A DNA stretch of 64,000 nt from Methanobacteriota archaeon. Its GTDB lineage: Archaea > Thermoplasmatota > Poseidoniia > Poseidoniales > Thalassarchaeaceae. Below are positions 1 to 64,000 of the stretch, one piece after another. Position numbers and translations under genes: made by a program. The notes beneath the pieces are model-generated. The model did no database searches and had not been told where the DNA came from. It saw only the letters and a list, made by a program, of their open reading frames with translations. The stretch is taken from NCBI GenBank assembly GCA_016845345.1, contig JAERSV010000080.1:8750-72749 (forward strand). Direction: 5' to 3'. The first letter of the stretch is position 1, and the number at the start of each line of letters is the position of its first letter.

Positions 1-668
1 TCTAATGCACGACCTGGCCCCGTCATAGACTCTTGACACAACATGCTACAAGCAAGTGGCCCAACTAATTCATCACCATGAATTGCTCCTGTAACTGTTA
101 CTACTGGCCCGGGACGAGCACCATGGATGACTGTGATTGGAGTATCCCAACTCTCACCAAGATTTACATCAAGAAGCGGCATTGAAATTCTGCGAATTGT
201 GTTGGGTTTTACCCTCTTATTTGCGATACGATGTTGTTTGGCTCCTTCAGCCCTGTCCCAATCCTTGCGTTTTCTCCTCTTTGCTTTGGACAGTGATTTT
301 TCAATCGTAGCGCGCCGCTCTTTCGGAATTTGATTACTAACTTTGAGCGTCGCCTTTTGCTTCGAAGTCGCTTTTGGCTTTGCTTTGGGCTTAGCCGTGG
401 TCTTCTTTGTCGATTTAGCCTCTGGCTTTGCTTTGGGCTTAGCCGTGGTCTTCTTTTTCGATTTAGCCTTGGAGGTTGATTTGACCGTGGCATCATTTTT
501 TGACTTCTTTGTGGATTTATCCTTGGAGATTGAATTGACCTTAGCATCACTGTTGGAATTTTTTGAGTTCGTTTTTGCTTTGGATGTGGATTTCGCCTTG
601 GTTACCTTATTTGCTACCTTCTTTGTGGCATCAATATCTGTAGAATCAGAATCATCAATTGTAGGCAC
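1..668 (-). CDS. Partial gene running off the window edge, with an AstE/AspA-family (succinylglutamate desuccinylase/aspartoacylase-like) zinc hydrolase domain from ATG at 182 downward. The same frame stays open upstream through a Lys/Ala/Pro/Thr-rich low-complexity region to a possible GTG at 668, so the start is ambiguous (ATG 182 or GTG ~668).
   Basis: Minus-strand translation from 182 gives MPLLDVNLGESWDTPITVIHGARPGPVVTVTGAIHGDELVGPLACSMLCQ. The G-x-H-G-D-E-x-x-G motif matches the N-terminal Zn-binding motif of the AstE/AspA family. A manual frame check found no stop codon in this frame between 183 and 674. The upstream part translates to KAKPKAKPEAKSTKKTTAKPKAKPKATSKQ-type repeats. Confidence 0.4.
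   Translation of the reverse strand, partial: MPTIDDSDSTDIDATKKVANKVTKAKSTSKAKTNSKNSNSDAKVNSISKDKSTKKSKNDATVKSTSKAKSKKKTTAKPKAKPEAKSTKKTTAKPKAKPKATSKQKATLKVSNQIPKERRATIEKSLSKAKRRKRKDWDRAEGAKQHRIANKRVKPNTIRRISMPLLDVNLGESWDTPITVIHGARPGPVVTVTGAIHGDELVGPLACSMLCQESMTGPGRAL
373..580. repeat. Tandem 48-bp repeat with two near-identical copies at 373-420 and 421-468, followed by degenerate copies. On the minus strand it encodes KAKPKAK-type repeats.
   Basis: Direct reading gives ttttggctttgctttgggcttagccgtggtcttctttgtcgatttagcc versus tctggctttgctttgggcttagccgtggtcttctttttcgatttagcc. All three frames are open here, at + 343..693, - 209..550 and the K-rich minus frame. Confidence 0.8.
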
Positions 669-793
669 GAAACCTCACCCATCCAAGCCGTAGCGACTCC
701 GCTAACCGTTGCTGATGGTGATTAATCAAAAAGCCGCCGATAAAAATCTCCTCAAAATCGTGTTTTACCTCCCTCTATACAAGGGCAAAAAAG

Positions 794-1294
794 ATGGGTG
801 GCCCGCTTAGCGGCTGTATAATGGCTGACGAAGAGATAGGCGTTCAGAGAGAATTTGCACCCTCGTCAATTTGTTTTGGCTGTGGGCCTGCAAATCAGCA
901 AGGATTGCAGATAAATTCAACAAGAACTGAAGATGGATTGGAATTGTGGTTCACCACTTCAGATGAACATCAAGCATTCCCAGGAATGGTAAATGGTGGA
1001 ATTATTGGAACTTTACTCGATTGTCATGGTAATTGGACCGCGGCGATAGCAATAATGGATGCAAATGGAGACAGTGAACCACCTTGTACGGTGACCGCAT
1101 CTTATTCTGTTCAACTTCGACGCCCAACACCGGCAAATGTTCCATTACACGTAACTGCAAGAGTAAGTGAACTCTCGGGAGACCGAGCAAATGTTGAGAT
1201 GGAATTACACGCCGAAGGAAAACTCTGTGCAAAAGGAAAGGGATTGTTTGTCGCGGTTACTGAGGGGCATCCCGCTTTCCACCGATGGAGTTGA
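794..1294 (+). CDS. Hotdog-fold thioesterase, PaaI/YbgC-like
   Basis: It has the CFGCGPANQQGLQI N-terminal motif and a GMVNGGIIGTLLDCHG core typical of PaaI-type hotdog thioesterases. Length is 166 aa. Confidence 0.6.
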   Translation: MGGPLSGCIMADEEIGVQREFAPSSICFGCGPANQQGLQINSTRTEDGLELWFTTSDEHQAFPGMVNGGIIGTLLDCHGNWTAAIAIMDANGDSEPPCTVTASYSVQLRRPTPANVPLHVTARVSELSGDRANVEMELHAEGKLCAKGKGLFVAVTEGHPAFHRWS

Positions 1295-1300
1295 AATGAT

Positions 1301-1828
1301 TTGGTAGATACATCACTTGAATTCTTGCGCTTTCGAGTGATGGGGATAATGTCTACAATGGAATCTTTGAATGAAAAAAACCTGCAACCCTTAGCAAGTG
1401 TTCCTTTGGGTAGATTACGCCAAAATGCGACAAGACTTCACGGGGTTTGCAGATTCAACAAAGGTGTTGACAAGCGCGATGTGAATCTTTGTCCGACTGA
1501 TGTCAGAGAGGTAGCACTTCACCCTGAATCTCTCAAGGCTGAGTGGTTGGAATACGCTGAATTTCTAATATTTCACGAGTTTCTTCACGCTCTTGGTCAC
1601 GGTGGGCATGATAAACAATTTAGGTATTTAGAGGCTCAATGGCCTAACAAAAAAGCAAAACAAATCGGAATTGATTTTGCAGTCCACTTGCGAAAGCGTA
1701 ATGCAAAATTTGCTTGGAAATGCCCTACTTGTGATTGGCAAACTGAACGTTCGGTACGCTCTGCGGGTCGCTACCTTTGTCGGAATTGTAAGGTAAAATT
1801 AGTTGATTGTGCTTTGAGGGTAAAATAA
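1301..1828 (+). CDS. SprT-like zincin metalloprotease with C-terminal zinc ribbon
   Basis: It has a HEFLHALGHGGH (HExxH) motif plus a C-terminal CPTCDW...CRNC zinc ribbon. It lies 7 nt after the previous gene. Confidence 0.45.
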   Translation: MVDTSLEFLRFRVMGIMSTMESLNEKNLQPLASVPLGRLRQNATRLHGVCRFNKGVDKRDVNLCPTDVREVALHPESLKAEWLEYAEFLIFHEFLHALGHGGHDKQFRYLEAQWPNKKAKQIGIDFAVHLRKRNAKFAWKCPTCDWQTERSVRSAGRYLCRNCKVKLVDCALRVK

Positions 1829-1887
1829 TGCTTTTTTTACACACGAATTAGAACATTGTTCATTACCACGAGGAGACTCCATTCTGT

Positions 1888-3882
1888 ATGATGGTGAAGC
1901 CTGCTTACGCAAAGAGGGGGGTTGCGACCAGTCTTCTTCTAGTTCTAATTCTTGGATTTATATCTCCAGCAACAACAGCAGAACTCTCACAATCAACCAC
2001 AACTCTCAACCTGGTTTGTCTGTCTGATTCAAGTTGCCTGCTTGATAACACTGAAATCGGTGTTGATGTGATGTCTCGCCAAGAGGATTCCGCGTCGCCT
2101 TTATCTCCAAAAACTGTGAAAATTGAATTTATCATGAATCCCGAGCAAAGTCAACTCGCGTTACTGCCGACTATGATTGATGAATTGGTTATTGATTTTC
2201 GTATACGCGAGGATAATGCAGGATTTAATGCACCTGACTTAGTCGTCGATTTTTGGGCTGGTCCAAGTAGCAATAGTTGGACACTTTCTGGTGGTAGTCC
2301 AACCTCACCAAAAGTCGGCACCTATCGCTTAGAGGATGCTGAATTAGACCTTTCTCGCGGCCGATTAGTTAGGCCAAATGATGGGGTTGGACTTTCAATA
2401 TCATTTGAAATTTCAGAGCCTGTAACTTGGGAATTATACCTTAGAGGCGAGTCTAGAATTATCATCCCCATAGAGTGGAGTGTAGACATTAGTTCAGCGA
2501 ACGTCGATGAGCCCAGTAGTGCAAGTAATCCGGTTATTGTTGAGGATGTGGAAACCCTCTCAAAAGGTGCACTTCTTGATGCCGACCAAGATTGCTTTAG
2601 ATTCCAACTTCCCGATCACCTAAGAGCGCTGACGATGGTCATCCATTGGACCTCGGTACCACTTGAGATTGAGCAACCTCACATTCCACCTGAGTTAATT
2701 CGAGAAGGTGGGAAAACACCGCGGAATCCGGCAGTCAAAACTACTTTTGAAGCGGGAAAACAGATTACCGAAATTTTCTATGAGGACCCTCCTGAGGGGA
2801 GTTATTTGGCTTGCTGGTCTGGTGAAAATAACCACTTTCAAGAATATTCATGGTTCGGAAGATTATCTCATGAAGGATTGGGGAGCGCGTCGCCTACACA
2901 ATTTTCTGGAGATGCTAATTGGCTTGCGGGTGAGGCTTGGGTTGGGGATGTAGAACAAACCTCTGAAACAATTGCCCCACATGGATTGATGTTGTCAATT
3001 GGTTTAATTGGAACAATTGCAGGATTATTGGGATATACAATCCCTAGCAATAACCCATGGTCAAAGCGTTATGTTCTTCCAGTAGCACTATTTTTGTTGA
3101 TTATTGGTGGGGTCGCTTCACCTATTGTCGGAATGACTGGGGAGGCACCACTCGCTGGTGAATTGACTCTTGATGAGGTGTTAGAGAATCGTATGGCAGT
3201 AGTTGATGATGCTGGGCAATCCGAATCAAACGCCAATGCTGCAGCAGGATTTTTTGGCTTAGAATCAGGTGAAATCCTATCACTGAGAATGCATATTACA
3301 GGTGTTCATCCAACTGGTGATGGAAGATGGCAAATCCACACCGAAGAAATGGAAGATATCAGACTTGATAGCTATGTATTCGGTTGGGTCAGTAATCATC
3401 CAATGGGTGCTACTGATGAGGTGAGATTCATATTGCAAGCAGGCCATTCTCTTACACTTGACTTACTAATGTTGGAGGCATTACTCGTAGTTGATGAGAA
3501 GCCTGCTGGCGAATTAGTACACATCGAGTGGCGAATGACTTCATCTCAACCTGCAGGATCAGCAACCGAACCAATTTGGTCGACTCGTCCTGACTCAATT
3601 TCTTCGTCAGATTGGAAAACCATGCAAGAGGAACTTTATCCAAAATTATTGACGATTTCATATTGTGACTGCGGGATTGATGGTATGGAAATTAGTTGGC
3701 TTTCAAGTGGTAACTTTGATTCCAATAGCATTCCACAAGTTGGGGGAATCACAGTTACCGAAGGATTGGTATCAAATGAGAAATTATGGCTCACTTGTGG
3801 TATCGGTTTACTACTATTTGCAGGCGGAATAGAATATTACAGGGTGAAAGCGGCTGAAAAACTTGCCAAAGAATTCCTTTGA
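1888..3882 (+). CDS. Hypothetical secreted/membrane protein with signal peptide, internal TM pair and C-terminal TM
   Basis: It has an N-terminal hydrophobic signal (SLLLVLILGFISPATTA) and TM segments near residues 370-410 and at the C-terminus. The upstream promoter-like GGGTAAAATAATG lies ~60 nt before the ATG. Confidence 0.5.
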   Translation: MMVKPAYAKRGVATSLLLVLILGFISPATTAELSQSTTTLNLVCLSDSSCLLDNTEIGVDVMSRQEDSASPLSPKTVKIEFIMNPEQSQLALLPTMIDELVIDFRIREDNAGFNAPDLVVDFWAGPSSNSWTLSGGSPTSPKVGTYRLEDAELDLSRGRLVRPNDGVGLSISFEISEPVTWELYLRGESRIIIPIEWSVDISSANVDEPSSASNPVIVEDVETLSKGALLDADQDCFRFQLPDHLRALTMVIHWTSVPLEIEQPHIPPELIREGGKTPRNPAVKTTFEAGKQITEIFYEDPPEGSYLACWSGENNHFQEYSWFGRLSHEGLGSASPTQFSGDANWLAGEAWVGDVEQTSETIAPHGLMLSIGLIGTIAGLLGYTIPSNNPWSKRYVLPVALFLLIIGGVASPIVGMTGEAPLAGELTLDEVLENRMAVVDDAGQSESNANAAAGFFGLESGEILSLRMHITGVHPTGDGRWQIHTEEMEDIRLDSYVFGWVSNHPMGATDEVRFILQAGHSLTLDLLMLEALLVVDEKPAGELVHIEWRMTSSQPAGSATEPIWSTRPDSISSSDWKTMQEELYPKLLTISYCDCGIDGMEISWLSSGNFDSNSIPQVGGITVTEGLVSNEKLWLTCGIGLLLFAGGIEYYRVKAAEKLAKEFL

Positions 3883-3931
3883 AATCACTCAACAAAACCG
3901 CCGTTAGGACGGAAGCGTTTTTTCTTTAGAC

Positions 3932-4591
3932 TCAATCAAAACTGCCTAAGATTTCATCAAGCATTTTCTTTTCTTCATCATCAATGATGCCATCTTCAAG
4001 AGCATCGCGGATTTTAACACGCTCTTCTTCACTCAGATTTGCTGCTTCCATCGCACCTTCAATCAATGCCAATTCTGCAGTTGTAACTTTTTCATCTTCA
4101 ACCGCCGCGTTAATTGCCGCTCGAGTAGCAATCCTCGCCGCTTGCCTTGGTGGAATTTCCAAAGCAGACGAAAGTAAAGTCAATTCATCGTGCTCATCCT
4201 GTGTGAGAACACCGTCCTCGTAGGCCCGATGGTAAGCCTCAAGCAGAAACCTCCCATACTGGTCAGGGTGCAAAAGTACGTCCCTGATTAACCCATAATC
4301 GACCACTCTCTTTGAGACAGGGTGTGATATTCCTAGTGAGGCGCGTATCTCTTTCACGGCCATGTCTTTCAAACCGTGCCCAACCCATGCTAAACCTAGT
4401 GCGATAACTCCCGAACCAAGCCACTGCATAGTTGCTGGTGCGAAAAGTGAGCCGGGGTGCATAAGTTGATTGAGTCCAATAACGATTAACAAAGAACCCC
4501 AAAACATCTCTAGCCAGTCGTTGACATCTCTCTCATCAGCGAGGTCATCTAGTGTCGGCCCGTCCTCTGTCATCGTTTTGACACGGTGCAC
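3932..4591 (-). CDS. Membrane protein with a TerB/DjlA-like C-terminal helical domain (tentative)
   Basis: It has two N-terminal TM helices and a C-terminus with a DGVLTQDEHDELTLLSSALEIP / EEERVKIRDALEDGIIDDEEKKMLDEI pattern reminiscent of TerB-like domains. Confidence 0.3.
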   Translation of the reverse strand: MHRVKTMTEDGPTLDDLADERDVNDWLEMFWGSLLIVIGLNQLMHPGSLFAPATMQWLGSGVIALGLAWVGHGLKDMAVKEIRASLGISHPVSKRVVDYGLIRDVLLHPDQYGRFLLEAYHRAYEDGVLTQDEHDELTLLSSALEIPPRQAARIATRAAINAAVEDEKVTTAELALIEGAMEAANLSEEERVKIRDALEDGIIDDEEKKMLDEILGSFD

Positions 4592-4793
4592 AGTAGCCCT
4601 TCAAACTATCCACATAATCATCCGGAATTTAGGCTGAAGGAAAGGAATCATGTATTGTCAATAGACAGAATAATTGTTCATTAGTTGTGAGGTTTATACT
4701 ACGTATAATTTTTTATTATTTTGATAATTTCTTGAGGGTAAATGTGAATTTCCATCGCTATCCTCTTGAACCTTGGTTTGTAGACTTGCTTGC

Positions 4794-7364
4794 ATGGCGA
4801 AGGAAAGGAGTGGTTCTCCCTCGCAATTCGGCTTGCCAAAAAAGTTGGTTGAGTTCCTTTCAGACACCTGGGAAATCACAAGTTTTCATCCACCTCAGAT
4901 AGAGGCCTTGCCAATAGTGCTAGCAGGTGAAAATCTGCTGTTAGCAGCGCCAACTGCAAGTGGAAAAACACTCGTAGCGCAGTTGGCGATTTTCAAAAAA
5001 TTGGTTGAAATTGAACCGGGTAGTAGAGCCATTTACATCGTTCCATTGAAGGCTTTAGCAAGTGAAAAAGTTACTGAAATGGAAGAACTTGCGGAACCAC
5101 TCAATCTAACCGTTGGTATTGGAATTGGGGACAGAAGTTCTGAAAATCGCAAGATTGATGATGCTGATATTATTGTTTGTACATCTGAAAAATTTGATTC
5201 ACTGCTTCGTAATCGCAATAATTTTCTCGACAAAGTAAGCATTGTGATAGCGGATGAAATCCATCTAGTCAATGATACTGGAAGAGGGCCGACGTTAGAG
5301 ATTAATTTAGCCCGAATCATGCATGAAAAACCAGATGCACAGATTGTTGCGTTATCGGCCACGGTTGGCAATTCTCAAGATGTGGCCGATTGGCTGAAGG
5401 CAAAACTAGTTGTCTCAAATTGGCGGCCTGTTCCACTGCGTTACGCTACATTAGCGGATTTACAAGTTGAAGTTAGAAAAGAAATCTGTGCAGATGCCGA
5501 AGATGTTCCACTCCCACCGCCTAAATTTCTTGAAGGACCTAAATCAAACCAAGTTTGGGCTGTACTCTGTGATACCATCAAGGATGATGGTCAACTATTA
5601 TGCTTCGTCTCTACAAGAAAGTCGGCCCAATCTGTTGCCAAAGATTTAGCAAAAAGAACGAAGGCTAATGCTAAAAAAAATAATGACGAGAAATCTCTAA
5701 AAGTTTGGAAAAATCTTTCTGAAAAATCCAGAACAGGAACGGAAGGTTCCCAAACAGGGGACATTCTAGCAGATTGCCTAGCCGGAGGAGTAGCCTTTCA
5801 TCACGCAGGCCTAACATCAAAGCAAAGAAAATTGATTGAGCAATCTTTCAAACGTGGAGACCTAGTTTGTATTAGTGCTACGCCTACCTTGGCTGCAGGG
5901 GTAAATCTTCCAGCAAGACGAGTTCTAATCCGTGACCTTCGCCGTTGGGACGGCAACGGCAGTCAACTACTCTCAACAATGGAGGTTCAACAGATGATGG
6001 GACGAGCTGGTAGACCTCAATTTGATGATTATGGAGAAGCGTGGATTCGCTGTAAGAGTATTCTTGATGCTGATGTGATGTCAGAATTGTACTTTGAATC
6101 AGAGCCAGAAGACATCGTCTCAAAACTACACTTAGAATCCCCAATGAGAATGCATGTTCTCTCTGCTATTGCAACCGGTGGAAAATACAATCGATTAGAA
6201 CTTGGTGAATTCTTTAGCCATACTTTCTTAGCCACAGATGTACCACCTGAAAGCCTCGCTGACAACATTGACGGGATTGTTGATTGGCTATGTGACCACG
6301 ACATGGTTGAAAGAATGGGATTAGATGAAAAGTTGGCAGCAACTATTGAATCCGAGCGCCAGCAAAAAAATGATGCTGAAACCGAAAAGATAGCCCAAAG
6401 TGAAATTGAGGAAGATTGGGATGATACCTTACCTCCTTGGGCTAGTGCCGCCTCAGCAACTACTGGCGTGACATTTGATAACAGCCCAGAAAAAGTGACG
6501 CGCCCGAAAAGGAAAGGAGCCGCAGTAATGGGTTTCCAGTCTGCATCAGATATCGTCAGAAGCAATCGGTTTGAGCCAGTTTTACCCGAACAAGAAGCTA
6601 TGACGTACAGAGCCACCCCTTTTGGAGAAAGAGTTGCACGACTCTACCTTGACCCCCTTTCAGGCCATGTCCTACAAGTTGGATTGAGAAAAGCGTGTGA
6701 GATAATTGCAGGTCTTGATGATGAGTTGACACTTTCACCTTACAGTCTACTTCATCTGATTTCTACGGTACCTGATTTCATGGTGCTCTGGCCACGTGTT
6801 TCAGAAGGTGAGCGATTACAACGGAGATTACTCTCTGGAGAATCTCATGAATTAATCACTCATGATTTACTGATGCAAACAAAATTGGATTTAGACCCAC
6901 TCGTCTTTGTCAAGTGTGCTGCTGCTATGGAAGCATGGATTGATGAACTTAGCAGTCGAGATATTGAAATGAAATTTGGAGTTCCTCCAGGTGATTTACG
7001 TATAAGGATAGAATTAGCCGATTGGCTTCTTTATGCAGGCCGTGAAATCACTCGATATGATGAGGGTGATGACGAAATACTTGAGCAACCAAGGAAACAA
7101 TTGATCAGACTTTTGGACGAATTGCGATTACGGATTGCAAACGGATGTAAACCTGATTTACTTGAATTAGTCGCAATTCGTGGTGTCGGCAGAATTAGAG
7201 CGCGCCGGTTTGCTAAGATGGGAGTAAGAACAATTGAAGATGTACTTGAGTTGACAGAAAAGGACAAACAAAGTTTAGCGGACCAACGTGGTTGGAGTCT
7301 CCAATTAGTAGATGGAATCATTGAACAGGCAACTAAAGTCAGAGGCGTCAGTCGCCGCAGATGA
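4794..7364 (+). CDS. hel308: Hel308/Hjm Ski2-like DNA helicase
   Basis: Motifs are Walker A AAPTASGKT, DEIH, SAT (SATVGN) and a C-terminal helix-hairpin-helix (IRGVGRIRARRFAKMGVRTIEDV). A ~100-aa acidic/low-complexity insertion (ESERQQKNDAETEKIAQSEIEEDWDD...) makes it ~856 aa rather than ~720. GGGTAAAT sits ~50 nt upstream. Confidence 0.85.
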   Translation: MAKERSGSPSQFGLPKKLVEFLSDTWEITSFHPPQIEALPIVLAGENLLLAAPTASGKTLVAQLAIFKKLVEIEPGSRAIYIVPLKALASEKVTEMEELAEPLNLTVGIGIGDRSSENRKIDDADIIVCTSEKFDSLLRNRNNFLDKVSIVIADEIHLVNDTGRGPTLEINLARIMHEKPDAQIVALSATVGNSQDVADWLKAKLVVSNWRPVPLRYATLADLQVEVRKEICADAEDVPLPPPKFLEGPKSNQVWAVLCDTIKDDGQLLCFVSTRKSAQSVAKDLAKRTKANAKKNNDEKSLKVWKNLSEKSRTGTEGSQTGDILADCLAGGVAFHHAGLTSKQRKLIEQSFKRGDLVCISATPTLAAGVNLPARRVLIRDLRRWDGNGSQLLSTMEVQQMMGRAGRPQFDDYGEAWIRCKSILDADVMSELYFESEPEDIVSKLHLESPMRMHVLSAIATGGKYNRLELGEFFSHTFLATDVPPESLADNIDGIVDWLCDHDMVERMGLDEKLAATIESERQQKNDAETEKIAQSEIEEDWDDTLPPWASAASATTGVTFDNSPEKVTRPKRKGAAVMGFQSASDIVRSNRFEPVLPEQEAMTYRATPFGERVARLYLDPLSGHVLQVGLRKACEIIAGLDDELTLSPYSLLHLISTVPDFMVLWPRVSEGERLQRRLLSGESHELITHDLLMQTKLDLDPLVFVKCAAAMEAWIDELSSRDIEMKFGVPPGDLRIRIELADWLLYAGREITRYDEGDDEILEQPRKQLIRLLDELRLRIANGCKPDLLELVAIRGVGRIRARRFAKMGVRTIEDVLELTEKDKQSLADQRGWSLQLVDGIIEQATKVRGVSRRR

Positions 7365-7951
7365 TATGGTGGGTAGCCCACAGCGGTGGCTTGATGGAAG
7401 AGGCTACCCCACCTTGGTTCAGCGCCTGGTCAATCAAATTTGAAAAACCCGTTTCTGATCCAAGACTTATTGCCGCGATGTTATTACAGAAACGAAAAGA
7501 TGAACGCTGGTTGTTATTGGGACACCCAGCACCTGTATCTGAAAGACACTTGTGGAGTGTATGGCTTGCACTCAGAGAGAGAGTGTTAGCAGAAAAAATG
7601 GTGAGCGTTTCCTTAGATGGTGAATTTATCCGATTACTTGCCCGAACCCATCAAATGAGCGTAGCGTTCAAGCGGGCAGGAATTCAAAATGGAGATAAAA
7701 AAGCCTGGTTGGTTCGATTACCAGAGTGGCACGATACCAATGAAGAAATCCAACTTGATACGGATGATGGAACACATGATGCTGACGCCTATGAATTGAT
7801 GAGTTGGTTAGATGCTGAATATAATCCTGAACGGCCGTCACCCTCTGAACATACAATTAATCGACTCGAGATAGAAAATGATTTGCTAAATTCAGGTAGC
7901 ACCATTGAGGAATTTATGATGATGCAACTTTCCCTTACTGATATTGATTAA
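7361..7951 (+). CDS. Hypothetical protein, translationally coupled to hel308 by an ATGA overlap
   Basis: The start ATG overlaps the hel308 TGA stop (agATGAtat). The 196-aa product has no recognisable motif. Confidence 0.5.
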   Translation: MIWWVAHSGGLMEEATPPWFSAWSIKFEKPVSDPRLIAAMLLQKRKDERWLLLGHPAPVSERHLWSVWLALRERVLAEKMVSVSLDGEFIRLLARTHQMSVAFKRAGIQNGDKKAWLVRLPEWHDTNEEIQLDTDDGTHDADAYELMSWLDAEYNPERPSPSEHTINRLEIENDLLNSGSTIEEFMMMQLSLTDID

Positions 7952-8017
7952 TATTCATTAAATTTAGATGAAAAATCCGTTGGGTTCATAGAGCGATGAC
8001 CTAGCCCCAATAATTGT

Positions 8018-8260
8018 ATGAGCCGCTTTCATGGATACGGATTATGTGCCACTTGTGAATCTGCAAATGCAAACGGGCATTTTTTAGATTTGAATGGTGA
8101 GCGCTTCTGTCTGCCATGCTATGTTTTGAAAGTCAATCCAGAGCACCCCTCAACTGCTGAGATGAAAGCTGCTAAAGAACTAGCATTAGCAACGTGGAAA
8201 TGTGCAAAATGGAGCCGGTCTGACTACAAATTGCCCAATGGGCCTCATTCAGTATCTTGA
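8018..8260 (+). CDS. Small zinc-ribbon protein
   Basis: It has a CATC...CLPC four-Cys arrangement and is 80 aa long. Confidence 0.35.
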   Translation: MSRFHGYGLCATCESANANGHFLDLNGERFCLPCYVLKVNPEHPSTAEMKAAKELALATWKCAKWSRSDYKLPNGPHSVS

Positions 8261-8261
8261 A

Positions 8262-9302
8262 TCAATCTCTGATTCCTTCGCCTGTCACCATGAAGACTGC
8301 TTCGCCTTCTGGCAAGTTTGGTGAATCGACTAATCTTCCAATTCTTCGGCCACCTTTTGATTTGCGTAAGTATAGACGGAATGTGCTTGCGTGGCCGACA
8401 ATATGGCCACCGATTGGCTTTGTTGGGTCACCCCACATTGCATCGGGCTTGGAATGAACCTGGTTAGTTACCAACACTAATGCATTACTAACATCAGCTA
8501 ATTGCTTGAGTTCCTTCAAATGCTTGTTCAACTTCTGTTGGCGCTCAGCTAGTTTTCCTCGCCCAAGGAATTCTGCTCTGAAATGACTTGTCAATGAATC
8601 AACAATGACCATCTTGACCTCGATGTTCTTTGCCATTCTCTTGATTTCATCAACTAACAACATTTGATGTGCGGAATTGTAAGCGCGAGCCACATGGATT
8701 CTCTCAAGGACCAGTTCTGGATCTAATCCATTTCCACGAGCCATTTGGGAAATTCTCTCAGGCCTAAATGTGTCTTCTGTATCAATGTAGAATACCTCTC
8801 CGCCAAGACCGCCTTCGGAAATTGGCATTGTGGCATTGACTGCTAACTGATGACCAATTTGGGTCTTTCCTGACCCAAATTCACCATACACTTCGCATAT
8901 TGCTTGGGTTTCAAAGCCACCACCGAATAATTCGTCTACAGCAACACTACTTGATGTTAATTTGAGCACTTCACTGCGCTTTTCAAGCAAAGCATTGCCA
9001 CTCAAAAATCCACCAATGTTTGCTAATTTTTTGGCACCAGCGATGATTTTTGCTGAAACTGCTTCACCAAGTTCTGCAGCATCTGCCAACGCACTTGGGG
9101 ACATGACTGCTATTGCTAACATGTCATCAAAACCAGCCTCTCTCAACTTCTCCGCAGTCGCGGGACCCACGCCTGGAAGGTCATCAAGTGTAGGCTCATC
9201 TTCGGGGACTTCTACCACCACCGTGTCCTCCTCTTCATCTAGGGAAACGTCGTCCACCTTCAATTCTTCTTCATCAATTTCTTTTTCTTTTTTTGCAGCC
9301 AT
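8262..9302 (-). CDS. radA: RadA recombinase (archaeal RecA/Rad51 homologue)
   Basis: It has an N-terminal HhH domain ([17 protein letters not shown]), Walker [17 protein letters not shown] and a RecA fold. The likely start is MAAKKEKE at 9302; the ORF extends to 9350. Confidence 0.9.
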
Positions 9303-9469
9303 TATCTCAACTCCTTCTTGGACCGACCTTTGATGGCAGGGGTATATCAACCAATTATGGAGGGAGTTAACCCGGTTGAAAGTGATTGGCTATGGTAAAT
9401 CACTATTTATTGCTCAAATTCAAAATTGTTCACTTTCAGTTTTGATTCACTAAAAAGTGAAACTGAAAT

Positions 9470-9988
9470 CTAATATTTCCCTTTCATTCCTCTTTTCAAA
9501 CCAAATACAATAGGAATAAACCCCAACAAGCCAAAGATAATGAAATCAAATAATGCACTTCCTACATCCCATAATGCCGAAAAACCAAGATCACTGTCCA
9601 AAATTTCGAGTGTAACTACTAAATTTAAAGAAACTGCCGCGAAGACATACAAGCCTGGCGCTCTCTTCTGTTTGAGAATTAGAAATCCACAAATCAGAAA
9701 AATAATTCCAAGAAACAGATTTTTGAAGGTAGAATATTCTTGGAATTCCTCGAAATTAGGAAAATCAACGAAGAAATTCAATGCAATTAACAATTTCAAG
9801 AATCCTCCAAGGATCAGAATTCTGCCGCTTCCAGCATAAATCCAAAATGGTTCTTCCATAATCAGAGGATGCGGTTGCTTCTCTGGTTTCTCACCAGCAC
9901 TTATCACAGCAAACTCCCGCTCGCCTGGAATCGTTTCCAAGGTTTTCTCATCCACGAACCCATCGGAGATGTTGACTATTATCAACAT
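9470..9988 (-). CDS. Hypothetical polytopic membrane protein
   Basis: It has several hydrophobic helices and no conserved motif. Confidence 0.45.
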   Translation of the reverse strand: MLIIVNISDGFVDEKTLETIPGEREFAVISAGEKPEKQPHPLIMEEPFWIYAGSGRILILGGFLKLLIALNFFVDFPNFEEFQEYSTFKNLFLGIIFLICGFLILKQKRAPGLYVFAAVSLNLVVTLEILDSDLGFSALWDVGSALFDFIIFGLLGFIPIVFGLKRGMKGKY

Positions 9989-9995
9989 TCACTAA

Positions 9996-10847
9996 TTACT
10001 GTTCAGCAACAGGTGGTTCTGGAATATCAGATTCTAATGGCTCATACTCAATGGTAAGGAATGTTTCAGTCTCAATGTTATCGCCTTCAACATCAATATC
10101 CATTCTCCAACCGCCAACGAGTGGGTCATTTGTTCCCCATGCATACGAATCTGATGCGCCGTCCGCAAGTTCCTTAGTTGATGCATCTTCCTCTGAATCC
10201 GCCGGATTTCTTACGGACCAAGTGACGGTTGAAGTCCCCCCACCTATGAGAAAGGCAGGAGGATTAGTGGCATTGCTAATCAAATCTACACGCCTTGGTG
10301 ATGCCTCTTCAGAGCCCGGCGTGGTATCAAACCAAACTGGGTATGGATTGTCAGTACTCTGTGTATTGTCATAATGGAGTTCATACTCAACCCGCAAAAG
10401 CACCTCAACTTCTCCGGAATTACCCTCTGAATCGTTTGCTCCAAGTGTTGCTCGGTAAATCCCATGTGTGTCGTAAGAAACGGTGACTGTTGACATATCA
10501 GCAGCATTGACCTCAACTACTGAGTCACCGTTTCCTGGGTCAACCCAAAACGTCGAAATGTCTCCTTCTTCGCTGTAAGTCTCATTGAAATCGAAGGTAA
10601 ATTCAACATCCTCAAGAGATTGTGTCTGATTTTGAGAGTTCGGCGCCATGATGTGAATTATGGTTCCAGCAGTTGCATCTGCTCCCCAAACCATGTGAAC
10701 CTTGCTCGGTTTTTTCTCATCACTACCACCTAAGCACCCAGCCATTGGAGAGAGTAATAATAGTAGCATCAAGGCTATACTGGGCAATATTCGTTTACCT
10801 AAACCCGCACTTTTCATGTGTGTCACCGCACCTATGGTAGGGCTCAT
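9996..10847 (-). CDS. Hypothetical secreted protein, lipoprotein-like
   Basis: It has a signal peptide with LLLLLSPMAGCLGG (lipobox-like Cys) and an acidic beta-rich body. Confidence 0.5.
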   Translation of the reverse strand: MSPTIGAVTHMKSAGLGKRILPSIALMLLLLLSPMAGCLGGSDEKKPSKVHMVWGADATAGTIIHIMAPNSQNQTQSLEDVEFTFDFNETYSEEGDISTFWVDPGNGDSVVEVNAADMSTVTVSYDTHGIYRATLGANDSEGNSGEVEVLLRVEYELHYDNTQSTDNPYPVWFDTTPGSEEASPRRVDLISNATNPPAFLIGGGTSTVTWSVRNPADSEEDASTKELADGASDSYAWGTNDPLVGGWRMDIDVEGDNIETETFLTIEYEPLESDIPEPPVAEQ

Positions 10848-10952
10848 CTAAGAAAAAGGCAACGGCGGAACCCGCATACAAATTGCTTCGCACCCCACTT
10901 ATCCCACCCACATAGAATTGTATTGAAATAGGGGTAGCGTTCCCGATGGGTC

Positions 10953-11027
10953 AGCGCTTTGGAGTAGTCAGGTCATCTCGTCGGGCTCATAACCCGGAGA
11001 CCGGTAGTTCAAATCTACCAGGCGCTA
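10953..11027 (+). tRNA. tRNA-Met (CAT), archaeal initiator type
   Basis: Hand-folded cloverleaf: acceptor AGCGCTT/AGGCGCT with A1:U72; anticodon stem TCGGG/CCCGG with G29G30G31:C39C40C41; loop CTCATAA with anticodon CAT; T-arm GGTAG-TTCAAAT-CTACC; 5-nt variable loop; discriminator A. CCA is not encoded. Confidence 0.85.
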
Positions 11028-11116
11028 TTTCCCATGGGACAGTGTTGCGGCTCTTGTTGACTACGGTTAGTCCGAGACGTTTACGCCTCGGACATTCGTT
11101 CTTGAGGAAGATTTGG

Positions 11117-11589
11117 CAAGCCAAATCGATTACAATTGTTCTCACTTTGATGTAAACCTCAACAATAGCCGCTTGGCTGAAAGCTCTTCGGCCGCAGGCT
11201 AGTTACTTGTGAACAAAATTTACGCCTTAGGTGTCTGTTTAGGAAGAACATTTTCCGTTCCGAAAAATGGCCGAAAAAATGTTCTTACTTAGATTCTGTT
11301 CGACTGAAATGTCTCCTTGGCTGGAAGCTCTTCGGCCGATGGTGAGTATCAAAAACCCATTTGATAGCAAGCCAAATCGATTGCAATAGTTCCCACTTCG
11401 ATTCCAACCTCAACAATAGCCGCTTGGCTGAAAGCTCTTCGGCTGCAAGACCGTTACTTGTGAACAAGATTTACATCTTAGGTGTCTGTTTAGGAAGAAC
11501 ATTTTCCGTTCCGAAAATGGCCGAAAAAATGTTCTTACTTAGATTCTGTTCGACTGAAATGTCTCCTTGGCTGGAAGCTCTTCGGCCGA
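11117..11589. repeat. Two-copy ~223-bp direct repeat (11117-11339 and 11368-11589, ~90% identical, 3' halves nearly identical). Each copy carries an 11-bp perfect inverted repeat (AAGAACATTTT...AAAATGTTCTT) and two copies of a 22-nt TTGGCTGRAAGCTCTTCGGCYG submotif.
   Basis: Direct comparison of the sequence shows this. It lies between the tRNA-iMet 3' end and the stop of minus-strand gene 11595..11993. It is noncoding in all frames except short ORFs. Confidence 0.8.
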
Positions 11590-11594
11590 ATCAC

Positions 11595-11993
11595 TTATTC
11601 CTCTTCATTATCAGTTGAATCTGTTTTTTTGAGGTGTGCCCAAAGTACGTAGGGGAGACTCCAGAAGGCACCTCCAAGTGTACCGAAGAGAATTAGAGTT
11701 GCCAATATTTCTAAACTACCATTCGGGGCGCCGAATGAAGCGCCTAATATTGGCAAAAAGAAAGTTAGAAATGAGACTGGAATCAATTGCTTTAGACTAG
11801 GGTCACAACAACCAATTTGTTGGGATATTTTTTTCACAGCAAATGCGGAGGCGAAAATCATTCCAAAGAAAACCACTAGAGCGGCTTCAAAGGATGGGGG
11901 TTCAAGTCCTACCTTTATCATAATAAGGGCTACAAAAGTTGCTAACATTGCTCCTGTTCCCGCACCAGCAAAAATAATGTCTCTTTTCCTCAT
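11595..11993 (-). CDS. Small hypothetical membrane protein (~4 TM)
   Basis: The hydrophobic profile is clear. There is no motif. Confidence 0.5.
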   Translation of the reverse strand: MRKRDIIFAGAGTGAMLATFVALIMIKVGLEPPSFEAALVVFFGMIFASAFAVKKISQQIGCCDPSLKQLIPVSFLTFFLPILGASFGAPNGSLEILATLILFGTLGGAFWSLPYVLWAHLKKTDSTDNEEE

Positions 11994-12117
11994 GATTCCT
12001 AATCTCCCTTTTTAGAGCACACCCATTATTGACAATATATGTATCTGTTCACGAACTCGGTGTTTAACCGGCGGAATCATCAATGGCTGCTCTCCCCCGT
12101 TGGAAGGGTGAGAGCAG

Positions 12118-13494
12118 ATGGGCGGCGGTTCAATGTTGATACGCGGCGCTGAAATGGTGCTCTCTGATCGCATCGTTGCTGGCGATTTGCGAGTTGTAGC
12201 CGGCAAAATAGAATCAATCGCGATTGGAGGAGGTCTAGTCCCAAATGGGGATGAGATGCTAGTTGAGGGTGAAGGATTGCACCTGATGGCAGGCGCAATT
12301 GACCCTCAAGTCCATTTCAGAGAACCGGGCAACCCAGAGAAAGAAACCATCGGAACTGGCTCTAGAGCCGCAGCAGCAGGTGGTGTGACTTCATTTTTAG
12401 ATATGCCAAATAACAACCCTGCTGCTACTAGTTTGGCGGCGATGCAAGCAAAATTAGATTCATCTGCGGCAACTGCAGTTACAAACTACGGATACTTCAT
12501 TGGAGCAACTCCAAATAACGTGGCAGATTTACAAGAAGCTGTAGGAACTGCTGAAAACCCTTCACCAACTGATGGAATCTGTGGAATCAAAGTCTTCATG
12601 GGTTCTTCAACCGGAGACCTTCTAGTCCACCAACAAGAACATCTTGAGAACATCTTTGCTAACACAGGTGGAATCATCGCTGTCCACGCAGAGGATGAAG
12701 ACCGACTCAACGCGAGATGGCCAGAGTTCCAAGACCGCACCGATATCGCATCACATGCTGAATGGAGAGACCACGAATGCGCGCTCTTGGCAACAAAAAG
12801 GGCGAGTAAACTAGCCAAAGACCACAACCATAGGTTACACGTTTTGCACCTCACAACAGGGGTGGAAGCGGATTGGCTAGCCCAAAACAAGGGTGATTTG
12901 ATAACCACGGAAGTGTGCCCTCAGCACCTCACTTTTGACCAGGATGATGTGGAAAAAATTGGTACTCGTTTGCAGATGAACCCCCCGATTCGATACACAG
13001 AAGACCGTGAAACTCTGTGGCGCCGTCTCAAGGATGGAACGATTGACTGCATCGCTACCGACCACGCACCTCACACCTTAGAGAACAAGGCACTTGGGTT
13101 CCCTGTCGCTCACTCTGGAATGCCTGGAGTAGAAACTTCTCTCCCCCTCATGCTCACACACGCGAAGAATGGAAAATGCTCTGTCTTAGATGTCGCGCGC
13201 TGGATGTGTGAAGGGCCTGCTCAAGTTTATGGCATGAAGAACAAGGGCCGCCTTGAGGAAGGATTTGATGCCGATTTGGTGCTTGTTGATTTAGAAAACT
13301 CACATACCATCCAAGATGCAGACACTTGGACTACTGTTGGATGGACGCCCCTTGCTGGGATGGAATTGACTGGATTCCCACAACTGACTGTTGTAGAGGG
13401 AATTCCAGTTCATGGACGTGGTCTTGGCGGCTCGCTACGCGGCGAGCCTTTGTGTGAATCCGGCGAAGCCGGAACCGCAATTCAATTTGTTTGA
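12118..13494 (+). CDS. pyrC: Dihydroorotase-like cyclic amidohydrolase (DHOase/allantoinase family)
   Basis: It has IDPQVHFREPG (metal-binding HxH) and TDHAPH motifs and a typical ~450-aa length. The start may be the MLIRG Met at 12133. Confidence 0.6.
   Translation: MGGGSMLIRGAEMVLSDRIVAGDLRVVAGKIESIAIGGGLVPNGDEMLVEGEGLHLMAGAIDPQVHFREPGNPEKETIGTGSRAAAAGGVTSFLDMPNNNPAATSLAAMQAKLDSSAATAVTNYGYFIGATPNNVADLQEAVGTAENPSPTDGICGIKVFMGSSTGDLLVHQQEHLENIFANTGGIIAVHAEDEDRLNARWPEFQDRTDIASHAEWRDHECALLATKRASKLAKDHNHRLHVLHLTTGVEADWLAQNKGDLITTEVCPQHLTFDQDDVEKIGTRLQMNPPIRYTEDRETLWRRLKDGTIDCIATDHAPHTLENKALGFPVAHSGMPGVETSLPLMLTHAKNGKCSVLDVARWMCEGPAQVYGMKNKGRLEEGFDADLVLVDLENSHTIQDADTWTTVGWTPLAGMELTGFPQLTVVEGIPVHGRGLGGSLRGEPLCESGEAGTAIQFV
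13427..13480. repeat. Copy 1 of a ~55-nt element with two GC hairpins (GGCTCGC-n5-GCGAGCC and CCGGC-GAA-GCCGG), embedded in the pyrC 3' end
   Basis: It is near-identical to 15971..16022. See findings. Confidence 0.7.
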
Positions 13495-15071
13495 ATTTCA
13501 TCTATTCGTCTGACGATGAACTGAACCCCAACAAAAATGACCAGCAATGTCAACAATGTTGAAACGGCTGATGTGAACGAGTTTTCTTTCATCTGATCTG
13601 AATCATCTTCAGTGTTTTGATTGGATTGAACAACAAATTTGGCTTGCAAATTCTGAATTGACGATAAATCCAAAAGTTGCGCAACTGGTTCTGACTCAAT
13701 CTGTTTTGTAATTCTTGTAAAGGCGGTTTCATTCAAATTGCTATCAGTGAAAATGATAACGGCATCAGGAGTTGGACCACCCATTTCTGCATCACTATAC
13801 TGCTCACTCCCTAATATTGCCATGGATTCATTTGAGAATCGGTGAATGTAGTAGATGTCAGAGATATTTTTCACCAAAACAATTTGTGGGTTTAGTATAT
13901 CGTTTACATTGAGAATTAACGAACTAGCGTTCAAACCCTCACTAACCATTTGCTGACCCGAGATGTTGATAGTTCCAATCCAATTTGCCGTGACAAATAA
14001 GCCACCTGCCTCCGCATTACAAATGAATGATGCTTGAGCACCAGATGACTCATTCACCGCTGCAGTGACTATTCCAGTTACCCCTCCAATGTTGGAAATG
14101 ACCTCAATAAGCATATCCCCATACTTGCCATTGCGTTCAAATTCACTACCGTTGTTGATTATTCCTGTGAACTTGCCAACCACAATCCAGCCTCGACCAT
14201 CCGATAATTTTGTAAAGTCGTTGAAATGCACTCTCTGGTCTACATCTGCCCCACCAAAAAACAGTGGTTGAGTTGTACCGGTTCCACAATCAAAATTTGA
14301 GAGGAATGAATCTAGATTCGCCTGAGTGTATTCACTGCTCGAACCGAATTTCACCAAACCATCATAAGTTCCAATCATAGCACAGTTGTTGTTTTCCATT
14401 GAAATTGAATTAACACTTGAACTACCTGAACCTTTGATTTGTTCAAACCAAACAATATCGCCAGAAGAGGTCAATCTCAGAATAAAACCATCTGTTCCAC
14501 CATCAGATTCGATGTTCCTGCTCCCTAAGTTGAGGGTTCCTTTGAAAGCACCTGCAACGATCATTTCCCCGTCCTGTAAAATTTCCATGTCATTGAAGCG
14601 AATTGATTCGGATGATTCTAGTGAAATAGACCGAATCGGTGACATATTATCGTCAAGAAAAAGAATCAATCCCATACTTTGATTGTCGTTTGAAATTATA
14701 GCATCTGGGGCAGATGAAAATGAACCTAGAATGACCCACCCTGGGTCAGAGTTCTTGATTATTTTAGAGATAGAATCTTCACCACCTGAACCGATGGTCG
14801 CCAGAGATATTACTTCGCTAGATTCGTTCAATCCTAACAAGAAGCCATCGCTCCATCCTTCTGTATTTACCGACCAAGCCCCAATAGCCTTTGCCTGCCC
14901 AAAGAATGTGTTACCCACCACCCAAGTAGTATTGTCCACTTCACCTACACTATTCAATCGAACATAGGTTTGAGACGACGTATTGGCATCAATTTCAATT
15001 TCCGAACCTACTGCAAAAAGGGGTGATAATACAATCATTATCATGAACCAAACTGGAGGGGACAATCTCAT
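13482..15071 (-). CDS. Hypothetical cell-surface protein with signal peptide and C-terminal TM anchor
   Basis: The N-terminal signal is MIMIVLSPLFAVGS and the C-terminal helix is TLLTLLVIFVGVQFIV. The body is beta-rich and Ser/Gly/Asn-rich. Confidence 0.55.
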   Translation of the reverse strand: MRLSPPVWFMIMIVLSPLFAVGSEIEIDANTSSQTYVRLNSVGEVDNTTWVVGNTFFGQAKAIGAWSVNTEGWSDGFLLGLNESSEVISLATIGSGGEDSISKIIKNSDPGWVILGSFSSAPDAIISNDNQSMGLILFLDDNMSPIRSISLESSESIRFNDMEILQDGEMIVAGAFKGTLNLGSRNIESDGGTDGFILRLTSSGDIVWFEQIKGSGSSSVNSISMENNNCAMIGTYDGLVKFGSSSEYTQANLDSFLSNFDCGTGTTQPLFFGGADVDQRVHFNDFTKLSDGRGWIVVGKFTGIINNGSEFERNGKYGDMLIEVISNIGGVTGIVTAAVNESSGAQASFICNAEAGGLFVTANWIGTINISGQQMVSEGLNASSLILNVNDILNPQIVLVKNISDIYYIHRFSNESMAILGSEQYSDAEMGGPTPDAVIIFTDSNLNETAFTRITKQIESEPVAQLLDLSSIQNLQAKFVVQSNQNTEDDSDQMKENSFTSAVSTLLTLLVIFVGVQFIVRRIDEIQTN

Positions 15072-15090
15072 TTGTTCACCGCACTTTAAT

Positions 15091-15885
15091 TTAATACTTA
15101 ATGGTCAATTCGGCGTTATTCATGATTGCTTTTAATCTACTAAGGGTATGAACACCTGGATATTGCTGTTCTTTAATTTCTGAAATCATTGAAATGTTCA
15201 CAGTCCACGGGTGATCTGAATTAGTGCTAATACTGGTTTGAATAGGTTGGGAAGGGCAATCATTAGCCGATTCCGAACCAATTTCAGGACTACTTGAATC
15301 TTCAACAAAAACAGTACAGTAAGTCTTGCTAAAAATTGATGAATGATATGCGGTGTCACTCCTTGACTCCGAATGGAGTGAAATTTGGTTCGTTCCGTGA
15401 CCTGAACTCAACTCAATCGCAATTGATATTTCAGCCCACCGATTAGAAGTTTGAGCGCATCCGGTAATATCTACAGCATAATCAAAAACGATTCGTGTGA
15501 ATTCAGGCTGACCAAATGATATTCCTGTACCCTTAGAAATCGCTGACATATTTCTATTATTTGACCACCAATAATACCATGGGTCATCAATATAAAGTGT
15601 CTGTCTCGTACACCCCAATGAAGCAACAACTCTCCAAGATACTTCTTCTTGATATAGTGGATCAATCATTACTTGAGTCACAACGGGAAAATTTTGATTT
15701 TGAGATGAATTACTGTTAATGATTACAAATTCTATCAATTCGCCTTGAGAATCGTATAGATATGATTCAACTACTACAGATGTATCTGGCTGTGTGTCTT
15801 CAATTGATTGGCCTGATACATTTTCTAAGCTTAAAATGATGATAATTGGCAAGAAGGTTATCAATACCAAATTCCTAATTCGCAT
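15091..15885 (-). CDS. Hypothetical secreted protein
   Basis: It has a signal peptide (LVLITFLPIIIILSLENVSG) and no motif. Confidence 0.5.
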   Translation of the reverse strand: MRIRNLVLITFLPIIIILSLENVSGQSIEDTQPDTSVVVESYLYDSQGELIEFVIINSNSSQNQNFPVVTQVMIDPLYQEEVSWRVVASLGCTRQTLYIDDPWYYWWSNNRNMSAISKGTGISFGQPEFTRIVFDYAVDITGCAQTSNRWAEISIAIELSSGHGTNQISLHSESRSDTAYHSSIFSKTYCTVFVEDSSSPEIGSESANDCPSQPIQTSISTNSDHPWTVNISMISEIKEQQYPGVHTLSRLKAIMNNAELTIKY

Positions 15886-15970
15886 AAAAACTACTATAAT
15901 TTTTTGTTACTTAAACATTACTATTTTCCCGTTAAAGAGGGATTATTGATACTCTGAAACGATCGGCAAA

Positions 15971-16022
15971 GGCTCGCTGCGCGGCGAGCCTTTGTGTCAA
16001 TCCGGCGAAGCCGGAACCGCAC
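15971..16022. repeat. Copy 2 of the double-hairpin element; a duplicate of the pyrC 3' terminus
   Basis: Translated in the + frame it gives GSLRGEPLCQSGEAGTALKF*, against the pyrC C-terminus GSLRGEPLCESGEAGTAIQFV*. Confidence 0.7.
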
Positions 16023-16035
16023 TAAAATTCTGATT

Positions 16036-18489
16036 TCAGGCCCTATCATCAGAATCTGATGTTGAATCGGAAGTGCCGCTCGCTTCATCTCCTTCATCTT
16101 CACGCGGCTCATCTTCAACATCCTCAGGCTCAGACTCTTCTCCATCAGCCACAATGTAATCATCTTCCCAGCCCCAATAACTTGGGGCATCAATTCTTTC
16201 TGGAAGGCTAACAGAGTCTGAAAGCGCCATCGTACTGTAATTAGTTACAGTCACGCCTTCAGCAGAGAACGCATAGACATAATCACCCATGAAGATGGAG
16301 CGCCTAACATTTGGACTACCGTAGTAATAGGATTCTCTTAGCCCATTTTCTCCATTGTAGAAATCGGAGTGGTCTATTGTGCCATACTTGGTAAGTGTGT
16401 TATTCTCAGCATCAACCTTCACTAGAATCAATTGTGTGACATACTCGTAACCACTGAAAGAGTATTTTCGTCCATCAATTGTCACTTCATCATAGGTGTA
16501 TCGGTAGGTCGAGAGAGGTATTGCCAACAATTCAGCAGGCGCCCAGTAGGTGAATGCCTTATGCTCATAGGTCGCCTCACTGTACGACCATGACCAACTC
16601 CACCAATCCTCACTGTTGCGGTCAATAGGAGCAAGTTGCAAAGCCGATGCCAAGGTTGGGTCAGAGAAGTTCGAGACATCAAACAATGAAATCTGGGTGT
16701 TACCCCAATCCAATCCCAATCCATCTTCGCCACCAGCAATGCCGATTGTCAAGAGATGGTCTTCACTTAGTGGGTGAATGTAGGTTGACACGCCTGAAAC
16801 CTCTAACTCACCAATCACTTGTGGATTAGTTGGGTCTGAAAGGTCAATTGTCCAAAGAGGGTCAATATTTCTGAATGTGACAAGGTATCCCTTCTCACCA
16901 ATGAAACGGCAAGACCAGATGGTCTCTCCTGTAGCAATGCCACCAACATGGCCTATCTGTAGTAATTCATCACCACCGTTCTCATCTGGTGCAAGAACGT
17001 AGACGTCGTTAGTTGGGCCAGCCCAATCTTCGCCATCTAGCCACCAGCGGCCCCAAATGTCCTGAGTTGTAGCAACTCGGATGGTGCCGTTGTATTCTGA
17101 AAGTGAGAACTGGTCGTTGACAGTTCCAGTAACTCGACCTGAGCCGATGTAGGTCGTTATTCCACCATCTGAGATATCAAAAGCATGAATGTTTGTTGCC
17201 TCCACAAAATCATCATTTCGCCAGTACCACCACCAATCATTGGCTGGCTCTGCAAGAATTAGCATATCTTCGCTTGCATAGACTTCAACCCATGAGGATG
17301 AAACGTGGTCTAGTTCGTATTCAATCATGTCGCCAAACAATTCAATTGTCATTACAGTAGTAAATCCGCGTCCAACTGAATCTGCTGCCGCAGAAAATTC
17401 TTCGCAAGTTGCACTAACTGTTGATTGTTCAACAACTGTTCCATCAGCCATTCGCTCATGCATTCTTGGAGAGAAATCTGCTAATGTTAGGCCTGCAATA
17501 ACTTCTAGATTGTAGGCGATTGCCTCATCTACACTTGCATTCCAAATATCTTGGCGTTCTGGGTCGTTGTGGTCAATCTCCCAGTAATTATCAGGAAGAG
17601 TTGGGTAAGTGCGCAATCCTTGTAATTGCGCGTATGAATGCGTCACAGCACGAAGTGTGCCATCAACTAATCTTGCAGTTTGATAAGAACCGTCAAGGTA
17701 TAGTTCGCGGTCAATTTGTGGGTCTGAACGGTCAGTTATATTCATCACTGTGAACTTCACTTTGTTGCTGTATCGATAGTATGAGTAAATGCTGTCACCC
17801 TCAGCATTATCTGCCATCATAGCAAGGCGGATAGGATCATCAGAAGGTAGATTCCAATAGGAAACATAAGAGATGATCACGAGTTGATTTCCATTAACAA
17901 GCATCTGCATTGGAGAACCCTCCAATGCCGTACTAGATTCCAGAGTAACGTTGCCAAACTCAGGCACTCCCAAAATTACCAACTGACCGTTGTTAATCAT
18001 GTAGATATGATATCCATCGGTTTTGAGGAAGTCTGCTTCATCAACACCTTCTTCCTGATTATTTGTCTCTGAATATTCGCCTTCTCGGTCTCCAGACCCA
18101 GAAGTGCTTGGTGGCGATGAACTATCCATTGTTTGAGTACTATCTCCGTCACTTGCCATTTCAGCAGCTGCAGTATCGACCATTATGTCATCTTCCATAA
18201 AGCCACCACGGAATCCCCAAGAATTCCAATGCCAGTATGATGCCTGGTCAAGGCCAACCATCATTTCTTCAGCAAGAGAGTTTCGTAGATCTTCTTCAAG
18301 TTCTGCACACCCATCATATTGGTTCAAAACGGGAGAAGAACGTACCCGATTACCGAGGAGTAACTCGGGAGAAATCCAGTCAATATTCTCTTCATTTTCA
18401 TTATCTATGGGATTTTCTAATGTTCCCAAACAGCCAGCCAAAAGCATTGAAGCCAGCACAATCAAAACCATAACAGGTGTTCTTGCCAT
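16036..18489 (-). CDS. Large secreted protein (817 aa) with lipobox-like signal, Trp-rich beta-propeller-like body and acidic C-terminal tail
   Basis: The signal is MARTPVMVLIVLASMLLAGCLG. The C-terminus is EDEPREDEGDEASGTSDSTSDSDDRA. The 21-nt shared promoter motif lies 31 nt upstream. Confidence 0.55.
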   Translation of the reverse strand: MARTPVMVLIVLASMLLAGCLGTLENPIDNENEENIDWISPELLLGNRVRSSPVLNQYDGCAELEEDLRNSLAEEMMVGLDQASYWHWNSWGFRGGFMEDDIMVDTAAAEMASDGDSTQTMDSSSPPSTSGSGDREGEYSETNNQEEGVDEADFLKTDGYHIYMINNGQLVILGVPEFGNVTLESSTALEGSPMQMLVNGNQLVIISYVSYWNLPSDDPIRLAMMADNAEGDSIYSYYRYSNKVKFTVMNITDRSDPQIDRELYLDGSYQTARLVDGTLRAVTHSYAQLQGLRTYPTLPDNYWEIDHNDPERQDIWNASVDEAIAYNLEVIAGLTLADFSPRMHERMADGTVVEQSTVSATCEEFSAAADSVGRGFTTVMTIELFGDMIEYELDHVSSSWVEVYASEDMLILAEPANDWWWYWRNDDFVEATNIHAFDISDGGITTYIGSGRVTGTVNDQFSLSEYNGTIRVATTQDIWGRWWLDGEDWAGPTNDVYVLAPDENGGDELLQIGHVGGIATGETIWSCRFIGEKGYLVTFRNIDPLWTIDLSDPTNPQVIGELEVSGVSTYIHPLSEDHLLTIGIAGGEDGLGLDWGNTQISLFDVSNFSDPTLASALQLAPIDRNSEDWWSWSWSYSEATYEHKAFTYWAPAELLAIPLSTYRYTYDEVTIDGRKYSFSGYEYVTQLILVKVDAENNTLTKYGTIDHSDFYNGENGLRESYYYGSPNVRRSIFMGDYVYAFSAEGVTVTNYSTMALSDSVSLPERIDAPSYWGWEDDYIVADGEESEPEDVEDEPREDEGDEASGTSDSTSDSDDRA

Positions 18490-18520
18490 GATTACGCCAC
18501 GATAGTCCCTACATTAAGGG

Positions 18521-18541
18521 AGTTGGTTCAACGATTTTACC
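18521..18541 (-). promoter_or_regulatory. Promoter/operator motif GGTAAAATCGTTGAACCAACT (minus-strand sense). It combines a BRE/TATA-like GGTAAAAT with the palindrome GTTGAACCAAC.
   Basis: It lies 31 nt upstream of the ATG at 18489. A near-identical copy is at 19719..19739. Confidence 0.5.
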
Positions 18542-18795
18542 TTTAGGAACGAACAATCCTCTACAAAAACAATATTTACGGAGGATAATTTGACTTCGCT
18601 TCATCGATATCCGTTTTGAAAACATAGACTATTTTGTAAGTTGTTCAGGTTGTTTCTTATTACTGAATCTGTAAACATACTCAGTCTCTGTATTGACTGT
18701 TTAATTATGCAAACCACACACAAATTCTAGTGCCTAAGGTCGGCTTCTGTTAACCTTGAGTAACACTGTCATGACAAATTCGGGCTTTGGAAGAT

Positions 18796-19683
18796 TCAAG
18801 ACAAAGCAGATTCACGGACAACAGATAGTTGTCCATGACCAAGGTCTGAAAGTTTCCAGGTCGCCTTACGACCTTTTCCATCCTTATCGATTAACTCTCG
18901 CTCTTGCAGTTGTTTCAGGTGGTAAGCCATCAATTGTTTTGACGCTTCTAACTTTGTTCTGATTTCAACAGTTGAAATCCCCAAATCCCCTGCGCTGGAG
19001 AGTACCTCCAAAATTGCTCTTTGCATACCGGTAACGGGACTCTCAAGCTCATACAATTTCTTAGGGTCAATTCCCGTAATTGCATATCTTCTACGCCTAC
19101 CATCTTGCCAAGAAATCAACTCTCCAGCCTTTTCTAATTGGTGCAAATGGTACGCGGTTACGCCATTGGCTAGTGCGAGAGCATCGCGAAGTGCAGAGAA
19201 GTGTATCCCAGGGTGTGCCTCAACATAACCCTCAATTCGGCCGCGTGTTTGAACATCTTTCTCTTTACCATGAAGTTTCGCCAAAAGTGGACCGGCTAGA
19301 GCCAAGACAAGACCTGTCTTCACCCCCTCACTGACTATCACACCTACTCCAAGTGAGCCGACCAATCCAATGGTTACAAGGGCTAGAAGTAGCGCGGCAA
19401 TGATTGAGGTGAATCCTACAGTTGCTATTTCGCCTGCTCCATCCGCTGCAAGCGGTTCATCATTTCTAGAATCGGCTGATTCTGGTGTAGCACCACTGCT
19501 ATCATCCTCCTCGGCGCTATCATCTGTAGCGGCCATTTCTGCAACAAAATTTTCTTCTTCGTCGACTTGTTGTTCCTCTTGAGGCGTGAAATAATCAATC
19601 AGCAAAGCGCTGTTGTAAGCTGTTACAAGAAGGCCTAACACCGCTATTAGCGCTAACAGCCGGTATCCAACAACTCGGTTCAT
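18796..19683 (-). CDS. Membrane-tethered transcription regulator with two N-terminal-region TM helices, an acidic linker and tandem winged-HTH domains
   Basis: The TM helices are LLALIAVLGLLVTAY and IIAALLLALVTIGLVG. Two wHTH-like segments are GIHFSALRDALALANGVTAYHLHQLEKAGELISWQDGRRRRY and ISTVEIRTKLEASKQLMAYHLKQLQERELIDKDGKGRKATW. The start was chosen at the MNRVV Met (19683) because the TATA-like motif sits only 19 nt from the upstream Met at 19713. Confidence 0.5.
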   Translation of the reverse strand: MNRVVGYRLLALIAVLGLLVTAYNSALLIDYFTPQEEQQVDEEENFVAEMAATDDSAEEDDSSGATPESADSRNDEPLAADGAGEIATVGFTSIIAALLLALVTIGLVGSLGVGVIVSEGVKTGLVLALAGPLLAKLHGKEKDVQTRGRIEGYVEAHPGIHFSALRDALALANGVTAYHLHQLEKAGELISWQDGRRRRYAITGIDPKKLYELESPVTGMQRAILEVLSSAGDLGISTVEIRTKLEASKQLMAYHLKQLQERELIDKDGKGRKATWKLSDLGHGQLSVVRESALS

Positions 19684-19718
19684 GTTGACTCCTGAGAACA
19701 GGATTGCACCCATAACGA

Positions 19719-19739
19719 AGTTGGTTCAATGATTTTACC
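19719..19739 (-). promoter_or_regulatory. Second copy of the shared promoter/operator motif (GGTAAAATCATTGAACCAACT)
   Basis: It matches 18521..18541 at 20 of 21 positions and lies 35 nt upstream of the ATG at 19683. Confidence 0.5.
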
Positions 19740-19879
19740 AAATTTTAAACAGACCTTCTCACTGAAATTGTCTACTAATATCATCCATCATCAATAATTT
19801 CAGGGCTGAATCTGTGTGAAAATATTGGTTGTGACGCGTGTTCATCTTCAGCCAAAGATTACTTTTCTGTACTTTCTTA

Positions 19880-21802
19880 TCATTCAACTTCATTTGATTT
19901 ATTGCCATTAGCAATCGCTATTATTAGAACTAAAATTACTAAAATTAGTGGTACTGTATATGTGATAATATCAGCACTTCCGGAGGTATCTGATGGTTCG
20001 TTATTACCACTTGTAACCTCTTTATTTGCTAAACTGCATTCCATTTCATCGAGCACTTGCTCGGAAAAGAACACATTGCACTGGATTTTCTCAATTTCAG
20101 TGTTTCTAAGAATTATATCGGCTAAAGTTGTGCTATCTATCTGGTCTTGGATATCCTCCATATCTGAAAATTCCGAACCATAATACAGCCTGTCACCATC
20201 TCTCAATCTTGTGAATTGCTCTTTGATTATGACATGCATCGTCTCTCCGAGAGCTGAATTTTCGAGGTGTTCTTCTGCCAACATTCCAATCAATGCATCA
20301 ACACTGTCAACATCAGGATATGTGTTGTTCAAGGCTTCAATAGTTGTATTGTCGCTTGTGAAATCACTCCAATTCGTATATCGTGCTAATCCAAATGCTT
20401 CGCGCACGGTGTTGAAATCAGGTACCCCGTGGTCTCGTCCTCGTTGAGTATCAATGGCACACAAATCCATACCCCCTGCACCTGGAGGGCCAAACATTTG
20501 GTTTCGTAAATCGTCGACGAACATCAAATCATTTTCTGGTTGAACATTGAAGGCAAGACCGCGCAATATAGGCCCAATCCCACCGCCCTCGGTAATTGGT
20601 GTAACATCAAAGAATCCCTCCCTAAGTGCGAGATGACCCCCTGTTGCCGTCATTCGTGACTCATTCAGTCTTAACATCGAACTTCCAATTTGACTATGAC
20701 CCATGCGGAATGCAACTGTTGCAAACTCATTTGAAATGGCTGGGTTAATTGTCGAATCATATCCACTGTAGGAATCTAATTCAATTCCCAAAGATGGCAA
20801 GAATTCATTGTAGGTGATTGACTCAATCAATCCGATATTTATGTGCCGTGCATATTGGTAAATCTGCTCATCAGACCAGTCAGGATTCCTATCCAAGATT
20901 TCACCAGCCAAACGGTTGTGTTCCCTAACAAATAAAATATGCATAGAAAGTAATGCTACGTGCTCATTTGCTCTCGCATCTCCTGCCACGAATGAATTAG
21001 AGAAATTGAAGCCAGCAAATGACATGCCTGGTGTTGTAGGGTCTTCTGCATAATTTGCTTGGGGCAATAAATCACCTTCATCAAAATCACTAACTTTCAT
21101 CCTACCATCTTGGTATTCTCGCAACCAATTCGCTCGTCCTTCATCACTGCCATATACTACTGAACCATCAATCCAAGTTGAAATCGTGTTAGGATGTTCT
21201 CTCTGATTTAGTGGGTCTCCGTCCCCCGTGCCCTCAGCCACTAATGAACGGAAAAATCTCATTTGTAAACCGCCAGGGAATCCCATCCATTCATCGTTTT
21301 CTGAAATTGGAATATATGCTGTATCCGGTTGATCTTGATTTGGTGTCCTACCATCTTGAGTTGTCGTATGGTCAATATCATGGGTGATGAACTGTCCCCA
21401 CAGCCAGTTGTAGTCAGACAATCCTCGTGAATCAGGGTGTGACTGATCTTCTTGACAAAGGGAATTGCTAATTTCACGTGGGTTCGGAATATCCTCACGG
21501 TCCCAAAAAGTGAGGTTTTCACCATCAGTTGTAGGATATCTCTCTGCGAATCGAGAAAGTTCCGACCCGACTACCCCATATTCAGGGTGTTCGATATTTA
21601 CCCCAGAACCATCATATCCATACTGGGCCCCAGCATCGATGACAGATTCATCTGTTGAGGCATAGGTCGTAGCACCATCCTCCTTTTCAATACTTGAAGC
21701 CGACACTGTTGCCAATCCTAACAACATGAAAAGTGCAACTGTTAATGATGCAAATCTTTTGCGATTTGAGACTTCGTTATTTGATTCAAAATTTCTTGGC
21801 AT
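19880..21802 (-). CDS. Animal-haem-peroxidase (peroxidase-cyclooxygenase superfamily) homologue, secreted with a C-terminal TM anchor. The catalytic motifs are intact.
   Basis: It has the distal GQFITHDIDH, the Ca-binding loop WIDGSVVYGS, GDARANEH (catalytic Arg and Glu), SMHILFVREHNRLA, and QRGRDHGVPDFN (putative proximal His). The signal peptide is LTVALFMLLGLATVSASS and the C-terminal helix is VPLILVILVLIIAIA. Confidence 0.75.
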   Translation of the reverse strand: MPRNFESNNEVSNRKRFASLTVALFMLLGLATVSASSIEKEDGATTYASTDESVIDAGAQYGYDGSGVNIEHPEYGVVGSELSRFAERYPTTDGENLTFWDREDIPNPREISNSLCQEDQSHPDSRGLSDYNWLWGQFITHDIDHTTTQDGRTPNQDQPDTAYIPISENDEWMGFPGGLQMRFFRSLVAEGTGDGDPLNQREHPNTISTWIDGSVVYGSDEGRANWLREYQDGRMKVSDFDEGDLLPQANYAEDPTTPGMSFAGFNFSNSFVAGDARANEHVALLSMHILFVREHNRLAGEILDRNPDWSDEQIYQYARHINIGLIESITYNEFLPSLGIELDSYSGYDSTINPAISNEFATVAFRMGHSQIGSSMLRLNESRMTATGGHLALREGFFDVTPITEGGGIGPILRGLAFNVQPENDLMFVDDLRNQMFGPPGAGGMDLCAIDTQRGRDHGVPDFNTVREAFGLARYTNWSDFTSDNTTIEALNNTYPDVDSVDALIGMLAEEHLENSALGETMHVIIKEQFTRLRDGDRLYYGSEFSDMEDIQDQIDSTTLADIILRNTEIEKIQCNVFFSEQVLDEMECSLANKEVTSGNNEPSDTSGSADIITYTVPLILVILVLIIAIANGNKSNEVE

Positions 21803-21804
21803 TT

Positions 21805-23715
21805 TTATTCCTCCTCGATTTCTTTTTCCTCTAGGTTCTCTATTTCTCTTCCTGAAAATACTACTACCGCTATCAACATTAATGCTATCATTATCCCTAC
21901 ATAGGTGCTCGTTTTAGTTGAACTTACCCCATCATTTCCTCCTGAAATGAGCGGAGCATCTGAATTTGCCAGATGGCACTGAAAACTGCTGGCATCGCTC
22001 TCAGCAAAGAATACATCGCATTGAATCGATTCAATTCCTGTATTTCGGAGGATAATATCAGACAACCGCAGAGAATTGAACTCACTGGTTAACGAATTTA
22101 ACTCAGCATCATTCTCATACCAGAATCTATCTGCATCACGCAGTCTTTGGAACTGGTCCAATACCAACATCTGTTGGGTTTCCCCATAGATTGAATATTC
22201 GAGTCTATCTTCTGCCATTACACCGATATATGCATCGATGCTATCAACATCTAGATACGCTGATGCTAATTTTTGTTGTGAATCAACATCTGAACTGATA
22301 TCACTCCAATTCGTGACCCTCTCAAGCCCAAGACCTTCTCTTAATGAATTGTAATCTGTGAGTCCACGGTCACGGCCTCGTTGGATGTCCATTGCACAAT
22401 CATCCATCCAGCCACCCCACATTGCCCCACTCATCAAGTTGCGAAGACTGGGGATAACTGCCAAATCCATTTCTCTTTGAGTATCGTATGCAGCACCTCG
22501 AATCGTGGTATCAATTCCACCAACCTCAATTAGTGAAGATGAGGTCCAAAAGCCATCCCTCAAATCCAAATGTCCGACTTCAGTTTCGTTGAGTCCTTCA
22601 TCAAATTGCAGCCAACCATCAGCCATCTGACTACCTGTAGCAAATCCTGCTAACAAGATGTATTCATTACTTAATTGTGGATTAATAGTTGAATTATAAC
22701 CGGTATAATCATCCAAATTAATTCCAATGGATGGGAGATATTCATTGTATGTAATCGCTTGAATTTCAGCCTGAACTAATTTCTTCGTCCGCTGAAATAC
22801 CTGTTCATCATTCCAATCAGAATTGCGCTCGCTCACACCATCTGCAATTCGGTTGTGTTCCCTGATGAACAAGACTTGCAGTGAAGTGAGACCAATGTGC
22901 TCTAGGTTCCTTGAATCACCGGTAAAAAATTGGAGATTGGGGTCATCCCCCGACGCACTCTCTACATATTCAGTTATGCGAGCAGGTACCATGTCCCAAC
23001 CTCGAACGTCGGTTACTTTTAGACGCCCCCCCTCACCACTGCGAAGATAATCTTGAAATTCTACACTAAAGGAATATATTGAGCCCCCATCAATCCAACT
23101 ACTCACCTCATTCGGATACTCCCGAGGATTTTCTTCACCATCTCCTGTACCAGAAATGAATTCAGTTCGTAAATATTTGATTCGTGAATCTTCTACACCT
23201 CCTGGATTCATAATTCCATCATCAATTGGAATCAGAATGTGTGCCTCTTCCAGTCCACCTTCATGAGAAGAGTCTTGATGAGTGGTGAGTTGCATATCGT
23301 TGTTGATAAATTCAGACCAAAGTACATTCATGTTTGAAAGACCAAGTGGACTTGGTGTAACACTTGTTTCTACACAAACTTGATTCGAAATAATTCGTGG
23401 ATTTTCATATTCGGGGTGCGCCATTTCAGAGATATTGTCATCAAAAGATGGTGAAGTTAATCGATTGATTTGGCTGTCAACCGCACCCCAATCGTTGTTA
23501 GCAATATTATTGCCACTACCATCATTATTTCTCATTTCTTGCGGTGCCATTTCATCATCAGATGCGAACAAACTCGACTCTTCTTTAGCAACTGGTGTTG
23601 CGGCTGTTGGAAGCGATAACGAGACCGATAAGAGCAAAATTGCCATTATTTGTGAGAAGAAGCGAGTTGCAGTGAAGCCTCGAGAACGCTTTTGCAACCT
23701 ATAGGGGGTAGACAT
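21805..23715 (-). CDS. Paralogous peroxidase-family protein with degenerate active site (putative pseudo-peroxidase), secreted with a C-terminal TM anchor
   Basis: It aligns to the upstream paralogue (GDSRNLEH, LFIREHNRIA), but the distal His is replaced (SEFINNDMQ), the Ca loop is degenerate (WIDGGSIYSFS) and RDHG has become RDRG. It lies 2 nt downstream of the first paralogue. Confidence 0.65.
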   Translation of the reverse strand: MSTPYRLQKRSRGFTATRFFSQIMAILLLSVSLSLPTAATPVAKEESSLFASDDEMAPQEMRNNDGSGNNIANNDWGAVDSQINRLTSPSFDDNISEMAHPEYENPRIISNQVCVETSVTPSPLGLSNMNVLWSEFINNDMQLTTHQDSSHEGGLEEAHILIPIDDGIMNPGGVEDSRIKYLRTEFISGTGDGEENPREYPNEVSSWIDGGSIYSFSVEFQDYLRSGEGGRLKVTDVRGWDMVPARITEYVESASGDDPNLQFFTGDSRNLEHIGLTSLQVLFIREHNRIADGVSERNSDWNDEQVFQRTKKLVQAEIQAITYNEYLPSIGINLDDYTGYNSTINPQLSNEYILLAGFATGSQMADGWLQFDEGLNETEVGHLDLRDGFWTSSSLIEVGGIDTTIRGAAYDTQREMDLAVIPSLRNLMSGAMWGGWMDDCAMDIQRGRDRGLTDYNSLREGLGLERVTNWSDISSDVDSQQKLASAYLDVDSIDAYIGVMAEDRLEYSIYGETQQMLVLDQFQRLRDADRFWYENDAELNSLTSEFNSLRLSDIILRNTGIESIQCDVFFAESDASSFQCHLANSDAPLISGGNDGVSSTKTSTYVGIMIALMLIAVVVFSGREIENLEEKEIEEE

Positions 23716-23872
23716 CTCTCAACCACTTTTTACGAGTAGTTCCTCGGGTTAGAACCTTTTTCTATGGAATGAACTTAAATTTTTTGAACTGTACGATTTA
23801 ATTGTGTGGGGATGTTTCATAGGTAAAATCTCTGTGGTTAATGTTGCCGAAGTACGCGCGAGGGGTTCCATA

Positions 23873-26143
23873 ATGGCAATAAATCAAATTCAACGCCCCA
23901 AAAAAATTGCAATAATTTTGGCAATTCTAACGATTGCAAGCCTTCTTTCAGCACTTCCCTCTCCAGCACTTGCACATTCACAGGGTGTACCAACTGAAAC
24001 AATGGTTACCTTCACCGATGTTTCCGAAGCAAGTGGCATAAGTATCATTGACACTGGTCCAAAAACAAATTGGGTTAGTTATGGACCGGGAATTTCGGTT
24101 GATGATTGTGACCAGGATGGAGACATGGATGTCATGGTTACTGCAAGATACGACCATCTATCTTACGAAAATTCCGAATTTGAATCCGGTTCAATTCAAT
24201 TTATGTTGAACAATGGAGATGGAACATTCACAGACTGGACCATTGAATCTGGCATGAATTTAGAAAATACAACTGTAATCGGGTCTTCTTGGGCAGATTA
24301 CGATAATGATGGTGACAAAGATGTTTATCTCAGCGCTTTTGGCGAATCAGATGTTGATAATTTAGAATCGGGTGAGAAAAATATCCTCTTCAAAAATATT
24401 GGAAATTGTCAGTTTACTGATGTCACTGACCTGACTGGTGTGGGCGAAGGTGCTCAAGCCACCGCCGTTGTAGTAAATGGAAACGTCACGGAAGTTGTAA
24501 TGCAAAATGTAGGGTCAAATTATGCAACATCTGGCGGACTTGCTCCTGCAATTTATTTCCGTGATGCCTACGGTAATGGCGCAGTCGCTGAGGCTATTGT
24601 CACAGTTGACGGTGCTATATCATCGGTTTCCATTACCAATGGAGGCGAGGGTTACGACTCTGAAAATCCACCTGAAGTGATATTTGTCAGCGGTGTGGCT
24701 AACTACGGCCATAGCACAACTGCAATTTGGTCTGACTACGACCATGATGGTGATGTTGACCTCTATTCAATGAATCTCGGCATTGTCGATGAAGAATTAT
24801 ACTGGGCGCGTACAGAAACCAACTTTCTCTATCGAAATGACGGCGATATTGACGGCGACGGTGAGATAGAATTCAGTGATGTAACAAATTTCGCTGGTGT
24901 CAGCGGCCAAGCCGAAGTCTCAGATTCGCCGAATCAATTCTTCCTTTCAGGACTCTACAGAATGGACCAAGCCAGTCCTTCAAACCCCTCAACCATGGCA
25001 CAAATCGCTTCCGCAGATTATCTAGGAACTGGGCTTTCCTTTGCAGGATTATGGTTTGATTATGATAATGATGGCTGGGAAGATCTCTACGTTGCCTCAG
25101 ATTTTGGTATGTCACCAATCTATCACAATAATCGCGACGGTACTTTCACTGTGGTTACAAAAGAGTTGGAAATGGACCTGCCCGGTACTGGCATGGGAGC
25201 ACATGCAGGGGATTGGGATGGAGATGGAGACCTTGACCTGTGTCACTCAAACTTCGGGCCAAACTACCTTTGGGAAAACGATGGTGGGAATTCATTCACT
25301 GAGAGAAGCCGTGACTTGGGATTCCGTGATGCAGGCACCGCTGGCTCATTTGTTGCGGTGAACTGGGCTTGCCAATTCTTTGACTACGACCTTGATGGGG
25401 ATTTGGACATCTTCTTTGGAGTTGGAAGAATCAACCGCTTTACAGCCTACAATAATAATACATTATACAGAAATGATGGTGATATTGATGGTGATGGTTT
25501 TGTCAATTTTGTTGATATTAGTGGCGAAATCGGCTTAAGAACTGGAATTAATGGAAACAAAACCATGGGAGTTTCAATCTTTGATTACGATAATGATGGT
25601 GACTTAGATATCATGCTTGGTCACTCAGACAGAGCACCTCAATTATTCTCAAACAATGCTGTTGAGGAAACCAGCCGCCATTGGCTAAAAGTTCAACTTG
25701 AAGGACGACAGACAGATGTCGCTACATCCGAAAGTGGTGGACAGCGCGATTATTCAAACAGTTATGGTACTGGATGCTTAGTTACCGTGACCCTCAAAGA
25801 TGGTCACCAATTAAGTCAACACGTGTATGCTGGAAGCGGATTCTTAGGAAGTAACGAACCAACTGTTCACTTTGGTTTGGATACTGATGATTCGGTAAAA
25901 TCAGTTGAGGTTGTTTGGTCGACGGGGATTACCCAAATTGAAAGAAATGTTGAAGCAGACCAAACTCTTGTGATGGAGGAACCAACGAGTTTGTTCTTCA
26001 TGCTTTTTGGTATTGGATTACATCAAAATATTAATTCAGCCCTCTATCTATTATTCACTATCATCTTGATTGGTGCTGTATTCAAAATTTATAACACCAA
26101 AAATGATTCAACAACTGAAGATAAAAACTCAGAAGAAGAGTAA
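23873..26143 (+). CDS. FG-GAP repeat / CRTAC1-ASPIC(UnbV)-like cell-surface protein with signal peptide and C-terminal TM
   Basis: It has repeated Ca-binding FG-GAP-type motifs (YDNDGDKDVYLS, DYDHDGDVDLYS, DYDNDGWEDLYVASDFG, DWDGDGDLDLCHSNFGPNYLWEN, DYDLDGDLDIFFG, DYDNDGDLDIMLG) and a C-terminal ASPIC-like segment (GSGFLGSNEPTVHFGL). The ORF is open from 23804; ATG 23873 was chosen because GGTAAAATC sits 42 nt upstream. Confidence 0.6.
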   Translation: MAINQIQRPKKIAIILAILTIASLLSALPSPALAHSQGVPTETMVTFTDVSEASGISIIDTGPKTNWVSYGPGISVDDCDQDGDMDVMVTARYDHLSYENSEFESGSIQFMLNNGDGTFTDWTIESGMNLENTTVIGSSWADYDNDGDKDVYLSAFGESDVDNLESGEKNILFKNIGNCQFTDVTDLTGVGEGAQATAVVVNGNVTEVVMQNVGSNYATSGGLAPAIYFRDAYGNGAVAEAIVTVDGAISSVSITNGGEGYDSENPPEVIFVSGVANYGHSTTAIWSDYDHDGDVDLYSMNLGIVDEELYWARTETNFLYRNDGDIDGDGEIEFSDVTNFAGVSGQAEVSDSPNQFFLSGLYRMDQASPSNPSTMAQIASADYLGTGLSFAGLWFDYDNDGWEDLYVASDFGMSPIYHNNRDGTFTVVTKELEMDLPGTGMGAHAGDWDGDGDLDLCHSNFGPNYLWENDGGNSFTERSRDLGFRDAGTAGSFVAVNWACQFFDYDLDGDLDIFFGVGRINRFTAYNNNTLYRNDGDIDGDGFVNFVDISGEIGLRTGINGNKTMGVSIFDYDNDGDLDIMLGHSDRAPQLFSNNAVEETSRHWLKVQLEGRQTDVATSESGGQRDYSNSYGTGCLVTVTLKDGHQLSQHVYAGSGFLGSNEPTVHFGLDTDDSVKSVEVVWSTGITQIERNVEADQTLVMEEPTSLFFMLFGIGLHQNINSALYLLFTIILIGAVFKIYNTKNDSTTEDKNSEEE

Positions 26144-26155
26144 TAATAGGGCGGG

Positions 26156-27226
26156 ATGAAACAATCCATTGGGGCGAGCATGGCTGGTAAGAAATCAACA
26201 TCAAATGAGGACGATGGAGGTCCAAAACTTGATGATGATAAATTGGAGAAAAAACTCCGCGCATCTGCTCGTACTGTCGTCAGAACTTGTATGCAAATGC
26301 GGTCATATGAAAATACACTAATTATCACTGACCCATATACCGCTCAAATAGGCCAAGCGATTTACGAGCAAGCCTCACTAATCTCTGAAAGAGTACTCCT
26401 CTTGATGATGCCATCTTCTCATCAGCATGGCGATGAACCGCCAGGCGCAGTCTCTGAATTGATGCGTAAACAACAGGTTGTAATCGCTCCAACGCGGTTC
26501 TCACTGACGCATACGCGGGCAACGCGAATTGCCCGCAATGATGGGGCTAGAATAGCAACTCTACCGGGGATTACACTTGACATCTTTACAGAAGGAGGCA
26601 TGACTGCAGATTTTGACCGCCTCCGTGAGGAAATCACAAGGGTAGGAGGCAATCTCAAACGCCGACGTCACATCAAGATAACAAGCGAGGCTGGAACCGA
26701 TGTTGAATTTGAAGTCGAACATCGACGATGGAAACTAGAAGACAATGGGATTTGCAACCGGCCAAGTCATGTTACAAATCTACCAGCAGGAAAAATTTTC
26801 ACTAGGCCAAAGAAAGATACGATGAATGGGAAATTAGTGATTGATGGGTCTTGGGATTCCACACTTCTTGAGGAACCACTGACATTCACGATTAGAGATG
26901 GACTGGTAACTTCTGTGCAAGGTGGACCTATGGCTGAACTCATCGAAGAAGCATATGAAAGAGCGGCTGAAAGACTGAAACCAAAGGACAAAGACTTGGT
27001 TTGGACAGTTGCAGAATTTGGATTTGGAATGAATCCTAAAGCGCGACTAGTTGGTAATGTATTGGAGGATGAGAAGGTCAAAGGAACCTGTTACTTGGGA
27101 TTCGGGGATAATACTGCTCTTGGAGGTTCTGCAAATGTTGGTATACACCACACAGCAGTGATGCTTGAACCTACAATTCACCTTGATGAAATGGTTCTTC
27201 TGCAAGCTGGTGAAGTCCTTGACTGA
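26156..27226 (+). CDS. M29-family (AmpS/PepS-like) aminopeptidase (tentative)
   Basis: The C-terminal pattern EFGFGMNPKARLVGNVLEDEKVKGTCYLGFGDN...GIHHTAVML resembles the aminopeptidase T/S family. It starts 13 nt after the previous gene. Confidence 0.45.
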   Translation: MKQSIGASMAGKKSTSNEDDGGPKLDDDKLEKKLRASARTVVRTCMQMRSYENTLIITDPYTAQIGQAIYEQASLISERVLLLMMPSSHQHGDEPPGAVSELMRKQQVVIAPTRFSLTHTRATRIARNDGARIATLPGITLDIFTEGGMTADFDRLREEITRVGGNLKRRRHIKITSEAGTDVEFEVEHRRWKLEDNGICNRPSHVTNLPAGKIFTRPKKDTMNGKLVIDGSWDSTLLEEPLTFTIRDGLVTSVQGGPMAELIEEAYERAAERLKPKDKDLVWTVAEFGFGMNPKARLVGNVLEDEKVKGTCYLGFGDNTALGGSANVGIHHTAVMLEPTIHLDEMVLLQAGEVLD

Positions 27227-27234
27227 AGAAAAAT

Positions 27235-28599
27235 TCACAGATTGCCATTACAGACTGGACAATACTGCCAACTTTGTTCTACCCCAATCCCACAACGAGA
27301 GCAATTTTTTCCCGACTGAATGTTGTGGTGAATTGGTTGGGCTTGTGCTTGTGGAGCATGTGGTCCGCCACTTACCAAATCTGAAACTGAATCAAGGGCA
27401 GATTGCTCAGGATGGTTCGAAGGAGCCGCTGGCCACCCAGTATCAGGCATCTGTGGCGGTTCTTGAGATTGCAACCCTATTGCCGGGGCTGATGGAGAAC
27501 TTGAACCGATTGGAGCGCGCTTTGGTGTGACGGCTTGAGAGGGAGGTTGCACTGGTTCTGTCGGTGTGGGTTGTGCAATTTGTGGTTCTACAACAGGCTC
27601 AGGCTGTTCTACTACAGGTGGTGATGGTGAAATACCCTCTTGAAGAGTTGAAACTGGTTCTGCATCCACTGGTGAAACCGGCACATCTATATCTGCAGCA
27701 GCAGAAAACTGAGAAGCGAATGCATCGCTAGCATCAACCTGCTTAACCTCTGTTGGTCGATTTGATTCAATTTCAAGTGCTGGTTCCTTTGCAATAACCA
27801 TGGGTTTAGTTACCGCTTCTTCAGTCGGTTTTTGAGATACCACATTTACCGGTTGAGGAGATGTTGGTGCTGGCGCTGGCGCTACTACTGGCGCAGGCGA
27901 AGGCACCATGGCTGGCGCTGGTGATGGCACAGACGCAGGCGCTGGACCAACTTGCGGTGTTGGCGTCGGCGCTACGACAGGAGCCGGAGCTGGCTGAGTT
28001 GCATGAGTTGGTGCACCAAGACATGAAATTGGCGTCACGGACCCCGTCTTGGCCTGCTCAATTGCGATATTCAATTCTTGAGATAATTGTAACAAGACTG
28101 CTTTGTTGGCGGCCGGTGACGCGACCAATCCTGCATATTGTGAAACATAATGTCCGAGTAATGGTAATCCACCGATTAAATGCCCCAGTCCGAACATTTT
28201 GAGTAGAGAAAAGATATCTGTTAGTGATTCAAGTGCATTCATCTCGTGTTCGACAAAACCTGGGTGTACTCCTACGTTACCCTCCGAATCTTCTCCCCCA
28301 AGGAAAAACCTGAGTGGATCGCTGAGAGAAACTAGACCAAAAGGCCCTGTCAGGAGATAATATATCTCGCCACCCTCACAACTAAGTCTTTGAGCAGCCT
28401 CTTCAAAACCAAATTCTGGTTGTAAAACCAAATCAATAGCGATTGAGAAAAACTCACCCATTCCATTTATTGGGTCTGTCTGATTAAGGTGCAAGATAAT
28501 GTCAGCCGAATCTGTTACACCGAAGTATGCTGCAGCTTCGTCCACAGCAATTCCTTGCGGCAATGAGGCTCCTTCAACCTCAACCTCGCTTGGATTCAT
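27235..28599 (-). CDS. Hypothetical protein with N-terminal globular domain, ~200-aa Pro/Ala/Val-rich linker and C-terminal CxxC...CxxC zinc ribbon
   Basis: It has PAPAPVVAPTPTPQVGPAPASVPSPAPA repeats and the C-terminus CSRCGIGVEQSWQYCPVCNGNL. Its start lies 27 nt after the stop of the giant gene upstream, on the same strand. Confidence 0.5.
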   Translation of the reverse strand: MNPSEVEVEGASLPQGIAVDEAAAYFGVTDSADIILHLNQTDPINGMGEFFSIAIDLVLQPEFGFEEAAQRLSCEGGEIYYLLTGPFGLVSLSDPLRFFLGGEDSEGNVGVHPGFVEHEMNALESLTDIFSLLKMFGLGHLIGGLPLLGHYVSQYAGLVASPAANKAVLLQLSQELNIAIEQAKTGSVTPISCLGAPTHATQPAPAPVVAPTPTPQVGPAPASVPSPAPAMVPSPAPVVAPAPAPTSPQPVNVVSQKPTEEAVTKPMVIAKEPALEIESNRPTEVKQVDASDAFASQFSAAADIDVPVSPVDAEPVSTLQEGISPSPPVVEQPEPVVEPQIAQPTPTEPVQPPSQAVTPKRAPIGSSSPSAPAIGLQSQEPPQMPDTGWPAAPSNHPEQSALDSVSDLVSGGPHAPQAQAQPIHHNIQSGKNCSRCGIGVEQSWQYCPVCNGNL

Positions 28600-28625
28600 T
28601 TGTCATTCTCTCCTGATTAATTCGT

Positions 28626-31600
28626 TCAATTTAATCCTGCTTCATTGACAATATATCTAGATTGTTTTGCATTCCAACCACTGGTTTGCAATTGACGAAG
28701 AATATTTCTTTCTGCTTCACCTGAGGCAATTGATTCACGGGCTTCACCAAGGGACTTTTCATAGTTTGCAGAATCTCTTGGAGTGAAAAGGTCCTCCCAC
28801 TTTTTCGGTGCCGTGGACTTTTTCGATTTCCTAGCTCCTTCCTCTGATTTGGTTCCACTTGGCTTCTTTCGTGTGGACCTTGTCTTTACATTCTCTGGCT
28901 TTGGTGCACCCGCAACCTTGCGAACTTTGCGCGAAGAAGCATCAGCCGGAGGCGCATCATCTGAAACTACGGTCCTGCGTGTTTTCTTGGCTCGAGGTGC
29001 GGGACTTGATGGGCTACTTCCTGCACGGCTTTGAGGCCCTGCACGGCCGGGAGGGCCGGCCGCTCGGCCCGGCGGCCCTCTTGAACCACCTGCGCTACTT
29101 GGGCCTCCTGCTTGAGGACCTCTAGAAGGCCCTCCACCTCCACGACTTGGAGGGGCTGCTCGTGCAGGAGGTGCACCTCGACTAGGTTGATTTCCTCCTA
29201 AGCCAGAAAAGTCCTGTCTTGCCGCAGGTGCGTTCCAACCACCTTGAGATCTTGAAGCAAATATATCATCATCGTCATCTTCTTCAAATTCATCATACAT
29301 ATCATCGTCATCATCATCCCAATCATCACCACCACGGATGATTCTAATGACAACCAATGAGATGATGACTAGAGCCAGTAAAGCCCCTATACCGGCACCG
29401 ATCATTTTCAGCGGCAATGTTGAAGATTCAGTTGAACCGTACCATTCATCGTACCATTCACAAGATTGATATTCTTCAGGAACAATCATTCCTGGACTTA
29501 ATGATGGATTGTAAAAATCCTCCCATTTTGTACATTCATCTACAGCATTACCATCGGCACCGGTTGCGGCTGGACATCCTACTCCTTGGACGCCATCTAT
29601 AACTCCGGGAGTAAATGGACATTCATCGCCTTCAAAACCTGAAATATTGTCACCAAACCCATCTCCATCGTTGTCTTTCCATTGGGTTGGGTCATTGATG
29701 AAAGCGTCAGCCCCTTCTTCAAAACCCCAGCCTGCCGCGGGGTCTGACCAACCATCACCGTCTGTATCAGGGCAACCCCAACGGTCACCGTTAGGTGGGC
29801 CTGTTGAATTACCTGCAACATTTGTACAACTATCACCTTGGAAACCACTCAATTCGTTTCCAAAGCCATCCATATCTAAGTCACCCCACTGGGTAGACTC
29901 AAGAGGAAATTTATCTACGTCATCAAAGAAGCCGTCGCCGTCTGTATCAATGTCATTTCGTGGACAACCGACTTCATTCACTTCGGCACCAGCAATAGTC
30001 CCAGCACATTCATCTAAGGCGTTTGAAACACCATCATTATCCTCATCCAGTTGATATGTAGCACATCCTGTTACATTATTGAAAAACTCATCAATTCGAA
30101 GCAGATCTGTGTCTGGGCATTCATCCTCAATGTCAGGGACACCATCCTCATCAGTATCAAGCGTCAATTGGTCCTGACTACAACCGTTTACATCAACCTC
30201 CGCAAGCGCAGTCGTGTTAGCACAACGGTCTAATGAATTTGAGACACCATCACCGTCGTCATCCTTTTGATTTTCAGAACAACCCTTCCATTGACCAGAG
30301 GTATCAACCACCTCCCCAATTGTAGTATTACCACAAATGTCGTCATCATCGATGATACCATCGCCATCAGAATCCTCTGCAGGAAGGGGGCATCCGCGTC
30401 CACCATCCCCATTCGCATAGCCAAATTGTTGGGGGCAAAAATCTCCATTTGTACGATTTGTGAAATCTCCATAGCCATCGCCATCGGAATCTCTCCATTG
30501 TTCTGGATTAGAGCTATTTGAATCGGCGTTGCCCGTCGGGTGTGCACTCTCTAAAGTATCTGGATTAGACCAGCCATCCCCATCATCATCTAGACATCCA
30601 AATCTATCAACACTTGAGTTACCCCAAGAAACTGGACAAGAATCGGGAGTAGTGCCTGTGGGATTATCACCAAAACCATCTAGATCGGTGTCATTCCACT
30701 GGGTTGGGTCCTCATTGAAAGCATCTTGCCGCCAAGCATCAGTCGTGGTATTATCTCCATAACCATCCCCATCTTTGTCATGCCATTGTTGAGAACAATT
30801 GGCGATACTACCACACGGTTCACCCGCATTTCCATTTCCACCCGGCCAATTATCAGCGCATCCATTTCGGCCATCTGAATCTATTGCATTACATTGGCTA
30901 CGATTGTAAATCCATGTGCTTTCTTGCGCATTTTGGGCTATGTGAGGGTCTGACCAACCATCACCATCTGTATCTAAACAGCCACCACGGTCATGAGCAG
31001 AAAAACCCTGTAACTCAGGGCACTGGTCACCTGTCCAATCAATATTGAACCAATCAGGTTGATTATCACCATCAACATCATGGCCGTTGAATAAACGTAG
31101 GGTTTCGTTGGCAAATTGGAAATTATGGTTATCTCCCCAACCATCATTATCCAAGTCCTCCCATTGGTTTCCATTCAAGGGATAAATATCAGTTGAAGAA
31201 CTCCCACAGCAATCAGGTCCGTGGTTATCATAATGGCCATCTTCATCTGTGTCTCTCTGTTGATGCCAATTCACAGGGTTTTGGTCGCCATCTGTACTCC
31301 AACCATCACCATCAGAGTCTGCACAGCCTTTTCTGTCAACCCATGAGTTACCCCTAGTGTATAGACAAATATCAACAGCGTCTGCCCATCCATCTAGGTC
31401 TTGGTCACTACAGCCGAAGTATCCCCATCTACTTCCTCTATCAAGTAAATCAGTACCACTGTTAATGCACTGGTCGGGGGTAGGACCACCCGGATTATCT
31501 CCGTAGCCGTCAGCATCAGCATCATTCCACTGACCACCAACACGAGGGACCTCATCCCATGGTAGAGGCACGAAATCGCGGTCCCAATCATTGTAGATGC

Positions 31601-34600
31601 GATAACTTGTCAGACGGTTATTTGAATTCAGATCAAAGTGGCATGCTACAACTCTAATTACACCTGTAGCATCAGTTTCCATATCAACTCCGCAAATGTT
31701 ACCGGCTGCTGTTGCGGTATACACGGGCTCAACCGTTGAACCATGAATTATTGCCAATGTCATTCGCTCTACGCCGGGGCCACCATCAAATGCAATCCAA
31801 GGCACTCCTTCACCAGTACTTCCTGCACTAAACAAAACATTTGAGAAATAACCAATTGACAAAGCCACACAATTGGCCGTACTAATTGTACAGAGTTTTG
31901 CATCAGAGGTTTGGGTTTGTTCAGTAAACAACACCATGTTTTGGTTCAGAATATGTGACTTCAAATCTGATGTTGGAGTCAATGACGAAGTCATCAATGA
32001 TGTGACATTGCTTTCATTTACTGACAATACTTCTGCCACACCAGAATCATTTGCAAGGGCAACCTGCAAGGTTCCGTCGCTCAGGCAAGCAACATCATTG
32101 TCACTTTGGTATCCCCAAATTGAGAAGGTTGTAACAGTTCCACCCGCATCAATGTAACTTAGAGTCGTTTCGTTTGTACTAACAACTGAACTAACTAAGA
32201 CGCCAGTTCCATTATCAAGTTGACAACCAGAACTGGCACCATATTCTTCGGAGCCATTTGAATTTGTACCACTAATGTTCCAACTGTCGCTCACACTTGG
32301 TGATTGATGAGTTAAAGCATGTGTACTTGAAATTCCAGCCCCAAGCGAACTATTGGTTACTACTGTAGAAGTCAAGAATCCAGAATCTGTTTCCGCTCTC
32401 AATTCAACATCTGAAACTGTGGCATTTTGGTAAGATGTTGTGAAAATTAAACTCTGCTCATCATCAATAACCAAATCAATATCCATTCGATTATGTGTTG
32501 CAAGAGGATGCTGTGTTGTCAGAATAGTGTGAGCACTTTGCTCAACAAAATTATTATTGTCATCAAGTACAATTGTTTTTCCTGACCTCGTCACAACCAT
32601 TGATGCAATCTCGGAATATGAGATTCCTTGCCATTCCTCAGCAGAGTTTGTGACTGCATTTGGCCTTTCTAAATGCCGTGTTTGATTTAAAACACCTGAT
32701 TTCAAAAATAAGTGAAACCTTCCAGAATCATCCAAATGAAGGTCGGCATTATCAATGGCAGCACCCCCAGCAATCTGAATATCAGAATACTCATTATTTC
32801 GCTTTTCAATTTGAATGACTACACCTGCAGAGTTGCCATCCATGTCCTTATCAAGAGATGTAACGATGATTTCAAATTGACCATCTCCATCCGTATCTCC
32901 CCCACCATTTACAGTCCTTCCAAGGTGTTGGCCACTCACACCTTCCATGAGAATTGAGTTGACCCCTTGACGTAAAAGTTGAGAATTATCTGCGAAGAAG
33001 TACTCGACTTTCCCTGCACCAACGCTGTTAATTCCTATTGAAGAAATTGCAATTTCAGAAAGGCCGTCATCATTGATATCTCCGATCGCTGACAATGCGC
33101 TTCCAAATGCTTGACTTGATTCTGTACCGACCAACTCTTGTGCTGGGTTATCTGGAAGACCATTAGCCGAGCCACGTAGAACTGTTACTTTGCCCAATGC
33201 TAAATTGTCGTAAAGCGGTTCACTATATGCAAAATCATCATACCCATCTTCATTGACATCGCCTATTCCAAGTACAGAGTACCCAAGTAATGTGTTAGTT
33301 GTTGTAGTTGTCCAGTAATTATCTATTGACATCACTCCTGTTTGTGACCCTTTGTAAACCTCCACTCTACCATTTCCTGTAAGGTCGGAAAACGAGCCCG
33401 CTGCCCCCATCGCAATGTCATCAAATCCATCACCATTGATGTCACCAATTCCAGCTAGGGACCAACCTTGAATTACGTTCGACCAATATCCTCTGGTGTA
33501 CCAATCGTGATCTGTATCTGGCCCATTTGCTGAGCCCAAATAAAGGTAGACTTTTCCTTCACCACCTGATTGTGTAAATCCAGTTGCGGCAACAAGAATG
33601 TCGGCGTAACTGTCGTTATTGACATCGCCAGCTGATGAAACTGTTCCACCGAATTTATCTCCTCCTCCTTCACCTGAGTCGGACCAATTTGCAGTCGAAT
33701 AAGTGCGGTTTCCACCATAGAATAAGTAAGATGTTCCTGTTGCAAATCCTAGACTATTAGTTGCGCCAATAGCGCCAATCAGAAGATCTGAACAGCCATC
33801 ACCATTGACATCACCTGCATTGGCTATTGATGAGCCAAATCTATCTCCGCCGGCAGTTCCTGTAAGATTGTAATCAGGGTTAGATGAAAGTCCCATCCCT
33901 GAGCCCCAAAAGATGTCAACAGCACCTGTTTCAGAATTAGCAGCCGGCCGGCTAACAATCAAATCATCAGTTCCGTCACAATCAAAATCAAGGTCATTGA
34001 TGGCTTGAGTTGCATATTCATCACTGACTGCACCAGTCGTCAAAGTATCAATTGATGGTGAAAGACGACCATTTTCTTGTCCTGTCAAATCACGTACAAT
34101 GGTTAACTCAGAAGAATTTGAAGACCCGTAAACATACTGGATGTTGCCGGTTGATGGGTCCTCAGCAAATGACATGGCTGGCCCAAGGCCTTGCCCGGCA
34201 GTCAGAGATTTGAGATCCCAATTTCCATCTGTGTCTAAAACCCCATGAATTATTTGTGTGGTATCTAGATTTTTGTAGAATATGTGTAGAGCATCATCAG
34301 CGTCAATAAATGCATCATATTGCGTACCTACCCTTGTGCCCACTAACAAATCTTCGTGGGTCCACCACGTTCCATATGATGACAGATGAAGTCCATTGTC
34401 GGAATCTAGCCAAAGGACATTCTCAGCCCCGTCGGAATCAAGCAATATAGAAATTTGAGCGACTTGGCTCTCATTTTGAATAGTTCTCATATTCCAAAGT
34501 CCACTTGCTCTTTGATATGCCACTCTGAGGAATCCTGATTCATTTGTGTATGCAACATGTATCAATTCACGCTCATCAACGATGATTGAACATTTCTTGC

Positions 34601-35024
34601 CAAGTTCTACTCCGCCAGAATCAATTTGAGTCAAAGTGGTGTCACCACCAAATTCCAAAGTGGCAATCCATACACCTCCTGTATCCTGATGCAAACAACC
34701 TCTTGCTCTGCCTCTATCATCTCTTGAAAGTTCTATTTCATCGAAAGTTAGAGAGGTATTGAGGGCAGTTGTTTGCCAGACATCCATTCCTCGAGTTGAA
34801 TCAACTACCCAATCAGTAGCGTTGATAATCATAGTTTGGCCTGCAAATTGCTCACCACTGCCATTTGAAAATGAAGTGCTAGGGGCAATTACTTCATTTT
34901 CCTCAAGAGATAATTCTCCACTCGGTGATATTGAGAGAATTGGAGTCAGTACAGAAACCAACATCAAAAGAATCAATGCCGCAGGCAGTAACAACTCTCT
35001 GCTTGCTACTCTTTCGGCCCCCAT
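28626..35024 (-). CDS. Giant (2132 aa) type-I membrane surface protein with signal peptide, integrin-alpha-like FG-GAP repeats, many thrombospondin type-3-like Ca-binding repeats, a TM helix and a ~250-aa cytoplasmic tail
   Basis: FG-GAP-type repeats include DVNGDGCSDLLIGA, DINGDGFDDIAMGA and DVNEDGYDDFAYSEPLY. TSP3-type repeats include DADADGYGDNPGGPTPDQC, DSDGDGWSTDGDQNP and DKDGDGYGDNTTTD. The TM helix is IGAGIGALLALVIISLVVIRII. The tail starts with poly-Asp (DDWDDDDDDMYDEFEEDDDDD), then a Gly/Pro/Arg-rich stretch, then a Lys-rich stretch. Confidence 0.7.
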   Translation of the reverse strand: MGAERVASRELLLPAALILLMLVSVLTPILSISPSGELSLEENEVIAPSTSFSNGSGEQFAGQTMIINATDWVVDSTRGMDVWQTTALNTSLTFDEIELSRDDRGRARGCLHQDTGGVWIATLEFGGDTTLTQIDSGGVELGKKCSIIVDERELIHVAYTNESGFLRVAYQRASGLWNMRTIQNESQVAQISILLDSDGAENVLWLDSDNGLHLSSYGTWWTHEDLLVGTRVGTQYDAFIDADDALHIFYKNLDTTQIIHGVLDTDGNWDLKSLTAGQGLGPAMSFAEDPSTGNIQYVYGSSNSSELTIVRDLTGQENGRLSPSIDTLTTGAVSDEYATQAINDLDFDCDGTDDLIVSRPAANSETGAVDIFWGSGMGLSSNPDYNLTGTAGGDRFGSSIANAGDVNGDGCSDLLIGAIGATNSLGFATGTSYLFYGGNRTYSTANWSDSGEGGGDKFGGTVSSAGDVNNDSYADILVAATGFTQSGGEGKVYLYLGSANGPDTDHDWYTRGYWSNVIQGWSLAGIGDINGDGFDDIAMGAAGSFSDLTGNGRVEVYKGSQTGVMSIDNYWTTTTTNTLLGYSVLGIGDVNEDGYDDFAYSEPLYDNLALGKVTVLRGSANGLPDNPAQELVGTESSQAFGSALSAIGDINDDGLSEIAISSIGINSVGAGKVEYFFADNSQLLRQGVNSILMEGVSGQHLGRTVNGGGDTDGDGQFEIIVTSLDKDMDGNSAGVVIQIEKRNNEYSDIQIAGGAAIDNADLHLDDSGRFHLFLKSGVLNQTRHLERPNAVTNSAEEWQGISYSEIASMVVTRSGKTIVLDDNNNFVEQSAHTILTTQHPLATHNRMDIDLVIDDEQSLIFTTSYQNATVSDVELRAETDSGFLTSTVVTNSSLGAGISSTHALTHQSPSVSDSWNISGTNSNGSEEYGASSGCQLDNGTGVLVSSVVSTNETTLSYIDAGGTVTTFSIWGYQSDNDVACLSDGTLQVALANDSGVAEVLSVNESNVTSLMTSSLTPTSDLKSHILNQNMVLFTEQTQTSDAKLCTISTANCVALSIGYFSNVLFSAGSTGEGVPWIAFDGGPGVERMTLAIIHGSTVEPVYTATAAGNICGVDMETDATGVIRVVACHFDLNSNNRLTSYRIYNDWDRDFVPLPWDEVPRVGGQWNDADADGYGDNPGGPTPDQCINSGTDLLDRGSRWGYFGCSDQDLDGWADAVDICLYTRGNSWVDRKGCADSDGDGWSTDGDQNPVNWHQQRDTDEDGHYDNHGPDCCGSSSTDIYPLNGNQWEDLDNDGWGDNHNFQFANETLRLFNGHDVDGDNQPDWFNIDWTGDQCPELQGFSAHDRGGCLDTDGDGWSDPHIAQNAQESTWIYNRSQCNAIDSDGRNGCADNWPGGNGNAGEPCGSIANCSQQWHDKDGDGYGDNTTTDAWRQDAFNEDPTQWNDTDLDGFGDNPTGTTPDSCPVSWGNSSVDRFGCLDDDGDGWSNPDTLESAHPTGNADSNSSNPEQWRDSDGDGYGDFTNRTNGDFCPQQFGYANGDGGRGCPLPAEDSDGDGIIDDDDICGNTTIGEVVDTSGQWKGCSENQKDDDGDGVSNSLDRCANTTALAEVDVNGCSQDQLTLDTDEDGVPDIEDECPDTDLLRIDEFFNNVTGCATYQLDEDNDGVSNALDECAGTIAGAEVNEVGCPRNDIDTDGDGFFDDVDKFPLESTQWGDLDMDGFGNELSGFQGDSCTNVAGNSTGPPNGDRWGCPDTDGDGWSDPAAGWGFEEGADAFINDPTQWKDNDGDGFGDNISGFEGDECPFTPGVIDGVQGVGCPAATGADGNAVDECTKWEDFYNPSLSPGMIVPEEYQSCEWYDEWYGSTESSTLPLKMIGAGIGALLALVIISLVVIRIIRGGDDWDDDDDDMYDEFEEDDDDDIFASRSQGGWNAPAARQDFSGLGGNQPSRGAPPARAAPPSRGGGGPSRGPQAGGPSSAGGSRGPPGRAAGPPGRAGPQSRAGSSPSSPAPRAKKTRRTVVSDDAPPADASSRKVRKVAGAPKPENVKTRSTRKKPSGTKSEEGARKSKKSTAPKKWEDLFTPRDSANYEKSLGEARESIASGEAERNILRQLQTSGWNAKQSRYIVNEAGLN

Positions 35025-35122
35025 GGGGCCGATGGAAACATTGTTCCTGTAAAAGGGTAGTCAATAGATGTGGCTTACATTGGACTAGCAAAACGAATAA
35101 GTTAGCGGCCAGTACGACAATC

Positions 35123-35749
35123 GTGGAACAAGATGTAACACTGCTGATTGCGGCAGGAGAAGTCGGTGACAATTCCACAATAAAAACTGCTTGTAAAACG
35201 GCTTCAAGAGTAATCGCAGTCGATGGCGGAGTCAAGCATTTGAGACAACTAAATATCTCACCCAACATCATTGTTGGTGACCTTGACTCAGCTACAGATG
35301 ATGATATAGAATGGGCACAAAATGAGGGCGCAGAAACTCTTCGTTTAGACGGGCAATCTGAGAGTGATTTAGCAAAGGCACTTGACCTATGCGCACAACG
35401 AGGTTGGACAAAGGTGGTTGTGATTGGTGTGGAGGGTGGTCGGCCCGACCATCAAGTCGCGGTATTTGCAGCGCTTTCTGATGCTGATTCATCTCTTGAA
35501 ATTAAAACTCATCTTAATCGAACTTTAGTATTCAGATTTGTTGAAGGATTTGATGGCACCTTTTCTTCAATCGAAACGTTCTCCCTGTTCTCCCTAACAG
35601 ATGTCATAATTTCATTGAGAGATTGCCAGTGGGAACTTGATAATGAAAAATTAAGATTGTCGACTAGAGGATTATCAAACAAAGCCGCAGGTGATGTGAG
35701 ATTGAATGTTCATCATGGCGGCCCAGTATTTGTATTCGTCAATCTATGA
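35123..35749 (+). CDS. Thiamine pyrophosphokinase
   Basis: It has IIVGDLDS (GDxDS) and GVEGGRPDHQVA (GGRxDH) motifs. The ORF is open from 34925 but overlaps the divergent giant gene; GTG 35123 is proposed as the start. Confidence 0.55.
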   Translation: MEQDVTLLIAAGEVGDNSTIKTACKTASRVIAVDGGVKHLRQLNISPNIIVGDLDSATDDDIEWAQNEGAETLRLDGQSESDLAKALDLCAQRGWTKVVVIGVEGGRPDHQVAVFAALSDADSSLEIKTHLNRTLVFRFVEGFDGTFSSIETFSLFSLTDVIISLRDCQWELDNEKLRLSTRGLSNKAAGDVRLNVHHGGPVFVFVNL

Positions 35750-35792
35750 AATTTTGATTTCAACAAATTGAATCAAGTCCTATGCAAACATT

Positions 35793-36203
35793 CTACACCC
35801 ATGGTAAACCCAACGCAATCCCGACTAGGTCAAGGATTACATAATTCCAGACCATGTAAGTTACAAGAGTAATTGTGATTACTGCCAAAGATGTGTTAAC
35901 TATTCTACGACGCTCTCTTTTTGCATGGTCTAGTGTGCATATTCCACGGCTTCTGAAATGAAAGATTAACCCTGCTATCACCATTCCCAACGCAACTAAA
36001 TAAAGAATCGGACGAGCCACTCCGTAGTACAAATCATTCGATAATTGGTCGGCTGCTACTATCGCAGATGAACCCGCAAAAAGAACCCATATTACACTGG
36101 GAAAACAACACATGCTTGCCGTTAGTGCACCTAATCCAATCGTTTTCCATAATGATTTTGCCCCAGAAAGAATGTCTTCATCTTGTGCTGATTCTGAATC
36201 CAT
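35793..36203 (-). CDS. Small hypothetical membrane protein (4 TM)
   Basis: Hydrophobic profile only. Confidence 0.45.
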   Translation of the reverse strand: MDSESAQDEDILSGAKSLWKTIGLGALTASMCCFPSVIWVLFAGSSAIVAADQLSNDLYYGVARPILYLVALGMVIAGLIFHFRSRGICTLDHAKRERRRIVNTSLAVITITLVTYMVWNYVILDLVGIALGLPWV

Positions 36204-36273
36204 CTCATTACCTCCTGGTGATTTCTACCTTATCAATGAACAATTGATTAGAGCCACCTGTTCTGATTCAATT

Positions 36274-37617
36274 TTATACTTCGGAATAAGGTACCCACTG
36301 CCCAGATACTTGATCAAACCAATCAACAGCACCATCGGGATGTTGTCGCCAATAAACACCAGTTGGGTCGACGTAAGATGGTAAACCATCAGAGTCAGGT
36401 TCTAATTCCATGGCATTAACATCGCCATATGCCATTTCTTCCTCGCCGCGTCGATTCCACATTGCACCGCCAAATAATCCCAACAAGATTGCAACCCCAA
36501 TACCGATAATCAATACGACCCCTTGGGCCGCTAATATTGACTCGCCGAAGAATGGTGTTGGTTCATATTCTTCACCAAACGAACGTTCTGGCCACATATT
36601 TTCTGGTCCTGCCGCTTCTAACACTTCAGCAGATACTTCACCAATAGGTGGTAAGCGAACCAAATTGAATGCCCCTCGAGTTGATTGGCCTTCTGGTGAA
36701 GTCACGGTGACTCTGACCTTGCTGAATCCTACCTGCCATAGACGGCAATCAACTGTTGAAAATCCAGGAACTGAAACATCTTCTCCTCGAGGGTCAGTAA
36801 TTTCCCAATCAACAGTCATCAATGCCATCACAGTTCCAATTGATGGCTCGATTGCCACAGTACATGGCGAGCCAACTTCGTCATTATTTCCGGTTACATT
36901 GAGTGTGAACACTGGTGGAGGCAGAGAGTGAATAGTGAAATCTTTTGTTGTTGAAGTTGAGAATCCTAGAGTGTTCTGGTAAAACATTTCCAAGTGATAA
37001 TCACGAGCAGGCCATGTTGAGCAATCAATATCTGAAAGGTCACTAGGAACTAGCCAAGGTGTACCGCTCAGAGAAATAACACCAGTTGCGCCATAAAGGT
37101 CACCAATCTCATCAAGGAATACTCTTTCAACCACACAATCATCACCCAGGAAAATCGTAGGTGCTGCCTCTAAATCAAATCTTAAGTATGGGGCAGAGAG
37201 GCTCGCCATCAACTCATATTCACCAAAATCTTCTGAGAAAACTATCATGTTTGTCTCAGCGTCCCATACCTTCATTCTAACAATAAAAGTACCATCACCC
37301 CAAGCCTGAACATCTGTTGAACCAAAATAAGGGGTAGTACGGTTAAACGTTAGATTATCCCAGAAAGTGAGTGTCATGCCGGCATGCTCCACATCGATTT
37401 GAACTGCTGCTTCGGCATAGTGTGAAGTCGTGTTGAGAAGATAAACGACTCTGATGGTATCTCTATCGCCATCATTGTCTAAATCTAGCCTGTCAGCTCT
37501 TGAACTATCAACCCCAATGTGAGGTGCATCTTGGGCTGAAACTGCAGAGGCAAAAATAGGCATTAATAATACAATAAGTGACAAAAATGCTACATTCTGT
37601 TTACTCAAGGAGTTCAC
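36274..37617 (-). CDS. Hypothetical secreted surface protein with signal peptide, C-terminal TM and short cytoplasmic tail
   Basis: The signal is VAFLSLIVLLMPIFASAVSA and the C-terminal helix is VVLIIGIGVAILLGLFGGAMW. It overlaps the next gene by 17 nt. Confidence 0.5.
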   Translation of the reverse strand: MNSLSKQNVAFLSLIVLLMPIFASAVSAQDAPHIGVDSSRADRLDLDNDGDRDTIRVVYLLNTTSHYAEAAVQIDVEHAGMTLTFWDNLTFNRTTPYFGSTDVQAWGDGTFIVRMKVWDAETNMIVFSEDFGEYELMASLSAPYLRFDLEAAPTIFLGDDCVVERVFLDEIGDLYGATGVISLSGTPWLVPSDLSDIDCSTWPARDYHLEMFYQNTLGFSTSTTKDFTIHSLPPPVFTLNVTGNNDEVGSPCTVAIEPSIGTVMALMTVDWEITDPRGEDVSVPGFSTVDCRLWQVGFSKVRVTVTSPEGQSTRGAFNLVRLPPIGEVSAEVLEAAGPENMWPERSFGEEYEPTPFFGESILAAQGVVLIIGIGVAILLGLFGGAMWNRRGEEEMAYGDVNAMELEPDSDGLPSYVDPTGVYWRQHPDGAVDWFDQVSGQWVPYSEV

Positions 37618-39961
37618 CCCCGTCCTCCTTGCGCAAAGCCGTTACGAAGAGGAATGTAAACAAGAAAATAATAAGCGGAGGAAGGAATGTGAATATCGAA
37701 GATGACGGGTTTTCTGACATCAATGAAATGTGAGCGTTGATGGTTCCGTATGAGTCACTGAAACCGTCGCTGTTGGAATCTGGACACCCTTGCAAATCAA
37801 TGGACGAGGTGCCTGCCTCTGTAGGGCAGTCATCTCTTAGACTTCCCATGGTGTTGTCACCGTATCCATCACCATCTTGGTCAGACCATTGTAGACGATT
37901 CTTCGGGAATGCATCTGCTTCTCCCTCTGGATTTGCTAACCATGTCTCATCAGGGTCTGAGTAACCATCTCGGTCAATATCAGGGCATCCTAAACGATCA
38001 ATCAGTGATACCCCAAGGCTCACTTCCTCAAAGGGGCAAGCATCGGATTGGTGGCCAAAACTATTGTCCCCAAATCCATCGCCATCCGAATCTGCCCATT
38101 GACTAGGGTCATACGGGAATCTGTCGCCCATGTCACTATACCCATCATTGTCAGAATCTGTGCAACCATGACGGTCTTCGCGGCTCGTCCCGGGTGTTTC
38201 CTTACACCGGTCCGGACTTGTTGCCCCTGCTGCCTGGTTATCACCAAAACCATCTCCATCAATGTCTTCCCATTGGGTCGGGTCATTGATGAACGCATCT
38301 GCCTCACCAAATGGATTTGCTAACCAACCAAGTTCTGGTTGAGCATCCGAAGAGCCATCGCCATCTGTATCAGGACAGCCCCACCGATCGCGATATGATT
38401 TACCAAAGGTTGCAACACAGGAATCAGATTGCCATGCACCTGGTTCTTGGTTATCTCCAAATCCATCGCCATCAACATCATGCCATTGCGTGATTTCTTC
38501 AGGGAACGCGTCGCCAAATCCAGATGGATGTGCTAACCAATTTCCGTCAGGGTTTGAATATCCATCACCATCTGAATCGGGACATCCAAATCGGTCCTGA
38601 TGAGAACTTCCAATCCTATTGACACAAGAATCCGGTTGAGAACCCGAAAGGTTGTCTCCGTATCCGTCCCCGTCTAAATCAGCCCACTGAGTTGGCTCAT
38701 TTGAAAAGTTATCAGCCTGCGTAGCACCATTTGCCGTGTTATCCCCATAACCATCCCCGTCTGTGTCGAGCCACTGGGTTGGATTGTCAGGGAAAGCATC
38801 AGGGTCTGTACCGAGCGGATTATCACCAAAACCATCCAAATCTCGGTCTGCCCACTGAGTTGGGTCATTGGGGAAAGCGTCGGCGCAGTGAGTTTCTTCG
38901 CTCTGGCAAAGCGCTGGGTCGTGCGTCCAGTTCACACTTGGATTTGACCAACCATCACCATCGCTATCTACACAACCAAATCGGTCTTCTGTAGAATTGC
39001 CCCATTTTGTAGGGCAAAAGTCAGGGCGAGTTGCGTTTTCAACAAATTCTCCAATCCCTGTTCCATCTCTCAATACTCCCCAACTCACGTCTGCCCAATT
39101 GTCACCAAAAGAATCTGAATCAGTATCATGCCATTGAGTATCATCTTGGAAAAATGCGTCAGCACCGTCTGAAACATACCAAGGCGAGTCCGACCAGAGC
39201 GATGTCGGGTCAGGGTCGGACCAACCATCGGCATCACTATCAGTGCACCCGTTTCGGTCTTGTGTTGAATGTCCGTAGAAGTCTGGGCAACCATCAGGAT
39301 TGTTTGCAGGTGCAGGATTGTCACCAAAATCATCACCATCTGAATCGTGCCATTGAGTGTCATCACTAGGGAAAGCATCGGCCCCTTGAGTTACAGTCCA
39401 CCCAGAACTAGGGTCACTATATCCATCCCCGTCAGAGTCTGGACAACCATCCCTATCAGATGTTGAATCGCCAGGCGTGGTATCACAATCATCGTTATTG
39501 TCGGTAAATCCGTCCTCATCGGTATCTCGGTATCCAGTCTGGAGTTGGGGAGTTACATCGTAATCGAATTGACTTGAAAACCATCCATCTGGCACTGCTT
39601 TAATACGGAAAAAATACCAGTCATGTGATGTTGCAGTGGCTGCAATATTTCTGGTTCCATCATTTGCGAAATTCGTTGATGTCAACTCATTTCCAGCGGA
39701 ATCGTAAATTCCCATTTGTCCATCATAACCATCAAAGGTTCCATGGCAACATGTGCTCACACTGAGGCTCACTGAATCGCCGGTCCAGGCTTCTATTTTC
39801 CACCAATCCGTAGTGTCACCATCTGCGTCTACAGCACCACTACTAGTAGAGCCGTCTGTTAGAAGAGCGGCAGTTGAGATTGAGTTGTCTGCAGAAACTG
39901 TAGGAATTGGGATGAGAGTAAGGGCAATGAAAATCGCAATTACACGTAGCCCGGCTCGCAT
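37601..39961 (-). CDS. Thrombospondin type-3 repeat-rich secreted protein with C-terminal TM anchor
   Basis: It has about 15 repeats of D-x-D-x-D-G-(Y/F/W)-x-D motifs flanked by GCPD (for example DTDEDGFTDNNDDCD and DRDGCPDSDGDGYSDP). The signal peptide is VIAIFIALTLIPIPTVSA and the C-terminal helix is PPLIIFLFTFLFVTAL. Confidence 0.7.
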   Translation of the reverse strand: MRAGLRVIAIFIALTLIPIPTVSADNSISTAALLTDGSTSSGAVDADGDTTDWWKIEAWTGDSVSLSVSTCCHGTFDGYDGQMGIYDSAGNELTSTNFANDGTRNIAATATSHDWYFFRIKAVPDGWFSSQFDYDVTPQLQTGYRDTDEDGFTDNNDDCDTTPGDSTSDRDGCPDSDGDGYSDPSSGWTVTQGADAFPSDDTQWHDSDGDDFGDNPAPANNPDGCPDFYGHSTQDRNGCTDSDADGWSDPDPTSLWSDSPWYVSDGADAFFQDDTQWHDTDSDSFGDNWADVSWGVLRDGTGIGEFVENATRPDFCPTKWGNSTEDRFGCVDSDGDGWSNPSVNWTHDPALCQSEETHCADAFPNDPTQWADRDLDGFGDNPLGTDPDAFPDNPTQWLDTDGDGYGDNTANGATQADNFSNEPTQWADLDGDGYGDNLSGSQPDSCVNRIGSSHQDRFGCPDSDGDGYSNPDGNWLAHPSGFGDAFPEEITQWHDVDGDGFGDNQEPGAWQSDSCVATFGKSYRDRWGCPDTDGDGSSDAQPELGWLANPFGEADAFINDPTQWEDIDGDGFGDNQAAGATSPDRCKETPGTSREDRHGCTDSDNDGYSDMGDRFPYDPSQWADSDGDGFGDNSFGHQSDACPFEEVSLGVSLIDRLGCPDIDRDGYSDPDETWLANPEGEADAFPKNRLQWSDQDGDGYGDNTMGSLRDDCPTEAGTSSIDLQGCPDSNSDGFSDSYGTINAHISLMSENPSSSIFTFLPPLIIFLFTFLFVTALRKEDGGELLE

Positions 39962-40045
39962 TGGATGCCTTAGGCATCCCTCATGGTGATAACCACTTTG
40001 CAGGCATGATGAGAAGATTTTACGCCACTTGAGAAAGAGATTATC

Positions 40046-41317
40046 TCATTCTGCGTAAAAAATTGCATATTTTTCTGCATTTAGACGATATGTGTATTCA
40101 TCAGTCACCCTTTTTCGCCCATTCGCCACCAACTCGGGAATAATTTCTGGGTTTCCAAGAAGATTGTTGACTGTATTAGCGAGTGAATTTGGGTTCCCAA
40201 CCTCAAATAAACCGCCTACACTTTCATCTACCATTTCAGGTAAAGGACCATCGTTTACAGTAGCACAAGGAGTACCAGATGCCATAGATTCTAGTGGGAT
40301 TAATCCCTGACCCTCATAAAGTGAAGGGTAAATACTCAAATCAGCAGATCTGAACAACTGTGCCAAGTCAGAAAATGGCATCCCGGATTCTATTGTTACT
40401 GAATCTTGAATACCTAGATTTTTTGCCTGCTTCAATAGAGTTTTTCGCATATGCCCGCGTCCAACAATCACCAGATGCGCGCCACTATTTTTTGCCAAAA
40501 TTTCAGGCATGCCTCTGAGCAGGGTTCGAAATCCCTTTCGGCCTGCTAATCGCCCTACTGCTAACAATAGAGGAGTCTTCGTATCAGCAGCACCGCGGAG
40601 TGCTGCTTCGTCTGGTTGGCCATAACGACTGCGCATTTTTTCATGCGCTAATTGTGAATCTTCATCATCGTGATTTTGCGGACGGAACATGTCAATATCA
40701 ACGCCCCATCTTACAACTTCGACACGCCAATTTTGTGGTGGATTGTATCTCTCTTCAAAATCTCGCTTCGTTGCCTCAGAATTTGCCACGCACACCGTTG
40801 ACCCACGCACTGCTGCACGCTCGTATTTTGCATAATGTTTAGCCGACAAAAGTATCGCCAAATCGTTTGGATTCTTCCACGTTGCTGACTCACCATATTT
40901 TGCTGCACGCAGCATTCCATCCCTCTCACCAAGCCATGAACCATGCAAAGTTGTAGTCACATTACCTATTTCAGCCCGTACTTGAGCAAATTGTTTCTCG
41001 GTCCACGAAATCATTGGTGCATGCACATGTACCGCATCAACTGGTTCAACCTTGTGAAGTCGTAACAATTCTCTGAGCGCATGTCGGCCGTAAGAACGTG
41101 TGAACGCCATAGGTATTTTTGCCCATTTCACCATCACAACATTCACGCCATCTAATTTAGGAATCAAAGATGGATTCTTTATAGCCTGAGAATCGCGGCG
41201 CGTTATCACCGTCACCTTGTGGCCCATTTTTGCTAACGCACTTGAAAGATGAAAGACAGTTGAGCCCATCCCGCCCCAACGGGGCGGATACTCCCCAGAC
41301 AACATCGCCACGTGCAT
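40046..41317 (-). CDS. Glycosyltransferase family 4 (GT-B, glycos_transf_1)
   Basis: It has the C-terminal EGQGLIPLESMASGTPCATVNDGPLPEMV motif characteristic of GT4. Confidence 0.75.
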   Translation of the reverse strand: MHVAMLSGEYPPRWGGMGSTVFHLSSALAKMGHKVTVITRRDSQAIKNPSLIPKLDGVNVVMVKWAKIPMAFTRSYGRHALRELLRLHKVEPVDAVHVHAPMISWTEKQFAQVRAEIGNVTTTLHGSWLGERDGMLRAAKYGESATWKNPNDLAILLSAKHYAKYERAAVRGSTVCVANSEATKRDFEERYNPPQNWRVEVVRWGVDIDMFRPQNHDDEDSQLAHEKMRSRYGQPDEAALRGAADTKTPLLLAVGRLAGRKGFRTLLRGMPEILAKNSGAHLVIVGRGHMRKTLLKQAKNLGIQDSVTIESGMPFSDLAQLFRSADLSIYPSLYEGQGLIPLESMASGTPCATVNDGPLPEMVDESVGGLFEVGNPNSLANTVNNLLGNPEIIPELVANGRKRVTDEYTYRLNAEKYAIFYAE

Positions 41318-41444
41318 TTTCTCACCTCCGTTGCCATTTCAGGCATAACGGCCACTTAGGCCATCGTTTTCAAGCGATTCCTTGACAGTTCATCCAATAG
41401 AGCCATTCAAGAGAGATGGGGCAGTCGGCGGTTTGGTGACAGAG

Positions 41445-42179
41445 ATGTCTGATACACTTCCGGTGCATGTGACTGTGGTTATACCAACCCGAAATGAAGA
41501 GGCTGCAATCGTTGATACGATTAGGTCTGTACCCTCTGATGGATGGTGTGAAAAACTTGATTTCTTAATTATTGATGGTAATTCCTCTGACAGAACAAGA
41601 GAATTGGCTAAGCAAGAAGGCGCACAAGTATATCTTGAGCCACGCAAGGGTTACGGTAGAGCATATCGAACAGGGTTTGCTATGGCGCCAGGGGAAATTA
41701 TCGTAACAATGGACGCTGACTGTACATATCCTGGTGAAGAAGTACCGGGATTAGTACGAAAACTGGTTGAAGAAGATTTGGAATTCATCACCTGTGACCG
41801 CCTAAAAAGAGCTGAGGAAGGCAGCATGTCAGGTATGCACGGTTTTGGTAATTGGGCTTTATCATTCACTGCTCGCATGTTGTTCTGGTATGGGATTCAT
41901 GATTCCCAATCCGGTATGTGGGTGTTTTACAAGCGCATCATGGATAACCCGAAAATGAGGCCGACCAACGATGGAATGCCACTTTCAGAAGAGATGAAAA
42001 TCAATGCGCGTCGCTGTTTTGGCAAGAAAAAGGCAATTGAGATTTCAGTGCCATATCGTCCAAGAGTTGGCGATGCTGAAATCAATACTTGGGCTGATGG
42101 TAGAAAGAATCTAATCTTCCTTTATCTCAAGCGATTTGGACTAAATCGAACCCGCTCTCCTTGGGGACCTGAAGAATAA
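41445..42179 (+). CDS. Glycosyltransferase family 2 (dolichyl-phosphate sugar transferase-like)
   Basis: It has VVIPTRNEE, IIDGNSSDRT and MDADCTYP (DxD) motifs. The ORF is open from 41382; the MSDTLPVHV Met was chosen. It is divergent from the GT4 gene. Confidence 0.7.
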   Translation: MSDTLPVHVTVVIPTRNEEAAIVDTIRSVPSDGWCEKLDFLIIDGNSSDRTRELAKQEGAQVYLEPRKGYGRAYRTGFAMAPGEIIVTMDADCTYPGEEVPGLVRKLVEEDLEFITCDRLKRAEEGSMSGMHGFGNWALSFTARMLFWYGIHDSQSGMWVFYKRIMDNPKMRPTNDGMPLSEEMKINARRCFGKKKAIEISVPYRPRVGDAEINTWADGRKNLIFLYLKRFGLNRTRSPWGPEE

Positions 42180-42277
42180 GGCGTAAAGATTCGGTGTTGC
42201 TACCAACACCACCTGTTAGCGGAGTCACTCGTATGTTAATTTACTACACAGTAGTAATAAAATTCGGGTAGAGGACT

Positions 42278-43933
42278 TTGGCTGTAAGTAAATCCGATGT
42301 TGCGGTTCTTTTTGAAGAGCCGATAAGGATTGGTTCTGGAGGCGGATTTTGGGGTGATAGACCACTTGCACCTGTGGACCTCCTCAAAAGCGATGATTTG
42401 GATTATATGATTATTGATTACCTCGCTGAATTGACTCTCTCCATCATGACCAAACAGAAGCGTCGAGACCCCAGTTCTGGCTGGGCAACCGACCTAGAGT
42501 TATGGCTGGCAGCAGGCGGAATTGATGCTCTACGAAAAAAATCGGTGAAACTTGTAACTAACGCAGGTGGTGCAAATCCAGAATCCTGTGCAAGGATGGT
42601 TCTTGAACAAGCGTCAAAAATAGGTTGGCATGAATGTAAGGTTGCGGTGATATCAGGTGACGATATTCTTCCCCGACTTGATTATCTATTGGCTAATGGG
42701 GAAGACCTAACTCATTTTGAGACTGGCGAAAAATTATCTGATAATGGGGTCGAGATGATGTCTGCAAACGCCTATCTCGGCGCCGGCCCAATCGCATCAG
42801 CACTGGAAATCGGTGCTGATATCATTATCACCGGGCGGGTTGCTGATGCGAGTCTTTTAGTCGGTTGTATGTTACATTCAGCAGGATGGGCCTACAACGC
42901 CTTTCAACTCGGCTTGACTCGAGAATCACCTGTCGTAGATTGGGCACCACAGCATATCACAAATCCTCTTGATGTTCTAGCACAATGGACCATTGCCGGA
43001 CATTTGATAGAATGCGGCGCTCAGGTTTCTGGTGGAAATTATTCTAACTGGGGTGAAGTACCAAACCTTGCTACCCTAACTCTACCGATTGCTGAAATCT
43101 ATCTAAATAGTGATGTCAAAATAACTCGGGGAAAAGCCGGAGGTGGAATGGTGAATAGAAAGATTGTTGCTGAACAACTAATCTACGAAATCGGAGACCC
43201 AGAAGAATATATCACACCTGATGTAATAGTTGATATGAGAAACATCAGCATTGAAGATGAATCTGAGGATGTGGTGATTGTAAAAGGCGCTATTGGCAAA
43301 CCTGAACCTAAATCTCTGAAAGTCAGTGCCGCTGTAGAAGGAGGTTGGTTTGCATCATCCTCACTACTCGTCAGTGGGCCACATGCCATCGCAAGAGCAA
43401 ACGCTTGTGATCTCGCTCTGAGAGCCCGACTCTCTGCCTTAGAAGAATTAGAGATTCACACCGAATTCATTGGATCTGGTGTGACATTACCCAAAAACAT
43501 CCGGCAAGAATTATTCCCCCTACTGAACCCACCAGAAATCATGCTGCGATGGGCAGTAACAAGTCCTAATCGCAGAGATATCACTGATTTTACCCAAGAA
43601 GTTGCTCCCCTCGTACTGACTGGACCTGCTGGAGTAGGTGGGTATGGGGCTAGGCCTAAACCACGCCGCCAACTACAATTTTGGCCGACTCTAATCTCAA
43701 GAAAATCTGTCGAGTCATTGGTGAAAATTGAACTTCTCACCCATCTTCACATTTCAGCAGAAAGTGAACGATTCCATTTTATTCGCAGGCGAACAAGAGG
43801 TTTCATCTCCAGACTTCAAGATGAACTTGATGAGCGAGAGTGGACCCGTCCATTGGTGAAGAAACTGGGATGGGAACGAAATGACTCTATTACTGACCTG
43901 ACAATTCAAAAAGAAAAAGAGGTGGAAATTTGA
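42278..43933 (+). CDS. AtuA-like DUF1446 family protein (tentative)
   Basis: The N-terminal IRIGSGGGFWGD pattern and ~550-aa length fit the family. It is followed, with a 4-nt overlap, by a small partner ORF, as is typical for DUF1446/DUF4387 pairs. Confidence 0.4.
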   Translation: MAVSKSDVAVLFEEPIRIGSGGGFWGDRPLAPVDLLKSDDLDYMIIDYLAELTLSIMTKQKRRDPSSGWATDLELWLAAGGIDALRKKSVKLVTNAGGANPESCARMVLEQASKIGWHECKVAVISGDDILPRLDYLLANGEDLTHFETGEKLSDNGVEMMSANAYLGAGPIASALEIGADIIITGRVADASLLVGCMLHSAGWAYNAFQLGLTRESPVVDWAPQHITNPLDVLAQWTIAGHLIECGAQVSGGNYSNWGEVPNLATLTLPIAEIYLNSDVKITRGKAGGGMVNRKIVAEQLIYEIGDPEEYITPDVIVDMRNISIEDESEDVVIVKGAIGKPEPKSLKVSAAVEGGWFASSSLLVSGPHAIARANACDLALRARLSALEELEIHTEFIGSGVTLPKNIRQELFPLLNPPEIMLRWAVTSPNRRDITDFTQEVAPLVLTGPAGVGGYGARPKPRRQLQFWPTLISRKSVESLVKIELLTHLHISAESERFHFIRRRTRGFISRLQDELDEREWTRPLVKKLGWERNDSITDLTIQKEKEVEI

Positions 43934-44331
43934 GCGAAACTGTTTGGATTCCTCTTTCAAATTTGGCCCATGGGAGATCTGGTGACAAAGGAGACTCATT
44001 CAACATCGGGCTTATCGCCCACAAAAAAATGTGGCTAGAAATCCTCGAACTTTCTGTGACTCCAAAACTACTCGACCAGTGGTATGGTGACTCGGTGACT
44101 GGTTTAATTTCGGTGTGGCCAATGCCCGGGATTGGAGCAATTAATTGCCTTTTGCGAGGAGGGTTAGGCGGCGGTGCGACGACTTCCTTGAGGCTTGATG
44201 CACAAGGAAAAATATGGGGCCAATCCATTCTAAGGATGCGAGTTCCGGTAAACAAAAAACAGGCTGAAGAATTAGGTGTACCGCTAAATAATCAATCTGA
44301 AAATCAATGGGATATGTCTCACATTCTTTGA
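43930..44331 (+). CDS. Small partner protein, DUF4387-like (tentative)
   Basis: It is 133 aa long and translationally coupled (ATGA-type overlap) to the upstream gene. Confidence 0.35.
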   Translation: MSETVWIPLSNLAHGRSGDKGDSFNIGLIAHKKMWLEILELSVTPKLLDQWYGDSVTGLISVWPMPGIGAINCLLRGGLGGGATTSLRLDAQGKIWGQSILRMRVPVNKKQAEELGVPLNNQSENQWDMSHIL

Positions 44332-44351
44332 TTGGATTTAACAAAATAATC

Positions 44352-47300
44352 TCAATCAAGTTCAACCATCGATGGTATATCATCATCTGATTTTTGTTCC
44401 CCGTCTACTTCTTCTGTGAAGTCAAGAGGTTTTTCATCACCTACTGGGCCTATGGTATCAGAATCTTCATCAAATGGAGAATCTCCATCTTCATCACCAA
44501 AACCACCAACACCCCATGATTCAATCATTTGCAAATCAGCAGCAAGGCGGCGTTTACGGGAAAATGTGTAGATTACCCCACCACCAACAGCTAATCCAAG
44601 AAGACCAAGAATTATGGCAACTGTACTATCCATTATGACATCAAAGAATGACGATTGCTGTGAAGCACCTTCGACTCTGATAGTCGATGAAAGGCGATTC
44701 GAAAGATGTGGCTCTTCTTGTGGCCCATCGCGGCAGATTACCTCAATGTTCACCCAACCATCACGACCTGGTGTAACTCTCACTTGGCCAGTCCATGTGC
44801 TGTCACTAGCAACATCATCAGGGTTTGCACCATCATCGGAAAGTGAAAATTCGGTCTCGATTCCACCCTGAGATGCCCAACCCACACACTCCCAAGTTGT
44901 CATATCAGCATCAAGAACGAAAGCACGCGTAGTAATGATTGATTCAACACCAGCAGTCAACGTGCCCGGTTCTACCAGCAAATCATCCAAAACCGGCCAC
45001 GAATCTTCAACAGTAATATTGACAAACGCCCAAGTTGAAGAGCCTCGGCTATCTTTCACCTGAAGTGAAATCAACTGTGTTCCTGGAGCCAAAGTCTGAT
45101 TACCCATCTCCGTCTCATTCAACAATACAGCAGATGCACCTTGACCAAGGTACCAACGATAGAGAATTATATCTTCATCTGCATCCCATGATTCGTTAGC
45201 ATTTAGAAAAATGTTTGCACCGGGAGAAATTGTTTCCCCCTCTTGGGGCGAGGAAATAATAGCCATAGGTGGAGACGCTAGAACCTTCAAAGAACGCGTC
45301 TCATTTCTACTCATTCCAGTCTCGTCTGTAACAGTGTACGTAAGAGTGTGATCGCCTGAAGGAACATACCTTGAATACCAGAAATTTGGACTTACAGCAT
45401 CGAGTATGGGTTCAGAAAGCAAGTTAGAAGTTACGCTAAAAGTAAAGTTATCGCCATCCGGGTCCCATGATTGTTGAGGGTCAAAAAGTACCACTTCATT
45501 GCTTACAACCTCGATTCCATCATCAGGTGAACTCAGTACAAGAATCGGGGCACTCGTAGACACTTCGATTGTAATAGAATCGGTCACAGGGGTATTTACT
45601 CCATCCGAAACTGTGAGGGTGACTACATTCGTGCCACTAGGTAATCGAGCCTCTACCTGCCAATCACCACCAAATGGTTCACTCAGTAAACTGCTAGTCC
45701 ATTCAGGAGTTACCGTATCGGGCATAGACGGAGAGCCGGGGTTACACAACCAACCAGTTGACATTTCCGGGAATGCTTCTGCACAGGGTGCATCCCAATC
45801 GCCAGAACCATAGGCTGAGAAAAGGACAAGGTCGGCTGACTCAATACTATCGCTGGGGGATGGTGATTCAATGTGAGAAAGAGGAGGGGAATTTAGCACC
45901 TCGACCTCAACTTCAAATGGTGTTGACCACTGATTGATATGGTATGAATCATCATCTGAAAGTCGCAGACTGATGGTGTGTGTTCCTTGGCTGAGATACC
46001 CGGTCCAAATCAGAGGGGTGGTCATTGATGTATTCAAGTCACCATCAATATCAGAATTCCACCAAGCATCAATCTCATCACCTTCGGGGTCAAAGGATGC
46101 TGAGCCATCAAACGTAACGATTGATTGCGAGAAATTTGAGTCACGATTGACCGTGAAAGAGGGATGCGGATATTCATTCTGAACCTCCACTGAGATATTG
46201 TAGTACACAATTGGGTTGAGCCCGTCGGAGAAGGCCATCGTGTAGGTGAACTCTCTGCTTGGTGCGAATTCAAATGTCCTATTCCACTCAAGCGGATAAT
46301 TGGTTGTGACTCCAATACCAGCCTGCTCATATTCGGTCCATTCGCCTGTTTGAATCAAATCACCTTCTGCATCAGTTGTATCACTAGCGTTGACATGGAG
46401 ATTCTCTGTGTAGTTGAGGCGCAGTACCCCATCCCAGTCAAGAGGAGGTGTGGTCTGTACAATGACCGAAGGCGGCAGATTTACGAACTCGATTGTCCGC
46501 GTCTCACTTGCACAATTTCCTTGGTCATCACAGACTTGTAAAGTAATCTGGTGCTCACCATCTACGAGAGTACAACCCCCTTGACCTTGCCCCGCATTTG
46601 GACCGTTGACTAACATATCCCCCGGCACAACTCCGCCCATAAATGGATTGCAAAATACACTAGTATCACCATCAATATCACTAGTCCATTGGAATGTGAT
46701 TGGGTCGTTGTCCAAATCCCATGAGTTGCTGGCGTTGAACCAGATTTCCGCGCCTGAACTAGTCACTGTCCCATTCAATGGCTCATCCCAGAGAATAAGT
46801 GGTGGTTGATTGACAAGAGTGATTGTGCACAAGTGCATCATCAAATCCTGATTGAGTGCATCTGGTCCAGTTGTTCCTTGTGTGTTATCATACCAACATT
46901 CAGTAGAAAAGTCCGTCACTGCAGACGAACCTGTTAGTGTATGCCTTTGTCCTACAAAGGGACCTAGTAGTTGGTTCCCGCCGTAAGGAACTGTAATAGA
47001 GAAATCACTTTCAAATTGCGAAAATGACGCATTTACCATCGCATATGGTAAACCATGGCTAAATTGATTAACAACCCACAAATCAACAAACCACATTTCA
47101 TCAAAGGTCACACTTGGCGCCAATGAAGGAATCGTCACTTGGCTGGAAATTGACCGAACATAACTCTGGCCTGTAATCGAAAATGGTACGCTACCCTGAA
47201 CGTAATCTGTTAGATTTAGGTCACTGCCTGAAATCGCTACACTACCTGTACACCCTGAAACATCTAAGCCCCATGTGTTCAGTTTTGGTAGATTTGATAC

Positions 47301-49172
47301 CGATAAACAATTATTTCCAGTCAACGTGCTGTTACCCAACTTTGAGTCAAGAGTTCTGCCAGTCCACTGAATTCCTGAATGGTTCCCATAAAGATTGATT
47401 CCCTCGAGTCTTGCATCGGTGTCATCAAGCAAAATGACCGGGGCTGTTGCCGATAGATTTGCATAGATTTCAGCGCCATCAATATCGACCCAGCCGTCCC
47501 AGTTCATGTTTGAATCATCAATGATTATCGCTGACTGACCTTGAACTACATTAGGGTCATGAACTTCCAAATCCACAAATTGAATATCGACTGAATCCTG
47601 AACCCTTAGGGCTGCCCAATTATCATCAATTGATTTACATTGAACGCATTGTACATTAGTTCCTGTAAACATACCATATTGATTACTTTCAACAAAAACC
47701 ATCCCTGCACCATTCTGAGCACTAGCGGCGGAATAGCCATTAGAACGGGATTCAAAGTTTTGCAAGGCTAACCTATTTGAGTTACTTACGCGTAACCCTG
47801 AAAAGCCATTATTTTGTGATAAAATGTTTGAAATAGACGGGAATGCATCTTGAACAAGTAATCCTTCGTTTCCGTTATTTTCAGTGACCCAGTCTGACCC
47901 ACTAACATCACCTTTAGAAACAAATATTCCAACTCCGGGAGACTCTGAAACGGTTAGATTTTGGATTGATGGCCCACCGTTACTACTACTACGCATGAAG
48001 AACCCTGCACGCTCGTTTGTACCCCCTATGAGCGCACCAGAACGCGTTATTGAGGTGTTTATGAAACTCGTAGATGGGTCGGTCATGTACATTTTTACAC
48101 CGTTGATTGTATTATCATGGATATTCAAATTCTCAAACCAACCACCACTAGTGTTGAGGAAAACTGTTCCATATGCCAAACCAGGAGATGATGAGTTTGG
48201 TCCACCTGTTCCAAATACTTCCAAATTGTGGAATCGCCCCATCATGTAGGTTGAATAATTTGAACGGTCTGTTTTTGTCATCATAACTGCAGAATATTGT
48301 GAGTCACCAATTACAACATTTCTAACAACGGGGCGAGTGATTAGGTTATCAGTCGCGTGAAGAACATAAATTCCATTATCACACTTTGAGATGATGACGT
48401 CTTCAATTAGCGGTAGAGAATCTTCAACGAAGATTGCTGCTGAAATATTCATTGTTGCCCCACCTACATTGGTGATATTTACACCACGAATGACACCACC
48501 ACTATTCCCCCAAAATGAAATTGCGCGTGTGATTTGACTTGTGAAGTTGACATCTTCAACAAATGGTGCTGAACCTGCGCCGATAGAAAGCCCGATTCCA
48601 TAGCGCCAATTGGTCATGCTTCCATGTACATCTTGGCCTCCTCCTGCAAATGTGGTTCGTCGAATAACTGGGTTCGACCAATCAAACAAATCGATTGCAA
48701 CTAAGTCAACATTGTTGAATAAAACATCCTCAATAACTGGATCACTATTGAAAATCGTAATGCCAAATTGAGCATCATTGAAGGTTACATTTCTCAGGGA
48801 TGAGCCCCGATTACGGCTGGATGAATTGAATTGAAATCCATCGTGCCAAGTGAATCCTGATTGAACTTGGAGAGTAATTGGGTCAGCAGCAGTACCATCG
48901 GCTACAACTTTTCCATCAACATAAATCCGAACGCCTGGACCCATTTGTAGAGTTGTCCCGGCATAAATTCGTAATTCATCACCTGCGGCAACTGTGAAGT
49001 CATTGTTGATATCCATCGTGCCTGACCAAATTATCAACGCCTTTGAGGAAGTAGACAGAGATTCATCATCGGAAACTAATTGTGAATTTTCATCAACTGG
49101 TAAAACAGATACAAGTGAGGTAAGTGTCATCATCATCGAGAAGATGATAGCAGTTCTCACACCTCTAGCCAT
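44352..49172 (-). CDS. Giant (1606 aa) surface protein with signal peptide, N-terminal right-handed parallel beta-helix repeats, multiple Ig/PKD-like domains, a C-terminal TM and an acidic cytoplasmic tail
   Basis: It has repetitive short-beta-strand segments rich in N/G/S/T/V (NVTFNDAQFGITIFNSDPVIEDVLFNNVDLVAIDLFDWSNPVIRRTTFAG and similar). Its downstream repeats are of the form (D/N)xD...W..D..G. The TM helix is VAIILGLLGLAVGGGVIYTF and the tail is DEDGDSPFDEDSD.... Confidence 0.65.
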   Translation of the reverse strand: MARGVRTAIIFSMMMTLTSLVSVLPVDENSQLVSDDESLSTSSKALIIWSGTMDINNDFTVAAGDELRIYAGTTLQMGPGVRIYVDGKVVADGTAADPITLQVQSGFTWHDGFQFNSSSRNRGSSLRNVTFNDAQFGITIFNSDPVIEDVLFNNVDLVAIDLFDWSNPVIRRTTFAGGGQDVHGSMTNWRYGIGLSIGAGSAPFVEDVNFTSQITRAISFWGNSGGVIRGVNITNVGGATMNISAAIFVEDSLPLIEDVIISKCDNGIYVLHATDNLITRPVVRNVVIGDSQYSAVMMTKTDRSNYSTYMMGRFHNLEVFGTGGPNSSSPGLAYGTVFLNTSGGWFENLNIHDNTINGVKMYMTDPSTSFINTSITRSGALIGGTNERAGFFMRSSSNGGPSIQNLTVSESPGVGIFVSKGDVSGSDWVTENNGNEGLLVQDAFPSISNILSQNNGFSGLRVSNSNRLALQNFESRSNGYSAASAQNGAGMVFVESNQYGMFTGTNVQCVQCKSIDDNWAALRVQDSVDIQFVDLEVHDPNVVQGQSAIIIDDSNMNWDGWVDIDGAEIYANLSATAPVILLDDTDARLEGINLYGNHSGIQWTGRTLDSKLGNSTLTGNNCLSVSNLPKLNTWGLDVSGCTGSVAISGSDLNLTDYVQGSVPFSITGQSYVRSISSQVTIPSLAPSVTFDEMWFVDLWVVNQFSHGLPYAMVNASFSQFESDFSITVPYGGNQLLGPFVGQRHTLTGSSAVTDFSTECWYDNTQGTTGPDALNQDLMMHLCTITLVNQPPLILWDEPLNGTVTSSGAEIWFNASNSWDLDNDPITFQWTSDIDGDTSVFCNPFMGGVVPGDMLVNGPNAGQGQGGCTLVDGEHQITLQVCDDQGNCASETRTIEFVNLPPSVIVQTTPPLDWDGVLRLNYTENLHVNASDTTDAEGDLIQTGEWTEYEQAGIGVTTNYPLEWNRTFEFAPSREFTYTMAFSDGLNPIVYYNISVEVQNEYPHPSFTVNRDSNFSQSIVTFDGSASFDPEGDEIDAWWNSDIDGDLNTSMTTPLIWTGYLSQGTHTISLRLSDDDSYHINQWSTPFEVEVEVLNSPPLSHIESPSPSDSIESADLVLFSAYGSGDWDAPCAEAFPEMSTGWLCNPGSPSMPDTVTPEWTSSLLSEPFGGDWQVEARLPSGTNVVTLTVSDGVNTPVTDSITIEVSTSAPILVLSSPDDGIEVVSNEVVLFDPQQSWDPDGDNFTFSVTSNLLSEPILDAVSPNFWYSRYVPSGDHTLTYTVTDETGMSRNETRSLKVLASPPMAIISSPQEGETISPGANIFLNANESWDADEDIILYRWYLGQGASAVLLNETEMGNQTLAPGTQLISLQVKDSRGSSTWAFVNITVEDSWPVLDDLLVEPGTLTAGVESIITTRAFVLDADMTTWECVGWASQGGIETEFSLSDDGANPDDVASDSTWTGQVRVTPGRDGWVNIEVICRDGPQEEPHLSNRLSSTIRVEGASQQSSFFDVIMDSTVAIILGLLGLAVGGGVIYTFSRKRRLAADLQMIESWGVGGFGDEDGDSPFDEDSDTIGPVGDEKPLDFTEEVDGEQKSDDDIPSMVELD

Positions 49173-49279
49173 ACTAAGACCACGCCTCGCACACCATGTT
49201 TGATGATTCCCCTCTTGTGTCTTGTTAGAAAGTCAGGGGAAATATGTGTTCAGTTTACCTAAATTCTGAAAAAATTTGC

Positions 49280-49729
49280 TCAATCAACTGCAACAACGGT
49301 GAAAGGAATTCCACGCTCCTCTGCCATTTCAATCACAATTCTAGTCCACTTACTCGTAGGTGAGGGAAAGGCGATGAGATCAGTTGCTGCATCAAGCAAA
49401 CGATGGGTAAGAGATGTGGGTGCTTCGGTGCGACCTGCATCCTCCAATCCCTTTCTTGGGGAACCCCATTCTTCATTGAAAACCGCGTGCGGGACATTGT
49501 TGTTTTCAGCCCATCGTTCGGCTAGGTAATCTACCCCACTCGCGCCACCTGTGATGACTAAATCAGGGTGGGCTTCTTTCTCGGTCCATTCTTCAAGCGC
49601 TTCTTCCACAACAGAGAAATCATAAAATCTGCTTGAACCCACTATTACGAGATTAATTATTCTCCCATCTTCATTCAAATCCCTGCCACCGAGGCGGCCT
49701 AAGACATCACTACCTGATTCCCCCATCAT
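49280..49729 (-). CDS. DUF2493/SLOG-family Rossmann-like protein (tentative)
   Basis: The pattern VIVGSSRF...VITGGASGVDYLAERWAENNNVPHAVFNEEWGSP...AGRTEAPTSL...AFP resembles DUF2493. The start was chosen at the MMGESG Met. Confidence 0.4.
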   Translation of the reverse strand: MMGESGSDVLGRLGGRDLNEDGRIINLVIVGSSRFYDFSVVEEALEEWTEKEAHPDLVITGGASGVDYLAERWAENNNVPHAVFNEEWGSPRKGLEDAGRTEAPTSLTHRLLDAATDLIAFPSPTSKWTRIVIEMAEERGIPFTVVAVD

Positions 49730-49859
49730 TCTGAGGTATAGAGGTGCGAGATGATAAACCCATGTATGGAACACGGGGATTCTGAGCAAAATTATACTCT
49801 TCAAAGACACCTTCTACTAACAGATGAGATTATGATGGGGTGGTCAGTCGGCGGCAAAC

Positions 49860-50093
49860 ATGGAGACGGCTTTCATCCTCCTAAAAACCGAGCCGGCCCG
49901 CGAAAGAGAGGTATATTCATCCCTCGTTGATCTCGCTGAAGTGGTTGAAACACACGCCCTTTACGGCGAATACGATTTACTTGCAATTGTTAAGTGTGAA
50001 AACTCAAAAAATTTGACTTCTATTCTGATGAAGCAGTTGCGCCAAATTGACGGTGTACGCGAAACTGAGACACTAATTGCGGTGGATTATTGA
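49860..50093 (+). CDS. Stand-alone RAM domain protein (Lrp/AsnC C-terminal ligand-binding domain)
   Basis: It is 77 aa long with a ferredoxin-like betaalphabeta-betaalphabeta pattern (ILLKTEP...VETHALYGEYDLLAIVKCE). Confidence 0.6.
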   Translation: METAFILLKTEPAREREVYSSLVDLAEVVETHALYGEYDLLAIVKCENSKNLTSILMKQLRQIDGVRETETLIAVDY

Positions 50094-50099
50094 GGTGAT

Positions 50100-50336
50100 A
50101 TGATGGCTGTCGGATTTGTTCTAATTATTACTAAAGCGGGATTTGAGCGAGATGTTCGCTCAGCCCTTGACAGCATTGAACTCGTCACTGGGCGCTGGGG
50201 CGTTTTCGGTGAATTTGACATCATCACCAAAATCGAGGCTGATGATGATGCTGCCCTTACCCGCTGTATTGTAGAAAATATCCGAACCATCGAGGGGATT
50301 ACCGAAACTCGAACTTTAATTGGCGCAGAAATCTAA
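50100..50336 (+). CDS. Second stand-alone RAM domain protein (tandem paralogue)
   Basis: It is 78 aa with the same fold pattern (VLIITKAG...GRWGVFGEFDIITKIEADD). It starts 7 nt after the first. Confidence 0.6.
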   Translation: MMAVGFVLIITKAGFERDVRSALDSIELVTGRWGVFGEFDIITKIEADDDAALTRCIVENIRTIEGITETRTLIGAEI

Positions 50337-52102
50337 GAATCATGCAAGTGGCTATGGATTCTTTTCGCTAATTCCTTTCCAATCCCAGGGACTTGGATTA
50401 GGTCAACTAGACTTGCATGGTCAATGCCTTTTCTCCCTCCAAAGTGTCTGAGAAGCGCCTGCAATTTTTTGGCACCTAAGCCTTCAACCTCCTCTAAGGG
50501 GTCAAGTAAAGCGGTTTTCCCTCTTCTTTTCCTGTGAAATTTATTGACAAAACGATGAGCTTCGTCACGAGCATATACCAGTAATCGACCTCGCCTATCG
50601 AGTACCACTGGAGATTTCCCTCTACGGTACAATGTCTCTTCTTTTTTGGCTAGTGCAGCAAGTGGAATACGCTCTTTCAAACCATGTTTTTCAAGTAGGT
50701 CAGAAATTGTTGAAAGATGCGTTTCACCACCGTCAATAAGTAGTAAATCAGGCCATTCATCTTGGCGTTTTAACCACCTCTCTACTACCTCTCTCATCAT
50801 CCTGAGGTCGTCGAATACTTCTCCTTTAACACGAAATGTGCGATATTCCTTTTTATCTGGTCTACCGCCTCGCAGTGTCACACATGCACCTACTTTTTCT
50901 GACCCTTGAAGTTGTGCCATATCAAAGCAAACTACGACATCTAATGACTCCATCCCTAGGTACTCTGCTGCTTCCACAGCCGAGCGATTTTCAAGATTTC
51001 CAGCGGCTCGCTTATCAACAGCCCTTTGAGCCTGCATCTCAGCATTTTGGTCTGCTAATGCCCTGAGAGTTGCTAACTCACCGCGGATTGGAACTCTGAC
51101 TTCAACAGCACCATTTCGACGCTCTTTCAACCAATCTTGTAGTTGCTGACCAATCGGTGTTGGAGTGAGAATTTTGGCTGGTGGTCGACGCGAAAAATAG
51201 TGTTCGGATAAGATGAGACTTATGGATTCTGAAACATCTCCTCTGTGCAAGAGTGGATAGTGTGTTTTTCCAGTAACTACTCCTTGTTTTGCGTGCAGAA
51301 ATACTACTGCACCAAGGTCGCCACGGCTACCAAATCCAATGGCGTCTACATCTTGATAAAACCTGCTTGAAACCACTTTTTTTGACAGTGTTCTCTGAAC
51401 TGATGCGATTATGTCGCGGCTTCTTGCCGCCTCTTCATATTGCATTTGTTCGCTTGCTGAATCCATATCCTCTTGCAATGTGGTCAGAAGTGACTCAGCA
51501 TTTCCTTCCATCACTTGAGTAACCGCCTCAACTTGTTGATCATATCCTGTTGCATCAATACAAGGTGCGGAACACAATCCAATATGCATTGCCAAACAGC
51601 CTTGCGGTAGTAAAGTAGGGCAATCCCTGACCCCGAATTGGCGTCTCAATAGTTGGATTACTCGTTTGGCTGCCCCTGCATCAGGAAATGGCCCCCACAA
51701 CCTCGAATTTTTCGGGGGATGGCGCGTGTAAATGATTCGCGGCACTTCTTCATCTGTGATAGCGATAAATGGATATGATTTATCATCGGTCATCAATGAG
51801 TTGTATTTTGGTTTATGACTACGAATAAGTTCACGCTCTAATGTTAGCGCTTCGCGCGGATTTGGAGTTACAATACAATCTACGTTGTCAGCCTCCTCAA
51901 CCATTTTAGGTATCATATTACGGTCCGGATTAGTTGAAAAATAAGATTTCACCCGCTCTTTCAATACTGTTGCTTTACCAACATACAGGACTCTTCCATC
52001 GTCGCGCTTGAAGAGATATACACCCGGCTTTGAGGGCAGATGCAACTTCGATGCATCCACCGACATTAGACAATCGGGGAAGGTGAAGGGAAATGAACCC
52101 AC
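50333..52102 (-). CDS. uvrC: UvrC excinuclease subunit
   Basis: It has an N-terminal GIY-YIG (PGVYLFKRDDGRVLYVGKATVLKERVKSYF) and a C-terminal HhH (VPGIGKELAKRIHSHL). The true start may be the MSVDASK Met at 52066. Confidence 0.85.
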   Translation of the reverse strand: MGSFPFTFPDCLMSVDASKLHLPSKPGVYLFKRDDGRVLYVGKATVLKERVKSYFSTNPDRNMIPKMVEEADNVDCIVTPNPREALTLERELIRSHKPKYNSLMTDDKSYPFIAITDEEVPRIIYTRHPPKNSRLWGPFPDAGAAKRVIQLLRRQFGVRDCPTLLPQGCLAMHIGLCSAPCIDATGYDQQVEAVTQVMEGNAESLLTTLQEDMDSASEQMQYEEAARSRDIIASVQRTLSKKVVSSRFYQDVDAIGFGSRGDLGAVVFLHAKQGVVTGKTHYPLLHRGDVSESISLILSEHYFSRRPPAKILTPTPIGQQLQDWLKERRNGAVEVRVPIRGELATLRALADQNAEMQAQRAVDKRAAGNLENRSAVEAAEYLGMESLDVVVCFDMAQLQGSEKVGACVTLRGGRPDKKEYRTFRVKGEVFDDLRMMREVVERWLKRQDEWPDLLLIDGGETHLSTISDLLEKHGLKERIPLAALAKKEETLYRRGKSPVVLDRRGRLLVYARDEAHRFVNKFHRKRRGKTALLDPLEEVEGLGAKKLQALLRHFGGRKGIDHASLVDLIQVPGIGKELAKRIHSHLHDS

Positions 52103-54312
52103 GCCTTGCCTCGCAATCCATGCTCACCGAGGCGCAGACCAGACTTCTGCGACTTCTGTCTACATTCCCTGACACATTGGAGGGTGCTTGGGATGTGCCT
52201 CGTGAACTCTCCCTTCCCGGTTTAGCAGACCAGTTAGGCGTAGTGCGCTCAGCACTGAATCCACCTATTTCTTCACTAGAAAAGGATGGGCTTGTCCATA
52301 CTCGAAAAACCCATGTCATTGGTGGGGGGCATAGGAAACGAACGGTTGTACATATTACTGAAAAAGGCCGAAAAATGGTTGCAGAATTAGAACCAGAAGA
52401 TGAAATAGAAACAAGTGGAGAAATTCAAGGGCAAATGCCAGGACTCACACATATTCACGGTAGGGAAAAATTCCTTCTTGAAATGATGGATGTGCTGGAG
52501 AATGGTGCGACATTACAAGTTGTGGGGCTGCCAGGAATTGGGAAAACCTCGCTGCTAAGAGTATTGGCGGAAAATGCACTTTCTGATGGCTGGAATGTGA
52601 ATTGGATAACAGTGCAATCATTCCATGATGTTGGCAGATTTTCGTCTGAGTTATTGGCTGTTGAAGATGGACCGAAGGATGTCGAGGCAGCCTTTTCGGC
52701 AGTGCTTGAAATTGCTAAGAAAAAATTGTTTGTAGTTGATGAACTACAAGCAGTACACGAGCGTCATAAAGCCGATGTGATGGCTTTGCTGGAGATATTA
52801 GCAGAGAGTGATGATGTCACTCTTGCCATCGGTTGTAGAGCCCCATCGCCAATCCCAACTGGAACTATTTTCAAAATAGATGAAATCTCAGAAGATGATG
52901 CAAGAAAGTTACTTCCCGATGACTTAGATGAATCTATTGCCCAGCAAGTGATTAGTGGTCTTGGCGGTCATCCTTTAGCACTGAAACTATGGCAACCGGG
53001 TCATTCGCTTCCAGAAGCAGATGACCGAATTCAAGAATTTATTCGCACTGATGTGGTGGAAAAACTGCCTTCTGAGGAAATTTCAACTTTAGATGAATTG
53101 GCCGCCTCACCCTTGCCGATTTTGGCCGACCAAATGTCCAACGATGAAGGTGTCGAGCCTCTTGATGAGGCGGCATTGTTGCGCTGGAGTGGTGAAGCAC
53201 TCGAACTTCAACATCTTGTGAGGAATGTTCGTCGCACTATGTGGAAGGAAAACGAAGCGAAAGAAATTCACTCTTCGGCAGCAACACATTGGGCTAAAAG
53301 GATTGAACCAGAAGCAAGACTGCATGAGGCTCATCACAGGGTTCAAGCAGCAAATTCAGAATCTGGAGATGAATTGTCTATCTCTCTTGAAGATGGAATA
53401 CAAGATATGCTAACAATTGATTCTGCTGCCGCGGCTGCAATCATTTCAGATGCCATCAAAATTCTTCCGGATGCTCATCGTTTACGCTTATTGTCAGCAA
53501 AAGTTGCTATCGAAAGAGGCGAGGGTGAAATCGCTGAAAAGGAATTGAGCCATTGTGAAAAAGACCTACAAAAAGAAACACAATGGCGATTGCTCAGCGC
53601 CCGTATCAAGAGATTACATGGAGAATTTGATGAAGCAAAAAAAGAGGAGAAATTAATCCTCAAAGAAGCAGACCCAACTCTAGCCTCAAAAATTCGGCTC
53701 AACCGTTTAATCCTCGGACTCGAGGATAGACTGCCCGGAACAACCGACGAAAAAACCCGGGAGGCTGTTGAAAAAGAAATTTCAGACGTTGACCTCTCTG
53801 CTTTAACTGCAAACAATCGAAAAGCGGCTTTGGTCACAATTGCTGCTATCCGCCACTCATTAGCCCTAGAATCTGGAAATCCAGAAGTGGCGGCAAAAAT
53901 CCGCACTGATTTAGCAACTACTGCCAGCCCCAATGACCCTGTGATTGAGGAAATGTCTGCCCGTGCCGCCTTGGTCTTTGGAGGTGACCAGGGCCGTGTC
54001 ATGAGTCTTATCTCAAGAACCAGTAACCCCCTCAGGAGATGTGCTTTAGGGCTACTATTGGTCAACCATGCTCACCAACAAAAGGACTCGGAAATTGCCG
54101 AAATATTGGCCGCAGTTGAACACCCTCCCGATATGGGTACGACAACCGCTAGGCGCTTATCTGCACAACACTGGTATTGGCGCGGATTGGTTGATTCTAG
54201 ACAACGCGTGAAATGCTGGCAAGAAGCATTGCACCGATTTGGCATGGCTGAATGTGCAAATGCATACATCCAATTACAACACAAACTTCACGATGCTATG
54301 CGTCATATCTGA
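52093..54312 (+). CDS. N-terminal winged-HTH + P-loop NTPase + C-terminal alpha-helical (TPR-like) repeat protein (STAND-like)
   Basis: The wHTH is SLPGLADQLGVVRSALNPPISSLEKDGLVHTRK. Walker A is VVGLPGIGKTSLLRVLAE and Walker B is KLFVVDELQAVH. It is divergent from uvrC, and the predicted starts overlap. Confidence 0.55.
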   Translation: MNPRLASQSMLTEAQTRLLRLLSTFPDTLEGAWDVPRELSLPGLADQLGVVRSALNPPISSLEKDGLVHTRKTHVIGGGHRKRTVVHITEKGRKMVAELEPEDEIETSGEIQGQMPGLTHIHGREKFLLEMMDVLENGATLQVVGLPGIGKTSLLRVLAENALSDGWNVNWITVQSFHDVGRFSSELLAVEDGPKDVEAAFSAVLEIAKKKLFVVDELQAVHERHKADVMALLEILAESDDVTLAIGCRAPSPIPTGTIFKIDEISEDDARKLLPDDLDESIAQQVISGLGGHPLALKLWQPGHSLPEADDRIQEFIRTDVVEKLPSEEISTLDELAASPLPILADQMSNDEGVEPLDEAALLRWSGEALELQHLVRNVRRTMWKENEAKEIHSSAATHWAKRIEPEARLHEAHHRVQAANSESGDELSISLEDGIQDMLTIDSAAAAAIISDAIKILPDAHRLRLLSAKVAIERGEGEIAEKELSHCEKDLQKETQWRLLSARIKRLHGEFDEAKKEEKLILKEADPTLASKIRLNRLILGLEDRLPGTTDEKTREAVEKEISDVDLSALTANNRKAALVTIAAIRHSLALESGNPEVAAKIRTDLATTASPNDPVIEEMSARAALVFGGDQGRVMSLISRTSNPLRRCALGLLLVNHAHQQKDSEIAEILAAVEHPPDMGTTTARRLSAQHWYWRGLVDSRQRVKCWQEALHRFGMAECANAYIQLQHKLHDAMRHI

Positions 54313-54335
54313 TGAAAACTAATATTTTCTTAGAT

Positions 54336-57300
54336 TCACCAATTGTCATCGTCTAAATCGATACCTGCAGTCCAATCAATGTCAGCACCACTTCCACTTG
54401 TTGCACTTGTGGGAGAAATCCCGAGTAATTCTCTCTCAACCTCATAGGTATTTGACTTGGCAGAACGTACCTGAATTAGAGTCTGTTCTTTTGCTAACCG
54501 CTTTCTCTTCTTGCGTCTTGAACGCAGATAAAATAATATGAAAATTATTGCCAAAAGTACAAACAAATATGACATCAATTCTTGGATTATGAATCCATAA
54601 CCAACAGTGAATTGCAGACTGACTTCGTCGCTTTGCTCGGCTTCACAATTATTGGTATTTTCACCTATACAAAGTGGTGCGCGATACAAAATATGTTGTC
54701 GATTTCCTTCAACTGTATTCTGCTCATCCCTACCTAATGAAGATGTAAACTCCAAATGCAAACCTGCTGGCATGGTTAACTCAAAAACCAAAGCAGGTCG
54801 AATCACCAAATCTTGGTCATTGTTTGAGTTGCCATCCATATTAGAGTCAGTTCCACTATCAACATCTTCTACCATAAATATTGGTGAAACTTCTTCGACA
54901 ACCGGCTCAGGAGGTAATGTAACCACGCCATCAGATTCCCCAGCATTTCGGATATTAAAGACATCTAACATTCCATTCATCAACGATGGAATCGCCCCCT
55001 GTGCTGAGGATGTGCTGATAGTAATTGCACCGTCGAGGTATTTTGCTCTAATCATGGTTTTATCTAATTGCAAAATGAACTTAATTGGCTTATCGTCATT
55101 GATGATACCGTTATATGGCCTCTCCATTCTATCAACTGAAGCAGAAAAGTGAAGACTAGAAAGGTCCACAGTCAATAGATCGTCTGATTCTTGCATAGTT
55201 GAGATTTTATCATTCATCATATCAGAAAGTGAGTTCGCAAATGCTTGTAAACCATCATTTGAAAGCTCAAGTTGGTGTATTTCGTCTCCTAAGGGAACCT
55301 CAATTGTTTTGCCGAGTAATCCGTTAACACCGCCCTCCTGCTCATCACCATATGCAATTATGTGGCGGATTAAATCTGAAGGAATCGTTTCGATTTCTAA
55401 TCCTGTATCCTCAATCAAAACTTGTGGAACTTCTATCCTATACAACTCAACTGAAATCTGTCCTTCCACTGCCAATTCAATTTCTTGGCTCCACTCATGA
55501 ACCTCAAATTCGGGGAGATGAAGAACGGTGTGTATTTTGATACAAGAACGCCAATCTGATTGACAAATCAAGTCAGGGCTGGAATCACTACACGCGGCTG
55601 AAACATCGCAAATCGGATCACTCCAATGACGATGATATGGATTTGGCCCAGTTATCGCCAAGGGTGTTTCCTCACCGCTTGCACTAGATGCAGAAAGAGT
55701 GATTGAACGCGGATCACCCACATCAGAAGAAATCCAATCAGGAAGTAATATTGTGACTTCAATTTCAGTTGGGGGTAACCAATCTGGTAGACTATCGGAA
55801 ATGAATGAGGTGTCGAACTGATGTTGATAAACAAGTACTGAGAGTAATGCAGAGACATCTTCTTGTGGTATTGAAGTGATATTCTCTAATCCACTTTGCC
55901 CTGAAATGAGATTTGTTAATTTCTCTAGAGGGTCTGCCGAAAATGGTTCACTAGAAGTGACCAAAGTAACAGGGAAGGAACCGTCCATCGCACTGCCCCC
56001 ACTCAAACAATGGGTGACAGGGACTAATTCAGCACAAGTAACACTTGGTGTGTGGGTGAAATTCAAACCTCCAGAAGCGTCTGCTTGTTTCCAAGTTGCA
56101 GGATTCATGCCAATTTCTATTTCAGATGCGTTAAGAATTGCTGACTCCACATCTTGTAGTGGAATCATTTCTGAGAAATCGTCTAAATCAAGTAAGCCAT
56201 ATTCATGAGCCATTCGGATCCCATCACTTGTAATCCATGGCAATTGAATATTGCCATCTCCAAGAGAAAAACCCCAATCATCTAATACTGTTTTAGGTAG
56301 ATAATGAATATCCATTTCAGCATTAACCCTACTATTTGTTGCATCTCTTAGGTCCACTTCAGCATAAATTGAAATTCCGTGGTCCACATACTGGTCAATA
56401 GATACTGCAGAGGTTGTACCATCACGCAATACACTGATAATTGAGGCATTAATCAGAGTATTTTCGTTCCCTTGCATGCTCAATCCATCGGTAACCCATA
56501 AGCCTGAATTGTATTGCACATTTCCTTGCTGATGTGGAATTAAAGTACCACCTCCGCCAACTGATGAGAATGTTGCGTAATTTGGTGGAATTAACTCAAA
56601 TGTGGAGCGATGCCCTGCTCTAGCAACTAAAGTGAAGTTTGAGGTTACTTCTGCACCCATAGTGAGTAGTCCTTGGAATCCTCTCTCTACATCGAGATCT
56701 GAACCTGAAAGCCCTAGAATATCCGAGTCGATTTGGATTTGGGCAACCGAGCGCAAGCACAATGGTGGATTGAATGCATTATTGGGTAAGCCGAAAACTT
56801 CGTCTATTGAATCCTCATTCATATCGTCAGTACAAGCAATATTCTGCCCCTCAATTGTCACCTGATTGACGATTTGGCTCTCCACTTGAGCAGAACCGCC
56901 ATAGGTGTCGTTCACCAAACTTTCAACTGTGGCTGAAAACTCATTGAGAATGAGTTGTCGCACCTGTAATCCTGAATTCGTCGTGTAACCTAGATAATTT
57001 CGAATATAATCTACAGGTGCGCCACTGTTATTCATATCAAAGCCACCTCCTAAATCCATATCTTGCAGACCAATTACTGAACGATTAAATTCATGCAATT
57101 CCCATTCAAGAGTCATCGTGATAGATGTTGTATTGTGCATCTCAAAATGATAATTTGAGCGCACCCATTCATTAGACTGAGTCAAATCATGAGCAAAATT
57201 GTAGTCATCACAAATTCCAGTCCCATTGTTCCAAGTTGCACAATAGGTATTGGTCACTTCTGGAGTTCCAGGAGGAGGCTCAGCAAGAACAGGTAGGGAT

Positions 57301-57374
57301 GAGAAAAGTGGAACAATCAAAAGCGCAAAAATTGTTTGTCTGCGTGATTTGCTAATCAACTTCCAAGACCCCAA
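54336..57374 (-). CDS. Large (1012 aa) hypothetical secreted protein with signal peptide, C-terminal TM and basic stop-transfer (RRKKRKR)
   Basis: The signal is IFALLIVPLFSSLPVLA and the TM helix is LFVLLAIIFILFYL followed by RSRRKKRKRLAKE. Confidence 0.55.
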   Translation of the reverse strand: MGSWKLISKSRRQTIFALLIVPLFSSLPVLAEPPPGTPEVTNTYCATWNNGTGICDDYNFAHDLTQSNEWVRSNYHFEMHNTTSITMTLEWELHEFNRSVIGLQDMDLGGGFDMNNSGAPVDYIRNYLGYTTNSGLQVRQLILNEFSATVESLVNDTYGGSAQVESQIVNQVTIEGQNIACTDDMNEDSIDEVFGLPNNAFNPPLCLRSVAQIQIDSDILGLSGSDLDVERGFQGLLTMGAEVTSNFTLVARAGHRSTFELIPPNYATFSSVGGGGTLIPHQQGNVQYNSGLWVTDGLSMQGNENTLINASIISVLRDGTTSAVSIDQYVDHGISIYAEVDLRDATNSRVNAEMDIHYLPKTVLDDWGFSLGDGNIQLPWITSDGIRMAHEYGLLDLDDFSEMIPLQDVESAILNASEIEIGMNPATWKQADASGGLNFTHTPSVTCAELVPVTHCLSGGSAMDGSFPVTLVTSSEPFSADPLEKLTNLISGQSGLENITSIPQEDVSALLSVLVYQHQFDTSFISDSLPDWLPPTEIEVTILLPDWISSDVGDPRSITLSASSASGEETPLAITGPNPYHRHWSDPICDVSAACSDSSPDLICQSDWRSCIKIHTVLHLPEFEVHEWSQEIELAVEGQISVELYRIEVPQVLIEDTGLEIETIPSDLIRHIIAYGDEQEGGVNGLLGKTIEVPLGDEIHQLELSNDGLQAFANSLSDMMNDKISTMQESDDLLTVDLSSLHFSASVDRMERPYNGIINDDKPIKFILQLDKTMIRAKYLDGAITISTSSAQGAIPSLMNGMLDVFNIRNAGESDGVVTLPPEPVVEEVSPIFMVEDVDSGTDSNMDGNSNNDQDLVIRPALVFELTMPAGLHLEFTSSLGRDEQNTVEGNRQHILYRAPLCIGENTNNCEAEQSDEVSLQFTVGYGFIIQELMSYLFVLLAIIFILFYLRSRRKKRKRLAKEQTLIQVRSAKSNTYEVERELLGISPTSATSGSGADIDWTAGIDLDDDNW

Positions 57375-57462
57375 CTCCTCTCACCTGCAATTACATAGTC
57401 AGTCTCTATTCATTTAATTTGGTTCCCCCGCCACGGGATATGTAAAGAGGGGGTATTTCAGG

Positions 57463-58359
57463 GTGCCAAGGCGGGACATAAAACAAACACCACATTCCAA
57501 ATTGATGGATAGTTTGGGTGATTTCCTCGATGAAAAGGGAGGGGAAAAAGAACTTCTAAAATATGTACCATCAAAATGGGAAAAACTTGGTGACCTACTC
57601 TTACTCCCGAGTGGTTCATTTAATGGTTGGAATAACTTTGCAGGACAGGAACTTTGGCAATTAGTTGCTAATTCTTTAGGTGGAAAAAGACTGGGGATAA
57701 AAGGGGAAATTTCTGGTTCAGAGCGTAGACCTGATGTTCAACTACTATTGGGTGAAGAGGGATGGGTAAGCCACAAGGAGCACGGAATTGAATATTCATT
57801 TGATGTTACAAAATCAATGTTTTCCGCCGGAAATTTGCCTGAAAGAGGTAGATTAGGCGAACTTGATTGTAGTGGGGAAACAATCCTCGACCTCTATGCT
57901 GGAATTGGATATTACACACTGCCATTGCTAGTGCGCGCCGGGGCGAGGCACGTACACTCGTGTGAATGGTCAGAAGATGCTGTTTTTGCATTAAATCATA
58001 ATTTAGCAGCAAATGGAGTAAATGAAATTTGCACAGTTCATGCTGGTGATAATCAAATTTCACTGAAAGTTGGTGGCAGTGCTTTATCTCTAAACGGCAC
58101 CTGTGACCGTGTAATTCTCGGTCTTCTACCATCATCAGAAGATGGTTGGCCACTGGCTCTTTCAGCCCTAAAACCAGAAGGTGGAATCCTTCATCTACAC
58201 GGTAATGCTCATGCAGGAAATGAGATTGAATGGGCTGAAAAAATTGCCTCAGAATTGACAAGAATGAGTGGCCGGAAAGCGACTGTGAAACATCTAGTCA
58301 AGGTAAAGTGGTACGCACCACACATTCGTCATTGTGTTGCTGATATCCAAATCAGTTAA
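57463..58359 (+). CDS. Trm5/Taw2-like (Met-10+) class I SAM-dependent tRNA methyltransferase/aminocarboxypropyltransferase
   Basis: The SAM motif is ILDLYAGIGYYTLPL and the downstream fold follows Trm5/Tyw2. Length is ~290 aa. Confidence 0.5.
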   Translation: MPRRDIKQTPHSKLMDSLGDFLDEKGGEKELLKYVPSKWEKLGDLLLLPSGSFNGWNNFAGQELWQLVANSLGGKRLGIKGEISGSERRPDVQLLLGEEGWVSHKEHGIEYSFDVTKSMFSAGNLPERGRLGELDCSGETILDLYAGIGYYTLPLLVRAGARHVHSCEWSEDAVFALNHNLAANGVNEICTVHAGDNQISLKVGGSALSLNGTCDRVILGLLPSSEDGWPLALSALKPEGGILHLHGNAHAGNEIEWAEKIASELTRMSGRKATVKHLVKVKWYAPHIRHCVADIQIS

Positions 58360-58927
58360 TGATGCCACCATTCTCTTGAAATCTCACTTCAAGAGCAGTT
58401 GCATTATCTTGTACCCCAAGGGTGTAATCAACAATAATTCCATCCCCATTTACATAGAAAGCATGTGGAATTCCATGTACACCTAAACTTTGAGCTACTG
58501 TCGGACCATGAAGAAATGGTCTTGTGATATTTCTTTCCAACCTCTCACTGGTGGAATCTTTCCATTCACTGATGTTTGAGTATTCTGCCCTTGGGTCCTT
58601 GTTAAAAGCGAGGAGTTTTCCCTTCGGAATTGCATTATCGTAAGCGTTGAAAGTTGTTTCACAGTGAGCGCACCAAACTGCTGAAAAGTACGCAATCCAA
58701 AGTTCGCCTGACAAATTTTCGTTAGTCCAATTCATCCCATCAGAATCCATCAATTCAAAGCCAGGAAATGTTGTACCAGTCCATTTGTCTACATCAAGTT
58801 CAACGTCAGTATGACCATCATTGTCAATTTCACATTGTTCATCATCCCCACAACCCTCAGAGATACAACCGCTGAGAGAAGTTGCCAGTAACGCCAGCAG
58901 GACAAGAATTACTTTCAATCTTAATGT
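58352..58927 (-). CDS. TlpA/ResA-like thioredoxin-fold lipoprotein (CxxC)
   Basis: It has a signal peptide plus a LSGCIS lipobox and the active site WIAYFSAVWCAHCETT. Confidence 0.6.
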   Translation of the reverse strand, partial: TLRLKVILVLLALLATSLSGCISEGCGDDEQCEIDNDGHTDVELDVDKWTGTTFPGFELMDSDGMNWTNENLSGELWIAYFSAVWCAHCETTFNAYDNAIPKGKLLAFNKDPRAEYSNISEWKDSTSERLERNITRPFLHGPTVAQSLGVHGIPHAFYVNGDGIIVDYTLGVQDNATALEVRFQENGGIIN

Positions 58928-59011
58928 CATCAAATTTGACGACGTAGTCATAAGACATAATCAATTTGGTCAAGCGTTAGACTCATGGCGTAGCCATTAC
59001 TCCGGTTTTCT

Positions 59012-60922
59012 ATGGATGAGCCGCCGGAGGCTGTTTTAGTCGGCTCAACAGCCACTAATACACCACACACTGAAAATGAAGATGCCAGCCGCGAAAAAAA
59101 GCAATTGAATATCGCGGTTGGTGCAACAGCAATTGTAATTGTGATTTTCATGATGCTTGCATCAATTTGGGGAACGGTCTCCTCAATTGGTGGGGGGTAC
59201 GGTCCTGATGGCCAGTGGGAATGGTGGGAGGTGCCCCTCGAACAACGACACACTATGGGTCTGAATGTGAGTGGGGAAAGGTCCGTACTTCCTGAAGCCG
59301 GGCCACACAATTGGACAGGCCCTACAGAATATTTTGTTGAAGTTGATTTACCCGCATCAGAACAAGATGCTGGATATCCAGAACCAGCCTTGATGCACGT
59401 GGCATTGTGGATGCCAGATGTACCAAATGGAACCAAAGTTCCTGTAATTGCTACAGTCCATCCCTACTATGACTTCGGAGGTGAAGGGCTTCCCGGAGCG
59501 GGTGATGATTCCAACCCAAACACCGTTCCAGACGGGGGCATTGGTCAGTGGGTGTTAGATCAATTTGTCCCATATGGTTTCGCTTTAGCTCAGATTTCTA
59601 CCTTCGGCACAGGAAAATCAACACACTGCCAAGACGTGAAAGGACTTGGCGAACAAGTTGGAATTCAAGCCGCTGTCCACTGGTTAGGCGAGCAAGAATG
59701 GAGTAACGGAAATGTTGGGTTAATGGGGAAATCATACGCTGGTACCACAAACTGGGAAGCAGCACAAAACCCCTCAGAACATCTCAAGACAATTGTGCCA
59801 ATTTCGGGTTCAATAGGGGTTCAACAAATGTTCTATCGCAACGGTAGTAGTGAGGCTCGCGCCATGCTGTACGATGTGCTTTACGAAGGTGCAACTACAG
59901 ATGCAACCGAAGACGATATGCGGATGTGTAGCGACGATATTGTAGGTCCAATTTCACCCTTCACCACTTGGGCTGGTGCCGGATTGGGTGGGGATGAATG
60001 GAACGATTATTGGGATGAGCGTTACCACCTACAAGATGTTCTAGATAACTATCAAGGGAGTGTTTATCTCGTGTGGGGATTCCAAGATTGGAATGTAGAC
60101 CCATACCACGCATTCCCCACATTCAATATGCTAAATGATGCTGGAATACACACCCGAGCGATTGTCGGCCAATGGGCTCATAACTATCCTGACCAACCCG
60201 ATAGACACGATGATTTAGGCAGTGGATATGGAGCGGAAGGATTCCCTAATATGAGTCGTATGGACTGGGCGATTGAGTTGTTCAATTGGTTCAATTATTA
60301 TCTCAAAGGTATTGGAGATGAACCCGGGGCAATTGCTCAAGTTCAAACCAACGATGGACATTGGCATGTTGAGGAAAAATGGCCTGCTGAAGATACCCAA
60401 TGGGAGTTAATCTCCCTAGATAATGCTGAGACCACAGGTAATTGGGTTTCATCCAACATTGAGGCATCATTTATTGTTCCAAGTTTTGAAGAAGATGTAG
60501 TAATTTCAGGATTACCAACCCTACATCTTTCAGTTCAATCACCATCTCTCCCTATACTTTGTAATGGTGGACAGGTTTTCGCGACTATGTATGATGATGA
60601 AACCGGGTTGAGGCTAGGACACGCAACTATGGATTTGCGATACCGGGAAGGAGGTTATGAAGCAAACGCGGTTCTTCCCGGTCAGAATTATTTGATGCTG
60701 ATGGAGTTCAATCCGATGGATGTATCTCTACCCGCGGGACATGCGATTAGGGTAACATTAACTGAAACCGGAGAAGACTACCTGCCCTCCCCCTGTGCGG
60801 TTTCTGGAATTGGCGTGTCACTAGATGAAAGCAGTGTACTCGGTCTACCCATTATTGACCGACCTCGGGGGGATTCTCACTGGTTTATGGTTCCTCAACT
60901 GGAAAGTGGGGAAGAACTGTAG
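59012..60922 (+). CDS. CocE/NonD (S15 X-Pro dipeptidyl-peptidase-like) alpha/beta hydrolase with N-terminal TM
   Basis: The N-terminal helix is NIAVGATAIVIVIFMMLASIW. The nucleophile elbow is MGKSYAG (GxSxG), and there is a C-terminal beta-sandwich-like domain. Confidence 0.5.
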   Translation: MDEPPEAVLVGSTATNTPHTENEDASREKKQLNIAVGATAIVIVIFMMLASIWGTVSSIGGGYGPDGQWEWWEVPLEQRHTMGLNVSGERSVLPEAGPHNWTGPTEYFVEVDLPASEQDAGYPEPALMHVALWMPDVPNGTKVPVIATVHPYYDFGGEGLPGAGDDSNPNTVPDGGIGQWVLDQFVPYGFALAQISTFGTGKSTHCQDVKGLGEQVGIQAAVHWLGEQEWSNGNVGLMGKSYAGTTNWEAAQNPSEHLKTIVPISGSIGVQQMFYRNGSSEARAMLYDVLYEGATTDATEDDMRMCSDDIVGPISPFTTWAGAGLGGDEWNDYWDERYHLQDVLDNYQGSVYLVWGFQDWNVDPYHAFPTFNMLNDAGIHTRAIVGQWAHNYPDQPDRHDDLGSGYGAEGFPNMSRMDWAIELFNWFNYYLKGIGDEPGAIAQVQTNDGHWHVEEKWPAEDTQWELISLDNAETTGNWVSSNIEASFIVPSFEEDVVISGLPTLHLSVQSPSLPILCNGGQVFATMYDDETGLRLGHATMDLRYREGGYEANAVLPGQNYLMLMEFNPMDVSLPAGHAIRVTLTETGEDYLPSPCAVSGIGVSLDESSVLGLPIIDRPRGDSHWFMVPQLESGEEL

Positions 60923-60923
60923 T

Positions 60924-61811
60924 TCACTCCTCAGAATCCACTTCTTGAATATGCGCTATCGAACTATTTTCAAGTTCATCCTCTTTTAATTCAATAACAT
61001 TTCTTAAGATAATTCCGTGATGTGCTCTTAATTTCCTGGCGCGCATCGCCTTGCTAATTTCATTCTCAAAATCATGCAACTTTGTTAAGTCATCTATATC
61101 TTTGAGTTCAGCGTCAAATCTACTGAATGTTCTAAATCTAAAATACCAAATTCCCAAATAAATCGGAACGAGTCCGATCGGAATAATTAATTCTGAACTG
61201 AGAGCGGAAATTAACCAAGATAATGAAATCTCAATTCCATCATCGCTATATTCGGCAACTAAACCTGTACCCGACACATAAAACCAGCCTGTATTACCTC
61301 CATACATGGTAAACGGGGTCACGCTTTCATCTAAGGTATCACAACCCCTATCTAATTCAATTTGGTCTGACCAACCATCGTTGTCATCATCATCATCTAA
61401 TACATCAGGAATTGTGTCCCAATCAGAATCTGGTGGTACATCGTTAAGGTCGAAAATATCGTACTTCTTAAGGGCGGTAGAAGAAGCTAACTCCAAATCA
61501 TTTGTGATTCCATCACCGTCTATATCATCATCAAGTGTATCCGGAATCCCGTCACTATCCGTATCGTAACAACCATTCATATGGCGATATGAATAACCCT
61601 CTGAATTAGGGCAATCATCGGATATATTGAGACCAGGTTGGTCTGCATATCCATCGCCATCTGAATCCGACCATGCTTCGGAATTATTTGGATAAGCATC
61701 ATCTTCATCATTGTAACCATCACCGTCTGAATCATCCTGAGCATCGACAATTGGTAATGTGAGTAAAATGAAGGAAAGAAAAATGCAGAACCATGCTACA
61801 ACCCTATTCAT
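60924..61811 (-). CDS. Small TSP3-repeat secreted protein with C-terminal membrane segment
   Basis: The signal is FCIFLSFILLTLPIVDA and the repeats are DSDGDGYNDEDDAYPNN, DSDGDGYADQPG, DTDSDGIPD and DIDGDGITND. Confidence 0.6.
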   Translation of the reverse strand: MNRVVAWFCIFLSFILLTLPIVDAQDDSDGDGYNDEDDAYPNNSEAWSDSDGDGYADQPGLNISDDCPNSEGYSYRHMNGCYDTDSDGIPDTLDDDIDGDGITNDLELASSTALKKYDIFDLNDVPPDSDWDTIPDVLDDDDDNDGWSDQIELDRGCDTLDESVTPFTMYGGNTGWFYVSGTGLVAEYSDDGIEISLSWLISALSSELIIPIGLVPIYLGIWYFRFRTFSRFDAELKDIDDLTKLHDFENEISKAMRARKLRAHHGIILRNVIELKEDELENSSIAHIQEVDSEE

Positions 61812-61864
61812 GAAAGTTTCGAAGCCGCCCTTTCTTATGAATCAATAAGGACAATCGTGAACAA

Positions 61865-62446
61865 TTGACATTTATATACATTCGAGTATACCGCAATAAT
61901 ATGCAAAAAGAATTGCTCGTAGGAGCGGTTGCTCTTTGCCTAATTGCTGTTGCATGGTTTGGTGGAATTTTTAGTGGTGAAGAGGATGGTCCTGAACTAG
62001 AGCCCTTTCCAGAATTCTCAACTGTCGCGGATGATGGAGTAACCTATTCAAATAGTGATTTTGCTGGTGCACCCTACATCGTATTATTCTCAGCCGAATG
62101 GTGTGATACTCCCTGTCATACATCAATGCACGCAATTAATTCAACATTGAATGGACCACAAGTTATCGTGTTAAGTACAGACCCTGCAGAAGACCCTCAA
62201 GGAATTACCCTATCAGATTGGCATGATAGAGCAAATTCACATGATGACGAGGATGATGACTTGGGCCAGACTTTAGATTTCCCGTTTGCTAAGGGAGTAG
62301 AACAAGCCGAGGAGATAAAAATCAGTTCTCGACCATCGATTGTCTTTGTCAACTCGGATGGAGGAATTGTGGACCTTCACAAAGGTATCCTAAGTGACTC
62401 CGCAGAAATTATCTCATATTGGGAATCTGCTGGTGGCAGCATTTGA
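61865..62446 (+). CDS. TlpA-like thioredoxin-fold membrane-anchored protein with atypical CxxxC motif
   Basis: It has an N-terminal TM and YIVLFSAEWCDTPCHTS (C-D-T-P-C). It is a paralogue of 58352..58927. Confidence 0.45.
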   Translation: MTFIYIRVYRNNMQKELLVGAVALCLIAVAWFGGIFSGEEDGPELEPFPEFSTVADDGVTYSNSDFAGAPYIVLFSAEWCDTPCHTSMHAINSTLNGPQVIVLSTDPAEDPQGITLSDWHDRANSHDDEDDDLGQTLDFPFAKGVEQAEEIKISSRPSIVFVNSDGGIVDLHKGILSDSAEIISYWESAGGSI

Positions 62447-62464
62447 ACATCTATTTTTGTCAAT

Positions 62465-63715
62465 TTAGTAGTTGAAAATGCCATCCCATATTTCATCCAA
62501 ACGTGCCAATGTTGCATCTGGATTTAACACAGTAATTTTCTCCTTAGAAGAAAATGAATTTCCACCATCACCCTCATTGCCTTCACGGTTCAATAACCCT
62601 AATTCAAGTAGTTTATTTAGTGCATCATCAACCTCAAAATCAACATTTACACCTTGTAGTGCTAACCAATTTTCAATTCGATTATCAAGAGATTCCATTG
62701 TATGCTGTTGCTCACTATCCAACAATAAAAATGAGTAAGCAAGCAAAGCCTCCTTTACTTCTTGTTCTTCTGAAAAATCAATCACCATATTGATGACTGC
62801 CTGATTATTTGCTTGACCTTTGAAGTACAGGTCTTTAGAAACTTGTGAGAGATATGCCTCTTTTGTTTTCATATATTTAGTCCAAGACTTGAGAATATAA
62901 GTTGCTAAAGCAGACAAGATACCACCGATAAGGGCAAGAGATGTTTCTCCTGACCCATAGCCAAAGAGAAGTGGCCCGAACTTCATCCCAAGAGTGGCTA
63001 ACCCGCCTACCAACGGGGCTAAAATTTTCATTTGGTCTATACGTCTCATTTTTGGTGAAGTATTTGGAAAAATAACCTCCAAATCTAGTTTCGGAATGGT
63101 TTTGAATAGTCTCAAGTGTAATCCTTTTGCCTCCATGCTAGGGTAATTCCGAATATTTTTGTTTGCAATAAACCACTCCTGCTCACGGAATTGCATTATT
63201 TGTATAACTCGTTCATACACCTCCAAATCAACCTCAGTTGATTTCTTTCTCAGTATTAACTTCTCGAATAGTGAAGGTTCTTGGACTCTTTTGATTGTCT
63301 TTTCGCCCAGTTTGAAAGTTTTTAACAGTTTGAATTCTTCAAATCTAACATCTAGACTTATTGGAAAAATATCTTCACCATCTAATGCTGCTTGCAATTC
63401 TTCATCTGTAATCTCTAACCAGTTACCATCACTTAGGGCCTCACTGAATTGGTTCATGAAATCAGTTGGGTCAAAAATTTCAGGAATTTCAACGATTGAA
63501 TCCGGATCAAAATTCGAGTATATTTGCTTTAGAGATTCTTGTGTGGAATGCATTCTGTGATGCCAAAGGGCTTCCAATAGTTCAGAAATCTTTGCTAAAT
63601 TTTCTAAGTTTTCACCTGCTTCTGCCAAAATTAGTGACTTTATTTCAGCGCGGCTAATTGGAATAAAATGCTGAGACGCGGTGTCAGAACCCATATGGAA
63701 CGGTTTTACCAACAT
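62465..63715 (-). CDS. Hypothetical protein with C-terminal-half TM segments
   Basis: Hydrophobic helices are ILAPLVGGLATLGMKFGPLLF and SLALIGGILSALATYIL. There is no motif. Confidence 0.4.
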   Translation of the reverse strand: MLVKPFHMGSDTASQHFIPISRAEIKSLILAEAGENLENLAKISELLEALWHHRMHSTQESLKQIYSNFDPDSIVEIPEIFDPTDFMNQFSEALSDGNWLEITDEELQAALDGEDIFPISLDVRFEEFKLLKTFKLGEKTIKRVQEPSLFEKLILRKKSTEVDLEVYERVIQIMQFREQEWFIANKNIRNYPSMEAKGLHLRLFKTIPKLDLEVIFPNTSPKMRRIDQMKILAPLVGGLATLGMKFGPLLFGYGSGETSLALIGGILSALATYILKSWTKYMKTKEAYLSQVSKDLYFKGQANNQAVINMVIDFSEEQEVKEALLAYSFLLLDSEQQHTMESLDNRIENWLALQGVNVDFEVDDALNKLLELGLLNREGNEGDGGNSFSSKEKITVLNPDATLARLDEIWDGIFNY

Positions 63716-63807
63716 TAGAACTAACCTTTGAATTAACCGGCCAAATTCTGTTTTGGAGAGAGGAATGAAATATTAGACGGATAAACAAAAATCAGTGGTA
63801 TGGTTTG

Positions 63808-64000
63808 ATGCGTGTTCTAGCCTTCGAAGATTCTTATGATATTGAGGCATTGTTAAATTCAGGAAATGTTGATACTAGCCAAATTACACTTGAGCAAAAG
63901 TGGAATTCTGAAGATGCTGTTTCAGTCATCAAAGAGTTTGCACCTGATATCTTACTTCTGGACCAATTCATGCCACCATTCAAAGGATTGGAAGTTCTAA
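63808..64000 (+). CDS. Response regulator receiver (CheY-like) domain protein, 5' partial (continues beyond the window)
   Basis: Translation gives MRVLAFEDSYDIEALL...DILLLDQFMPPFKGLEVL. This shows the phospho-acceptor Asp context (LLLD) and the MP...G motif. Confidence 0.6.
   Translation, partial: MRVLAFEDSYDIEALLNSGNVDTSQITLEQKWNSEDAVSVIKEFAPDILLLDQFMPPFKGLEVL

Follow-up and report, generated by a model that had tools for sequence, protein, structure and literature searches.

A candidate surface peroxidase module with a CRTAC1/ASPIC-like partner within a 33-kb region of a Marine Group II archaeon

A cluster of genes for large secreted proteins in a Marine Group II (MGII) archaeon (Poseidoniales, Thalassarchaeaceae-type) raises the question of whether it encodes one extracellular system or a smaller functional unit with neighbours. 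The window, meaning the whole stretch of DNA analysed, consists of 64,000 nt (GCA_016845345.1, contig JAERSV010000080.1, forward strand, positions 8,750 to 72,749), and the region under study covers positions 16036-49172 of the window, approximately 33 kb. A first-pass annotation had proposed at least eight secreted proteins of up to 2132 aa in this region, each with a C-terminal transmembrane anchor and several with cytoplasmic tails, held together by peroxidase cross-linking. Eight proteins with an N-terminal signal or lipobox-like sequence were indeed found (817, 640, 636, 779, 2132, 447, 786 and 1606 aa). Seven of them have the C-terminal transmembrane segment and the 817-aa protein is the exception, and tails of approximately 239, 72 and 68 aa were located in the 2132-, 1606- and 447-aa proteins, respectively. 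The reading favoured here, with evenly balanced confidence, is that of a predicted three-gene surface peroxidase module (23804-26143, 21805-23715 and 19880-21802), not of a 33-kb system, acting by the mechanism proposed below.

Both peroxidase genes were assigned to the Pfam family An_peroxidase (PF03098) with E=1.5e-141 and 2.6e-115, which bears out the annotated pair at the level of the family only, as the second protein, POX636, lacks the haem histidines. PF03098 is the sole Pfam family found in either protein. POX640 (19880..21802, - strand) matches it over the full length with 473 bits against a cut-off of 25, and its best PDB matches are the LspPOX-type cyanobacterial peroxidase 8s6c (E=2e-107) and DdPoxA (6erc), which are the best matches in sequence as well as in fold. 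POX640 thus appears closest to the cyanobacterial and Dictyostelium 'family 6' enzymes, closer than to family 2. Residues Gln137, His141, Arg277, Glu280 and His369 are invariant in 59/59 POX640-type orthologs, all of which therefore hold the distal Gln-His-Arg triad and the proximal His ligand of active enzymes in the peroxidase-cyclooxygenase superfamily. LspPOX-type enzymes and DdPoxA have these residues too, together with the Glu that forms the ester and the Ca-site motif. Only one of the two haem-ester residues is present, since Glu280 is found in all 59 and the Asp position, beside the distal His, is occupied by Thr (53) or Ser (6). DdPoxA has Ile in this second ester position (PMC5787809). 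In contrast to LspPOX-type enzymes and DdPoxA, the Asn that bonds the proximal His is replaced by Asp451 in 59/59 archaeal sequences, the cyanobacterial homolog having Asn in the alignment to 8s6c, and this variant could alter or abolish the chemistry. Enzymes with a single Glu ester bond oxidise iodide and thiocyanate fast, bromide very poorly and chloride not at all, and the studied members of the family that oxidise bromide to HOBr, including peroxidasin in the formation of sulfilimine links, all have two ester bonds (PMC5787809). Since POX640 resembles DdPoxA in lacking the second haem-ester Asp, iodide and thiocyanate rather than bromide chemistry is predicted.

POX640 has a signal peptide and a transmembrane helix at residues 612-630, and being Sec-exported and anchored by this C-terminal helix it is predicted to face outward. 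It is a type I membrane protein in an archaeal host, whereas LspPOX-type enzymes and DdPoxA are soluble secreted proteins. Tat export, which would account for haem loading before export, was rejected, as no conserved twin-arginine motif was present across approximately 70 N-termini and the signal peptides are of the Sec type. With Sec-type export predicted, extracellular haem loading is unexplained, and this counts against the surface-peroxidase model. A viral origin of the peroxidase genes was also rejected: 'magrovirus' peroxidase genes with diel expression have been reported in a preprint, but a peroxidase-alignment scan of IMG/VR gave no relative and the genes are therefore treated as cellular. 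KEGG-style annotation labels the MGII peroxidase gene 'PXDN' (PMC10783094), and POX640 and peroxidasin are both extracellular haem peroxidases of the same superfamily. Neither POX640 nor POX636, however, has Pfam LRR, Ig or vWC domains, so that the flanking LRR, Ig-C2 and vWC domains of family 2 are missing.

POX636 (21805..23715, - strand; 386 bits, cut-off 25) lies 2 bp upstream of POX640 and has the same topology, with signal peptide and C-terminal transmembrane segment. In its orthologs the distal His (141) is Asn in 12/12, the proximal His (369) is Gly, Ser, Thr or Glu in 13/13, and the motif RGRDHG has become RGRDRG in 13/13, so that the distal triad and proximal His of an active enzyme are lost. 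With both haem histidines gone, POX636 is, to judge from its sequence, unable to bind haem and can be described as a 'pseudo-peroxidase'. It occurs in the lineage of the window only. A decaying pseudogene was rejected on account of the intact open reading frame in 12 species and of dN/dS values of 0.12-0.14 against four relatives, which indicate purifying selection. The nearest parallel is the peroxidase-homology domain of DUOX, in which the peroxidase fold is likewise kept and the proximal histidine gone, and DUOX1 ranked third and fourth among the PDB matches of POX636, ahead of the mammalian peroxidases. Unlike DUOX, POX636 has no NADPH-oxidase domain or EF-hand region, has lost the distal His as well, and is encoded by a separate gene adjoining its intact paralog. 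POX636 would be a prokaryotic peroxidase pseudoenzyme that parallels DUOX.

The third gene, ASPIC779 (23804..26143, + strand), is transcribed divergently from POX636 and POX640. The protein had been described as CRTAC1/ASPIC-like, and this description holds: FG-GAP_3 matched in four stretches (E=5.6e-33, 113.8 bits) and was followed by UnbV_ASPIC (E=5.7e-20, 71.4 bits), both above cut-off, and the CRTAC1 structure 9etn was matched in sequence with E=8.7e-14. This order of FG-GAP propeller repeats and UnbV_ASPIC is that of CRTAC1. The protein carries a signal peptide, a transmembrane helix at 745-763 and 11 DxDxDG motifs, and its true start is likely Met24 at 23873. An insert of approximately 70 aa (aa 224-290) in the protein of the window is absent from more distant orthologs. 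Animal CRTAC1 is a secreted soluble protein with a C-terminal EGF-like Ca-binding domain. ASPIC779 differs from it in that no Pfam EGF family was reported and in being membrane-anchored by the C-terminal helix. A literature search turned up no function assigned to prokaryotic proteins of the ASPIC/CRTAC1 family, no link between peroxidases and ASPIC or CRTAC1, and no CRTAC1 structure paper.

Linkage of peroxidase and CRTAC1-like gene was investigated in GTDB species representatives, in which 52 Poseidoniales loci were informative. The peroxidase gene was fused to the CRTAC1-like gene or lay within 3.3 kb of it in 51/52 loci, and in 49 loci there was no intervening gene. In the exception, locus L044, no ASPIC gene was found despite approximately 10 kb on either side of the peroxidase. 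Four arrangements were seen among the 51 linked loci (fused 13, convergent 24, divergent 11, tandem 3), with ASPIC identities down to approximately 31 %. The fused form, found in 13 species, is a single open reading frame of approximately 1200 aa with the order peroxidase, propeller/ASPIC and transmembrane helix in many relatives, and fused forms spread over at least three clades in a rough NJ tree. Metagenomes contained at least 43 fusion clusters, one of which was verified on its own contig. An AF2 model of a 1199-aa fusion (pLDDT 80.4, pTM 0.56, linker of low confidence or disordered) matched the cyanobacterial peroxidase and DdPoxA in its N-terminal half with TM scores of 0.89-0.90 and CRTAC1 9etn in its C-terminal half with a TM score of 0.75 (E=1.5e-26), so that the fold match to CRTAC1 comes from the model of a relative. 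Linkage across the order and repeated gene fusion make a strong genomic case for joint action of the two proteins, and a functional tie between the peroxidase and the CRTAC1/ASPIC-like FG-GAP surface protein is supported. For CRTAC1 itself, no such linkage or fusion to a peroxidase was found described in the literature search.

It is highly improbable that adjacency merely reflects inherited gene order, with independent proteins or an inactive peroxidase. The pTM of 0.56 leaves the interface of the fusion undefined, and the unexplained haem loading after Sec export would agree with such a reading. Adjacency nevertheless persists through the four arrangements and through changes of neighbourhood, the fusions in at least three clades are in frame, the catalytic residues are invariant, and the POX640, POX636 and ASPIC779 genes are all under strong purifying selection.

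The remaining large proteins behave differently. In most of the order the pair is surrounded by housekeeping genes for riboflavin and exosome functions, not by adhesins; the conserved neighbours include a xylose-isomerase-like TIM barrel, an RNase PH exosome subunit, a cytidylyltransferase, riboflavin synthase and DHBP synthase. The giants are linked to the peroxidase only in the lineage of the window (L002-L014, L069, L083-L088), and their position near the module is thus due to lineage-specific gene order. The synteny comparison proposed in the first-pass annotation accordingly upheld the tie of the peroxidase to one neighbouring surface protein, the ASPIC protein; the full order of the region was kept only in a narrow lineage, and no tie to the giants emerged outside it.

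The 2132-aa protein (28626..35024, - strand) is a type I membrane protein with FG-GAP repeats at approximately aa 340-730, a transmembrane segment at 1875-1893 and a tail of 239 aa. Pfam FG-GAP (PF01839) was confirmed in four stretches (53.5 bits, cut-off 22.1), in addition to the FG-GAP repeats of the 779-aa protein, and the tandem repeats are of the integrin-alpha type as repeats alone, not as an integrin alpha/beta heterodimer. Of its 22 DxDxDG units, 19 are found between aa 1160 and 1800. Residues 1550-1724 match the MtsC-type thrombospondin type 3 (TSP3) repeats (E=2.3e-12) and are the only part that resembles these. Tandem DxDxDGxxD loops with flanking paired Cys, as in thrombospondin type 3 and MtsC repeats, occur in the 2132-aa and 786-aa proteins, but Pfam TSP_3 (PF02412) scored 16.0 bits for the whole 2132-aa protein and 19.1 bits for its repeat region, below the cut-off of 25, and gave no match to the 786-aa protein even at E-values up to 5. 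The repeat units alternate as the pair 'QWxDxDGDG[FY]GDN' and 'DRxGCxDxDGDG[WY]SDP'. The claim of dozens of TSP3 repeats was right about abundant DxDxDG motifs (22, 15 and 11 in the 2132-, 786- and 779-aa proteins) and overstated as to TSP3 itself. The 786-aa protein, with 17 % Asp and 15 DxDxDG units, and the 447-aa protein are encoded by an overlapping gene pair (36274..39961, - strand), and both are anchored. No Pfam or NCBIfam family was found for either of them or for a 454-aa protein, and the 447-aa protein has 22 homolog clusters only. The pair is retained in L083-L088. The 1606-aa protein (44352..49172, - strand) has Beta_helix, PKD and Big_9 domains and a transmembrane segment at 1516-1534, in agreement with its description as a beta-helix/Ig giant. 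The 2132-aa and 1606-aa giants are predicted to be adhesin-like, and in the favoured reading the FG-GAP, DxDxDG and beta-helix giants belong to the usual adhesin-like surface proteins of Marine Group II.

These results bear directly on the proposal that the peroxidase cross-links the neighbouring giants by dityrosine or sulfilimine-type bonds into a matrix or adhesion layer, which would make the 33 kb one system. Superfamily peroxidases do cross-link animal matrices (PMC10912723, PMC6611989), one-electron dityrosine chemistry may be compatible with the sequence, all the players are extracellular and membrane-anchored (the 817-aa protein without a C-terminal transmembrane segment), and in the lineage of the window gene order is collinear between the FG-GAP giant and the peroxidases. 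The proteins are however not Tyr-rich, since Tyr makes up just 2.1-3.7 % of the anchored proteins and reaches 5.4 % only in the 817-aa protein. One of the two peroxidases is predicted not to bind haem, and the absence of the ester Asp in 59/59 predicts poor formation of HOBr, the oxidant of peroxidasin. No collagen IV-like substrate was found among the annotated genes of the window. The block is broken by housekeeping and variable metabolic genes, and the giants are unlinked to the peroxidase in most Poseidoniales. Matrix cross-linking is thus the less likely function and improbable as an account of the region, and order-wide comparison reduces a single-genome 33-kb 'ECM-like' system to a three-gene module with adhesin-like neighbours.

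The function predicted as likeliest for the three-gene module is consumption of H2O2 by a peroxidase that faces outward, with the propeller as its docking subunit. POX640, Sec-exported and anchored, would in sunlit seawater use the H2O2 arriving at the cell surface. Having the Glu haem ester only, like DdPoxA, it would oxidise easily oxidised donors, among them iodide, thiocyanate and small organic compounds, the net outcome being local removal of H2O2. ASPIC779, anchored like POX640 and its putative obligate partner, would contribute a Ca2+-binding propeller and an ASPIC domain and would serve in docking or positioning, with no catalytic part. POX636 would be a duplicate without haem ligation, kept as one more subunit without catalysis, much as the peroxidase-homology domain of DUOX.

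Alternatively, the propeller might bind a target, for instance the surface of an alga or particle, a polymer or a competing cell, on which the peroxidase would make HOI, HOSCN or radicals for offensive or nutritional purposes, that is killing, loosening or breakdown of organic matter. A binding-type propeller coupled or fused to an enzyme suits the delivery of a short-lived oxidant, and DdPoxA, whose active site likewise has one ester bond, acts against bacteria (PMC5787809). Bacterial relatives of the peroxidase are displayed or secreted by means of a T9SS tail, dockerin, cohesin or RTX modules, in place of which POX640 has its obligate partnership or fusion with FG-GAP/ASPIC. MGII are described as breaking down high-molecular-weight matter in association with particles and phytoplankton (PMC6336850; PMC10783094). 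On the other hand, ASPIC/CRTAC1-family propellers have no known ligand, an oxidant generated right at the membrane would harm the producing cell too, and no H2O2-producing oxidase was linked to the module in any neighbourhood, with nothing relevant in the rest of the window. Targeted oxidation is accordingly regarded as possible, if on the unlikely side, and removal of H2O2 at the surface remains the preferred reading.

'PXDN' occurs chiefly in MGIIb and katG chiefly in MGIIa, and MGIIb 'PXDN' figures in the literature only as an item in lists of antioxidant genes (PMC10783094). In a metatranscriptome paper on MGII, katG alone appears in the supplementary tables. A wider and rather doubtful conjecture is that MGII, which rank among the commonest archaea in sunlit ocean waters, display on their surface a dedicated two-subunit, often fused, iodide/thiocyanate-oxidising peroxidase. 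If true, they would form a biological sink for seawater H2O2 that had gone unrecognised and would drive iodine redox cycling in the surface ocean. The CRTAC1/ASPIC family would then have a concrete function to be tied to for the first time, the docking of a peroxidase. The linkage gives a testable hypothesis for both families, peroxidase and ASPIC.

The other genes of the region are neighbours within the lineage. The 817-aa Beta_propel (PF09826) protein (16036..18489, - strand), with a lipobox-like N-terminus, is a neighbour at this level and outside the peroxidase module. Downstream of POX640 lies a gene for a two-TM HTH_HVO_0163/MarR-type protein (18796..19713, - strand), which adjoins POX640 in L002-L004, L007 and L011 and is a possible regulator of the module. 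The M29/NicX-like gene (+ strand) and the gene for the 454-aa cytoplasmic protein with a C-terminal zinc ribbon (- strand) at 26156..28599 separate the module from the 2132-aa giant and are conserved in the lineage of the window only. The cytoplasmic GT4 and GT2 glycosyltransferases and AtuA (40046..43933) keep their order in L083-L088, and the glycosyltransferases may serve surface-protein glycosylation. Together with a thiamin pyrophosphokinase, the M29-like, zinc-ribbon, GT4, GT2 and AtuA proteins are cytoplasmic products encoded inside the region. Proteins with a signal peptide and a C-terminal transmembrane segment are also encoded beyond its borders, at 1888-3882, 13482-15071 and 54336-57374.

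In the window, a predicted active An_peroxidase of 640 aa (POX640, 19880-21802, - strand) and its haem-less An_peroxidase paralog of 636 aa (POX636, 21805-23715, -) lie beside the CRTAC1-like FG-GAP_3 and UnbV_ASPIC protein ASPIC779 (779 aa, 23804-26143, +). The window proteins were mapped onto 80 loci around peroxidase homologs, taken from GTDB species representatives and 60 of them Poseidoniales, in which ORFs were called and clustered. The peroxidase was linked to an ASPIC-type gene in 51 of 52 informative Poseidoniales loci, the two being convergent in 24, divergent as in the window in 11, in tandem with ASPIC before peroxidase in 3 and fused in 13 into one ORF of ~980-1306 aa with an N-terminal peroxidase, a C-terminal FG-GAP/ASPIC part and then a transmembrane (TM) helix. 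Of the 38 separate pairs, 36 have no intervening gene. The ASPIC gene was undetectable in 8 further loci, 7 of which end too near the peroxidase to judge; the sole informative exception is L044, where it is absent from ~10 kb either side of the peroxidase. For one further locus the peroxidase ORF was not called.

Fusions are present in both the MGIIa (e.g. L055, Poseidoniaceae) and MGIIb (L056, L057) subgroups of Marine Group II (MGII), and the contig carrying the metagenomic fusion P0114 showed it to be in frame. A fusion used as query gave 43 further 90%-identity clusters with An_peroxidase, FG-GAP_3 and UnbV_ASPIC, down to 41% identity, and fused and unfused forms were interleaved in a rough neighbour-joining tree, the fused ones occupying at least three clades. 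None of the bacterial peroxidase loci (L060-L081) had an ASPIC779 homolog nearby; in its place, bacterial relatives have T9SS tails, dockerin, cohesin or RTX repeats. At the level of sequence, these comparisons demonstrate an order-wide linkage with repeated fusion, next to which the lack of any functional link between peroxidase and propeller, ranked last among the readings, is very improbable. POX640 and the propeller would form a surface complex, joined by POX636 in the lineage of the window, in which the propeller would dock or position the peroxidase. Three genomes (L045, L047, L048) have two ASPIC-type genes, the first immediately upstream of the peroxidase, 4-13 bp away, and the second 3-4 kb further upstream, past genes for RNase PH and a TIM barrel. 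P0254 (L089 1949-4597) is an 882-aa fusion of An_peroxidase and FG-GAP/FG-GAP_3 lacking the ASPIC domain, and since its neighbours on the 6.7-kb contig (CMAS-type methyltransferase, DUF1295) are unlike those in Poseidoniales loci, peroxidase-propeller fusions may occur outside Poseidoniales.

ASPIC779 has FG-GAP and UnbV_ASPIC in common with the CRTAC1 family and matches the solved CRTAC1 structure 9etn (E=8.7e-14), but is TM-anchored and has no EGF family reported by Pfam. In the AF2 model of a 1199-aa fusion both halves are folded (pLDDT 80.4), the N-terminal half aligning with the cyanobacterial peroxidase 8s6c and with DdPoxA at TM scores of 0.89-0.90 and the C-terminal half with murine CRTAC1 (E=1.5e-26, TM score 0.75). 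The inter-domain geometry is undefined, as the pTM is 0.56 and the linker disordered. Residues ~224-290 of ASPIC779, which include two similar ~35-aa units ending in GxGY, are skipped or precede the match start in tblastn/blastp against more distant ASPIC orthologs and look like an insert confined to the lineage of the window.

Active sites of 59 POX640-type and 13 POX636-type sequences were compared by alignment to 8s6c. Gln137, His141, Arg277, Glu280, His369, the RGRDHG motif and the calcium-site motif TxWxDxS..YG are invariant in the POX640-type (n=59), while the second haem ester Asp position holds Thr (53) or Ser (6), and the Asn hydrogen-bonding the proximal His is Asp in 59 of 59. The closest cyanobacterial homolog has the canonical residue at both positions. 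POX640 falls in the peroxidase-cyclooxygenase superfamily, nearest to family 6 (LspPOX/DdPoxA), and its Thr/Ser is paralleled by Ile at the ester-Asp position of DdPoxA. The reduction potential of DdPoxA, which has a single ester bond, is more negative, and the enzyme oxidises iodide and thiocyanate at >1e8 M-1 s-1 and bromide at ~15 M-1 s-1 but does not oxidise chloride; two ester bonds are present in the bromide oxidisers tabulated with their potentials, LspPOX and peroxidasin (PMC5787809). POX640 is not a peroxidasin, since it lacks the ester Asp and Pfam finds neither an LRR nor an Ig nor a vWC family in it. It would use ambient H2O2 with easily oxidised donors such as iodide, thiocyanate and small organics. 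Removal of H2O2 ranks first, with a little less than an even chance of being its role; the published split, with 'PXDN' chiefly in MGIIb and katG/gpx chiefly in MGIIa (PMC10783094), fits H2O2 handling, yet fused forms occur in MGIIa as well. A tentative alternative, ranked second, is targeted oxidation of bound surfaces or organic matter. The nearest non-archaeal relatives (45-46% identity) are from marine filamentous cyanobacteria (Okeania, Dapis, Microcoleaceae; L060-L064, L068, L077), some with RTX repeats, and hint at a transfer between cyanobacteria and MGII.

In the POX636-type the distal His is Asn (12/12), the proximal His is Gly, Ser, Thr or Glu (13/13) and the RGRD(H)G His is Arg (13/13); with both haem-facing His replaced, the usual haem ligation is predicted to be impossible in these proteins. 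The catalytic set is intact in one paralog and dead in the other. The POX636 ORF is intact in 12 of 12 species carrying it, and against four relatives its dN/dS was 0.12-0.14 (POX640, 0.07-0.115; ASPIC779, 0.085-0.093). Judged by substitution pattern, POX636 is being kept as a pseudoenzyme, comparable to the peroxidase-homology domain of DUOX, in which the proximal His is lost too (PMC4420034). Since no peroxidase-ASPIC/CRTAC1 linkage or fusion, nor a haem-less paralog, was found described in a literature search, and the MGII peroxidase is mentioned solely as the 'PXDN' antioxidant gene (PMC10783094), the architecture is rated new: a known enzyme family in a conserved two-component or fused arrangement with a distinct active-site variant.

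The first-pass annotation had read 16036-49172 as encoding a cross-linked, ECM-like surface matrix; the observation behind that reading is borne out in part. Its FG-GAP, ASPIC/CRTAC1, beta-helix/PKD and haem peroxidase calls are correct, scoring well over family thresholds. Extracellular topology is evident from predicted N-terminal signals or lipobox-like sequences in eight proteins of the range, and a C-terminal TM helix is present in seven of them; the 817-aa Beta_propel protein (16036-18489, -) has a lipobox-like N-terminus and lacks the helix. The signal peptides are of the Sec type, and no twin-arginine motif is conserved among them, so that haem would have to be loaded outside the cell. 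Cytoplasmic tails were confirmed in the 2132-aa FG-GAP giant (28626-35024, -; ~239 aa), the 1606-aa Beta_helix/Big_9/PKD giant (44352-49172, -; 72 aa) and a 447-aa TM protein of no family (36274-37617, -; 68 aa). The tail of the 2132-aa giant (aa 1894-2132, 239 aa) opens with the poly-acidic run DWDDDDDDMYDEFEEDDDDD, followed by a Gly/Pro/Arg/Ser-rich low-complexity stretch and a Lys-rich end segment. DxDxDG loops are abundant (22 in the 2132-aa giant, 15 in a 786-aa protein of no family with 17% Asp at 37601-39961, -, and 11 in ASPIC779) and of two alternating types, QWxDxDGDG[FY]GDN and DRxGCxDxDGDG[WY]SDP, but their assignment as TSP3 is weakened: in the giant Pfam TSP_3 scores 16-19 bits, short of its cut-off of 25, and MtsC-type TSP3 resemblance is limited to residues 1550-1724, and in the 786-aa protein TSP_3 has no match. 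The 'Tyr-rich' description fails, Tyr being 2.1-3.7% in the anchored proteins; envelope cross-linking ranks third and is doubtful.

Nor are the surface proteins concentrated in one region, which is interrupted by six cytoplasmic genes and has comparable anchored proteins outside it, namely 1012 aa (54336-57374, -), 664 aa (1888-3882, +) and 529 aa (13482-15071, -), each with a hydrophobic N-terminus, a TM helix near the C-terminus and no Pfam family. Within the range lie an M29-like cytoplasmic protein (356 aa, 26156-27226, +), a 454-aa cytoplasmic protein with a weak C-terminal zinc-ribbon signal (27235-28599, -) that neighbours the 2132-aa giant and is kept together with it across the lineage, thiamin pyrophosphokinase (TPK, 274 aa, 34925-35749, +), GT4 (423 aa, 40046-41317, -) and GT2 (265 aa, 41382-42179, +) glycosyltransferases and AtuA (551 aa, 42278-43933, +). 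The longer order of FG-GAP giant, zinc-ribbon protein, M29, ASPIC, POX636, POX640, (HTH) and Beta_propel is confined to close relatives (L002-L014 and L069; peroxidase identity at least 59%), and elsewhere in the order the peroxidase-ASPIC neighbours are genes for a xylose-isomerase-like TIM barrel, an exosome subunit (RNase PH), a cytidylyltransferase and riboflavin synthesis. The 33-kb collinearity is therefore lineage-level gene order and not evidence for one system. Around orthologs of the 447-aa protein (22 homolog clusters) the order beta-helix giant, (AtuA), GT2, GT4, 786-aa, 447-aa, ..., TPK, FG-GAP giant is kept to 39% identity, with differing unrelated inserts (among them Cys/Met PLP enzymes, methyltransferase, AI-2E transporter, Lnb_N). 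The island as proposed is not supported; what survives of the interpretation is the tie of the peroxidase to an FG-GAP surface protein, but solely the CRTAC1-like one.

The peroxidase homologs carry the names Candidatus Thalassarchaeaceae, Poseidoniales or 'Euryarchaeota archaeon' and the related loci come from Poseidoniales MAGs, identifying the window as an MGII archaeal chromosome segment. It has ~44% G+C, one tRNA-Met and, beyond 16036-49172, ordinary genes (Hel308-type helicase, RadA, UvrC, TYW2-type methyltransferase, S15 peptidase). As annotated, the TPK ORF shares 100 bp with the start of the 2132-aa gene and is longer than in relatives (204-212 aa; L083, L085, L087), and its true start is probably further downstream. 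A 305-aa protein (18796-19713, -) has two N-terminal TM helices (14-32, 109-127) ahead of its HTH_HVO_0163 and MarR-type winged-helix domains, as would suit a one-component regulator bound to the membrane, and adjoins POX640 on the downstream side in the window, L002-L004, L007 and L011. In L003, L004, L007, L010 and L012-L014 a PKD-domain gene of ~580-620 aa separates the Beta_propel gene, which it adjoins, from the HTH regulator or peroxidase, a site at which the window has only a 306-bp gap (18489-18796).

Follow-up and report, generated by a model that had tools for sequence, protein, structure and literature searches.

A candidate operator shared by the genes for a membrane-tethered tandem winged-helix regulator and a neighbouring beta-propeller lipoprotein is conserved across Poseidoniales

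Results

The window, which is the whole 64-kb stretch of DNA analysed here and derives from a Poseidoniales (Marine Group II) archaeon, contains two adjacent minus-strand genes that encode a predicted membrane-tethered tandem winged-helix (wHTH) regulator (18796..19683; 295 aa) and a secreted beta-propeller lipoprotein (16036..18489; 817 aa). The first-pass annotation had described the regulator as a protein with two transmembrane (TM) segments and two wHTH domains, and the profile matches and hydrophobic segments agree on this architecture. The predicted layout is an N-in TM1, an acidic extracytoplasmic loop, TM2, a conserved juxtamembrane helix, wHTH1 (PF24266), and wHTH2 (HTH_20/MarR_2). 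Hydrophobic segments span approximately residues 4-30 and 85-121, and the AF2 model places helices at residues 3-32 and 89-137. The loop between the segments contains 19 D/E and 1 K/R in 60 residues and is of low complexity and unconserved in sequence. The positively charged N-terminal tail and a K/R-rich stretch after TM2 predict that the HTH domains lie inside the cell. This predicted combination of TM segments and cytoplasmic DNA-binding domains is that of a membrane-bound one-component transcription factor. No paralogue of the regulator or of the propeller protein was found in the window.

The first wHTH domain (residues 155-216, corresponding to positions 2-63 of the 70 in the profile) matched PF24266 (HTH_HVO_0163_N) at 68.2 bits compared to a cut-off of 31, and this family was present in all 120 of the regulator homologues listed. 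The second domain (residues 227-277) matched HTH_20 (36.0 versus a cut-off of 27) and MarR_2 (31.1 versus 27), was modelled with a pLDDT of ≈92, and gave Foldseek matches to ArsR, CzrA, SmtB, and MepR, which, together with ZitR, were the closest single-domain structural matches. The two domains are 39% identical to each other over 41 aa, and hardly any variation is seen across the order in their recognition helices, LANGVTAHHL and SRQLMSYHLKQL. The full-length AF2 model, based on a 32-sequence alignment, was poor (pLDDT 62.6; pTM 0.37) and gave only generic tandem-WH and MarR/ArsR matches in Foldseek (TM 0.2-0.26). The only match in a sequence search against solved structures was a weak one to 5duk (E 0.002). 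The regulator has no cysteine, which excludes thiolate-based metal or redox sensing by this protein, and its score against the NCBIfam metalloregulator model NF033788 (36.8 bits) falls below the cut-off of 55, placing it outside the ArsR/SmtB metalloregulators as that model defines them.

The neighbouring gene had been read as encoding a secreted surface protein, and its product indeed carries an LLAGC lipobox in its N-terminus (MARTPVMVLIVLASMLLAGC), a PF09826 (Beta_propel) domain that scored 393.9 bits compared to a cut-off of 22.4, and an acidic C-terminal tail. Among the orthologues listed, nearly all have an SGC or AGC lipobox; the sequence of L036 ends in SGF. A further proposal, that the adjacent haem peroxidase locus shares this regulation, did not survive. 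This locus has no copy of the motif described below, its synteny is not conserved, and the peroxidase genes occur only in the five closest relatives. The peroxidase genes are a recent insertion that lies outside the module.

The window has exactly two copies of the motif GGTAAAATC[G/A]TTGAACCAACT, on the minus strand at 18521-18541 and 19719-19739, and the distances of 31 nt to ATG 18489 and 35 nt to ATG 19683 that had been reported for these copies were confirmed. A search with GGTAAAATCRTTGAACCAACT that allowed up to 3 mismatches returned only these same two sites in the window, compared to a chance expectation of 0.01 (100 shuffles), and none of the shuffles gave two or more matches. We refer to the copy that precedes the regulator gene (GGTAAAATCATTGAACCAACT; 19719..19739) as candidate operator R and to the copy that precedes the lipoprotein gene (GGTAAAATCGTTGAACCAACT; 18521..18541) as candidate operator P. 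The conserved core of R, GTAAAATCATTGAACCAA, lies at 19738-19721 (-55 to -38 from ATG 19683), and that of P at 18540-18523 (-51 to -34 from ATG 18489). Beyond the motif and an AT-rich box, the upstream regions of the two genes show no likeness.

The motif is conserved in a set of 65 other Poseidoniales (Marine Group II) genomes. In 62 of 62 assessable loci the element precedes the regulator start by 50-55 nt, and in all 38 loci that hold the propeller gene it lies 51-52 nt upstream of the lipoprotein gene. The association persists where the amino-acid identity of the regulator has fallen to 36-45%, and it is seen in both families of the order, where the regulator-propeller gene pair is syntenic and the remaining neighbours vary. 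A motif-independent alignment of 31 propeller promoters, anchored at the start codon, recovered three conserved features, namely the candidate operator, a box at -29 to -22, and a T at -10; the flanks outside these features are unconserved.

The orthologous sites imply a different anatomy from the GTTG-N3-CAAC palindrome that had been described as part of the motif. The sole base that varies between the two window copies is the first G of this palindrome, which is consequently intact only at 18522-18532; at 19720-19730 the sequence is ATTG...CAAC. Of 46 unique sites, only 3 keep all four of its base pairs, and motif positions 9-10 are the least conserved. As a general promoter palindrome, ATTGWCAAT was not significantly enriched (4 matches versus 1.8 expected). 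Instead, the conserved core is (G)GTMAAAyC-N2-T-KW-ACCAA, of about 18-20 bp, which forms an imperfect dyad (GGTAAA-N5-TTTACC) whose best symmetry register is centred on C8. The half-sites are 11 bp, or one helical turn, apart, a spacing that is typical of wHTH dimers. The dyad is perfect in L045 (GGTAAA-ATCAC-TTTACC) and partial at most sites: pair 4-12 is retained in 50% of sites, pair 3-13 in 30%, and pair 0-16 in 37%.

Each candidate operator is followed after 1-3 nt by an AT-rich box. In the lipoprotein promoter, the candidate TATA box CTTAATGTA (18510..18518, minus strand; -29 to -21 from ATG 18489) begins 2 nt downstream of operator P. In the regulator promoter, the candidate TATA box CGTTATGG (19710..19717, minus strand) begins 1 nt downstream of operator R and includes an in-frame ATG at 19713 that gene callers at times take as the start. 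This upstream ATG is missing from L007, L016, and L019, and the regulator start is the one that gives 295 aa and not the annotated 305 aa. The sequence GGTTATG is kept in the regulator promoters of Thalassarchaeaceae; in other clades, TATTATA, TTGAAAAC, CTAATGTA, or TTGATAGG stands at the same position. In the 31 propeller promoters the box reads tT.Atagc at -29 to -22. Position by position, 71% of sites have T at -28, 84% have W at -25, and 67% have A at -24. Further downstream, W is found at -10 in 86% of sites and a pyrimidine at -1 in 81 of 83 (98%). Given the AT-rich box, W at -10, pyrimidine at -1, fixed operator-start spacing of 51-52 nt across an unconserved spacer, and frequent lack of a Shine-Dalgarno (SD)-like 4-mer (present in 28 and absent from 55 of 83 sites), the pattern suggests that the mRNAs of both genes are leaderless, with the AT-rich box as TATA box and the motif upstream of BRE/TATA. 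In the spacer of 254 nt between the genes, an oligo-T tract, TTGTTTTTG (18564..18572, minus strand), lies 23 nt upstream of operator P and is possibly an archaeal terminator of the regulator transcript.

The first-pass annotation had instead taken GGTAAAAT, which lies 44-51 nt from the ATG, as the BRE/TATA element. GGTAAAAT occurs 7 times in the window, where 2.5 copies are expected; beyond the two motif copies, three are upstream of genes (1792, 1819, and 23822) and two are intragenic. If GGTAAAAT is the BRE/TATA element, transcription would start ≈25 nt downstream, in CTTAATGTA or the GTTATGG box, the leader would be ≈20 nt long, and the regulator would be a classical archaeal repressor that covers the TATA box and the TATA-to-TSS interval and represses both its own gene and that of the lipoprotein. 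Several observations fit this arrangement. GTAAAAT is AT-rich and preceded by W-W at -2/-1, and a copy of GGTAAAATC stands 51 nt before ATG 23873 of an FG-GAP gene. Elsewhere in the window, promoters carry a TATA box ≈45-55 nt ahead of the ATG together with SD leaders, and many other genes of the source genome have SD leaders of 20-50 nt. The window copies and the 28 sites counted above, including orthologous promoters with GGTGG or GGAG, have an SD-like GGAG, GGTGG, or GGGAG 7-12 nt ahead of the ATG, and the leaderless model does not account for the G that 75% of sites have at -8. The SD leaders elsewhere and the SD-like sequences at some sites thus allow for a leadered mRNA with GTAAAAT as its TATA box. 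Positional k-mer histograms upstream of ORFs were noisy and dominated by the two gene families, and clear only in a general SD peak at -14 to -9.

Nevertheless, we regard the repressor-over-TATA arrangement as less likely. In orthologues the left box changes to GTCCAATC, GTACAATC, GTCAAAGC, or GACAAATC, none of them a good TBP site, and the GTTG-N3-CAAC palindrome is unconserved. An unconserved 20-nt leader would not be expected to hold a spacing of exactly 51-52 nt across two families, and W at -10 and the pyrimidine at -1 fit an initiator at the ATG, in agreement with the majority of sites that lack an SD-like sequence. The GGTAAAATC copy before the FG-GAP gene is not conserved in relatives. 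It is more likely that GGTAAAAT is the left half-site of the imperfect dyad and that the TATA function would reside in the separate AT-rich box ≈26 nt before the ATG.

We scanned 621 kb of Poseidoniales DNA with the relaxed pattern GT[AC]AA[AT]-N7-ACCA. Of 108 matches, about 100 fall in the two promoter contexts and about 7 elsewhere, compared to about 5 expected by chance. No third target class was seen in these 621 kb, the scan for regulon members covering 64 kb plus flanks of up to 5 kb. The same site is therefore present in both promoters and rare elsewhere, as for an autoregulated factor. A metagenome-wide scan with GGTAAAATCNNNGAACCAA, a pattern too loose for that collection, yielded among the matches listed nearly all chance hits in unrelated DNA of GC 0.21-0.70; the only Group II archaea among them were L080, L154, L156, and L160, all in the two known contexts. 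Together, these comparisons support the motif as a genuine cis-regulatory element that appears specific to the promoters of the regulator and the neighbouring lipoprotein.

The proposed link between the regulator and the motif is one of association. In the ftsZ-linked arrangement of L020-L042, the motif stands only before the regulator operon, so that it tracks the regulator gene despite a different partner. The two near-invariant recognition helices also appear to match the invariant bases GT.AAA and ACCA of the two half-sites. These features, the 11-bp dyad spacing that fits wHTH dimers, and the absence of a third target class make it very unlikely that the motif is a promoter-specific element read by another factor, such as a transcription factor encoded elsewhere or a specialised TFB/TBP paralogue that recognises an extended promoter, with the regulator gene merely one of its targets, although the motif does abut the BRE position, where TFB contacts DNA. 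Chance, a recent local duplication (a generic repeat) without function, or a 5' UTR RNA element is more improbable still: a single window holds just two copies, separated by 1.2 kb, and the 16-base core pattern recurs by chance in many unrelated metagenome contigs among the matches listed, but these readings are refuted by position-specific conservation in 65 genomes with unconserved flanks and by upstream regions alike only in motif and box, and an RNA element also by single-sequence folding z-scores of +0.07 and -0.25 and an Rfam scan with no family above the gathering score (a sub-threshold U6atac match in the regulator coding sequence had an E of 0.24).

Discussion

Our analysis argues that both copies of the motif are probably operators of the adjacent tandem-wHTH regulator, which would control the lipoprotein gene as well as its own. 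The suggestion of autoregulation plus co-regulation of the neighbour is thereby backed by order-wide comparative genomics, with the link between regulator and motif made by association. In this two-promoter module, the N-terminal TM hairpin would hold the regulator at the membrane with the acidic loop outside, and the membrane-tethered protein would bind both copies. Most likely, each winged helix reads one half-site, so that a single chain acts as an intramolecular pseudo-dimer. Recognition of one half-site by each of two non-identical winged helices would explain both the asymmetry of the site and its constant orientation relative to the gene. The operator, at -51 to -32, would abut the upstream side of BRE/TATA in a leaderless promoter, followed by the weak AT-rich box at approximately -29 to -22, W at -10, and a pyrimidine at -1. 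Binding at this position could activate transcription by recruiting TBP/TFB to the weak TATA box or repress it by occluding BRE/TATA, and we lean only slightly toward activation. A fuller model is more doubtful, namely that this is a single-copy, order-wide envelope-to-promoter module in which the pseudo-dimer on the asymmetric dyad activates leaderless transcription of both genes and the lipoprotein or the acidic loop feeds back on the regulator. If true, this model would set the module apart from both ArnR and the ToxR-type systems of bacteria as a separate class of transmembrane one-component signalling in archaea.

ArnR and ArnR1 of Sulfolobus acidocaldarius are membrane-bound one-component activators of the archaellum operon (PMC6396743). 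They have an N-terminal HTH, HAMP and sensor domains, and two C-terminal TM helices, and the single HTH makes multimerisation necessary (PMC6396743). Their targets are inverted repeats, TCGAC-N5-GTCGA, with a 5-bp spacer, located upstream of BRE/TATA at -43 to -84 (PMC6396743). The regulator described here resembles ArnR as an archaeal factor with two predicted TM helices, a cytoplasmic HTH region, candidate operators that are inverted repeats with a 5-bp spacer, and a putative cell-surface target. Compared by architecture, however, it does not belong with ArnR, since its domains run in the opposite order and neither a HAMP nor a sensor domain is found by Pfam. Unlike in ArnR, the TM hairpin is N-terminal and bears an acidic external loop, two wHTH domains are present per chain, the operator sequence differs, and the host lineage is Poseidoniales instead of Crenarchaeota.

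The bacterial regulators ToxR, CadC, and TcpP combine signal input and DNA binding in one membrane-spanning chain, often with a periplasmic or lipoprotein partner. Each begins with an OmpR-type wHTH, followed by one TM helix and, at the C-terminus, a folded periplasmic sensor. Because input and DNA binding reside in one membrane polypeptide, the promoter DNA must come to the membrane. The Poseidoniales regulator likewise joins a membrane span and a DNA-binding domain in one polypeptide, but it lies outside the ToxR/CadC group. It has no Trans_reg_C match, its wHTH domains are C-terminal, and it has two TM segments. Its topology is the reverse of theirs, and outside the membrane it has an unconserved, low-complexity acidic loop.

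At the domain level, the regulator resembles ArsR/SmtB and MarR proteins. Both wHTH domains match HTH_20, MarR_2, and MarR, and, as for ArsR/MarR dimers, the half-sites in the imperfect inverted repeat of the candidate operator are spaced by one helical turn. Unlike the homodimeric ArsR/SmtB and MarR repressors, the regulator fuses the two domains in one membrane-tethered chain. With HVO_0163 of Haloferax volcanii, which gives PF24266 its name, it shares the N-terminal HTH family, a likeness at the domain level. HVO_0163 has been described as an ArsR-type regulator whose abundance increases under hypochlorite stress (PMC10294847). A search of open-access PubMed Central and bioRxiv for HVO_0163, Poseidoniales promoters or leaderless transcripts, and membrane-anchored archaeal wHTH factors returned only the ArnR papers and this single mention of HVO_0163 in a proteomics study, with no paper on Poseidoniales promoters or leaderless transcripts and none on the present system.

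Marine Group II archaea are uncultured and rank with the most abundant such archaea in the surface ocean. An autoregulated factor that shares its operator with a target gene is a well-known principle, and the value of the finding thus lies in the specific system and organism and not in a new mechanism. The analysis amends the start of the regulator and places the haem peroxidase genes outside the module as a recent insertion. It also provides an in-silico picture of a Poseidoniales promoter in which an AT-rich box lies near -26, W occupies -10, a pyrimidine occupies -1, and the transcript appears to be leaderless. For this order, it gives a precise candidate operator sequence, a candidate regulator, and a conserved putative target gene.

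Conservation of a motif shared by the regulator and propeller promoters

The 64-kb window contains exactly two copies of the 21-mer GGTAAAATC[G/A]TTGAACCAACT, both on the minus strand, and no further site with ≤3 mismatches was found there (shuffle expectation 0.01). One copy (18521-18541; proposed operator P) ends 31 nt from the ATG at 18489 of a beta-propeller lipoprotein gene (propeller), and the other (19719-19739; proposed operator R) ends 35 nt from the ATG at 19683 of the gene for a membrane-tethered tandem winged-helix protein (regulator). The first-pass annotation had reported these two copies before two starts; the observation was borne out, and the motif is far more conserved than could be seen from the window. 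In 65 Poseidoniales genome loci with relatives of the regulator (34-89% identity), a search at ≤5 mismatches found the motif before the regulator and again before the next gene in most loci. The pattern GT[AC]AA[AT]-N7-ACCA gave 108 matches in 621 kb, ≈100 of them in two contexts only and ≈7 elsewhere, compared to ≈5 that would arise by chance given its information content. The site is present in all 38 loci holding the propeller gene and before the regulator in 62 of 62 assessable loci (54 by automatic count, 6 outside the search range of the script, and 2 variants, L032 and L036, read directly; left out were three loci cut by contig ends and one masked with N). Counted from the G of GTMAAA, the start codon lies 51-52 nt away in the propeller gene and 50-55 nt away in the regulator gene.

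When 31 unique propeller upstream regions were aligned by their protein-defined start codons, without recourse to a motif search, only three features were conserved: -51..-32 (GTAAAAtCA.TtaACCAAtT), -29..-22 (tT.Atagc), and a T at -10. The proposal that the regulator controls its own gene and the neighboring surface-protein gene through this motif is supported in outline.

In three loci of a Poseidoniaceae subgroup (L049, L054, and L055), GTAAAATCAATTTACCA precedes the regulator and GTCAAATCAACTCACCA the propeller, swapped compared to the other members, which is consistent with one factor reading both operators. Loci titled Deltaproteobacteria bacterium (L028; JAOMAZ010000006.1) and Yoonia sp. 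(L037; CAXRJJ010000099.1) carry the Poseidoniales regulator and operator and are probably mis-binned or contaminant contigs. A metagenome scan for the motif was swamped by chance matches.

Regulator and propeller proteins

Homologue names and locus titles assign the window to Poseidoniales (Marine Group II), family Thalassarchaeaceae. The regulator (18796-19683(-); 295 aa, without cysteine) begins with a positively charged tail and has hydrophobic segments at residues ≈4-30 and ≈85-121, separated by a 60-residue loop with 19 D/E and 1 K/R. A conserved juxtamembrane stretch (SEGV+TG..LA..GPLLA) is followed by winged helix 1 (PF24266, HTH_HVO_0163_N; 68 bits) and winged helix 2 (HTH_20/MarR_2; 36 and 31 bits), which are detectably related (39% identity over 41 residues) and whose recognition helices are almost invariant across the order. 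ATG 19713 is taken as the regulator start in the ORF listing and by some gene callers, which would make the protein 305 aa long. Because conservation among 32 aligned homologues begins at M-N/D-R-V and L007, L016, and L019 lack the upstream ATG, we place the start at 19683, as the first-pass annotation did. The propeller (16036-18489(-); 817 aa) has an LLAGC lipobox and a PF09826 beta-propeller domain (394 bits). No paralogue of either gene was found in the 64-kb window. HVO_0163, which gave PF24266 its name, increases under hypochlorite stress in Haloferax (PMC10294847), a lead only.

Anatomy of the proposed operator

The motif had been read as a BRE/TATA-like box joined to a GTTG-N3-CAAC palindrome. 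The sole base that differs between the two copies is the first G of this palindrome, so that the 18.5-kb copy alone has it in full and the other has ATTG-N3-CAAC. Of 46 unique sites, only 3 retain all four pairs, and the least conserved operator positions, 9 and 10, form the outer half of its left arm, so that the 4-3-4 anatomy is not supported. The invariant or near-invariant positions are G1, T2, (A/C)3, A4, A5, A6, (T/C)7, C8, T11, A14, C15, C16, A17, and A18, and the best symmetric register is centered on C8, where G1-C15 and T2-A14 are retained in 100% of sites, A5-T11 in 85%, and A4-T12 in 50%. The operator corresponds to an imperfect dyad, GGTAAA-N5-TTTACC, with 11 bp between half-site centers; L045 has the dyad in perfect form, and one clade has a nearly palindromic version (ATGGTCAAAGCCATTTACCAT). 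The near-invariant recognition helices fit the invariant half-site cores. In the most economical reading, a single regulator chain would bind the asymmetric, fixed-orientation dyad through two winged helices that are related yet distinct. The structure model of the regulator was poor (pLDDT 62.6) and could not test single-chain binding.

Probable position of the proposed operator in the promoter

The first-pass assignment of GGTAAAAT as the BRE/TATA element agrees with its AT-richness, with the TATA boxes ≈45-55 nt before the ATG and Shine-Dalgarno leaders of other genes in the window, and with SD-like sequences at some operator-bearing promoters. However, orthologues carry degenerate forms of this box (GTCCAATC, GTCAAAGC, or GACAAATC), and a separate conserved AT-rich box lies ≈26 nt before the ATG. 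Moreover, among 83 unique start-codon-anchored promoters, 98% have a pyrimidine at -1 and 86% an A/T at -10, whereas an SD-like 4-mer occurs in only 28, and the spacing is fixed at 51-52 nt across two families despite 20 nt of unconserved intervening sequence. The evidence against the assignment is the stronger, and the balance tips away from it. Leaderless archaeal promoters have TATA at ≈-26, a proximal element at -10, and a Y-1/R+1 initiator. From the aligned promoters, a leaderless layout with the operator at -51..-32, abutting the BRE, is the probable arrangement; it gives no account of the G at -8 in 75% of sites.

Overlap of the operator with the BRE could be a means of repression. Alternatively, the operator immediately precedes a candidate TATA box that is weak and departs from consensus. 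This position is reminiscent of the sites of archaeal activators, among them the ArnR boxes (-43..-84; PMC6396743), and by this analogy the operator may have an activator-type role.

Several other elements were noted. GTTCTC at -17..-12 of the regulator start (19694-19699(-)) is conserved in Thalassarchaeaceae regulator promoters (L001-L017), not in propeller promoters, and could be an extra half-site (GTTC complements GAAC) or belong to the DNA that melts first. GGTAAAATC recurs at 23822-23830(+), without the right half of the motif but at the distance seen in both motif-bearing promoters, 51 nt upstream of the in-frame ATG 23873 of an FG-GAP/ASPIC gene; relatives have CGCAAAACC, GGTGAAACC, or GGTAATATC instead, and the GTG that the ORF list gives as start (23804) probably lies too far upstream. 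The 13-mer ATATATTGTCAAT (minus-strand reading) at 12028-12040(+) and 28644-28656(+), in the promoters of 11595..11993(-) and 27235..28599(-), and the similar TATAAATGTCAAT before 60924..61811(-) may be a general TATA-plus-downstream element or the site of another regulator. ATTGWCAAT alone was not significantly enriched (4 matches compared to 1.8 expected). Folding found no RNA structure at the two promoters, and no Rfam family exceeded its gathering score; the only match, a sub-threshold U6atac (16.6 compared to 33 bits), lies inside the regulator coding sequence.

Gene neighborhoods

Two tandem animal-haem-peroxidase genes (19880-21802(-) and 21805-23715(-); PF03098, 473 and 386 bits) lie upstream of the regulator. 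Their suggested membership in the module is not supported, because their promoter lacks the motif and the genes are confined to the five closest relatives (L001-L004 and L012). The pair looks like a lineage-specific insertion, since an M29 peptidase gene is the upstream neighbor of the regulator in other Thalassarchaeaceae.

In a second arrangement, found in ≈23 genomes (L020-L042 and L057; e.g., L023 4935-6589), the regulator lies beside ftsZ and radA and is followed after 0-35 nt by a gene for a secreted ≈200-aa protein that has a conserved G-C-x-C-H-G (CxCH) motif and matches no Pfam family. The operator, here close to a perfect palindrome (ATGGTCAAAGCCATTTACCAT), precedes the regulator only. 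None of the isolates contributes more than one of the 65 loci, so the regulator here is apparently not a second copy but the one single-copy gene placed in a different neighborhood, and its partner is once more an exported protein.

The stop codon of the regulator is separated from operator P by a 254-nt non-coding spacer (18542-18795), which resembles the corresponding region in none of the relatives; the regulator-propeller gap is only ≈20-130 nt in L006, L009-L011, and L013-L017. Two close relatives have a PKD-domain gene between regulator and propeller (L002 5921-7657 and L004 6291-8078), with no motif in front, encoding a secreted, C-terminally anchored protein of 578-595 aa. Two very large ORFs of the window, 28626-35024(-) (2132 aa) and 44352-49172(-) (1606 aa), have hydrophobic segments at the N-terminus and presumably encode giant surface proteins.

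The kind of system proposed here, a one-component regulator that is bound to the membrane and acts on its own promoter through a shared operator, is known in principle; this particular form of it is new. It is found in an ecologically important, uncultured lineage, and its predictions are directly testable.

Follow-up and report, generated by a model that had tools for sequence, protein, structure and literature searches.

A conserved pair of An_peroxidase genes, one without canonical haem ligands, in a putative cell-surface module of Marine Group IIb archaea

Two adjacent genes on a Thalassarchaeaceae contig encode homologues of the animal haem peroxidases. One, gene A, retains the residues of an intact enzyme; the other, gene B, lacks the canonical haem ligands, has kept the peroxidase fold and is held in place by purifying selection. 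The two genes are conserved as a pair beside a gene for a CRTAC1-like surface protein, which argues for a real cell-surface peroxide-handling module. The locus would encode a peroxidase module at the surface of Marine Group IIb archaea (MGIIb; Thalassarchaeaceae), with A as a surface-anchored peroxidase predicted to consume H2O2, B as its haem-free partner, and the CRTAC1-like propeller acting alongside. Judged from sequence, this reading has about as much for it as against it. The evidence consists of homology, residue states, fold, selection, synteny and gene fusions, and from these a physiological purpose, either removal of H2O2 at the surface or production of an oxidant, may be suggested.

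The Poseidoniales are uncultured archaea that are globally abundant in the surface ocean, where MGIIb are among the most abundant microbes. They have to cope there with H2O2 produced by light, and MGIIb are largely without KatG. The locus supplies concrete targets for expression.

The locus and its archaeal host

Genes B (636 aa, 21805..23715) and A (640 aa, 19880..21802) both lie on the minus strand of the window, i.e., the whole 64,000-nt stretch of DNA that was analysed. Their coordinates, their sizes and the 2 nt between the B stop codon and the A start codon are exactly as in the original prediction. That prediction took the intact copy to be the upstream paralogue, but the order is inverted: as both genes are on the minus strand, the haem-dead B is the 5′ gene and is transcribed first, with the intact A downstream. 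The B/A junction (21795..21825, minus strand) reads ...GAG GAG GAA TAA aa ATG, and a purine-rich GAGGAGG is present about 8 nt ahead of the A start codon. The two proteins are 39% identical across 600 residues.

On the other side of B, an A/T-rich intergenic region (23716..23872, AAAAATTTAAG), presumed to be a shared promoter region, separates it from the divergent CRTAC1-like gene (23873..26143, plus strand). The next gene downstream of A (18796..19713, minus strand) encodes a membrane-associated winged-helix regulator, with HVO_0163_N HTH and MarR-like Pfam matches and TM segments. An HVO_0163-type regulator is found downstream of A in loci L001-L005 as well, and by this synteny it may be a member of the module.

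The contig is archaeal, as had been supposed. Pfam matches in the window include RadA, Hel308 with archaeal domain 4, the HVO_0163-type HTH and TYW2; such marker genes flank A and B on both sides, and the GC content is even. Giant surface proteins are also abundant in the window. All orthologous loci are from Poseidoniales/Thalassarchaeaceae MAGs.

The earlier statement that this superfamily is essentially unreported in archaea is too strong. Many of the homologues are named by NCBI as ‘peroxidase family protein [Ca. Thalassarchaeaceae / Poseidoniales]’, and PXDN peroxidase genes were described in 2023 as occurring mainly in MGIIb, and katG/gpx mainly in MGIIa (PMC10783094), PXDN being the KEGG label under which the MGII homologues were counted. 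What stands is that a review of the superfamily (PMC4420034) does not mention archaeal members.

Residue states of the two peroxidase homologues

Both proteins match PF03098 (An_peroxidase), the Pfam profile of the peroxidase-cyclooxygenase superfamily, end to end, A with 473 bits (E 1.5e-141, profile positions 4-530 of 530) and B with 386 bits (E 2.6e-115). The superfamily motifs that had been pointed out were all found: GQFITHD in A and SEFINND in B, GDARANEH/GDSRNLEH, REHNR, RGRDHG/RGRDRG and DGSVVYGS/DGGSIYS. The signal peptide and C-terminal anchor proposed for both proteins also agree with simple hydropathy, which gives each a signal-like N-terminus and a single C-terminal TM helix; the ectodomain of B is acidic, and B ends in an acidic EEE tail.

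The best PDB sequence match of A is 8s6c_A (E 2e-107), followed by the Dictyostelium enzyme DdPoxA (6erc, E 2e-88). Residue states were tabulated in two alignments, of 226 and of 56 homologues. A has Gln137, His141, Arg277, Glu280, His369, Asp451 and Arg454, and its Ca site is kept. In DdPoxA the distal triad is Gln97-His101-Arg233, with Glu236, and the proximal triad is His325-Asn403-Arg406 (PMC5787809). Gln137, His141, Arg277 and His369 of A align with Gln97, His101, Arg233 and His325, so that the distal Gln-His-Arg and the proximal His of A stand where solved structures place them.

Two positions set the archaeal proteins apart. Two haem ester bonds, through an Asp and a Glu, are typical of Families 1, 2 and 6, but A has only Glu280. 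The position of the second ester-forming residue, Asp, is occupied by Thr140, and all members of the archaeal A and A2 clades have Thr there. Thus at most one covalent haem link, the Glu280 ester, is expected in A. The Asn that partners the proximal His is replaced by Asp451, and by Asp in all archaeal members, with His369 and Arg454 present.

From these residues and their genomic context, A may be described as a Ca-binding haem peroxidase with a type-I membrane anchor, belonging to the bacterial ‘peroxidockerin/LspPOX-like’ branch of the superfamily. By analogy with DdPoxA, it would have a low potential and draw on ambient H2O2 to oxidise donors that yield electrons easily (iodide, thiocyanate and phenolics or Tyr), with chloride and bromide disfavoured. 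If A does oxidise iodide or thiocyanate, an abundant archaeal group would be tied to marine H2O2 and iodine cycling. Its haem loading, activity and substrate range are suggested by residue conservation and context. We know of no route by which haem is loaded outside an archaeal membrane. It should also be noted that MGII look like haem auxotrophs according to one preprint (bioRxiv 10.1101/2021.01.11.426183). Both points count against the favoured reading, as does the Asp that stands in all archaeal members where characterised enzymes have the proximal Asn.

Gene B displays a different set of residues. The distal Gln and His are replaced by Glu135 and Asn139, the proximal His by Gly and the neighbouring propionate-binding Arg by Phe (FRMGHS to GFATGS), and RGRDH has become RGRDR. 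The original prediction had recognised the distal His to Asn change and the RDHG to RDRG change, both of which stand, and had overlooked the loss of the proximal His and of the Arg next to it. The losses of haem residues are common to every member of the B clade, which show E/D-x-x-x-N at the distal site and G, S or E at the proximal position. Fixed changes in the clade are Q to E, H to N, F to S, G to W and two H to R, and Asn139, Trp436, Arg450 and Arg504 are new invariant residues. The catalytic Arg269 and a Glu or Asp at the ester position are kept in all B members.

The Ca loop of B, described earlier as degenerate, is largely intact. With ligand positions that we take to correspond to those of MPO, Asp140, Ser205, Trp207 and Asp209 remain, and the one difference is at the fifth position, Gly211 here and Ser in most orthologues; B thus has the Asp and the Ser/Thr-x-Phe/Trp-x-Asp-x-Ser loop of a distal Ca site. 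The AF2 model of B (pLDDT 87.8) retains the peroxidase fold, with Foldseek matches to 8s6c (E 2e-48, TM 0.91) and to DdPoxA (TM 0.90). Loop 430-434, which bears the B-specific WGGW, has low confidence. The AF2 input alignment consisted mostly of haem-binding homologues, and the model therefore cannot tell an open pocket from a filled one.

The dN/dS (NG86) of B is 0.10-0.16 in pairs whose dS is unsaturated; that of A is 0.05-0.13. A value of about 0.13 identifies B as a conserved pseudoenzyme and not a decaying gene, and the description of B as a pseudo-peroxidase is strengthened by the clade-wide absence of both the axial and the distal His together with the retained fold. Selection has retained in B, next to A, a paralogue that is haem-less by nature, and the pair would offer a clean system for the role of the peroxidase fold after haem loss.

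The conserved pair, its neighbour and alternative readings

The order of a divergent CRTAC1-like gene, B and then A is conserved: B is followed by A in 12 of 14 species-level MAG loci, and in the other two the contigs end within B or at its end. Among orthologous loci whose contig continues, none has B without A directly downstream. The B stop codon and A start codon overlap or are separated by no more than 2 nt in 9 of 11 orthologous loci, as well as in the window; a 45-nt spacer is found in two loci.

A, A2 and B share a C-terminal cysteine pair (IQC[DN]VFF..C.L.N), the TM anchor with an acidic tail, and the Asn to Asp change at the proximal partner. These are missing from bacterial homologues in the same alignment, although one of them, an Okeania protein (P0161), also has a hydrophobic stretch at its end. 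By these common traits, B is taken to be the product of a duplication within the archaea; its long branch prevented a neighbour-joining tree from placing it relative to A or A2. In the sequence of events that we propose, a duplicate of an archaeal peroxidase would have lost all canonical haem ligands, kept its fold, Ca site, disulfide cysteines and membrane anchor, and been selected as a non-catalytic partner. It would be co-translated with A and most likely pair with it as a scaffold, allosteric or substrate-binding subunit. The conserved tight gene coupling is consistent with the enzyme/scaffold or regulatory pair envisaged originally, in which the two proteins may associate physically.

The divergent neighbour shows FG-GAP repeats (PF13517, E 6e-33) followed by UnbV_ASPIC (PF07593, E 6e-20) and matches cartilage acidic protein 1 (PDB 9etn_A, E 1e-13). 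Its start was reset to M24 (position 23873), because matches to orthologues begin there, and the protein has a signal-like segment at its start and a TM anchor at its C-terminus. The gene is divergent from B in all 14 orthologous loci, and it is the convergent neighbour of solo peroxidases. In other Poseidoniales the peroxidase and the CRTAC1-like protein are fused (P0114, P0240 and P0244); the fusion proteins, of 1189 and 1199 aa, are found on many contigs of up to 869 kb, and the fusion gene is 1-2 kb from genes for an AhpC/TSA peroxiredoxin and KatG. Through this recurrent genetic link and the fusions, the peroxidase is tied to the CRTAC1/ASPIC family. On this synteny and these fusions, A and B probably act together with the beta-propeller protein.

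Other explanations should be considered. The tight coupling and shared anchor could be a mere remnant of the tandem duplication, with no A-B complex. B may also have a role of its own, apart from A, in binding or adhesion at the surface without enzymatic activity (peroxinectin-like, or as a ligand, metal or Ca module), its adjacency reflecting duplication history. This we regard as unlikely, if deserving of some weight. B has its own signal-like sequence and anchor and a non-synonymous rate about 1.5 times that of A, the two loci with the 45-nt spacer show no codon overlap, and there are other domains of the peroxidase fold that lack haem and serve structurally, the DUOX1 domain being among the best fold matches of B. 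However, B is always followed by A wherever the contig continues, and order and close coupling have outlasted the divergence of B to 45% identity. That B is still catalytic in a non-canonical way, through its retained Arg/Glu and Ca site or by holding haem or another cofactor with new ligands, is very improbable. The Arg269 and Glu/Asp kept in all B members and the four new invariant residues would suit such a role, but neither the axial nor the distal position has been replaced by His, Cys, Tyr or Met, the proximal position varies within the clade as would not be expected of a ligand, and the propionate-binding Arg is lost.

A further alternative concerns purpose. The main task of A, with or without B, and the CRTAC1-like protein may be to cross-link or remodel, by oxidation, the archaeal surface layer or organic matter that has been captured, a matrix chemistry like that of peroxidasin and not H2O2 detoxification. 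The repeated linkage and fusion with an extracellular-matrix-type beta-propeller is in keeping with this, as are the membrane anchors of all partners, which are ectoproteins by hydropathy, and the many giant surface proteins of the window. Against it, peroxidasin cross-links by way of HOBr, and an enzyme with a single ester bond would be expected to oxidise bromide poorly (PMC5787809); the AhpC and KatG beside the fusion locus indicate peroxide stress. We therefore consider cross-linking doubtful as the main purpose. Finally, the family is best known in animals and bacteria and B is without catalytic residues, as might be seen in a decaying pseudogene or in bacterial or eukaryotic contamination; this is refuted by B reading frames that are intact in 14 species, by their dN/dS, by archaeal markers on both sides with even GC and by related loci that are confined to Poseidoniales MAGs, and is left with practically no probability.

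The surface peroxidase module favoured here may be extended to a more specific and rather improbable proposal, in which A with one ester bond, B as a haem-free allosteric or scaffold subunit, and the CRTAC1-like propeller would form an obligate MGIIb surface heterocomplex that oxidises iodide or thiocyanate with photochemical seawater H2O2. If true, MGIIb would act as a biological sink of H2O2 that has gone unrecognised and would also release reactive iodine (HOI), and B would be the first dedicated pseudo-peroxidase subunit in prokaryotes.

Comparison with known peroxidases

The cyanobacterial and bacterial Family 6 ‘peroxidockerins’ (LspPOX; Cyanobacterium TDX16, 8s6c) include the best sequence match of A and the best fold match of B. 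They resemble A in having a single An_peroxidase domain, the distal Gln-His-Arg, the ester-forming Glu, the proximal His and the Ca site. Both ester residues, Asp as well as Glu, are present in the bacterial enzymes, as is a proximal Asn; archaeal A has Thr and Asp where these have Asp and Asn, and the archaeal proteins add the C-terminal extension with its Cys pair and the TM anchor. The listed bacterial homologues showed no haem-less partner in tandem.

DdPoxA is a secreted, extracellular enzyme that has been characterised with a single haem ester bond (PMC5787809). The bond is formed through Glu, as predicted for A, and the Asp position is Ile in DdPoxA and Thr in A; this state has so far been characterised in that one amoebal enzyme only. 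DdPoxA differs in being a eukaryotic glycoprotein that is soluble and monomeric, uses Asn as the proximal partner and lacks a membrane anchor, and it has neither a pseudoenzyme partner nor a CRTAC1-like neighbour.

Peroxidasin shares with A the Pfam catalytic domain, an extracellular location and association with matrix-type proteins. It carries LRR, Ig and vWC domains, forms two ester bonds and makes HOBr for the sulfilimine links of collagen IV, whereas A is without the second ester residue. Only PF03098 was detected in A and B, with no LRR, Ig or vWC domains, and they are not Family 2 peroxidasins.

The closest parallels to B are found in animals. The peroxidase-homology domain of DUOX1, a protein among the top Foldseek matches of B, is haem-free; such animal domains have, like B, kept the fold without canonical ligands and are paired with an active redox partner. 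The two-domain peroxidases of spiders, ticks and Caenorhabditis have a degenerate N-terminal and an intact C-terminal domain, the same order as genes B and A. The degenerate domain of the animal proteins shares a polypeptide with a NOX module or with a second peroxidase domain, whereas B is encoded by a separate gene and separately anchored, and its haem-less state would have arisen independently, inside the archaeal clade.

The peroxidase gene pair and its active-site residues

The two genes of the pair are situated on the minus strand exactly where the original prediction had placed them, with A, the residue-intact gene, at 19880-21802 (640 aa) and its paralogue B at 21805-23715 (636 aa). 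PF03098 (Animal haem peroxidase; cut-off 25 bits) covers both proteins nearly end to end, with 473 bits (E 1.5e-141) for A and 386 bits (E 2.6e-115) for B, and the peroxidase-family motifs originally quoted are all found. NCBIfam gave no match for either protein. A and B share 39% identity across 600 residues. Transcription reaches B before A. Two bases separate the TAA stop codon of B from the start codon (ATG) of A, and GAGGAGG is found ~8 nt 5′ of this ATG.

Contamination of the contig, which would have cast doubt on an archaeal host, is excluded. Archaeal-type genes in the window encode RadA (Rad51 family and HhH), a Hel308-type helicase with "archaeal helicase domain 4", an HVO_0163-type HTH protein and a TYW2/Trm5-type methyltransferase, and the GC content is even (0.38-0.49). 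The closest homologues with a named source are from Ca. Thalassarchaeaceae, Ca. Poseidoniales, Thermoplasmatota or Euryarchaeota. In addition, a profile scan for the B clade, with one genome per GTDB species, yielded 14 loci, all from Poseidoniales/Thalassarchaeaceae MAGs.

A aligns unambiguously to 8s6c, the peroxidase of Cyanobacterium TDX16 (E 2e-107), and to 6erc, DdPoxA of Dictyostelium (E 2e-88). Residues were mapped with the DdPoxA scheme as given in PMC5787809, where the distal residues are Gln97-His101-Arg233, the ester-forming residue is Glu236 and the proximal residues are His325-Asn403-Arg406. The distal Gln, distal His and catalytic Arg correspond to Gln137, His141 and Arg277 of A, the ester-forming Glu to Glu280, and the proximal His, its partner and the proximal Arg to His369, Asp451 and Arg454; Arg366 precedes the proximal His, and the RGRDH motif is present. 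Asp as the proximal partner is unusual. At the second ester-forming position, which is Asp in LPO/LspPOX and Ile100 in DdPoxA, A has Thr140, and every archaeal A-type sequence among 226 homologues aligned with MAFFT has Thr or Ser. The second ester-forming Asp is the only residue of a working peroxidase of the superfamily that A lacks. Thus, judged by its residues, A is a complete peroxidase, in which at most one haem ester bond would be possible because of the Thr/Ser.

All of the haem ligands are missing from B. The distal Gln is replaced by Glu135, the second ester-forming position is Asn138, the distal His is Asn139, the proximal His is Gly, the Arg preceding it is Phe, and RGRDH reads RGRDR; the catalytic Arg (Arg269), the ester-forming Glu, the proximal Asp and the proximal Arg are kept. 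These residue states come from pairwise and multiple alignments, and both histidines on the two sides of the haem iron are therefore lost. The distal His loss had been predicted from the sequence; the change of the proximal His to Gly had been overlooked. It should be noted that the description of the calcium loop of B as degenerate was an overstatement, since the site is largely intact: Asp140, Ser205, Trp207 and Asp209 are retained, and at the fifth position this genome has Gly where most orthologues have Ser.

Conservation, fold and origin of the haem-ligand-less paralogue

B is a conserved pseudoenzyme and not a pseudogene. The same residue losses are common to all ~27 B-clade clusters (90% identity clustering), which are 45-90% identical to B of the window. 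At eleven positions B has one fixed residue and the other 121 aligned homologues have a different fixed residue; among these changes are Q->E, H->N, F437->S, G444->W, H458->R and H512->R. Nei-Gojobori dN/dS values, from orthologue pairs with unsaturated dS only, are 0.10-0.16 for B versus 0.05-0.13 for A, with non-synonymous change ~1.5 times faster in B. These values rule out a decaying pseudogene.

An AF2 model of B built from 139 aligned sequences has high confidence (pLDDT 87.8, pTM 0.84). It superposes on 8s6c (TM 0.91) and DdPoxA (TM 0.90), and also on the DUOX1 ectodomain, which is among the top fold matches, and on MPO and LPO. A model from 15 B-clade sequences alone (pLDDT 35) was not used. 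Inside the model, pLDDT falls below 50 only in loop 252-256 and in WGGWMDDC, an insertion motif specific to the B clade (B residues 430-436; window ~22410-22430, minus strand), where haem-binding homologues carry GAGGMDLC. The invariant Trp436 might be located in the former haem pocket. The B clade is narrow, since only a few B-like clusters are found among 1.84 billion representatives at 50% identity.

In a neighbour-joining tree of 56 homologues, B forms a long branch that falls within neither the archaeal nor the bacterial group. This placement is distrusted as likely long-branch attraction, and the branch length leaves B unplaceable by this tree. The origin of B was therefore argued from shared derived characters. 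A, B and A2 (a clade of solo archaeal peroxidases) share a C-terminal extension that carries a pair of cysteines (IQC[DN]VFF...C.L.N), one C-terminal TM helix followed by a short acidic tail, and the Asn->Asp change at the proximal-partner position. These characters were not found in the aligned bacterial homologues, with the exception of a hydrophobic C-terminal stretch in Okeania P0161. On these shared characters, B is best read as a duplicate that arose within the archaeal lineage.

Gene neighborhood and the CRTAC1-like protein

The pair, together with a gene encoding a CRTAC1-like protein (23873-26143, +), is a conserved unit. When the pair was profiled across species, the 14 Poseidoniales/Thalassarchaeaceae loci showed the order orf454, M29 peptidase, FG-GAP/UnbV_ASPIC gene (divergent from B), B and A, with two of the contigs ending within or at the end of B, and A is always directly downstream of B wherever sequence continues. 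The B stop and A start overlap (ATGA or TAATG) or are <=2 nt apart in 9 of 11 loci; a 45-nt spacer separates them in the other two. For orf454 (27235-28599, -), synteny with the module holds in 12 of 14 related loci. Where the contig continues downstream of A, a membrane HTH regulator (L001-L005) and/or a PF09826 beta-propeller gene is found. In the window, the former is a membrane-embedded winged-helix protein directly downstream of A (18796-19713, -; HVO_0163_N HTH and MarR-like). Its hydrophobic stretches are at about residues 14-39 and 109-139, and it might act on the module as a regulator that senses the envelope. The latter (16036-18489, -; 817 aa) has a lipobox-like sequence (LLAGC) at the N-terminus and a C-terminal tail that is very acidic, and its synteny with the module is seen in four related loci (L001, L004, L010 and L014).

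A, B and the CRTAC1-like protein each display one N-terminal hydrophobic segment after basic residues, one C-terminal TM helix and a strongly acidic ectodomain. This pattern, from a Kyte-Doolittle hydropathy scan, supports surface display of all three and agrees with the signal peptides and C-terminal anchors originally proposed for A and B.

The CRTAC1-like protein is homologous to cartilage acidic protein 1 (PDB 9etn_A, E 1e-13), and its linkage to peroxidases extends past the B clade: solo A2-type peroxidases are convergent to an FG-GAP_3 and UnbV_ASPIC gene. Divergent neighbor, convergent neighbor and in-frame fusion are all seen (window 23873-26143, +; L018 9959-11731; L016 9816-11195; L020 8001-11600). 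Three fusion clusters combine An_peroxidase, five FG-GAP_3 repeats, UnbV_ASPIC and a C-terminal TM, and all have the archaeal Q-T/S-H...D signature: P0240 (1189 aa), P0244 (1199 aa) and P0114, which at 1110 aa is a gene call truncated at the N-terminus. Sixteen proteins belong to the P0244 cluster, spread over many contigs of up to 869 kb, and two are named "[Euryarchaeota archaeon]" by NCBI. In the fusion lineage, the opposite strand encodes an AhpC/TSA peroxiredoxin and KatG (PF00141) 1-2 kb downstream (L020 12574-15226; L021 12774-15399), in what looks like a small peroxide-handling neighborhood. Another gene downstream of the fusion (271 aa; L015, L020) was dropped as a conserved partner because it has no homologue in the window and gave only a sub-threshold hint of a histone fold. 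The linkage of the peroxidases to the CRTAC1-like protein may offer a handle on the function of the family in prokaryotes.

Large ectoproteins are unusually abundant in the window, and predicted surface proteins include an FG-GAP protein (28626-35024, -; 2132 aa) and a beta-helix and PKD/Ig protein (44352-49172, -; 1606 aa). Long ORFs (454-1012 aa) with no Pfam match at E <= 0.001 are at 1888-3882 (+), 13482-15071 (-), 27235-28599 (-), 37601-39961 (-) and 54336-57374 (-). A 739-aa protein (52093-54312, +) with weak AAA/novel-STAND NTPase matches, adjoining UvrC (50333-52102), may be a conflict-system or signalling NTPase.

Possible roles and comparison with known peroxidases

A would bind haem b, self-link it through Glu280 at first exposure to H2O2, and consume ambient H2O2. 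MGII have been flagged as apparently haem-auxotrophic (bioRxiv 10.1101/2021.01.11.426183). PMC5787809 relates the single ester bond of DdPoxA to a low Fe(III)/Fe(II) potential, and reports oxidation of iodide and thiocyanate at >1e8 M-1 s-1, with negligible bromide and no chloride oxidation. By analogy, A is predicted to prefer iodide and thiocyanate over bromide and chloride. B, presumably produced in step with A by coupled translation, would most simply be its haem-free partner, as a scaffold, allosteric or substrate-binding subunit.

A role of the module in handling external H2O2 is favored by a 2023 MGII study (PMC10783094), which reports that katG/gpx occur mostly in MGIIa and "PXDN" mostly in MGIIb, and by the AhpC and KatG genes beside the fusion gene. 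The module might instead cross-link an extracellular matrix, which is rather improbable. For B, a role as an adhesin independent of A is unlikely, though somewhat less so than cross-linking, and the adjacency of the two genes could be a historical leftover of the duplication. That B is itself catalytic, by a non-canonical chemistry, is very unlikely.

The family assignment of the archaeal proteins is not new, and databases already name homologues "peroxidase family protein". PMC10783094 counts MGIIb peroxidases in passing as PXDN, and the reference review of the superfamily names no archaeal members (PMC4420034). Literature searches on haem peroxidase or PF03098 in archaea, Poseidoniales and MGII gave no paper on these proteins beyond that count. 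As far as these searches reach, the conserved paralogue clade without haem ligands, the obligatory coupling of this clade to a paralogue that is intact, the active site with a single ester bond predicted across the archaeal proteins, and the recurrent linkage and fusion of the peroxidase with a CRTAC1-like protein appear to be new.

The preferred reading of B as a haem-free partner has parallels in animals. Two-domain peroxidases (P0287, P0356 and P0379) have a degenerate N-terminal An_peroxidase domain, with the proximal His and other key residues lost, and an intact C-terminal one, similar to the B-then-A order in fused form. These are not bacterial "long peroxicins", as named cluster members are from spiders (Argiope and relatives), ticks (Rhipicephalus, Dermacentor and others) and the nematode Caenorhabditis auriculariae. 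Thus the two-domain animal peroxidases, like the DUOX ectodomain, are convergent analogies to the B and A pair and not its relatives.

Follow-up and report, generated by a model that had tools for sequence, protein, structure and literature searches.

A giant, predicted calcium-binding surface protein of Poseidoniales and its cytoplasmic zinc-ribbon neighbor as a possible envelope-to-cytoplasm coupling pair

An order-wide pair of proteins was defined in the archaeal order Poseidoniales (Marine Group II, MGII), consisting of a giant, predicted calcium-binding surface protein with a long cytoplasmic tail and, encoded next to it, a cytoplasmic zinc-ribbon/EF-hand protein, here called the partner. 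We tentatively read the two as an envelope-to-cytoplasm coupling module, to which we give slightly less than an even chance. This reading draws support from the conservation of both the tail and the partner, from the fixed adjacency of the two genes, and from the confinement of the cytoplasmic domains to a single lineage. Since the whole architecture recurs across one archaeal order, its features lie far beyond chance.

Architecture of the giant protein

The window, i.e., the whole stretch of 64,000 nucleotides that was analyzed, encodes both proteins on its minus strand, to which all coordinates below refer. The two open reading frames of the initial annotation were confirmed, and were read at exactly 28626-35024 (giant, 2132 amino acids) and 27235-28599 (partner, 454 amino acids). 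In the hydropathy profile of the giant, an N-terminal signal or anchor was found at residues 5-36 and the sole transmembrane (TM) segment at residues ~1870-1896. The ectodomain contains 40 Cys and 33 N-glycosylation sequons, and the tail has none of either. Because Cys and sequons are thus confined to the ectodomain, the topology indicators support the original view of the giant as a single-pass, type-I membrane protein. The partner, in which a hydropathy scan revealed no hydrophobic segment, is read as soluble.

The ectodomain could be divided into successive regions. The signal peptide or hydrophobic leader (residues 1-36; 34917-35024), which is alike in the orthologues, is followed by an N-terminal region (residues 37-335; 34020-34916), which had no match in Pfam and a column conservation of 0.35-0.54. 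The next region is a seven-blade FG-GAP beta-propeller with Ca-binding loops (residues 336-745; 32790-34019; Pfam FG-GAP, E=2e-14), in which a pattern scan detected seven D-x-[DN]-x-[DN]-G loops spaced ~60 amino acids apart, and for which the best PDB sequence matches were the propellers of integrin alpha-IIb and alpha-V (E=2e-18 to 1e-14), over the blades only. The Ser/Thr-rich middle region (residues 746-1165; 31530-32789), which likewise gave no family match, is the least conserved section of the ectodomain (0.32-0.45). It leads into Cys-containing, Asp-rich calcium-loop repeats (residues 1166-1850; 29475-31529; conservation 0.55-0.73), where 17 DxDxDG loops with paired Cys were found by pattern scan between residues 1168 and 1800. 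Of the combined integrin/TSP3-like label given initially, the propeller half was well founded and the TSP3 half was weak, since the repeats scored 16 bits against Pfam TSP_3, for which the cut-off is 25. They had no PDB sequence match, and their partial match to NCBIfam throspo3_MtsC (E=2e-12) fell far under its cut-off; a Pfam scan of the whole protein returned only FG-GAP, FG-GAP_3, and the weak TSP_3. The ectodomain ends at the single TM helix (residues 1870-1896; 29337-29417; hydropathy 2.83), which is followed by RIIRGG and is present in ~70 orthologues. Judged from its sequence, the giant is a glycosylated, calcium-loaded, single-locus, order-wide envelope protein of Poseidoniales, and its predicted ectodomain of propeller and DxDxDG repeats belongs to a type of adhesion/envelope module that is common in prokaryotes.

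The cytoplasmic tail comprises residues 1897-2132, i.e., 236 amino acids and not the 250 first counted, although the general plan that had been proposed for it (a Gly/Pro/Arg-rich part, a Lys-rich part, and a C-terminal domain) was correct. Its acidic run is a 22-residue block of Asp and interspersed W/Y/F, and no poly-Asp of 250 residues, lying in the juxtamembrane acidic/aromatic segment DDWDDDDDDMYDEFEEDDDDDIF (residues 1897-1921; 29262-29336; net charge -17); orthologues likewise have a block with 9-20 D/E and 3-7 W/F/Y after the TM helix. A disordered, basic Gly/Pro/Ser/Arg-rich segment of GPSRG and GPPGRA units comes next (residues 1922-2019; 28968-29261; net +14, pI 12), of which the composition is kept and the sequence and repeat number are variable (column conservation 0.29-0.43). 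The Lys-rich segment that follows (residues 2020-2075; 28800-28967; net +11) is predicted to be disordered because its pLDDT is 45-58, and its KVRK motif is kept as a KVRKAK-type motif in both Poseidoniales families. Together, the Gly/Pro/Ser/Arg-rich and Lys-rich segments form a basic spacer of ~150 amino acids with a net charge of +25.

The terminal ~55 amino acids of the tail are confidently predicted to fold as a three-helix domain (residues 2076-2132; 28629-28799; AlphaFold pLDDT ~90). The tail is indeed conserved in orthologues with the same plan, and its end domain has ten residues that are invariant across the order, namely F2080, R2106, L2112, Q2113, G2116, W2117, Q2121, S2122, R2123, and I2125. 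The last 32 amino acids (conservation 0.70) are among the best-kept stretches of the whole giant, the end domain being conserved to the same degree as the calcium sites. Profile searches and Foldseek against PDB retrieved no Pfam, PDB-sequence, or PDB-fold relative of this domain. Readings of the three helices as UBA-like, HTH-like, or PEX14-like were considered and found unsupported, as Foldseek against PDB gave nothing with E<0.8. From a word-indexed search with the profile of this domain, 12 tail fragments and nothing else were obtained. In the homologue searches as a whole, the domain occurred at the C-terminus of this giant only, within Poseidoniales.

The downstream partner protein

The partner begins with a conserved peptide (PxGIxVDEAAAYFG) and an acidic, all-alpha domain (residues 1-198; 28006-28599; net -20), which together have 27 invariant columns. 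In its AlphaFold model, pLDDT exceeded 90 at residues 30-195 and was 41-51 at residues 1-25, so that the best-conserved peptide of the protein falls outside the confident core. The model of this domain had no match with E<0.8 when compared with PDB by Foldseek. An exhaustive HMM search of 1.84 billion representatives yielded 115 clusters, almost all of them the same family or its fragments; one marginal match of 183 amino acids, P0186 (E=1.7e-5), was also recorded.

The Pro-rich linker and C-terminal ribbon that had been noted in the partner were both found. The Pro/Ala/Val-rich, disordered linker (residues 199-425; 27325-28005; pLDDT <50) is ~227 amino acids long, has the motifs DAFASQF and PKRAPI conserved in the alignment, and stands where most orthologues have an EF-hand pair. 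EF-hand loops are present in 40 of the 55 complete partner orthologues, and the partner of the window has no canonical 12-residue EF loop. The family profile matched calmodulin (E=1e-8), and the orthologues carry precomputed Pfam EF-hand matches. The clade of the window has lost the pair, the presence of which in most orthologues fits a regulatory or sensing role. In the Poseidoniaceae partners, the linker contains (EP)n and polyQ-W tracts. The zinc ribbon IQSGKNCSRCGIGVEQSWQYCPVCNGNL (residues 426-454; 27238-27324; pLDDT ~82) has the pattern CxxC-x11-CxxC, here CSRC-x11-CPVC, and the protein ends in CSRCGIGVEQSWQYCPVC; all four Cys, plus G and W columns, are invariant in the alignment. The ribbon matched Pfam Zn_Ribbon_1 and DZR weakly (E ~1e-3, under the cut-off), and no Pfam or NCBIfam family could be assigned to the partner, even when each member of the alignment was scanned. 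Against PDB sequence profiles, the family gave EF-hand matches from orthologues only.

Gene adjacency and the function of the pair

The gap between the two genes measures 26 nt (28600-28625) by direct reading, one fewer than first reported. It contains an SD-like GGAGAG at 28608-28613, 9 nt ahead of the partner ATG, and no oligo-T tract; a T5 tract, which may be an archaeal terminator, lies one base past the partner stop codon (27229-27233). We infer that the two genes are co-transcribed. Synteny was examined from both ends. Anchored on the partner, a giant ORF was found to end 26-215 nt upstream in ~75 of 84 loci, the gap thus being as short as 26 and as long as ~215 nt in orthologues; almost all loci with sufficient DNA had the giant directly upstream. 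These upstream giants span ~2020-2235 amino acids, with one of 1673 (stop-to-stop lengths), and share the plan of TM, acidic block, G/P/S/R-rich region, and GW..xQSR end motif. A search anchored on the tail domain retrieved 489 metagenome stretches; among the best 80 of these loci, 77 extended 300 nt or more past the giant, and every one of them had the partner downstream, no farther than 700 nt away and in the same orientation. The uncut giant ORFs were 2044-2181 amino acids long. The two findings that would have spoken against the initial reading, a tail missing or unconserved in orthologues and a downstream gene out of synteny, were not obtained. Two apparent giant-partner fusions, P0160 and P0146, were frameshifted read-throughs and not Rosetta-stone fusions. 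The partner family is represented in 231 GTDB species, all of them Poseidoniales and from both families of the order, and searches with the tail and partner domains found none outside Poseidoniales. The window itself comes from a member of the Thalassarchaeaceae (Marine Group II b).

It is to be noted that two unrelated flanking genes, TPK (51 of 52 loci) and M29-like (62 of 62), are just as syntenic, and that synteny is for this reason weak evidence for a functional link between giant and partner. Upstream of the giant, p447 (36274-37617) encodes another type-I membrane protein, the cytoplasmic C-terminus of which is conserved, rich in Trp, and WW-like; its motif, PDxEGLPTxxDxxGxLWRxHxDGxxDWWDxxxxxW, was found upstream in 46 loci, and the gene was syntenic in 45 of 52. 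No Pfam match was obtained for p447, which possibly belongs to the same envelope cluster as the giant. It is preceded by p786 (37601-39961; syntenic in 33 of 52 loci), a type-I surface protein with the same DxDxDG repeats and a short tail. Pfam and NCBIfam scans of the neighbors gave nothing consistent. Covariation by MI-APC between the tail domain and the N-terminal domain of the partner peaked at 0.445, compared to 0.39 for the M29 control, a marginal margin from 61 non-redundant sequences.

The equal fixation of the flanking genes, together with a covariation not convincingly above control, could be taken to mean that the giant has a passive role, as an adhesin or envelope protein, its tail serving in anchoring, membrane retention, or lateral packing, and the partner being an unrelated neighbor in an unchanged, inherited chromosomal block. 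Moreover, surface proteins with FG-GAP repeats are found very widely and normally come without a partner of this kind. A passive anchor, however, leaves unexplained both the ten order-wide invariant residues in the folded end of the tail and the high conservation of the last 32 amino acids of the giant, and the two genes have a common strand, tight spacing, and restriction to the same lineage; we consider this explanation unlikely.

The tail might also act alone, the RG/K-rich spacer and an HTH-like end binding either anionic lipids or nucleic acid, in the form of the nucleoid or of RNA. The giant would then serve as an anchor or regulator that is tethered to the membrane and may be freed by proteolysis, and the partner would have a separate role. 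RG-rich repeats are classic nucleic-acid binders, the spacer is basic (pI 12, net +25) against the background of an acidic proteome, and the basic KVRKAK arm immediately precedes the three-helix bundle. Nevertheless, most orthologues have an end domain with a negative net charge (-8 to +2), per-member Pfam scans of its alignment gave no HTH family match, and no significant match to a DNA-binding fold was found, which makes such a role quite unlikely. Lastly, a structural, non-signaling sub-membrane mesh or condensate (cortical layer), built from the oppositely charged, repeat-variable tail blocks, the Pro-rich, (EP)n, and polyQ-W linkers of the partners, and the Trp-rich p447 end conserved in 46 loci, would agree with the very high expression reported for genes of disordered proteins in MGII (PMC5069720), but is very improbable, as the argument is purely compositional, the p447 motif has no family match, and no correspondence could be established between the highly expressed disordered proteins of that study and the genes described here.

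In the coupling module that we favor, the tail of the giant would be a functional module made of the acidic/aromatic block at the membrane, the basic disordered spacer, and the strongly constrained three-helix end. Recruitment of the co-transcribed partner would fall to this end, perhaps in concert with the charged blocks. The partner would be a flexible tether of considerable length that docks through its N-terminal peptide and acidic helical domain, bears the zinc ribbon at the far end, and, in most lineages, has the EF-hand pair between the two. Giant and partner would together connect the envelope with a target in the cytoplasm, modulated by calcium in most lineages; physical contact, the identity of the target, and any signaling are what we infer here. 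Consistent with this model are the short gap with its SD-like site and no T-tract, the T5 after the partner, the EF-hands of the 40 orthologues, and the electrostatic complementarity between the tail spacer (+25) and the N-terminal domain of the partner (-15 to -27). Nonetheless, the proteome is acidic overall, and the negative charge of the partner is hence not special; the mildly acidic end domain of the tail does not favor binding to an acidic partner domain; and, as the partner of the window has no EF-hands, calcium control cannot be general.

Comparison with known systems and biological meaning

The likeness to an integrin and its adaptor, as originally drawn, is at best an analogy. The giant shares with the integrin alpha subunit the seven-blade FG-GAP propeller with Ca loops and the type-I, single-pass topology with a cytoplasmic tail, for which a soluble cytoplasmic partner is proposed here. 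However, no thigh or calf legs (Integrin_alpha2) were detected by Pfam scan; instead of GFFKR and a short tail, the giant has RIIRGGDDWDDDDDD after the TM helix and an unrelated tail of 236 amino acids; no gene for a beta subunit (betaI/VWA domain) was present among the neighbors scanned; and the FERM/PTB domain of the talin and kindlin adaptors is absent from the partner by Pfam, NCBIfam, and PDB fold search. By sequence comparison, the giant is integrin-like in its propeller only. A clearly homologous propeller is present in the prokaryotic FG-GAP/VCBS surface proteins of Bacteroidota, Ignavibacteria, Sumerlaeota, and others; the giant has the signal peptide, TM, and FG-GAP repeats of such proteins, and thousands of its homologues are named FG-GAP repeat protein. 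The 3223 propeller matches showed 30-38% identity over about one-third of the query, and thousands of bacterial FG-GAP proteins align there only, many among the matches listed bearing PF18962, the Por secretion C-terminal sorting domain, or extracellular domains of other types.

The tandem, Asp-rich DxDxDG loops with paired Cys are found as well in thrombospondin type-3 repeat proteins and in the cell-cohesion protein MtsC of Myxococcus, although the lectin-like C-terminal domain of thrombospondins is missing from the giant by Pfam and its repeats score under the curated thresholds. With archaeal S-layer-type glycoproteins, the giant shares a predicted signal peptide, many N-glycosylation sequons, and a C-terminal membrane anchor. 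The partner resembles the Pro-rich tether proteins ZipA and TonB in that two proposed binding modules are parted by a long, extended linker, either Pro-rich or (EP)n. It is not homologous to these proteins, however, and lacks a TM segment; its two end modules are a helical domain specific to the lineage and the zinc ribbon. A canonical EF-hand pair like that of calmodulin-type sensors occurs in most partner orthologues, lying there in a disordered linker between unrelated modules, whereas the partner of the window has no EF loop. ‘Thrombospondin genes’ are widespread in Poseidoniales and have been read as adhesion genes (Rinke et al. 2019, PMC6461757), and lineage-specific calcium-binding families also appear in the literature on the order. 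The tail and the partner are unmentioned in the literature found on the thrombospondin and calcium-binding genes of Poseidoniales and the disordered-protein genes of MGII.

In the most far-reaching version, which we regard as improbable, Poseidoniales, the planktonic archaea of greatest abundance in the surface ocean, would have evolved an adhesion receptor independently, one that truly couples across the membrane, parallels integrin-talin in function, and is assembled from orphan domains. Its calcium-loaded ectodomain, with the integrin-alpha-like propeller, would be wired through the three-helix tail domain and the polyampholyte spacer to a dedicated EF-hand/zinc-ribbon tether, and this tether would connect the envelope with the nucleoid, the cytoskeleton, or a condensate at the cell cortex. 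The archaea of Marine Group II have not been cultured and rank among the most abundant in surface seawater, and their cell envelope and particle attachment are essentially uncharacterized. If the giant and the partner do not interact, the conserved tail would still point to a cytoplasmic role, so far unexplained, for a core envelope protein; if they do, theirs would be a rare prokaryotic case of an adhesion/envelope protein with a dedicated cytoplasmic coupling partner, and two new orphan domains would gain a testable role.

The gene pair and the giant ectodomain

The two minus-strand open reading frames described in the initial annotation were indeed found, one encoding a protein of 2132 amino acids (the 'giant'; 28626-35024(-)) and the other a protein of 454 amino acids (the 'partner'; 27235-28599(-)), and the observation of a giant with a downstream partner was thus confirmed. 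The gap between the two genes, read from the sequence, is 26 nt rather than 27 nt as first reported; it contains GGAGAG 9 nt 5' of the partner ATG and no T-tract, and a T5 tract follows the partner stop codon. Hydropathy analysis placed an N-terminal hydrophobic leader at residues 5-36 of the giant and one transmembrane (TM) helix at about residues 1870-1896, and detected no hydrophobic segment in the partner. The ectodomain contains 40 Cys residues and 33 N-glycosylation sequons and the tail none of either, which is consistent with an outside/inside boundary at the TM helix.

A Pfam FG-GAP match (E=2e-14) was obtained in the giant, and seven D-x-[DN]-x-[DN]-G loops, recurring with a period of ~60 residues between residues 346 and 720, indicate a full seven-blade propeller. 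Among solved structures it is closest to the Ca-binding blades of integrin alpha-IIb and alpha-V (E=2e-18 to 1e-14); the region also has thousands of matches, at 30-38% identity, among bacterial 'FG-GAP repeat proteins', and the propeller is therefore a surface module of an ordinary prokaryotic kind. Residues 1166-1850 contain 17 DxDxDG loops with paired Cys, for which the term 'TSP3-like' is apt as a description but not as family membership, since the TSP_3 score was 16 bits against a threshold of 25 and no PDB sequence relative of these residues was found; the MtsC score was also below threshold. The proposed likeness to an integrin and its adaptor held for the propeller and the type-I layout, which the giant has in common with integrin alpha, but the giant lacks the leg domains and the GFFKR motif, no beta-subunit gene was found among the neighbours scanned, and no FERM/PTB domain was found in the partner. 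The giant is a member of a broad prokaryotic kind of FG-GAP surface protein.

The cytoplasmic tail, its conservation and its gene context

The tail (residues 1897-2132) is 236 amino acids long, and begins after the TM helix with RGG and a 22-residue acidic/aromatic block, DDWDDDDDDMYDEFEEDDDDDIF (net -17). This is followed by a Gly/Pro/Ser/Arg-rich segment (residues 1922-2019; net +14, pI 12), a Lys-rich segment (residues 2020-2075; net +11) and an end domain comprising the final 57 amino acids. The earlier wording of a '250-aa poly-Asp' was loose. AlphaFold, run with 13 sequences, predicted three helices in residues 2076-2131 (pLDDT about 90) and disorder in the preceding Lys-rich stretch. 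Homologues of this C-terminus were found neither in Pfam nor by PDB sequence profiles, and Foldseek returned no significant PDB fold relative (best E=1.3). Within the end domain, ten positions are invariant across the order, namely F2080, R2106, L2112, Q2113, G2116, W2117, Q2121, S2122, R2123 and I2125. In an alignment of 48 full-length giants, column conservation was 0.70 in the last 32 residues, 0.55-0.73 in the calcium-loop repeats (residues 1151-1800, except two 50-residue windows at 1301-1400 with 0.40-0.45), and 0.29-0.35 in the disordered tail spacer.

Of 84 loci, about 75 have a giant whose reading frame stops 26-215 nt before the partner, with stop-to-stop lengths of roughly 2020-2235 amino acids and one of 1673; the remaining loci are cut or frameshifted contigs. 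After the last TM helix these orthologues carry a tail of 160-250 amino acids (one outlier, 375), in which an acidic/aromatic block directly past the membrane, a basic G/P/S/R-rich middle and a terminal GW..xQSR recur, such that the tail is neither absent nor unconserved. Anchoring a metagenome scan on the tail domain yielded 489 stretches, from which 80 loci were kept; in all 77 of these with 300 nt or more of DNA downstream, the N-terminal motif of the partner lies within 700 nt, on the same strand. Uncut reading frames bearing the tail domain measured 2044-2181 amino acids, and the domain was seen on no other kind of protein. Synteny of the downstream gene thus holds from either anchor. Two representative-library proteins, P0160 and P0146, were considered as genuine fusions of a giant C-terminus to a partner N-terminus, and rejected as frameshifted read-throughs of the junction.

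It is to be noted that a thiamin pyrophosphokinase gene read from the opposite strand lies upstream of the giant in 51 of 52 loci and an M29/NicX-like gene downstream in 62 of 62, the whole block around the pair being fixed in Poseidoniales. Since unrelated neighbours are equally fixed, adjacency alone is little evidence of a functional link, which speaks for the less likely rival reading of a passive anchor tail next to an unrelated gene. The features that still set the pair apart are the common strand, the tight spacing with a Shine-Dalgarno-like site, an identical lineage restriction, and products that both face the cytoplasm. Mutual information linking the tail domain to the N-domain of the partner (61 non-redundant sequences) peaked at 0.445 versus 0.39 for the M29-like neighbour control, only a marginal excess. 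A second and less likely rival is that the tail alone binds nucleic acid or lipid.

The partner family and a possible mechanism

Partner homologues were found in Marine Group II archaea only, with relatives in 231 genomes of a scan using one genome per GTDB species, and the original MG-II assembly CM001443 among the matches. The 80 loci kept from these genomes were labelled Poseidoniales, Thalassarchaeaceae, Poseidoniaceae, or generically Euryarchaeota/Methanobacteriota, with the sole exception of a contig in a mislabelled 'Yoonia' bin; the window is closest to Thalassarchaeaceae, where locus L006 has 97% identity in the partner N-domain. The family is built of a conserved N-terminal peptide (PxGIxVDEAAAYFG), an acidic all-alpha domain (residues 30-195, pLDDT >90), a long low-complexity linker with the motifs DAFxxxF and P(K/V)RxP(I/L), and a C-terminal ribbon (IQSGxxCxxCGIGxxxxWxxCPVC). 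The most conserved peptide sits where confidence is low, in the segment at the N-terminus (pLDDT 41-51), a location typical of docking motifs, and may be such a motif that folds on binding. The N-domain has no fold relative in the PDB, and a search of 1.84 billion representative proteins matched it in 115 clusters only, nearly all of them the partner family or its fragments, plus one marginal match of 183 amino acids. EF-hand loops occur in the linker of 40 of 55 complete orthologues and the family profile matches calmodulin (E=1e-8); in the clade of the window, this region is swapped for Pro-rich sequence. Poseidoniaceae partners have additional (EP)n and polyQ-W tracts. In seven of them (L056, L060, L120, L129, L143, L147 and L163) the (EP)n runs are long and perfect, and the polyQ tracts carry regularly spaced Trp (QQQQQQQQWQQQ...); such tracts might draw reads spuriously in metatranscriptomes. 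A third and unlikely rival is that the low-complexity regions build a sub-membrane mesh.

The best-supported reading is that of a tail module with a dedicated downstream partner. The tail would serve a core envelope protein as a functional module in the cytoplasm, and the partner would be its dedicated counterpart, a flexible tether with a different binding module at each end that in most lineages may respond to calcium. Going from adjacency to contact, and on from there to signalling, is inference; the original interpretation of outside-in signalling or cytoskeleton coupling is partly supported.

Surrounding genes and significance

Upstream of the giant, 36274-37617(-) encodes p447, a type-I membrane protein of 447 amino acids with a cytoplasmic end of roughly 55, in which a Trp-rich motif (PDxEGLPTxxDxxGxLWRxHxDGxxDWWDxxxxxW) is strongly conserved. 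This motif appears WW-domain-like by eye and has no Pfam match; its possible ligands are the Pro/Arg-rich segments in the giant's tail or in the partner. A p447-type gene about 1.2-1.5 kb upstream of the giant is also present in L001, a Poseidoniaceae locus, and 45 others. Next to it, p786 (37601-39961(-)) is a type-I surface protein of 786 amino acids consisting almost entirely of giant-like DxDxDG/Cys repeats, with a C-terminal TM helix and a short tail, and is syntenic in 33 of 52 loci; p786, p447 and the giant make up a conserved envelope-gene block. The slot at 35793-36203(-) is variable, holding a 136-residue multi-pass membrane protein that occurs in only 8 loci and is replaced in L001 by a Lnb_N-domain protein. 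The thiamin pyrophosphokinase frame (34925-35749(+)), mechanically listed from a GTG at 34925 with 274 amino acids, overlaps the giant start by 100 nt; its orthologues have 191-209 amino acids, and thus the true start is probably near 35120-35180, which would leave a divergent promoter region. TTTTA lies 26-30 nt 5' of the giant's ATG. On the other side, two tandem 'animal haem peroxidase' genes (19880-23715(-) and 23804-26143(+); Pfam E=1e-141 and 1e-115) adjoin an FG-GAP/ASPIC protein; only 9 of 62 GTDB loci have this trio next to the block, so in this archaeon it looks like an insertion specific to one clade. A large protein of 1606 amino acids, with a right-handed beta-helix and PKD/Ig-like domains, is encoded at 44352-49172(-).

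Rinke et al. (PMC6461757) reported 'thrombospondin genes' as widespread in Poseidoniales and took them as adhesion genes, and Méheust et al. (PMC9258230) described calcium-binding families specific to the order; no description of the tail or the partner was found in the literature examined, these two papers included. In a Red Sea mdRNA-seq study (PMC5069720), 13 mRNAs for disordered proteins, one cluster of which was annotated 'collagen-like cell surface protein', accounted for 93% of RNA-seq reads on MGII contigs, and giant-type tails or partners might be among them. Here an ectodomain of a kind common among surface proteins is joined to a cytoplasmic module that is conserved and specific to the lineage, as is the partner; the system belongs to the core of an uncultured archaeal order that is abundant worldwide.
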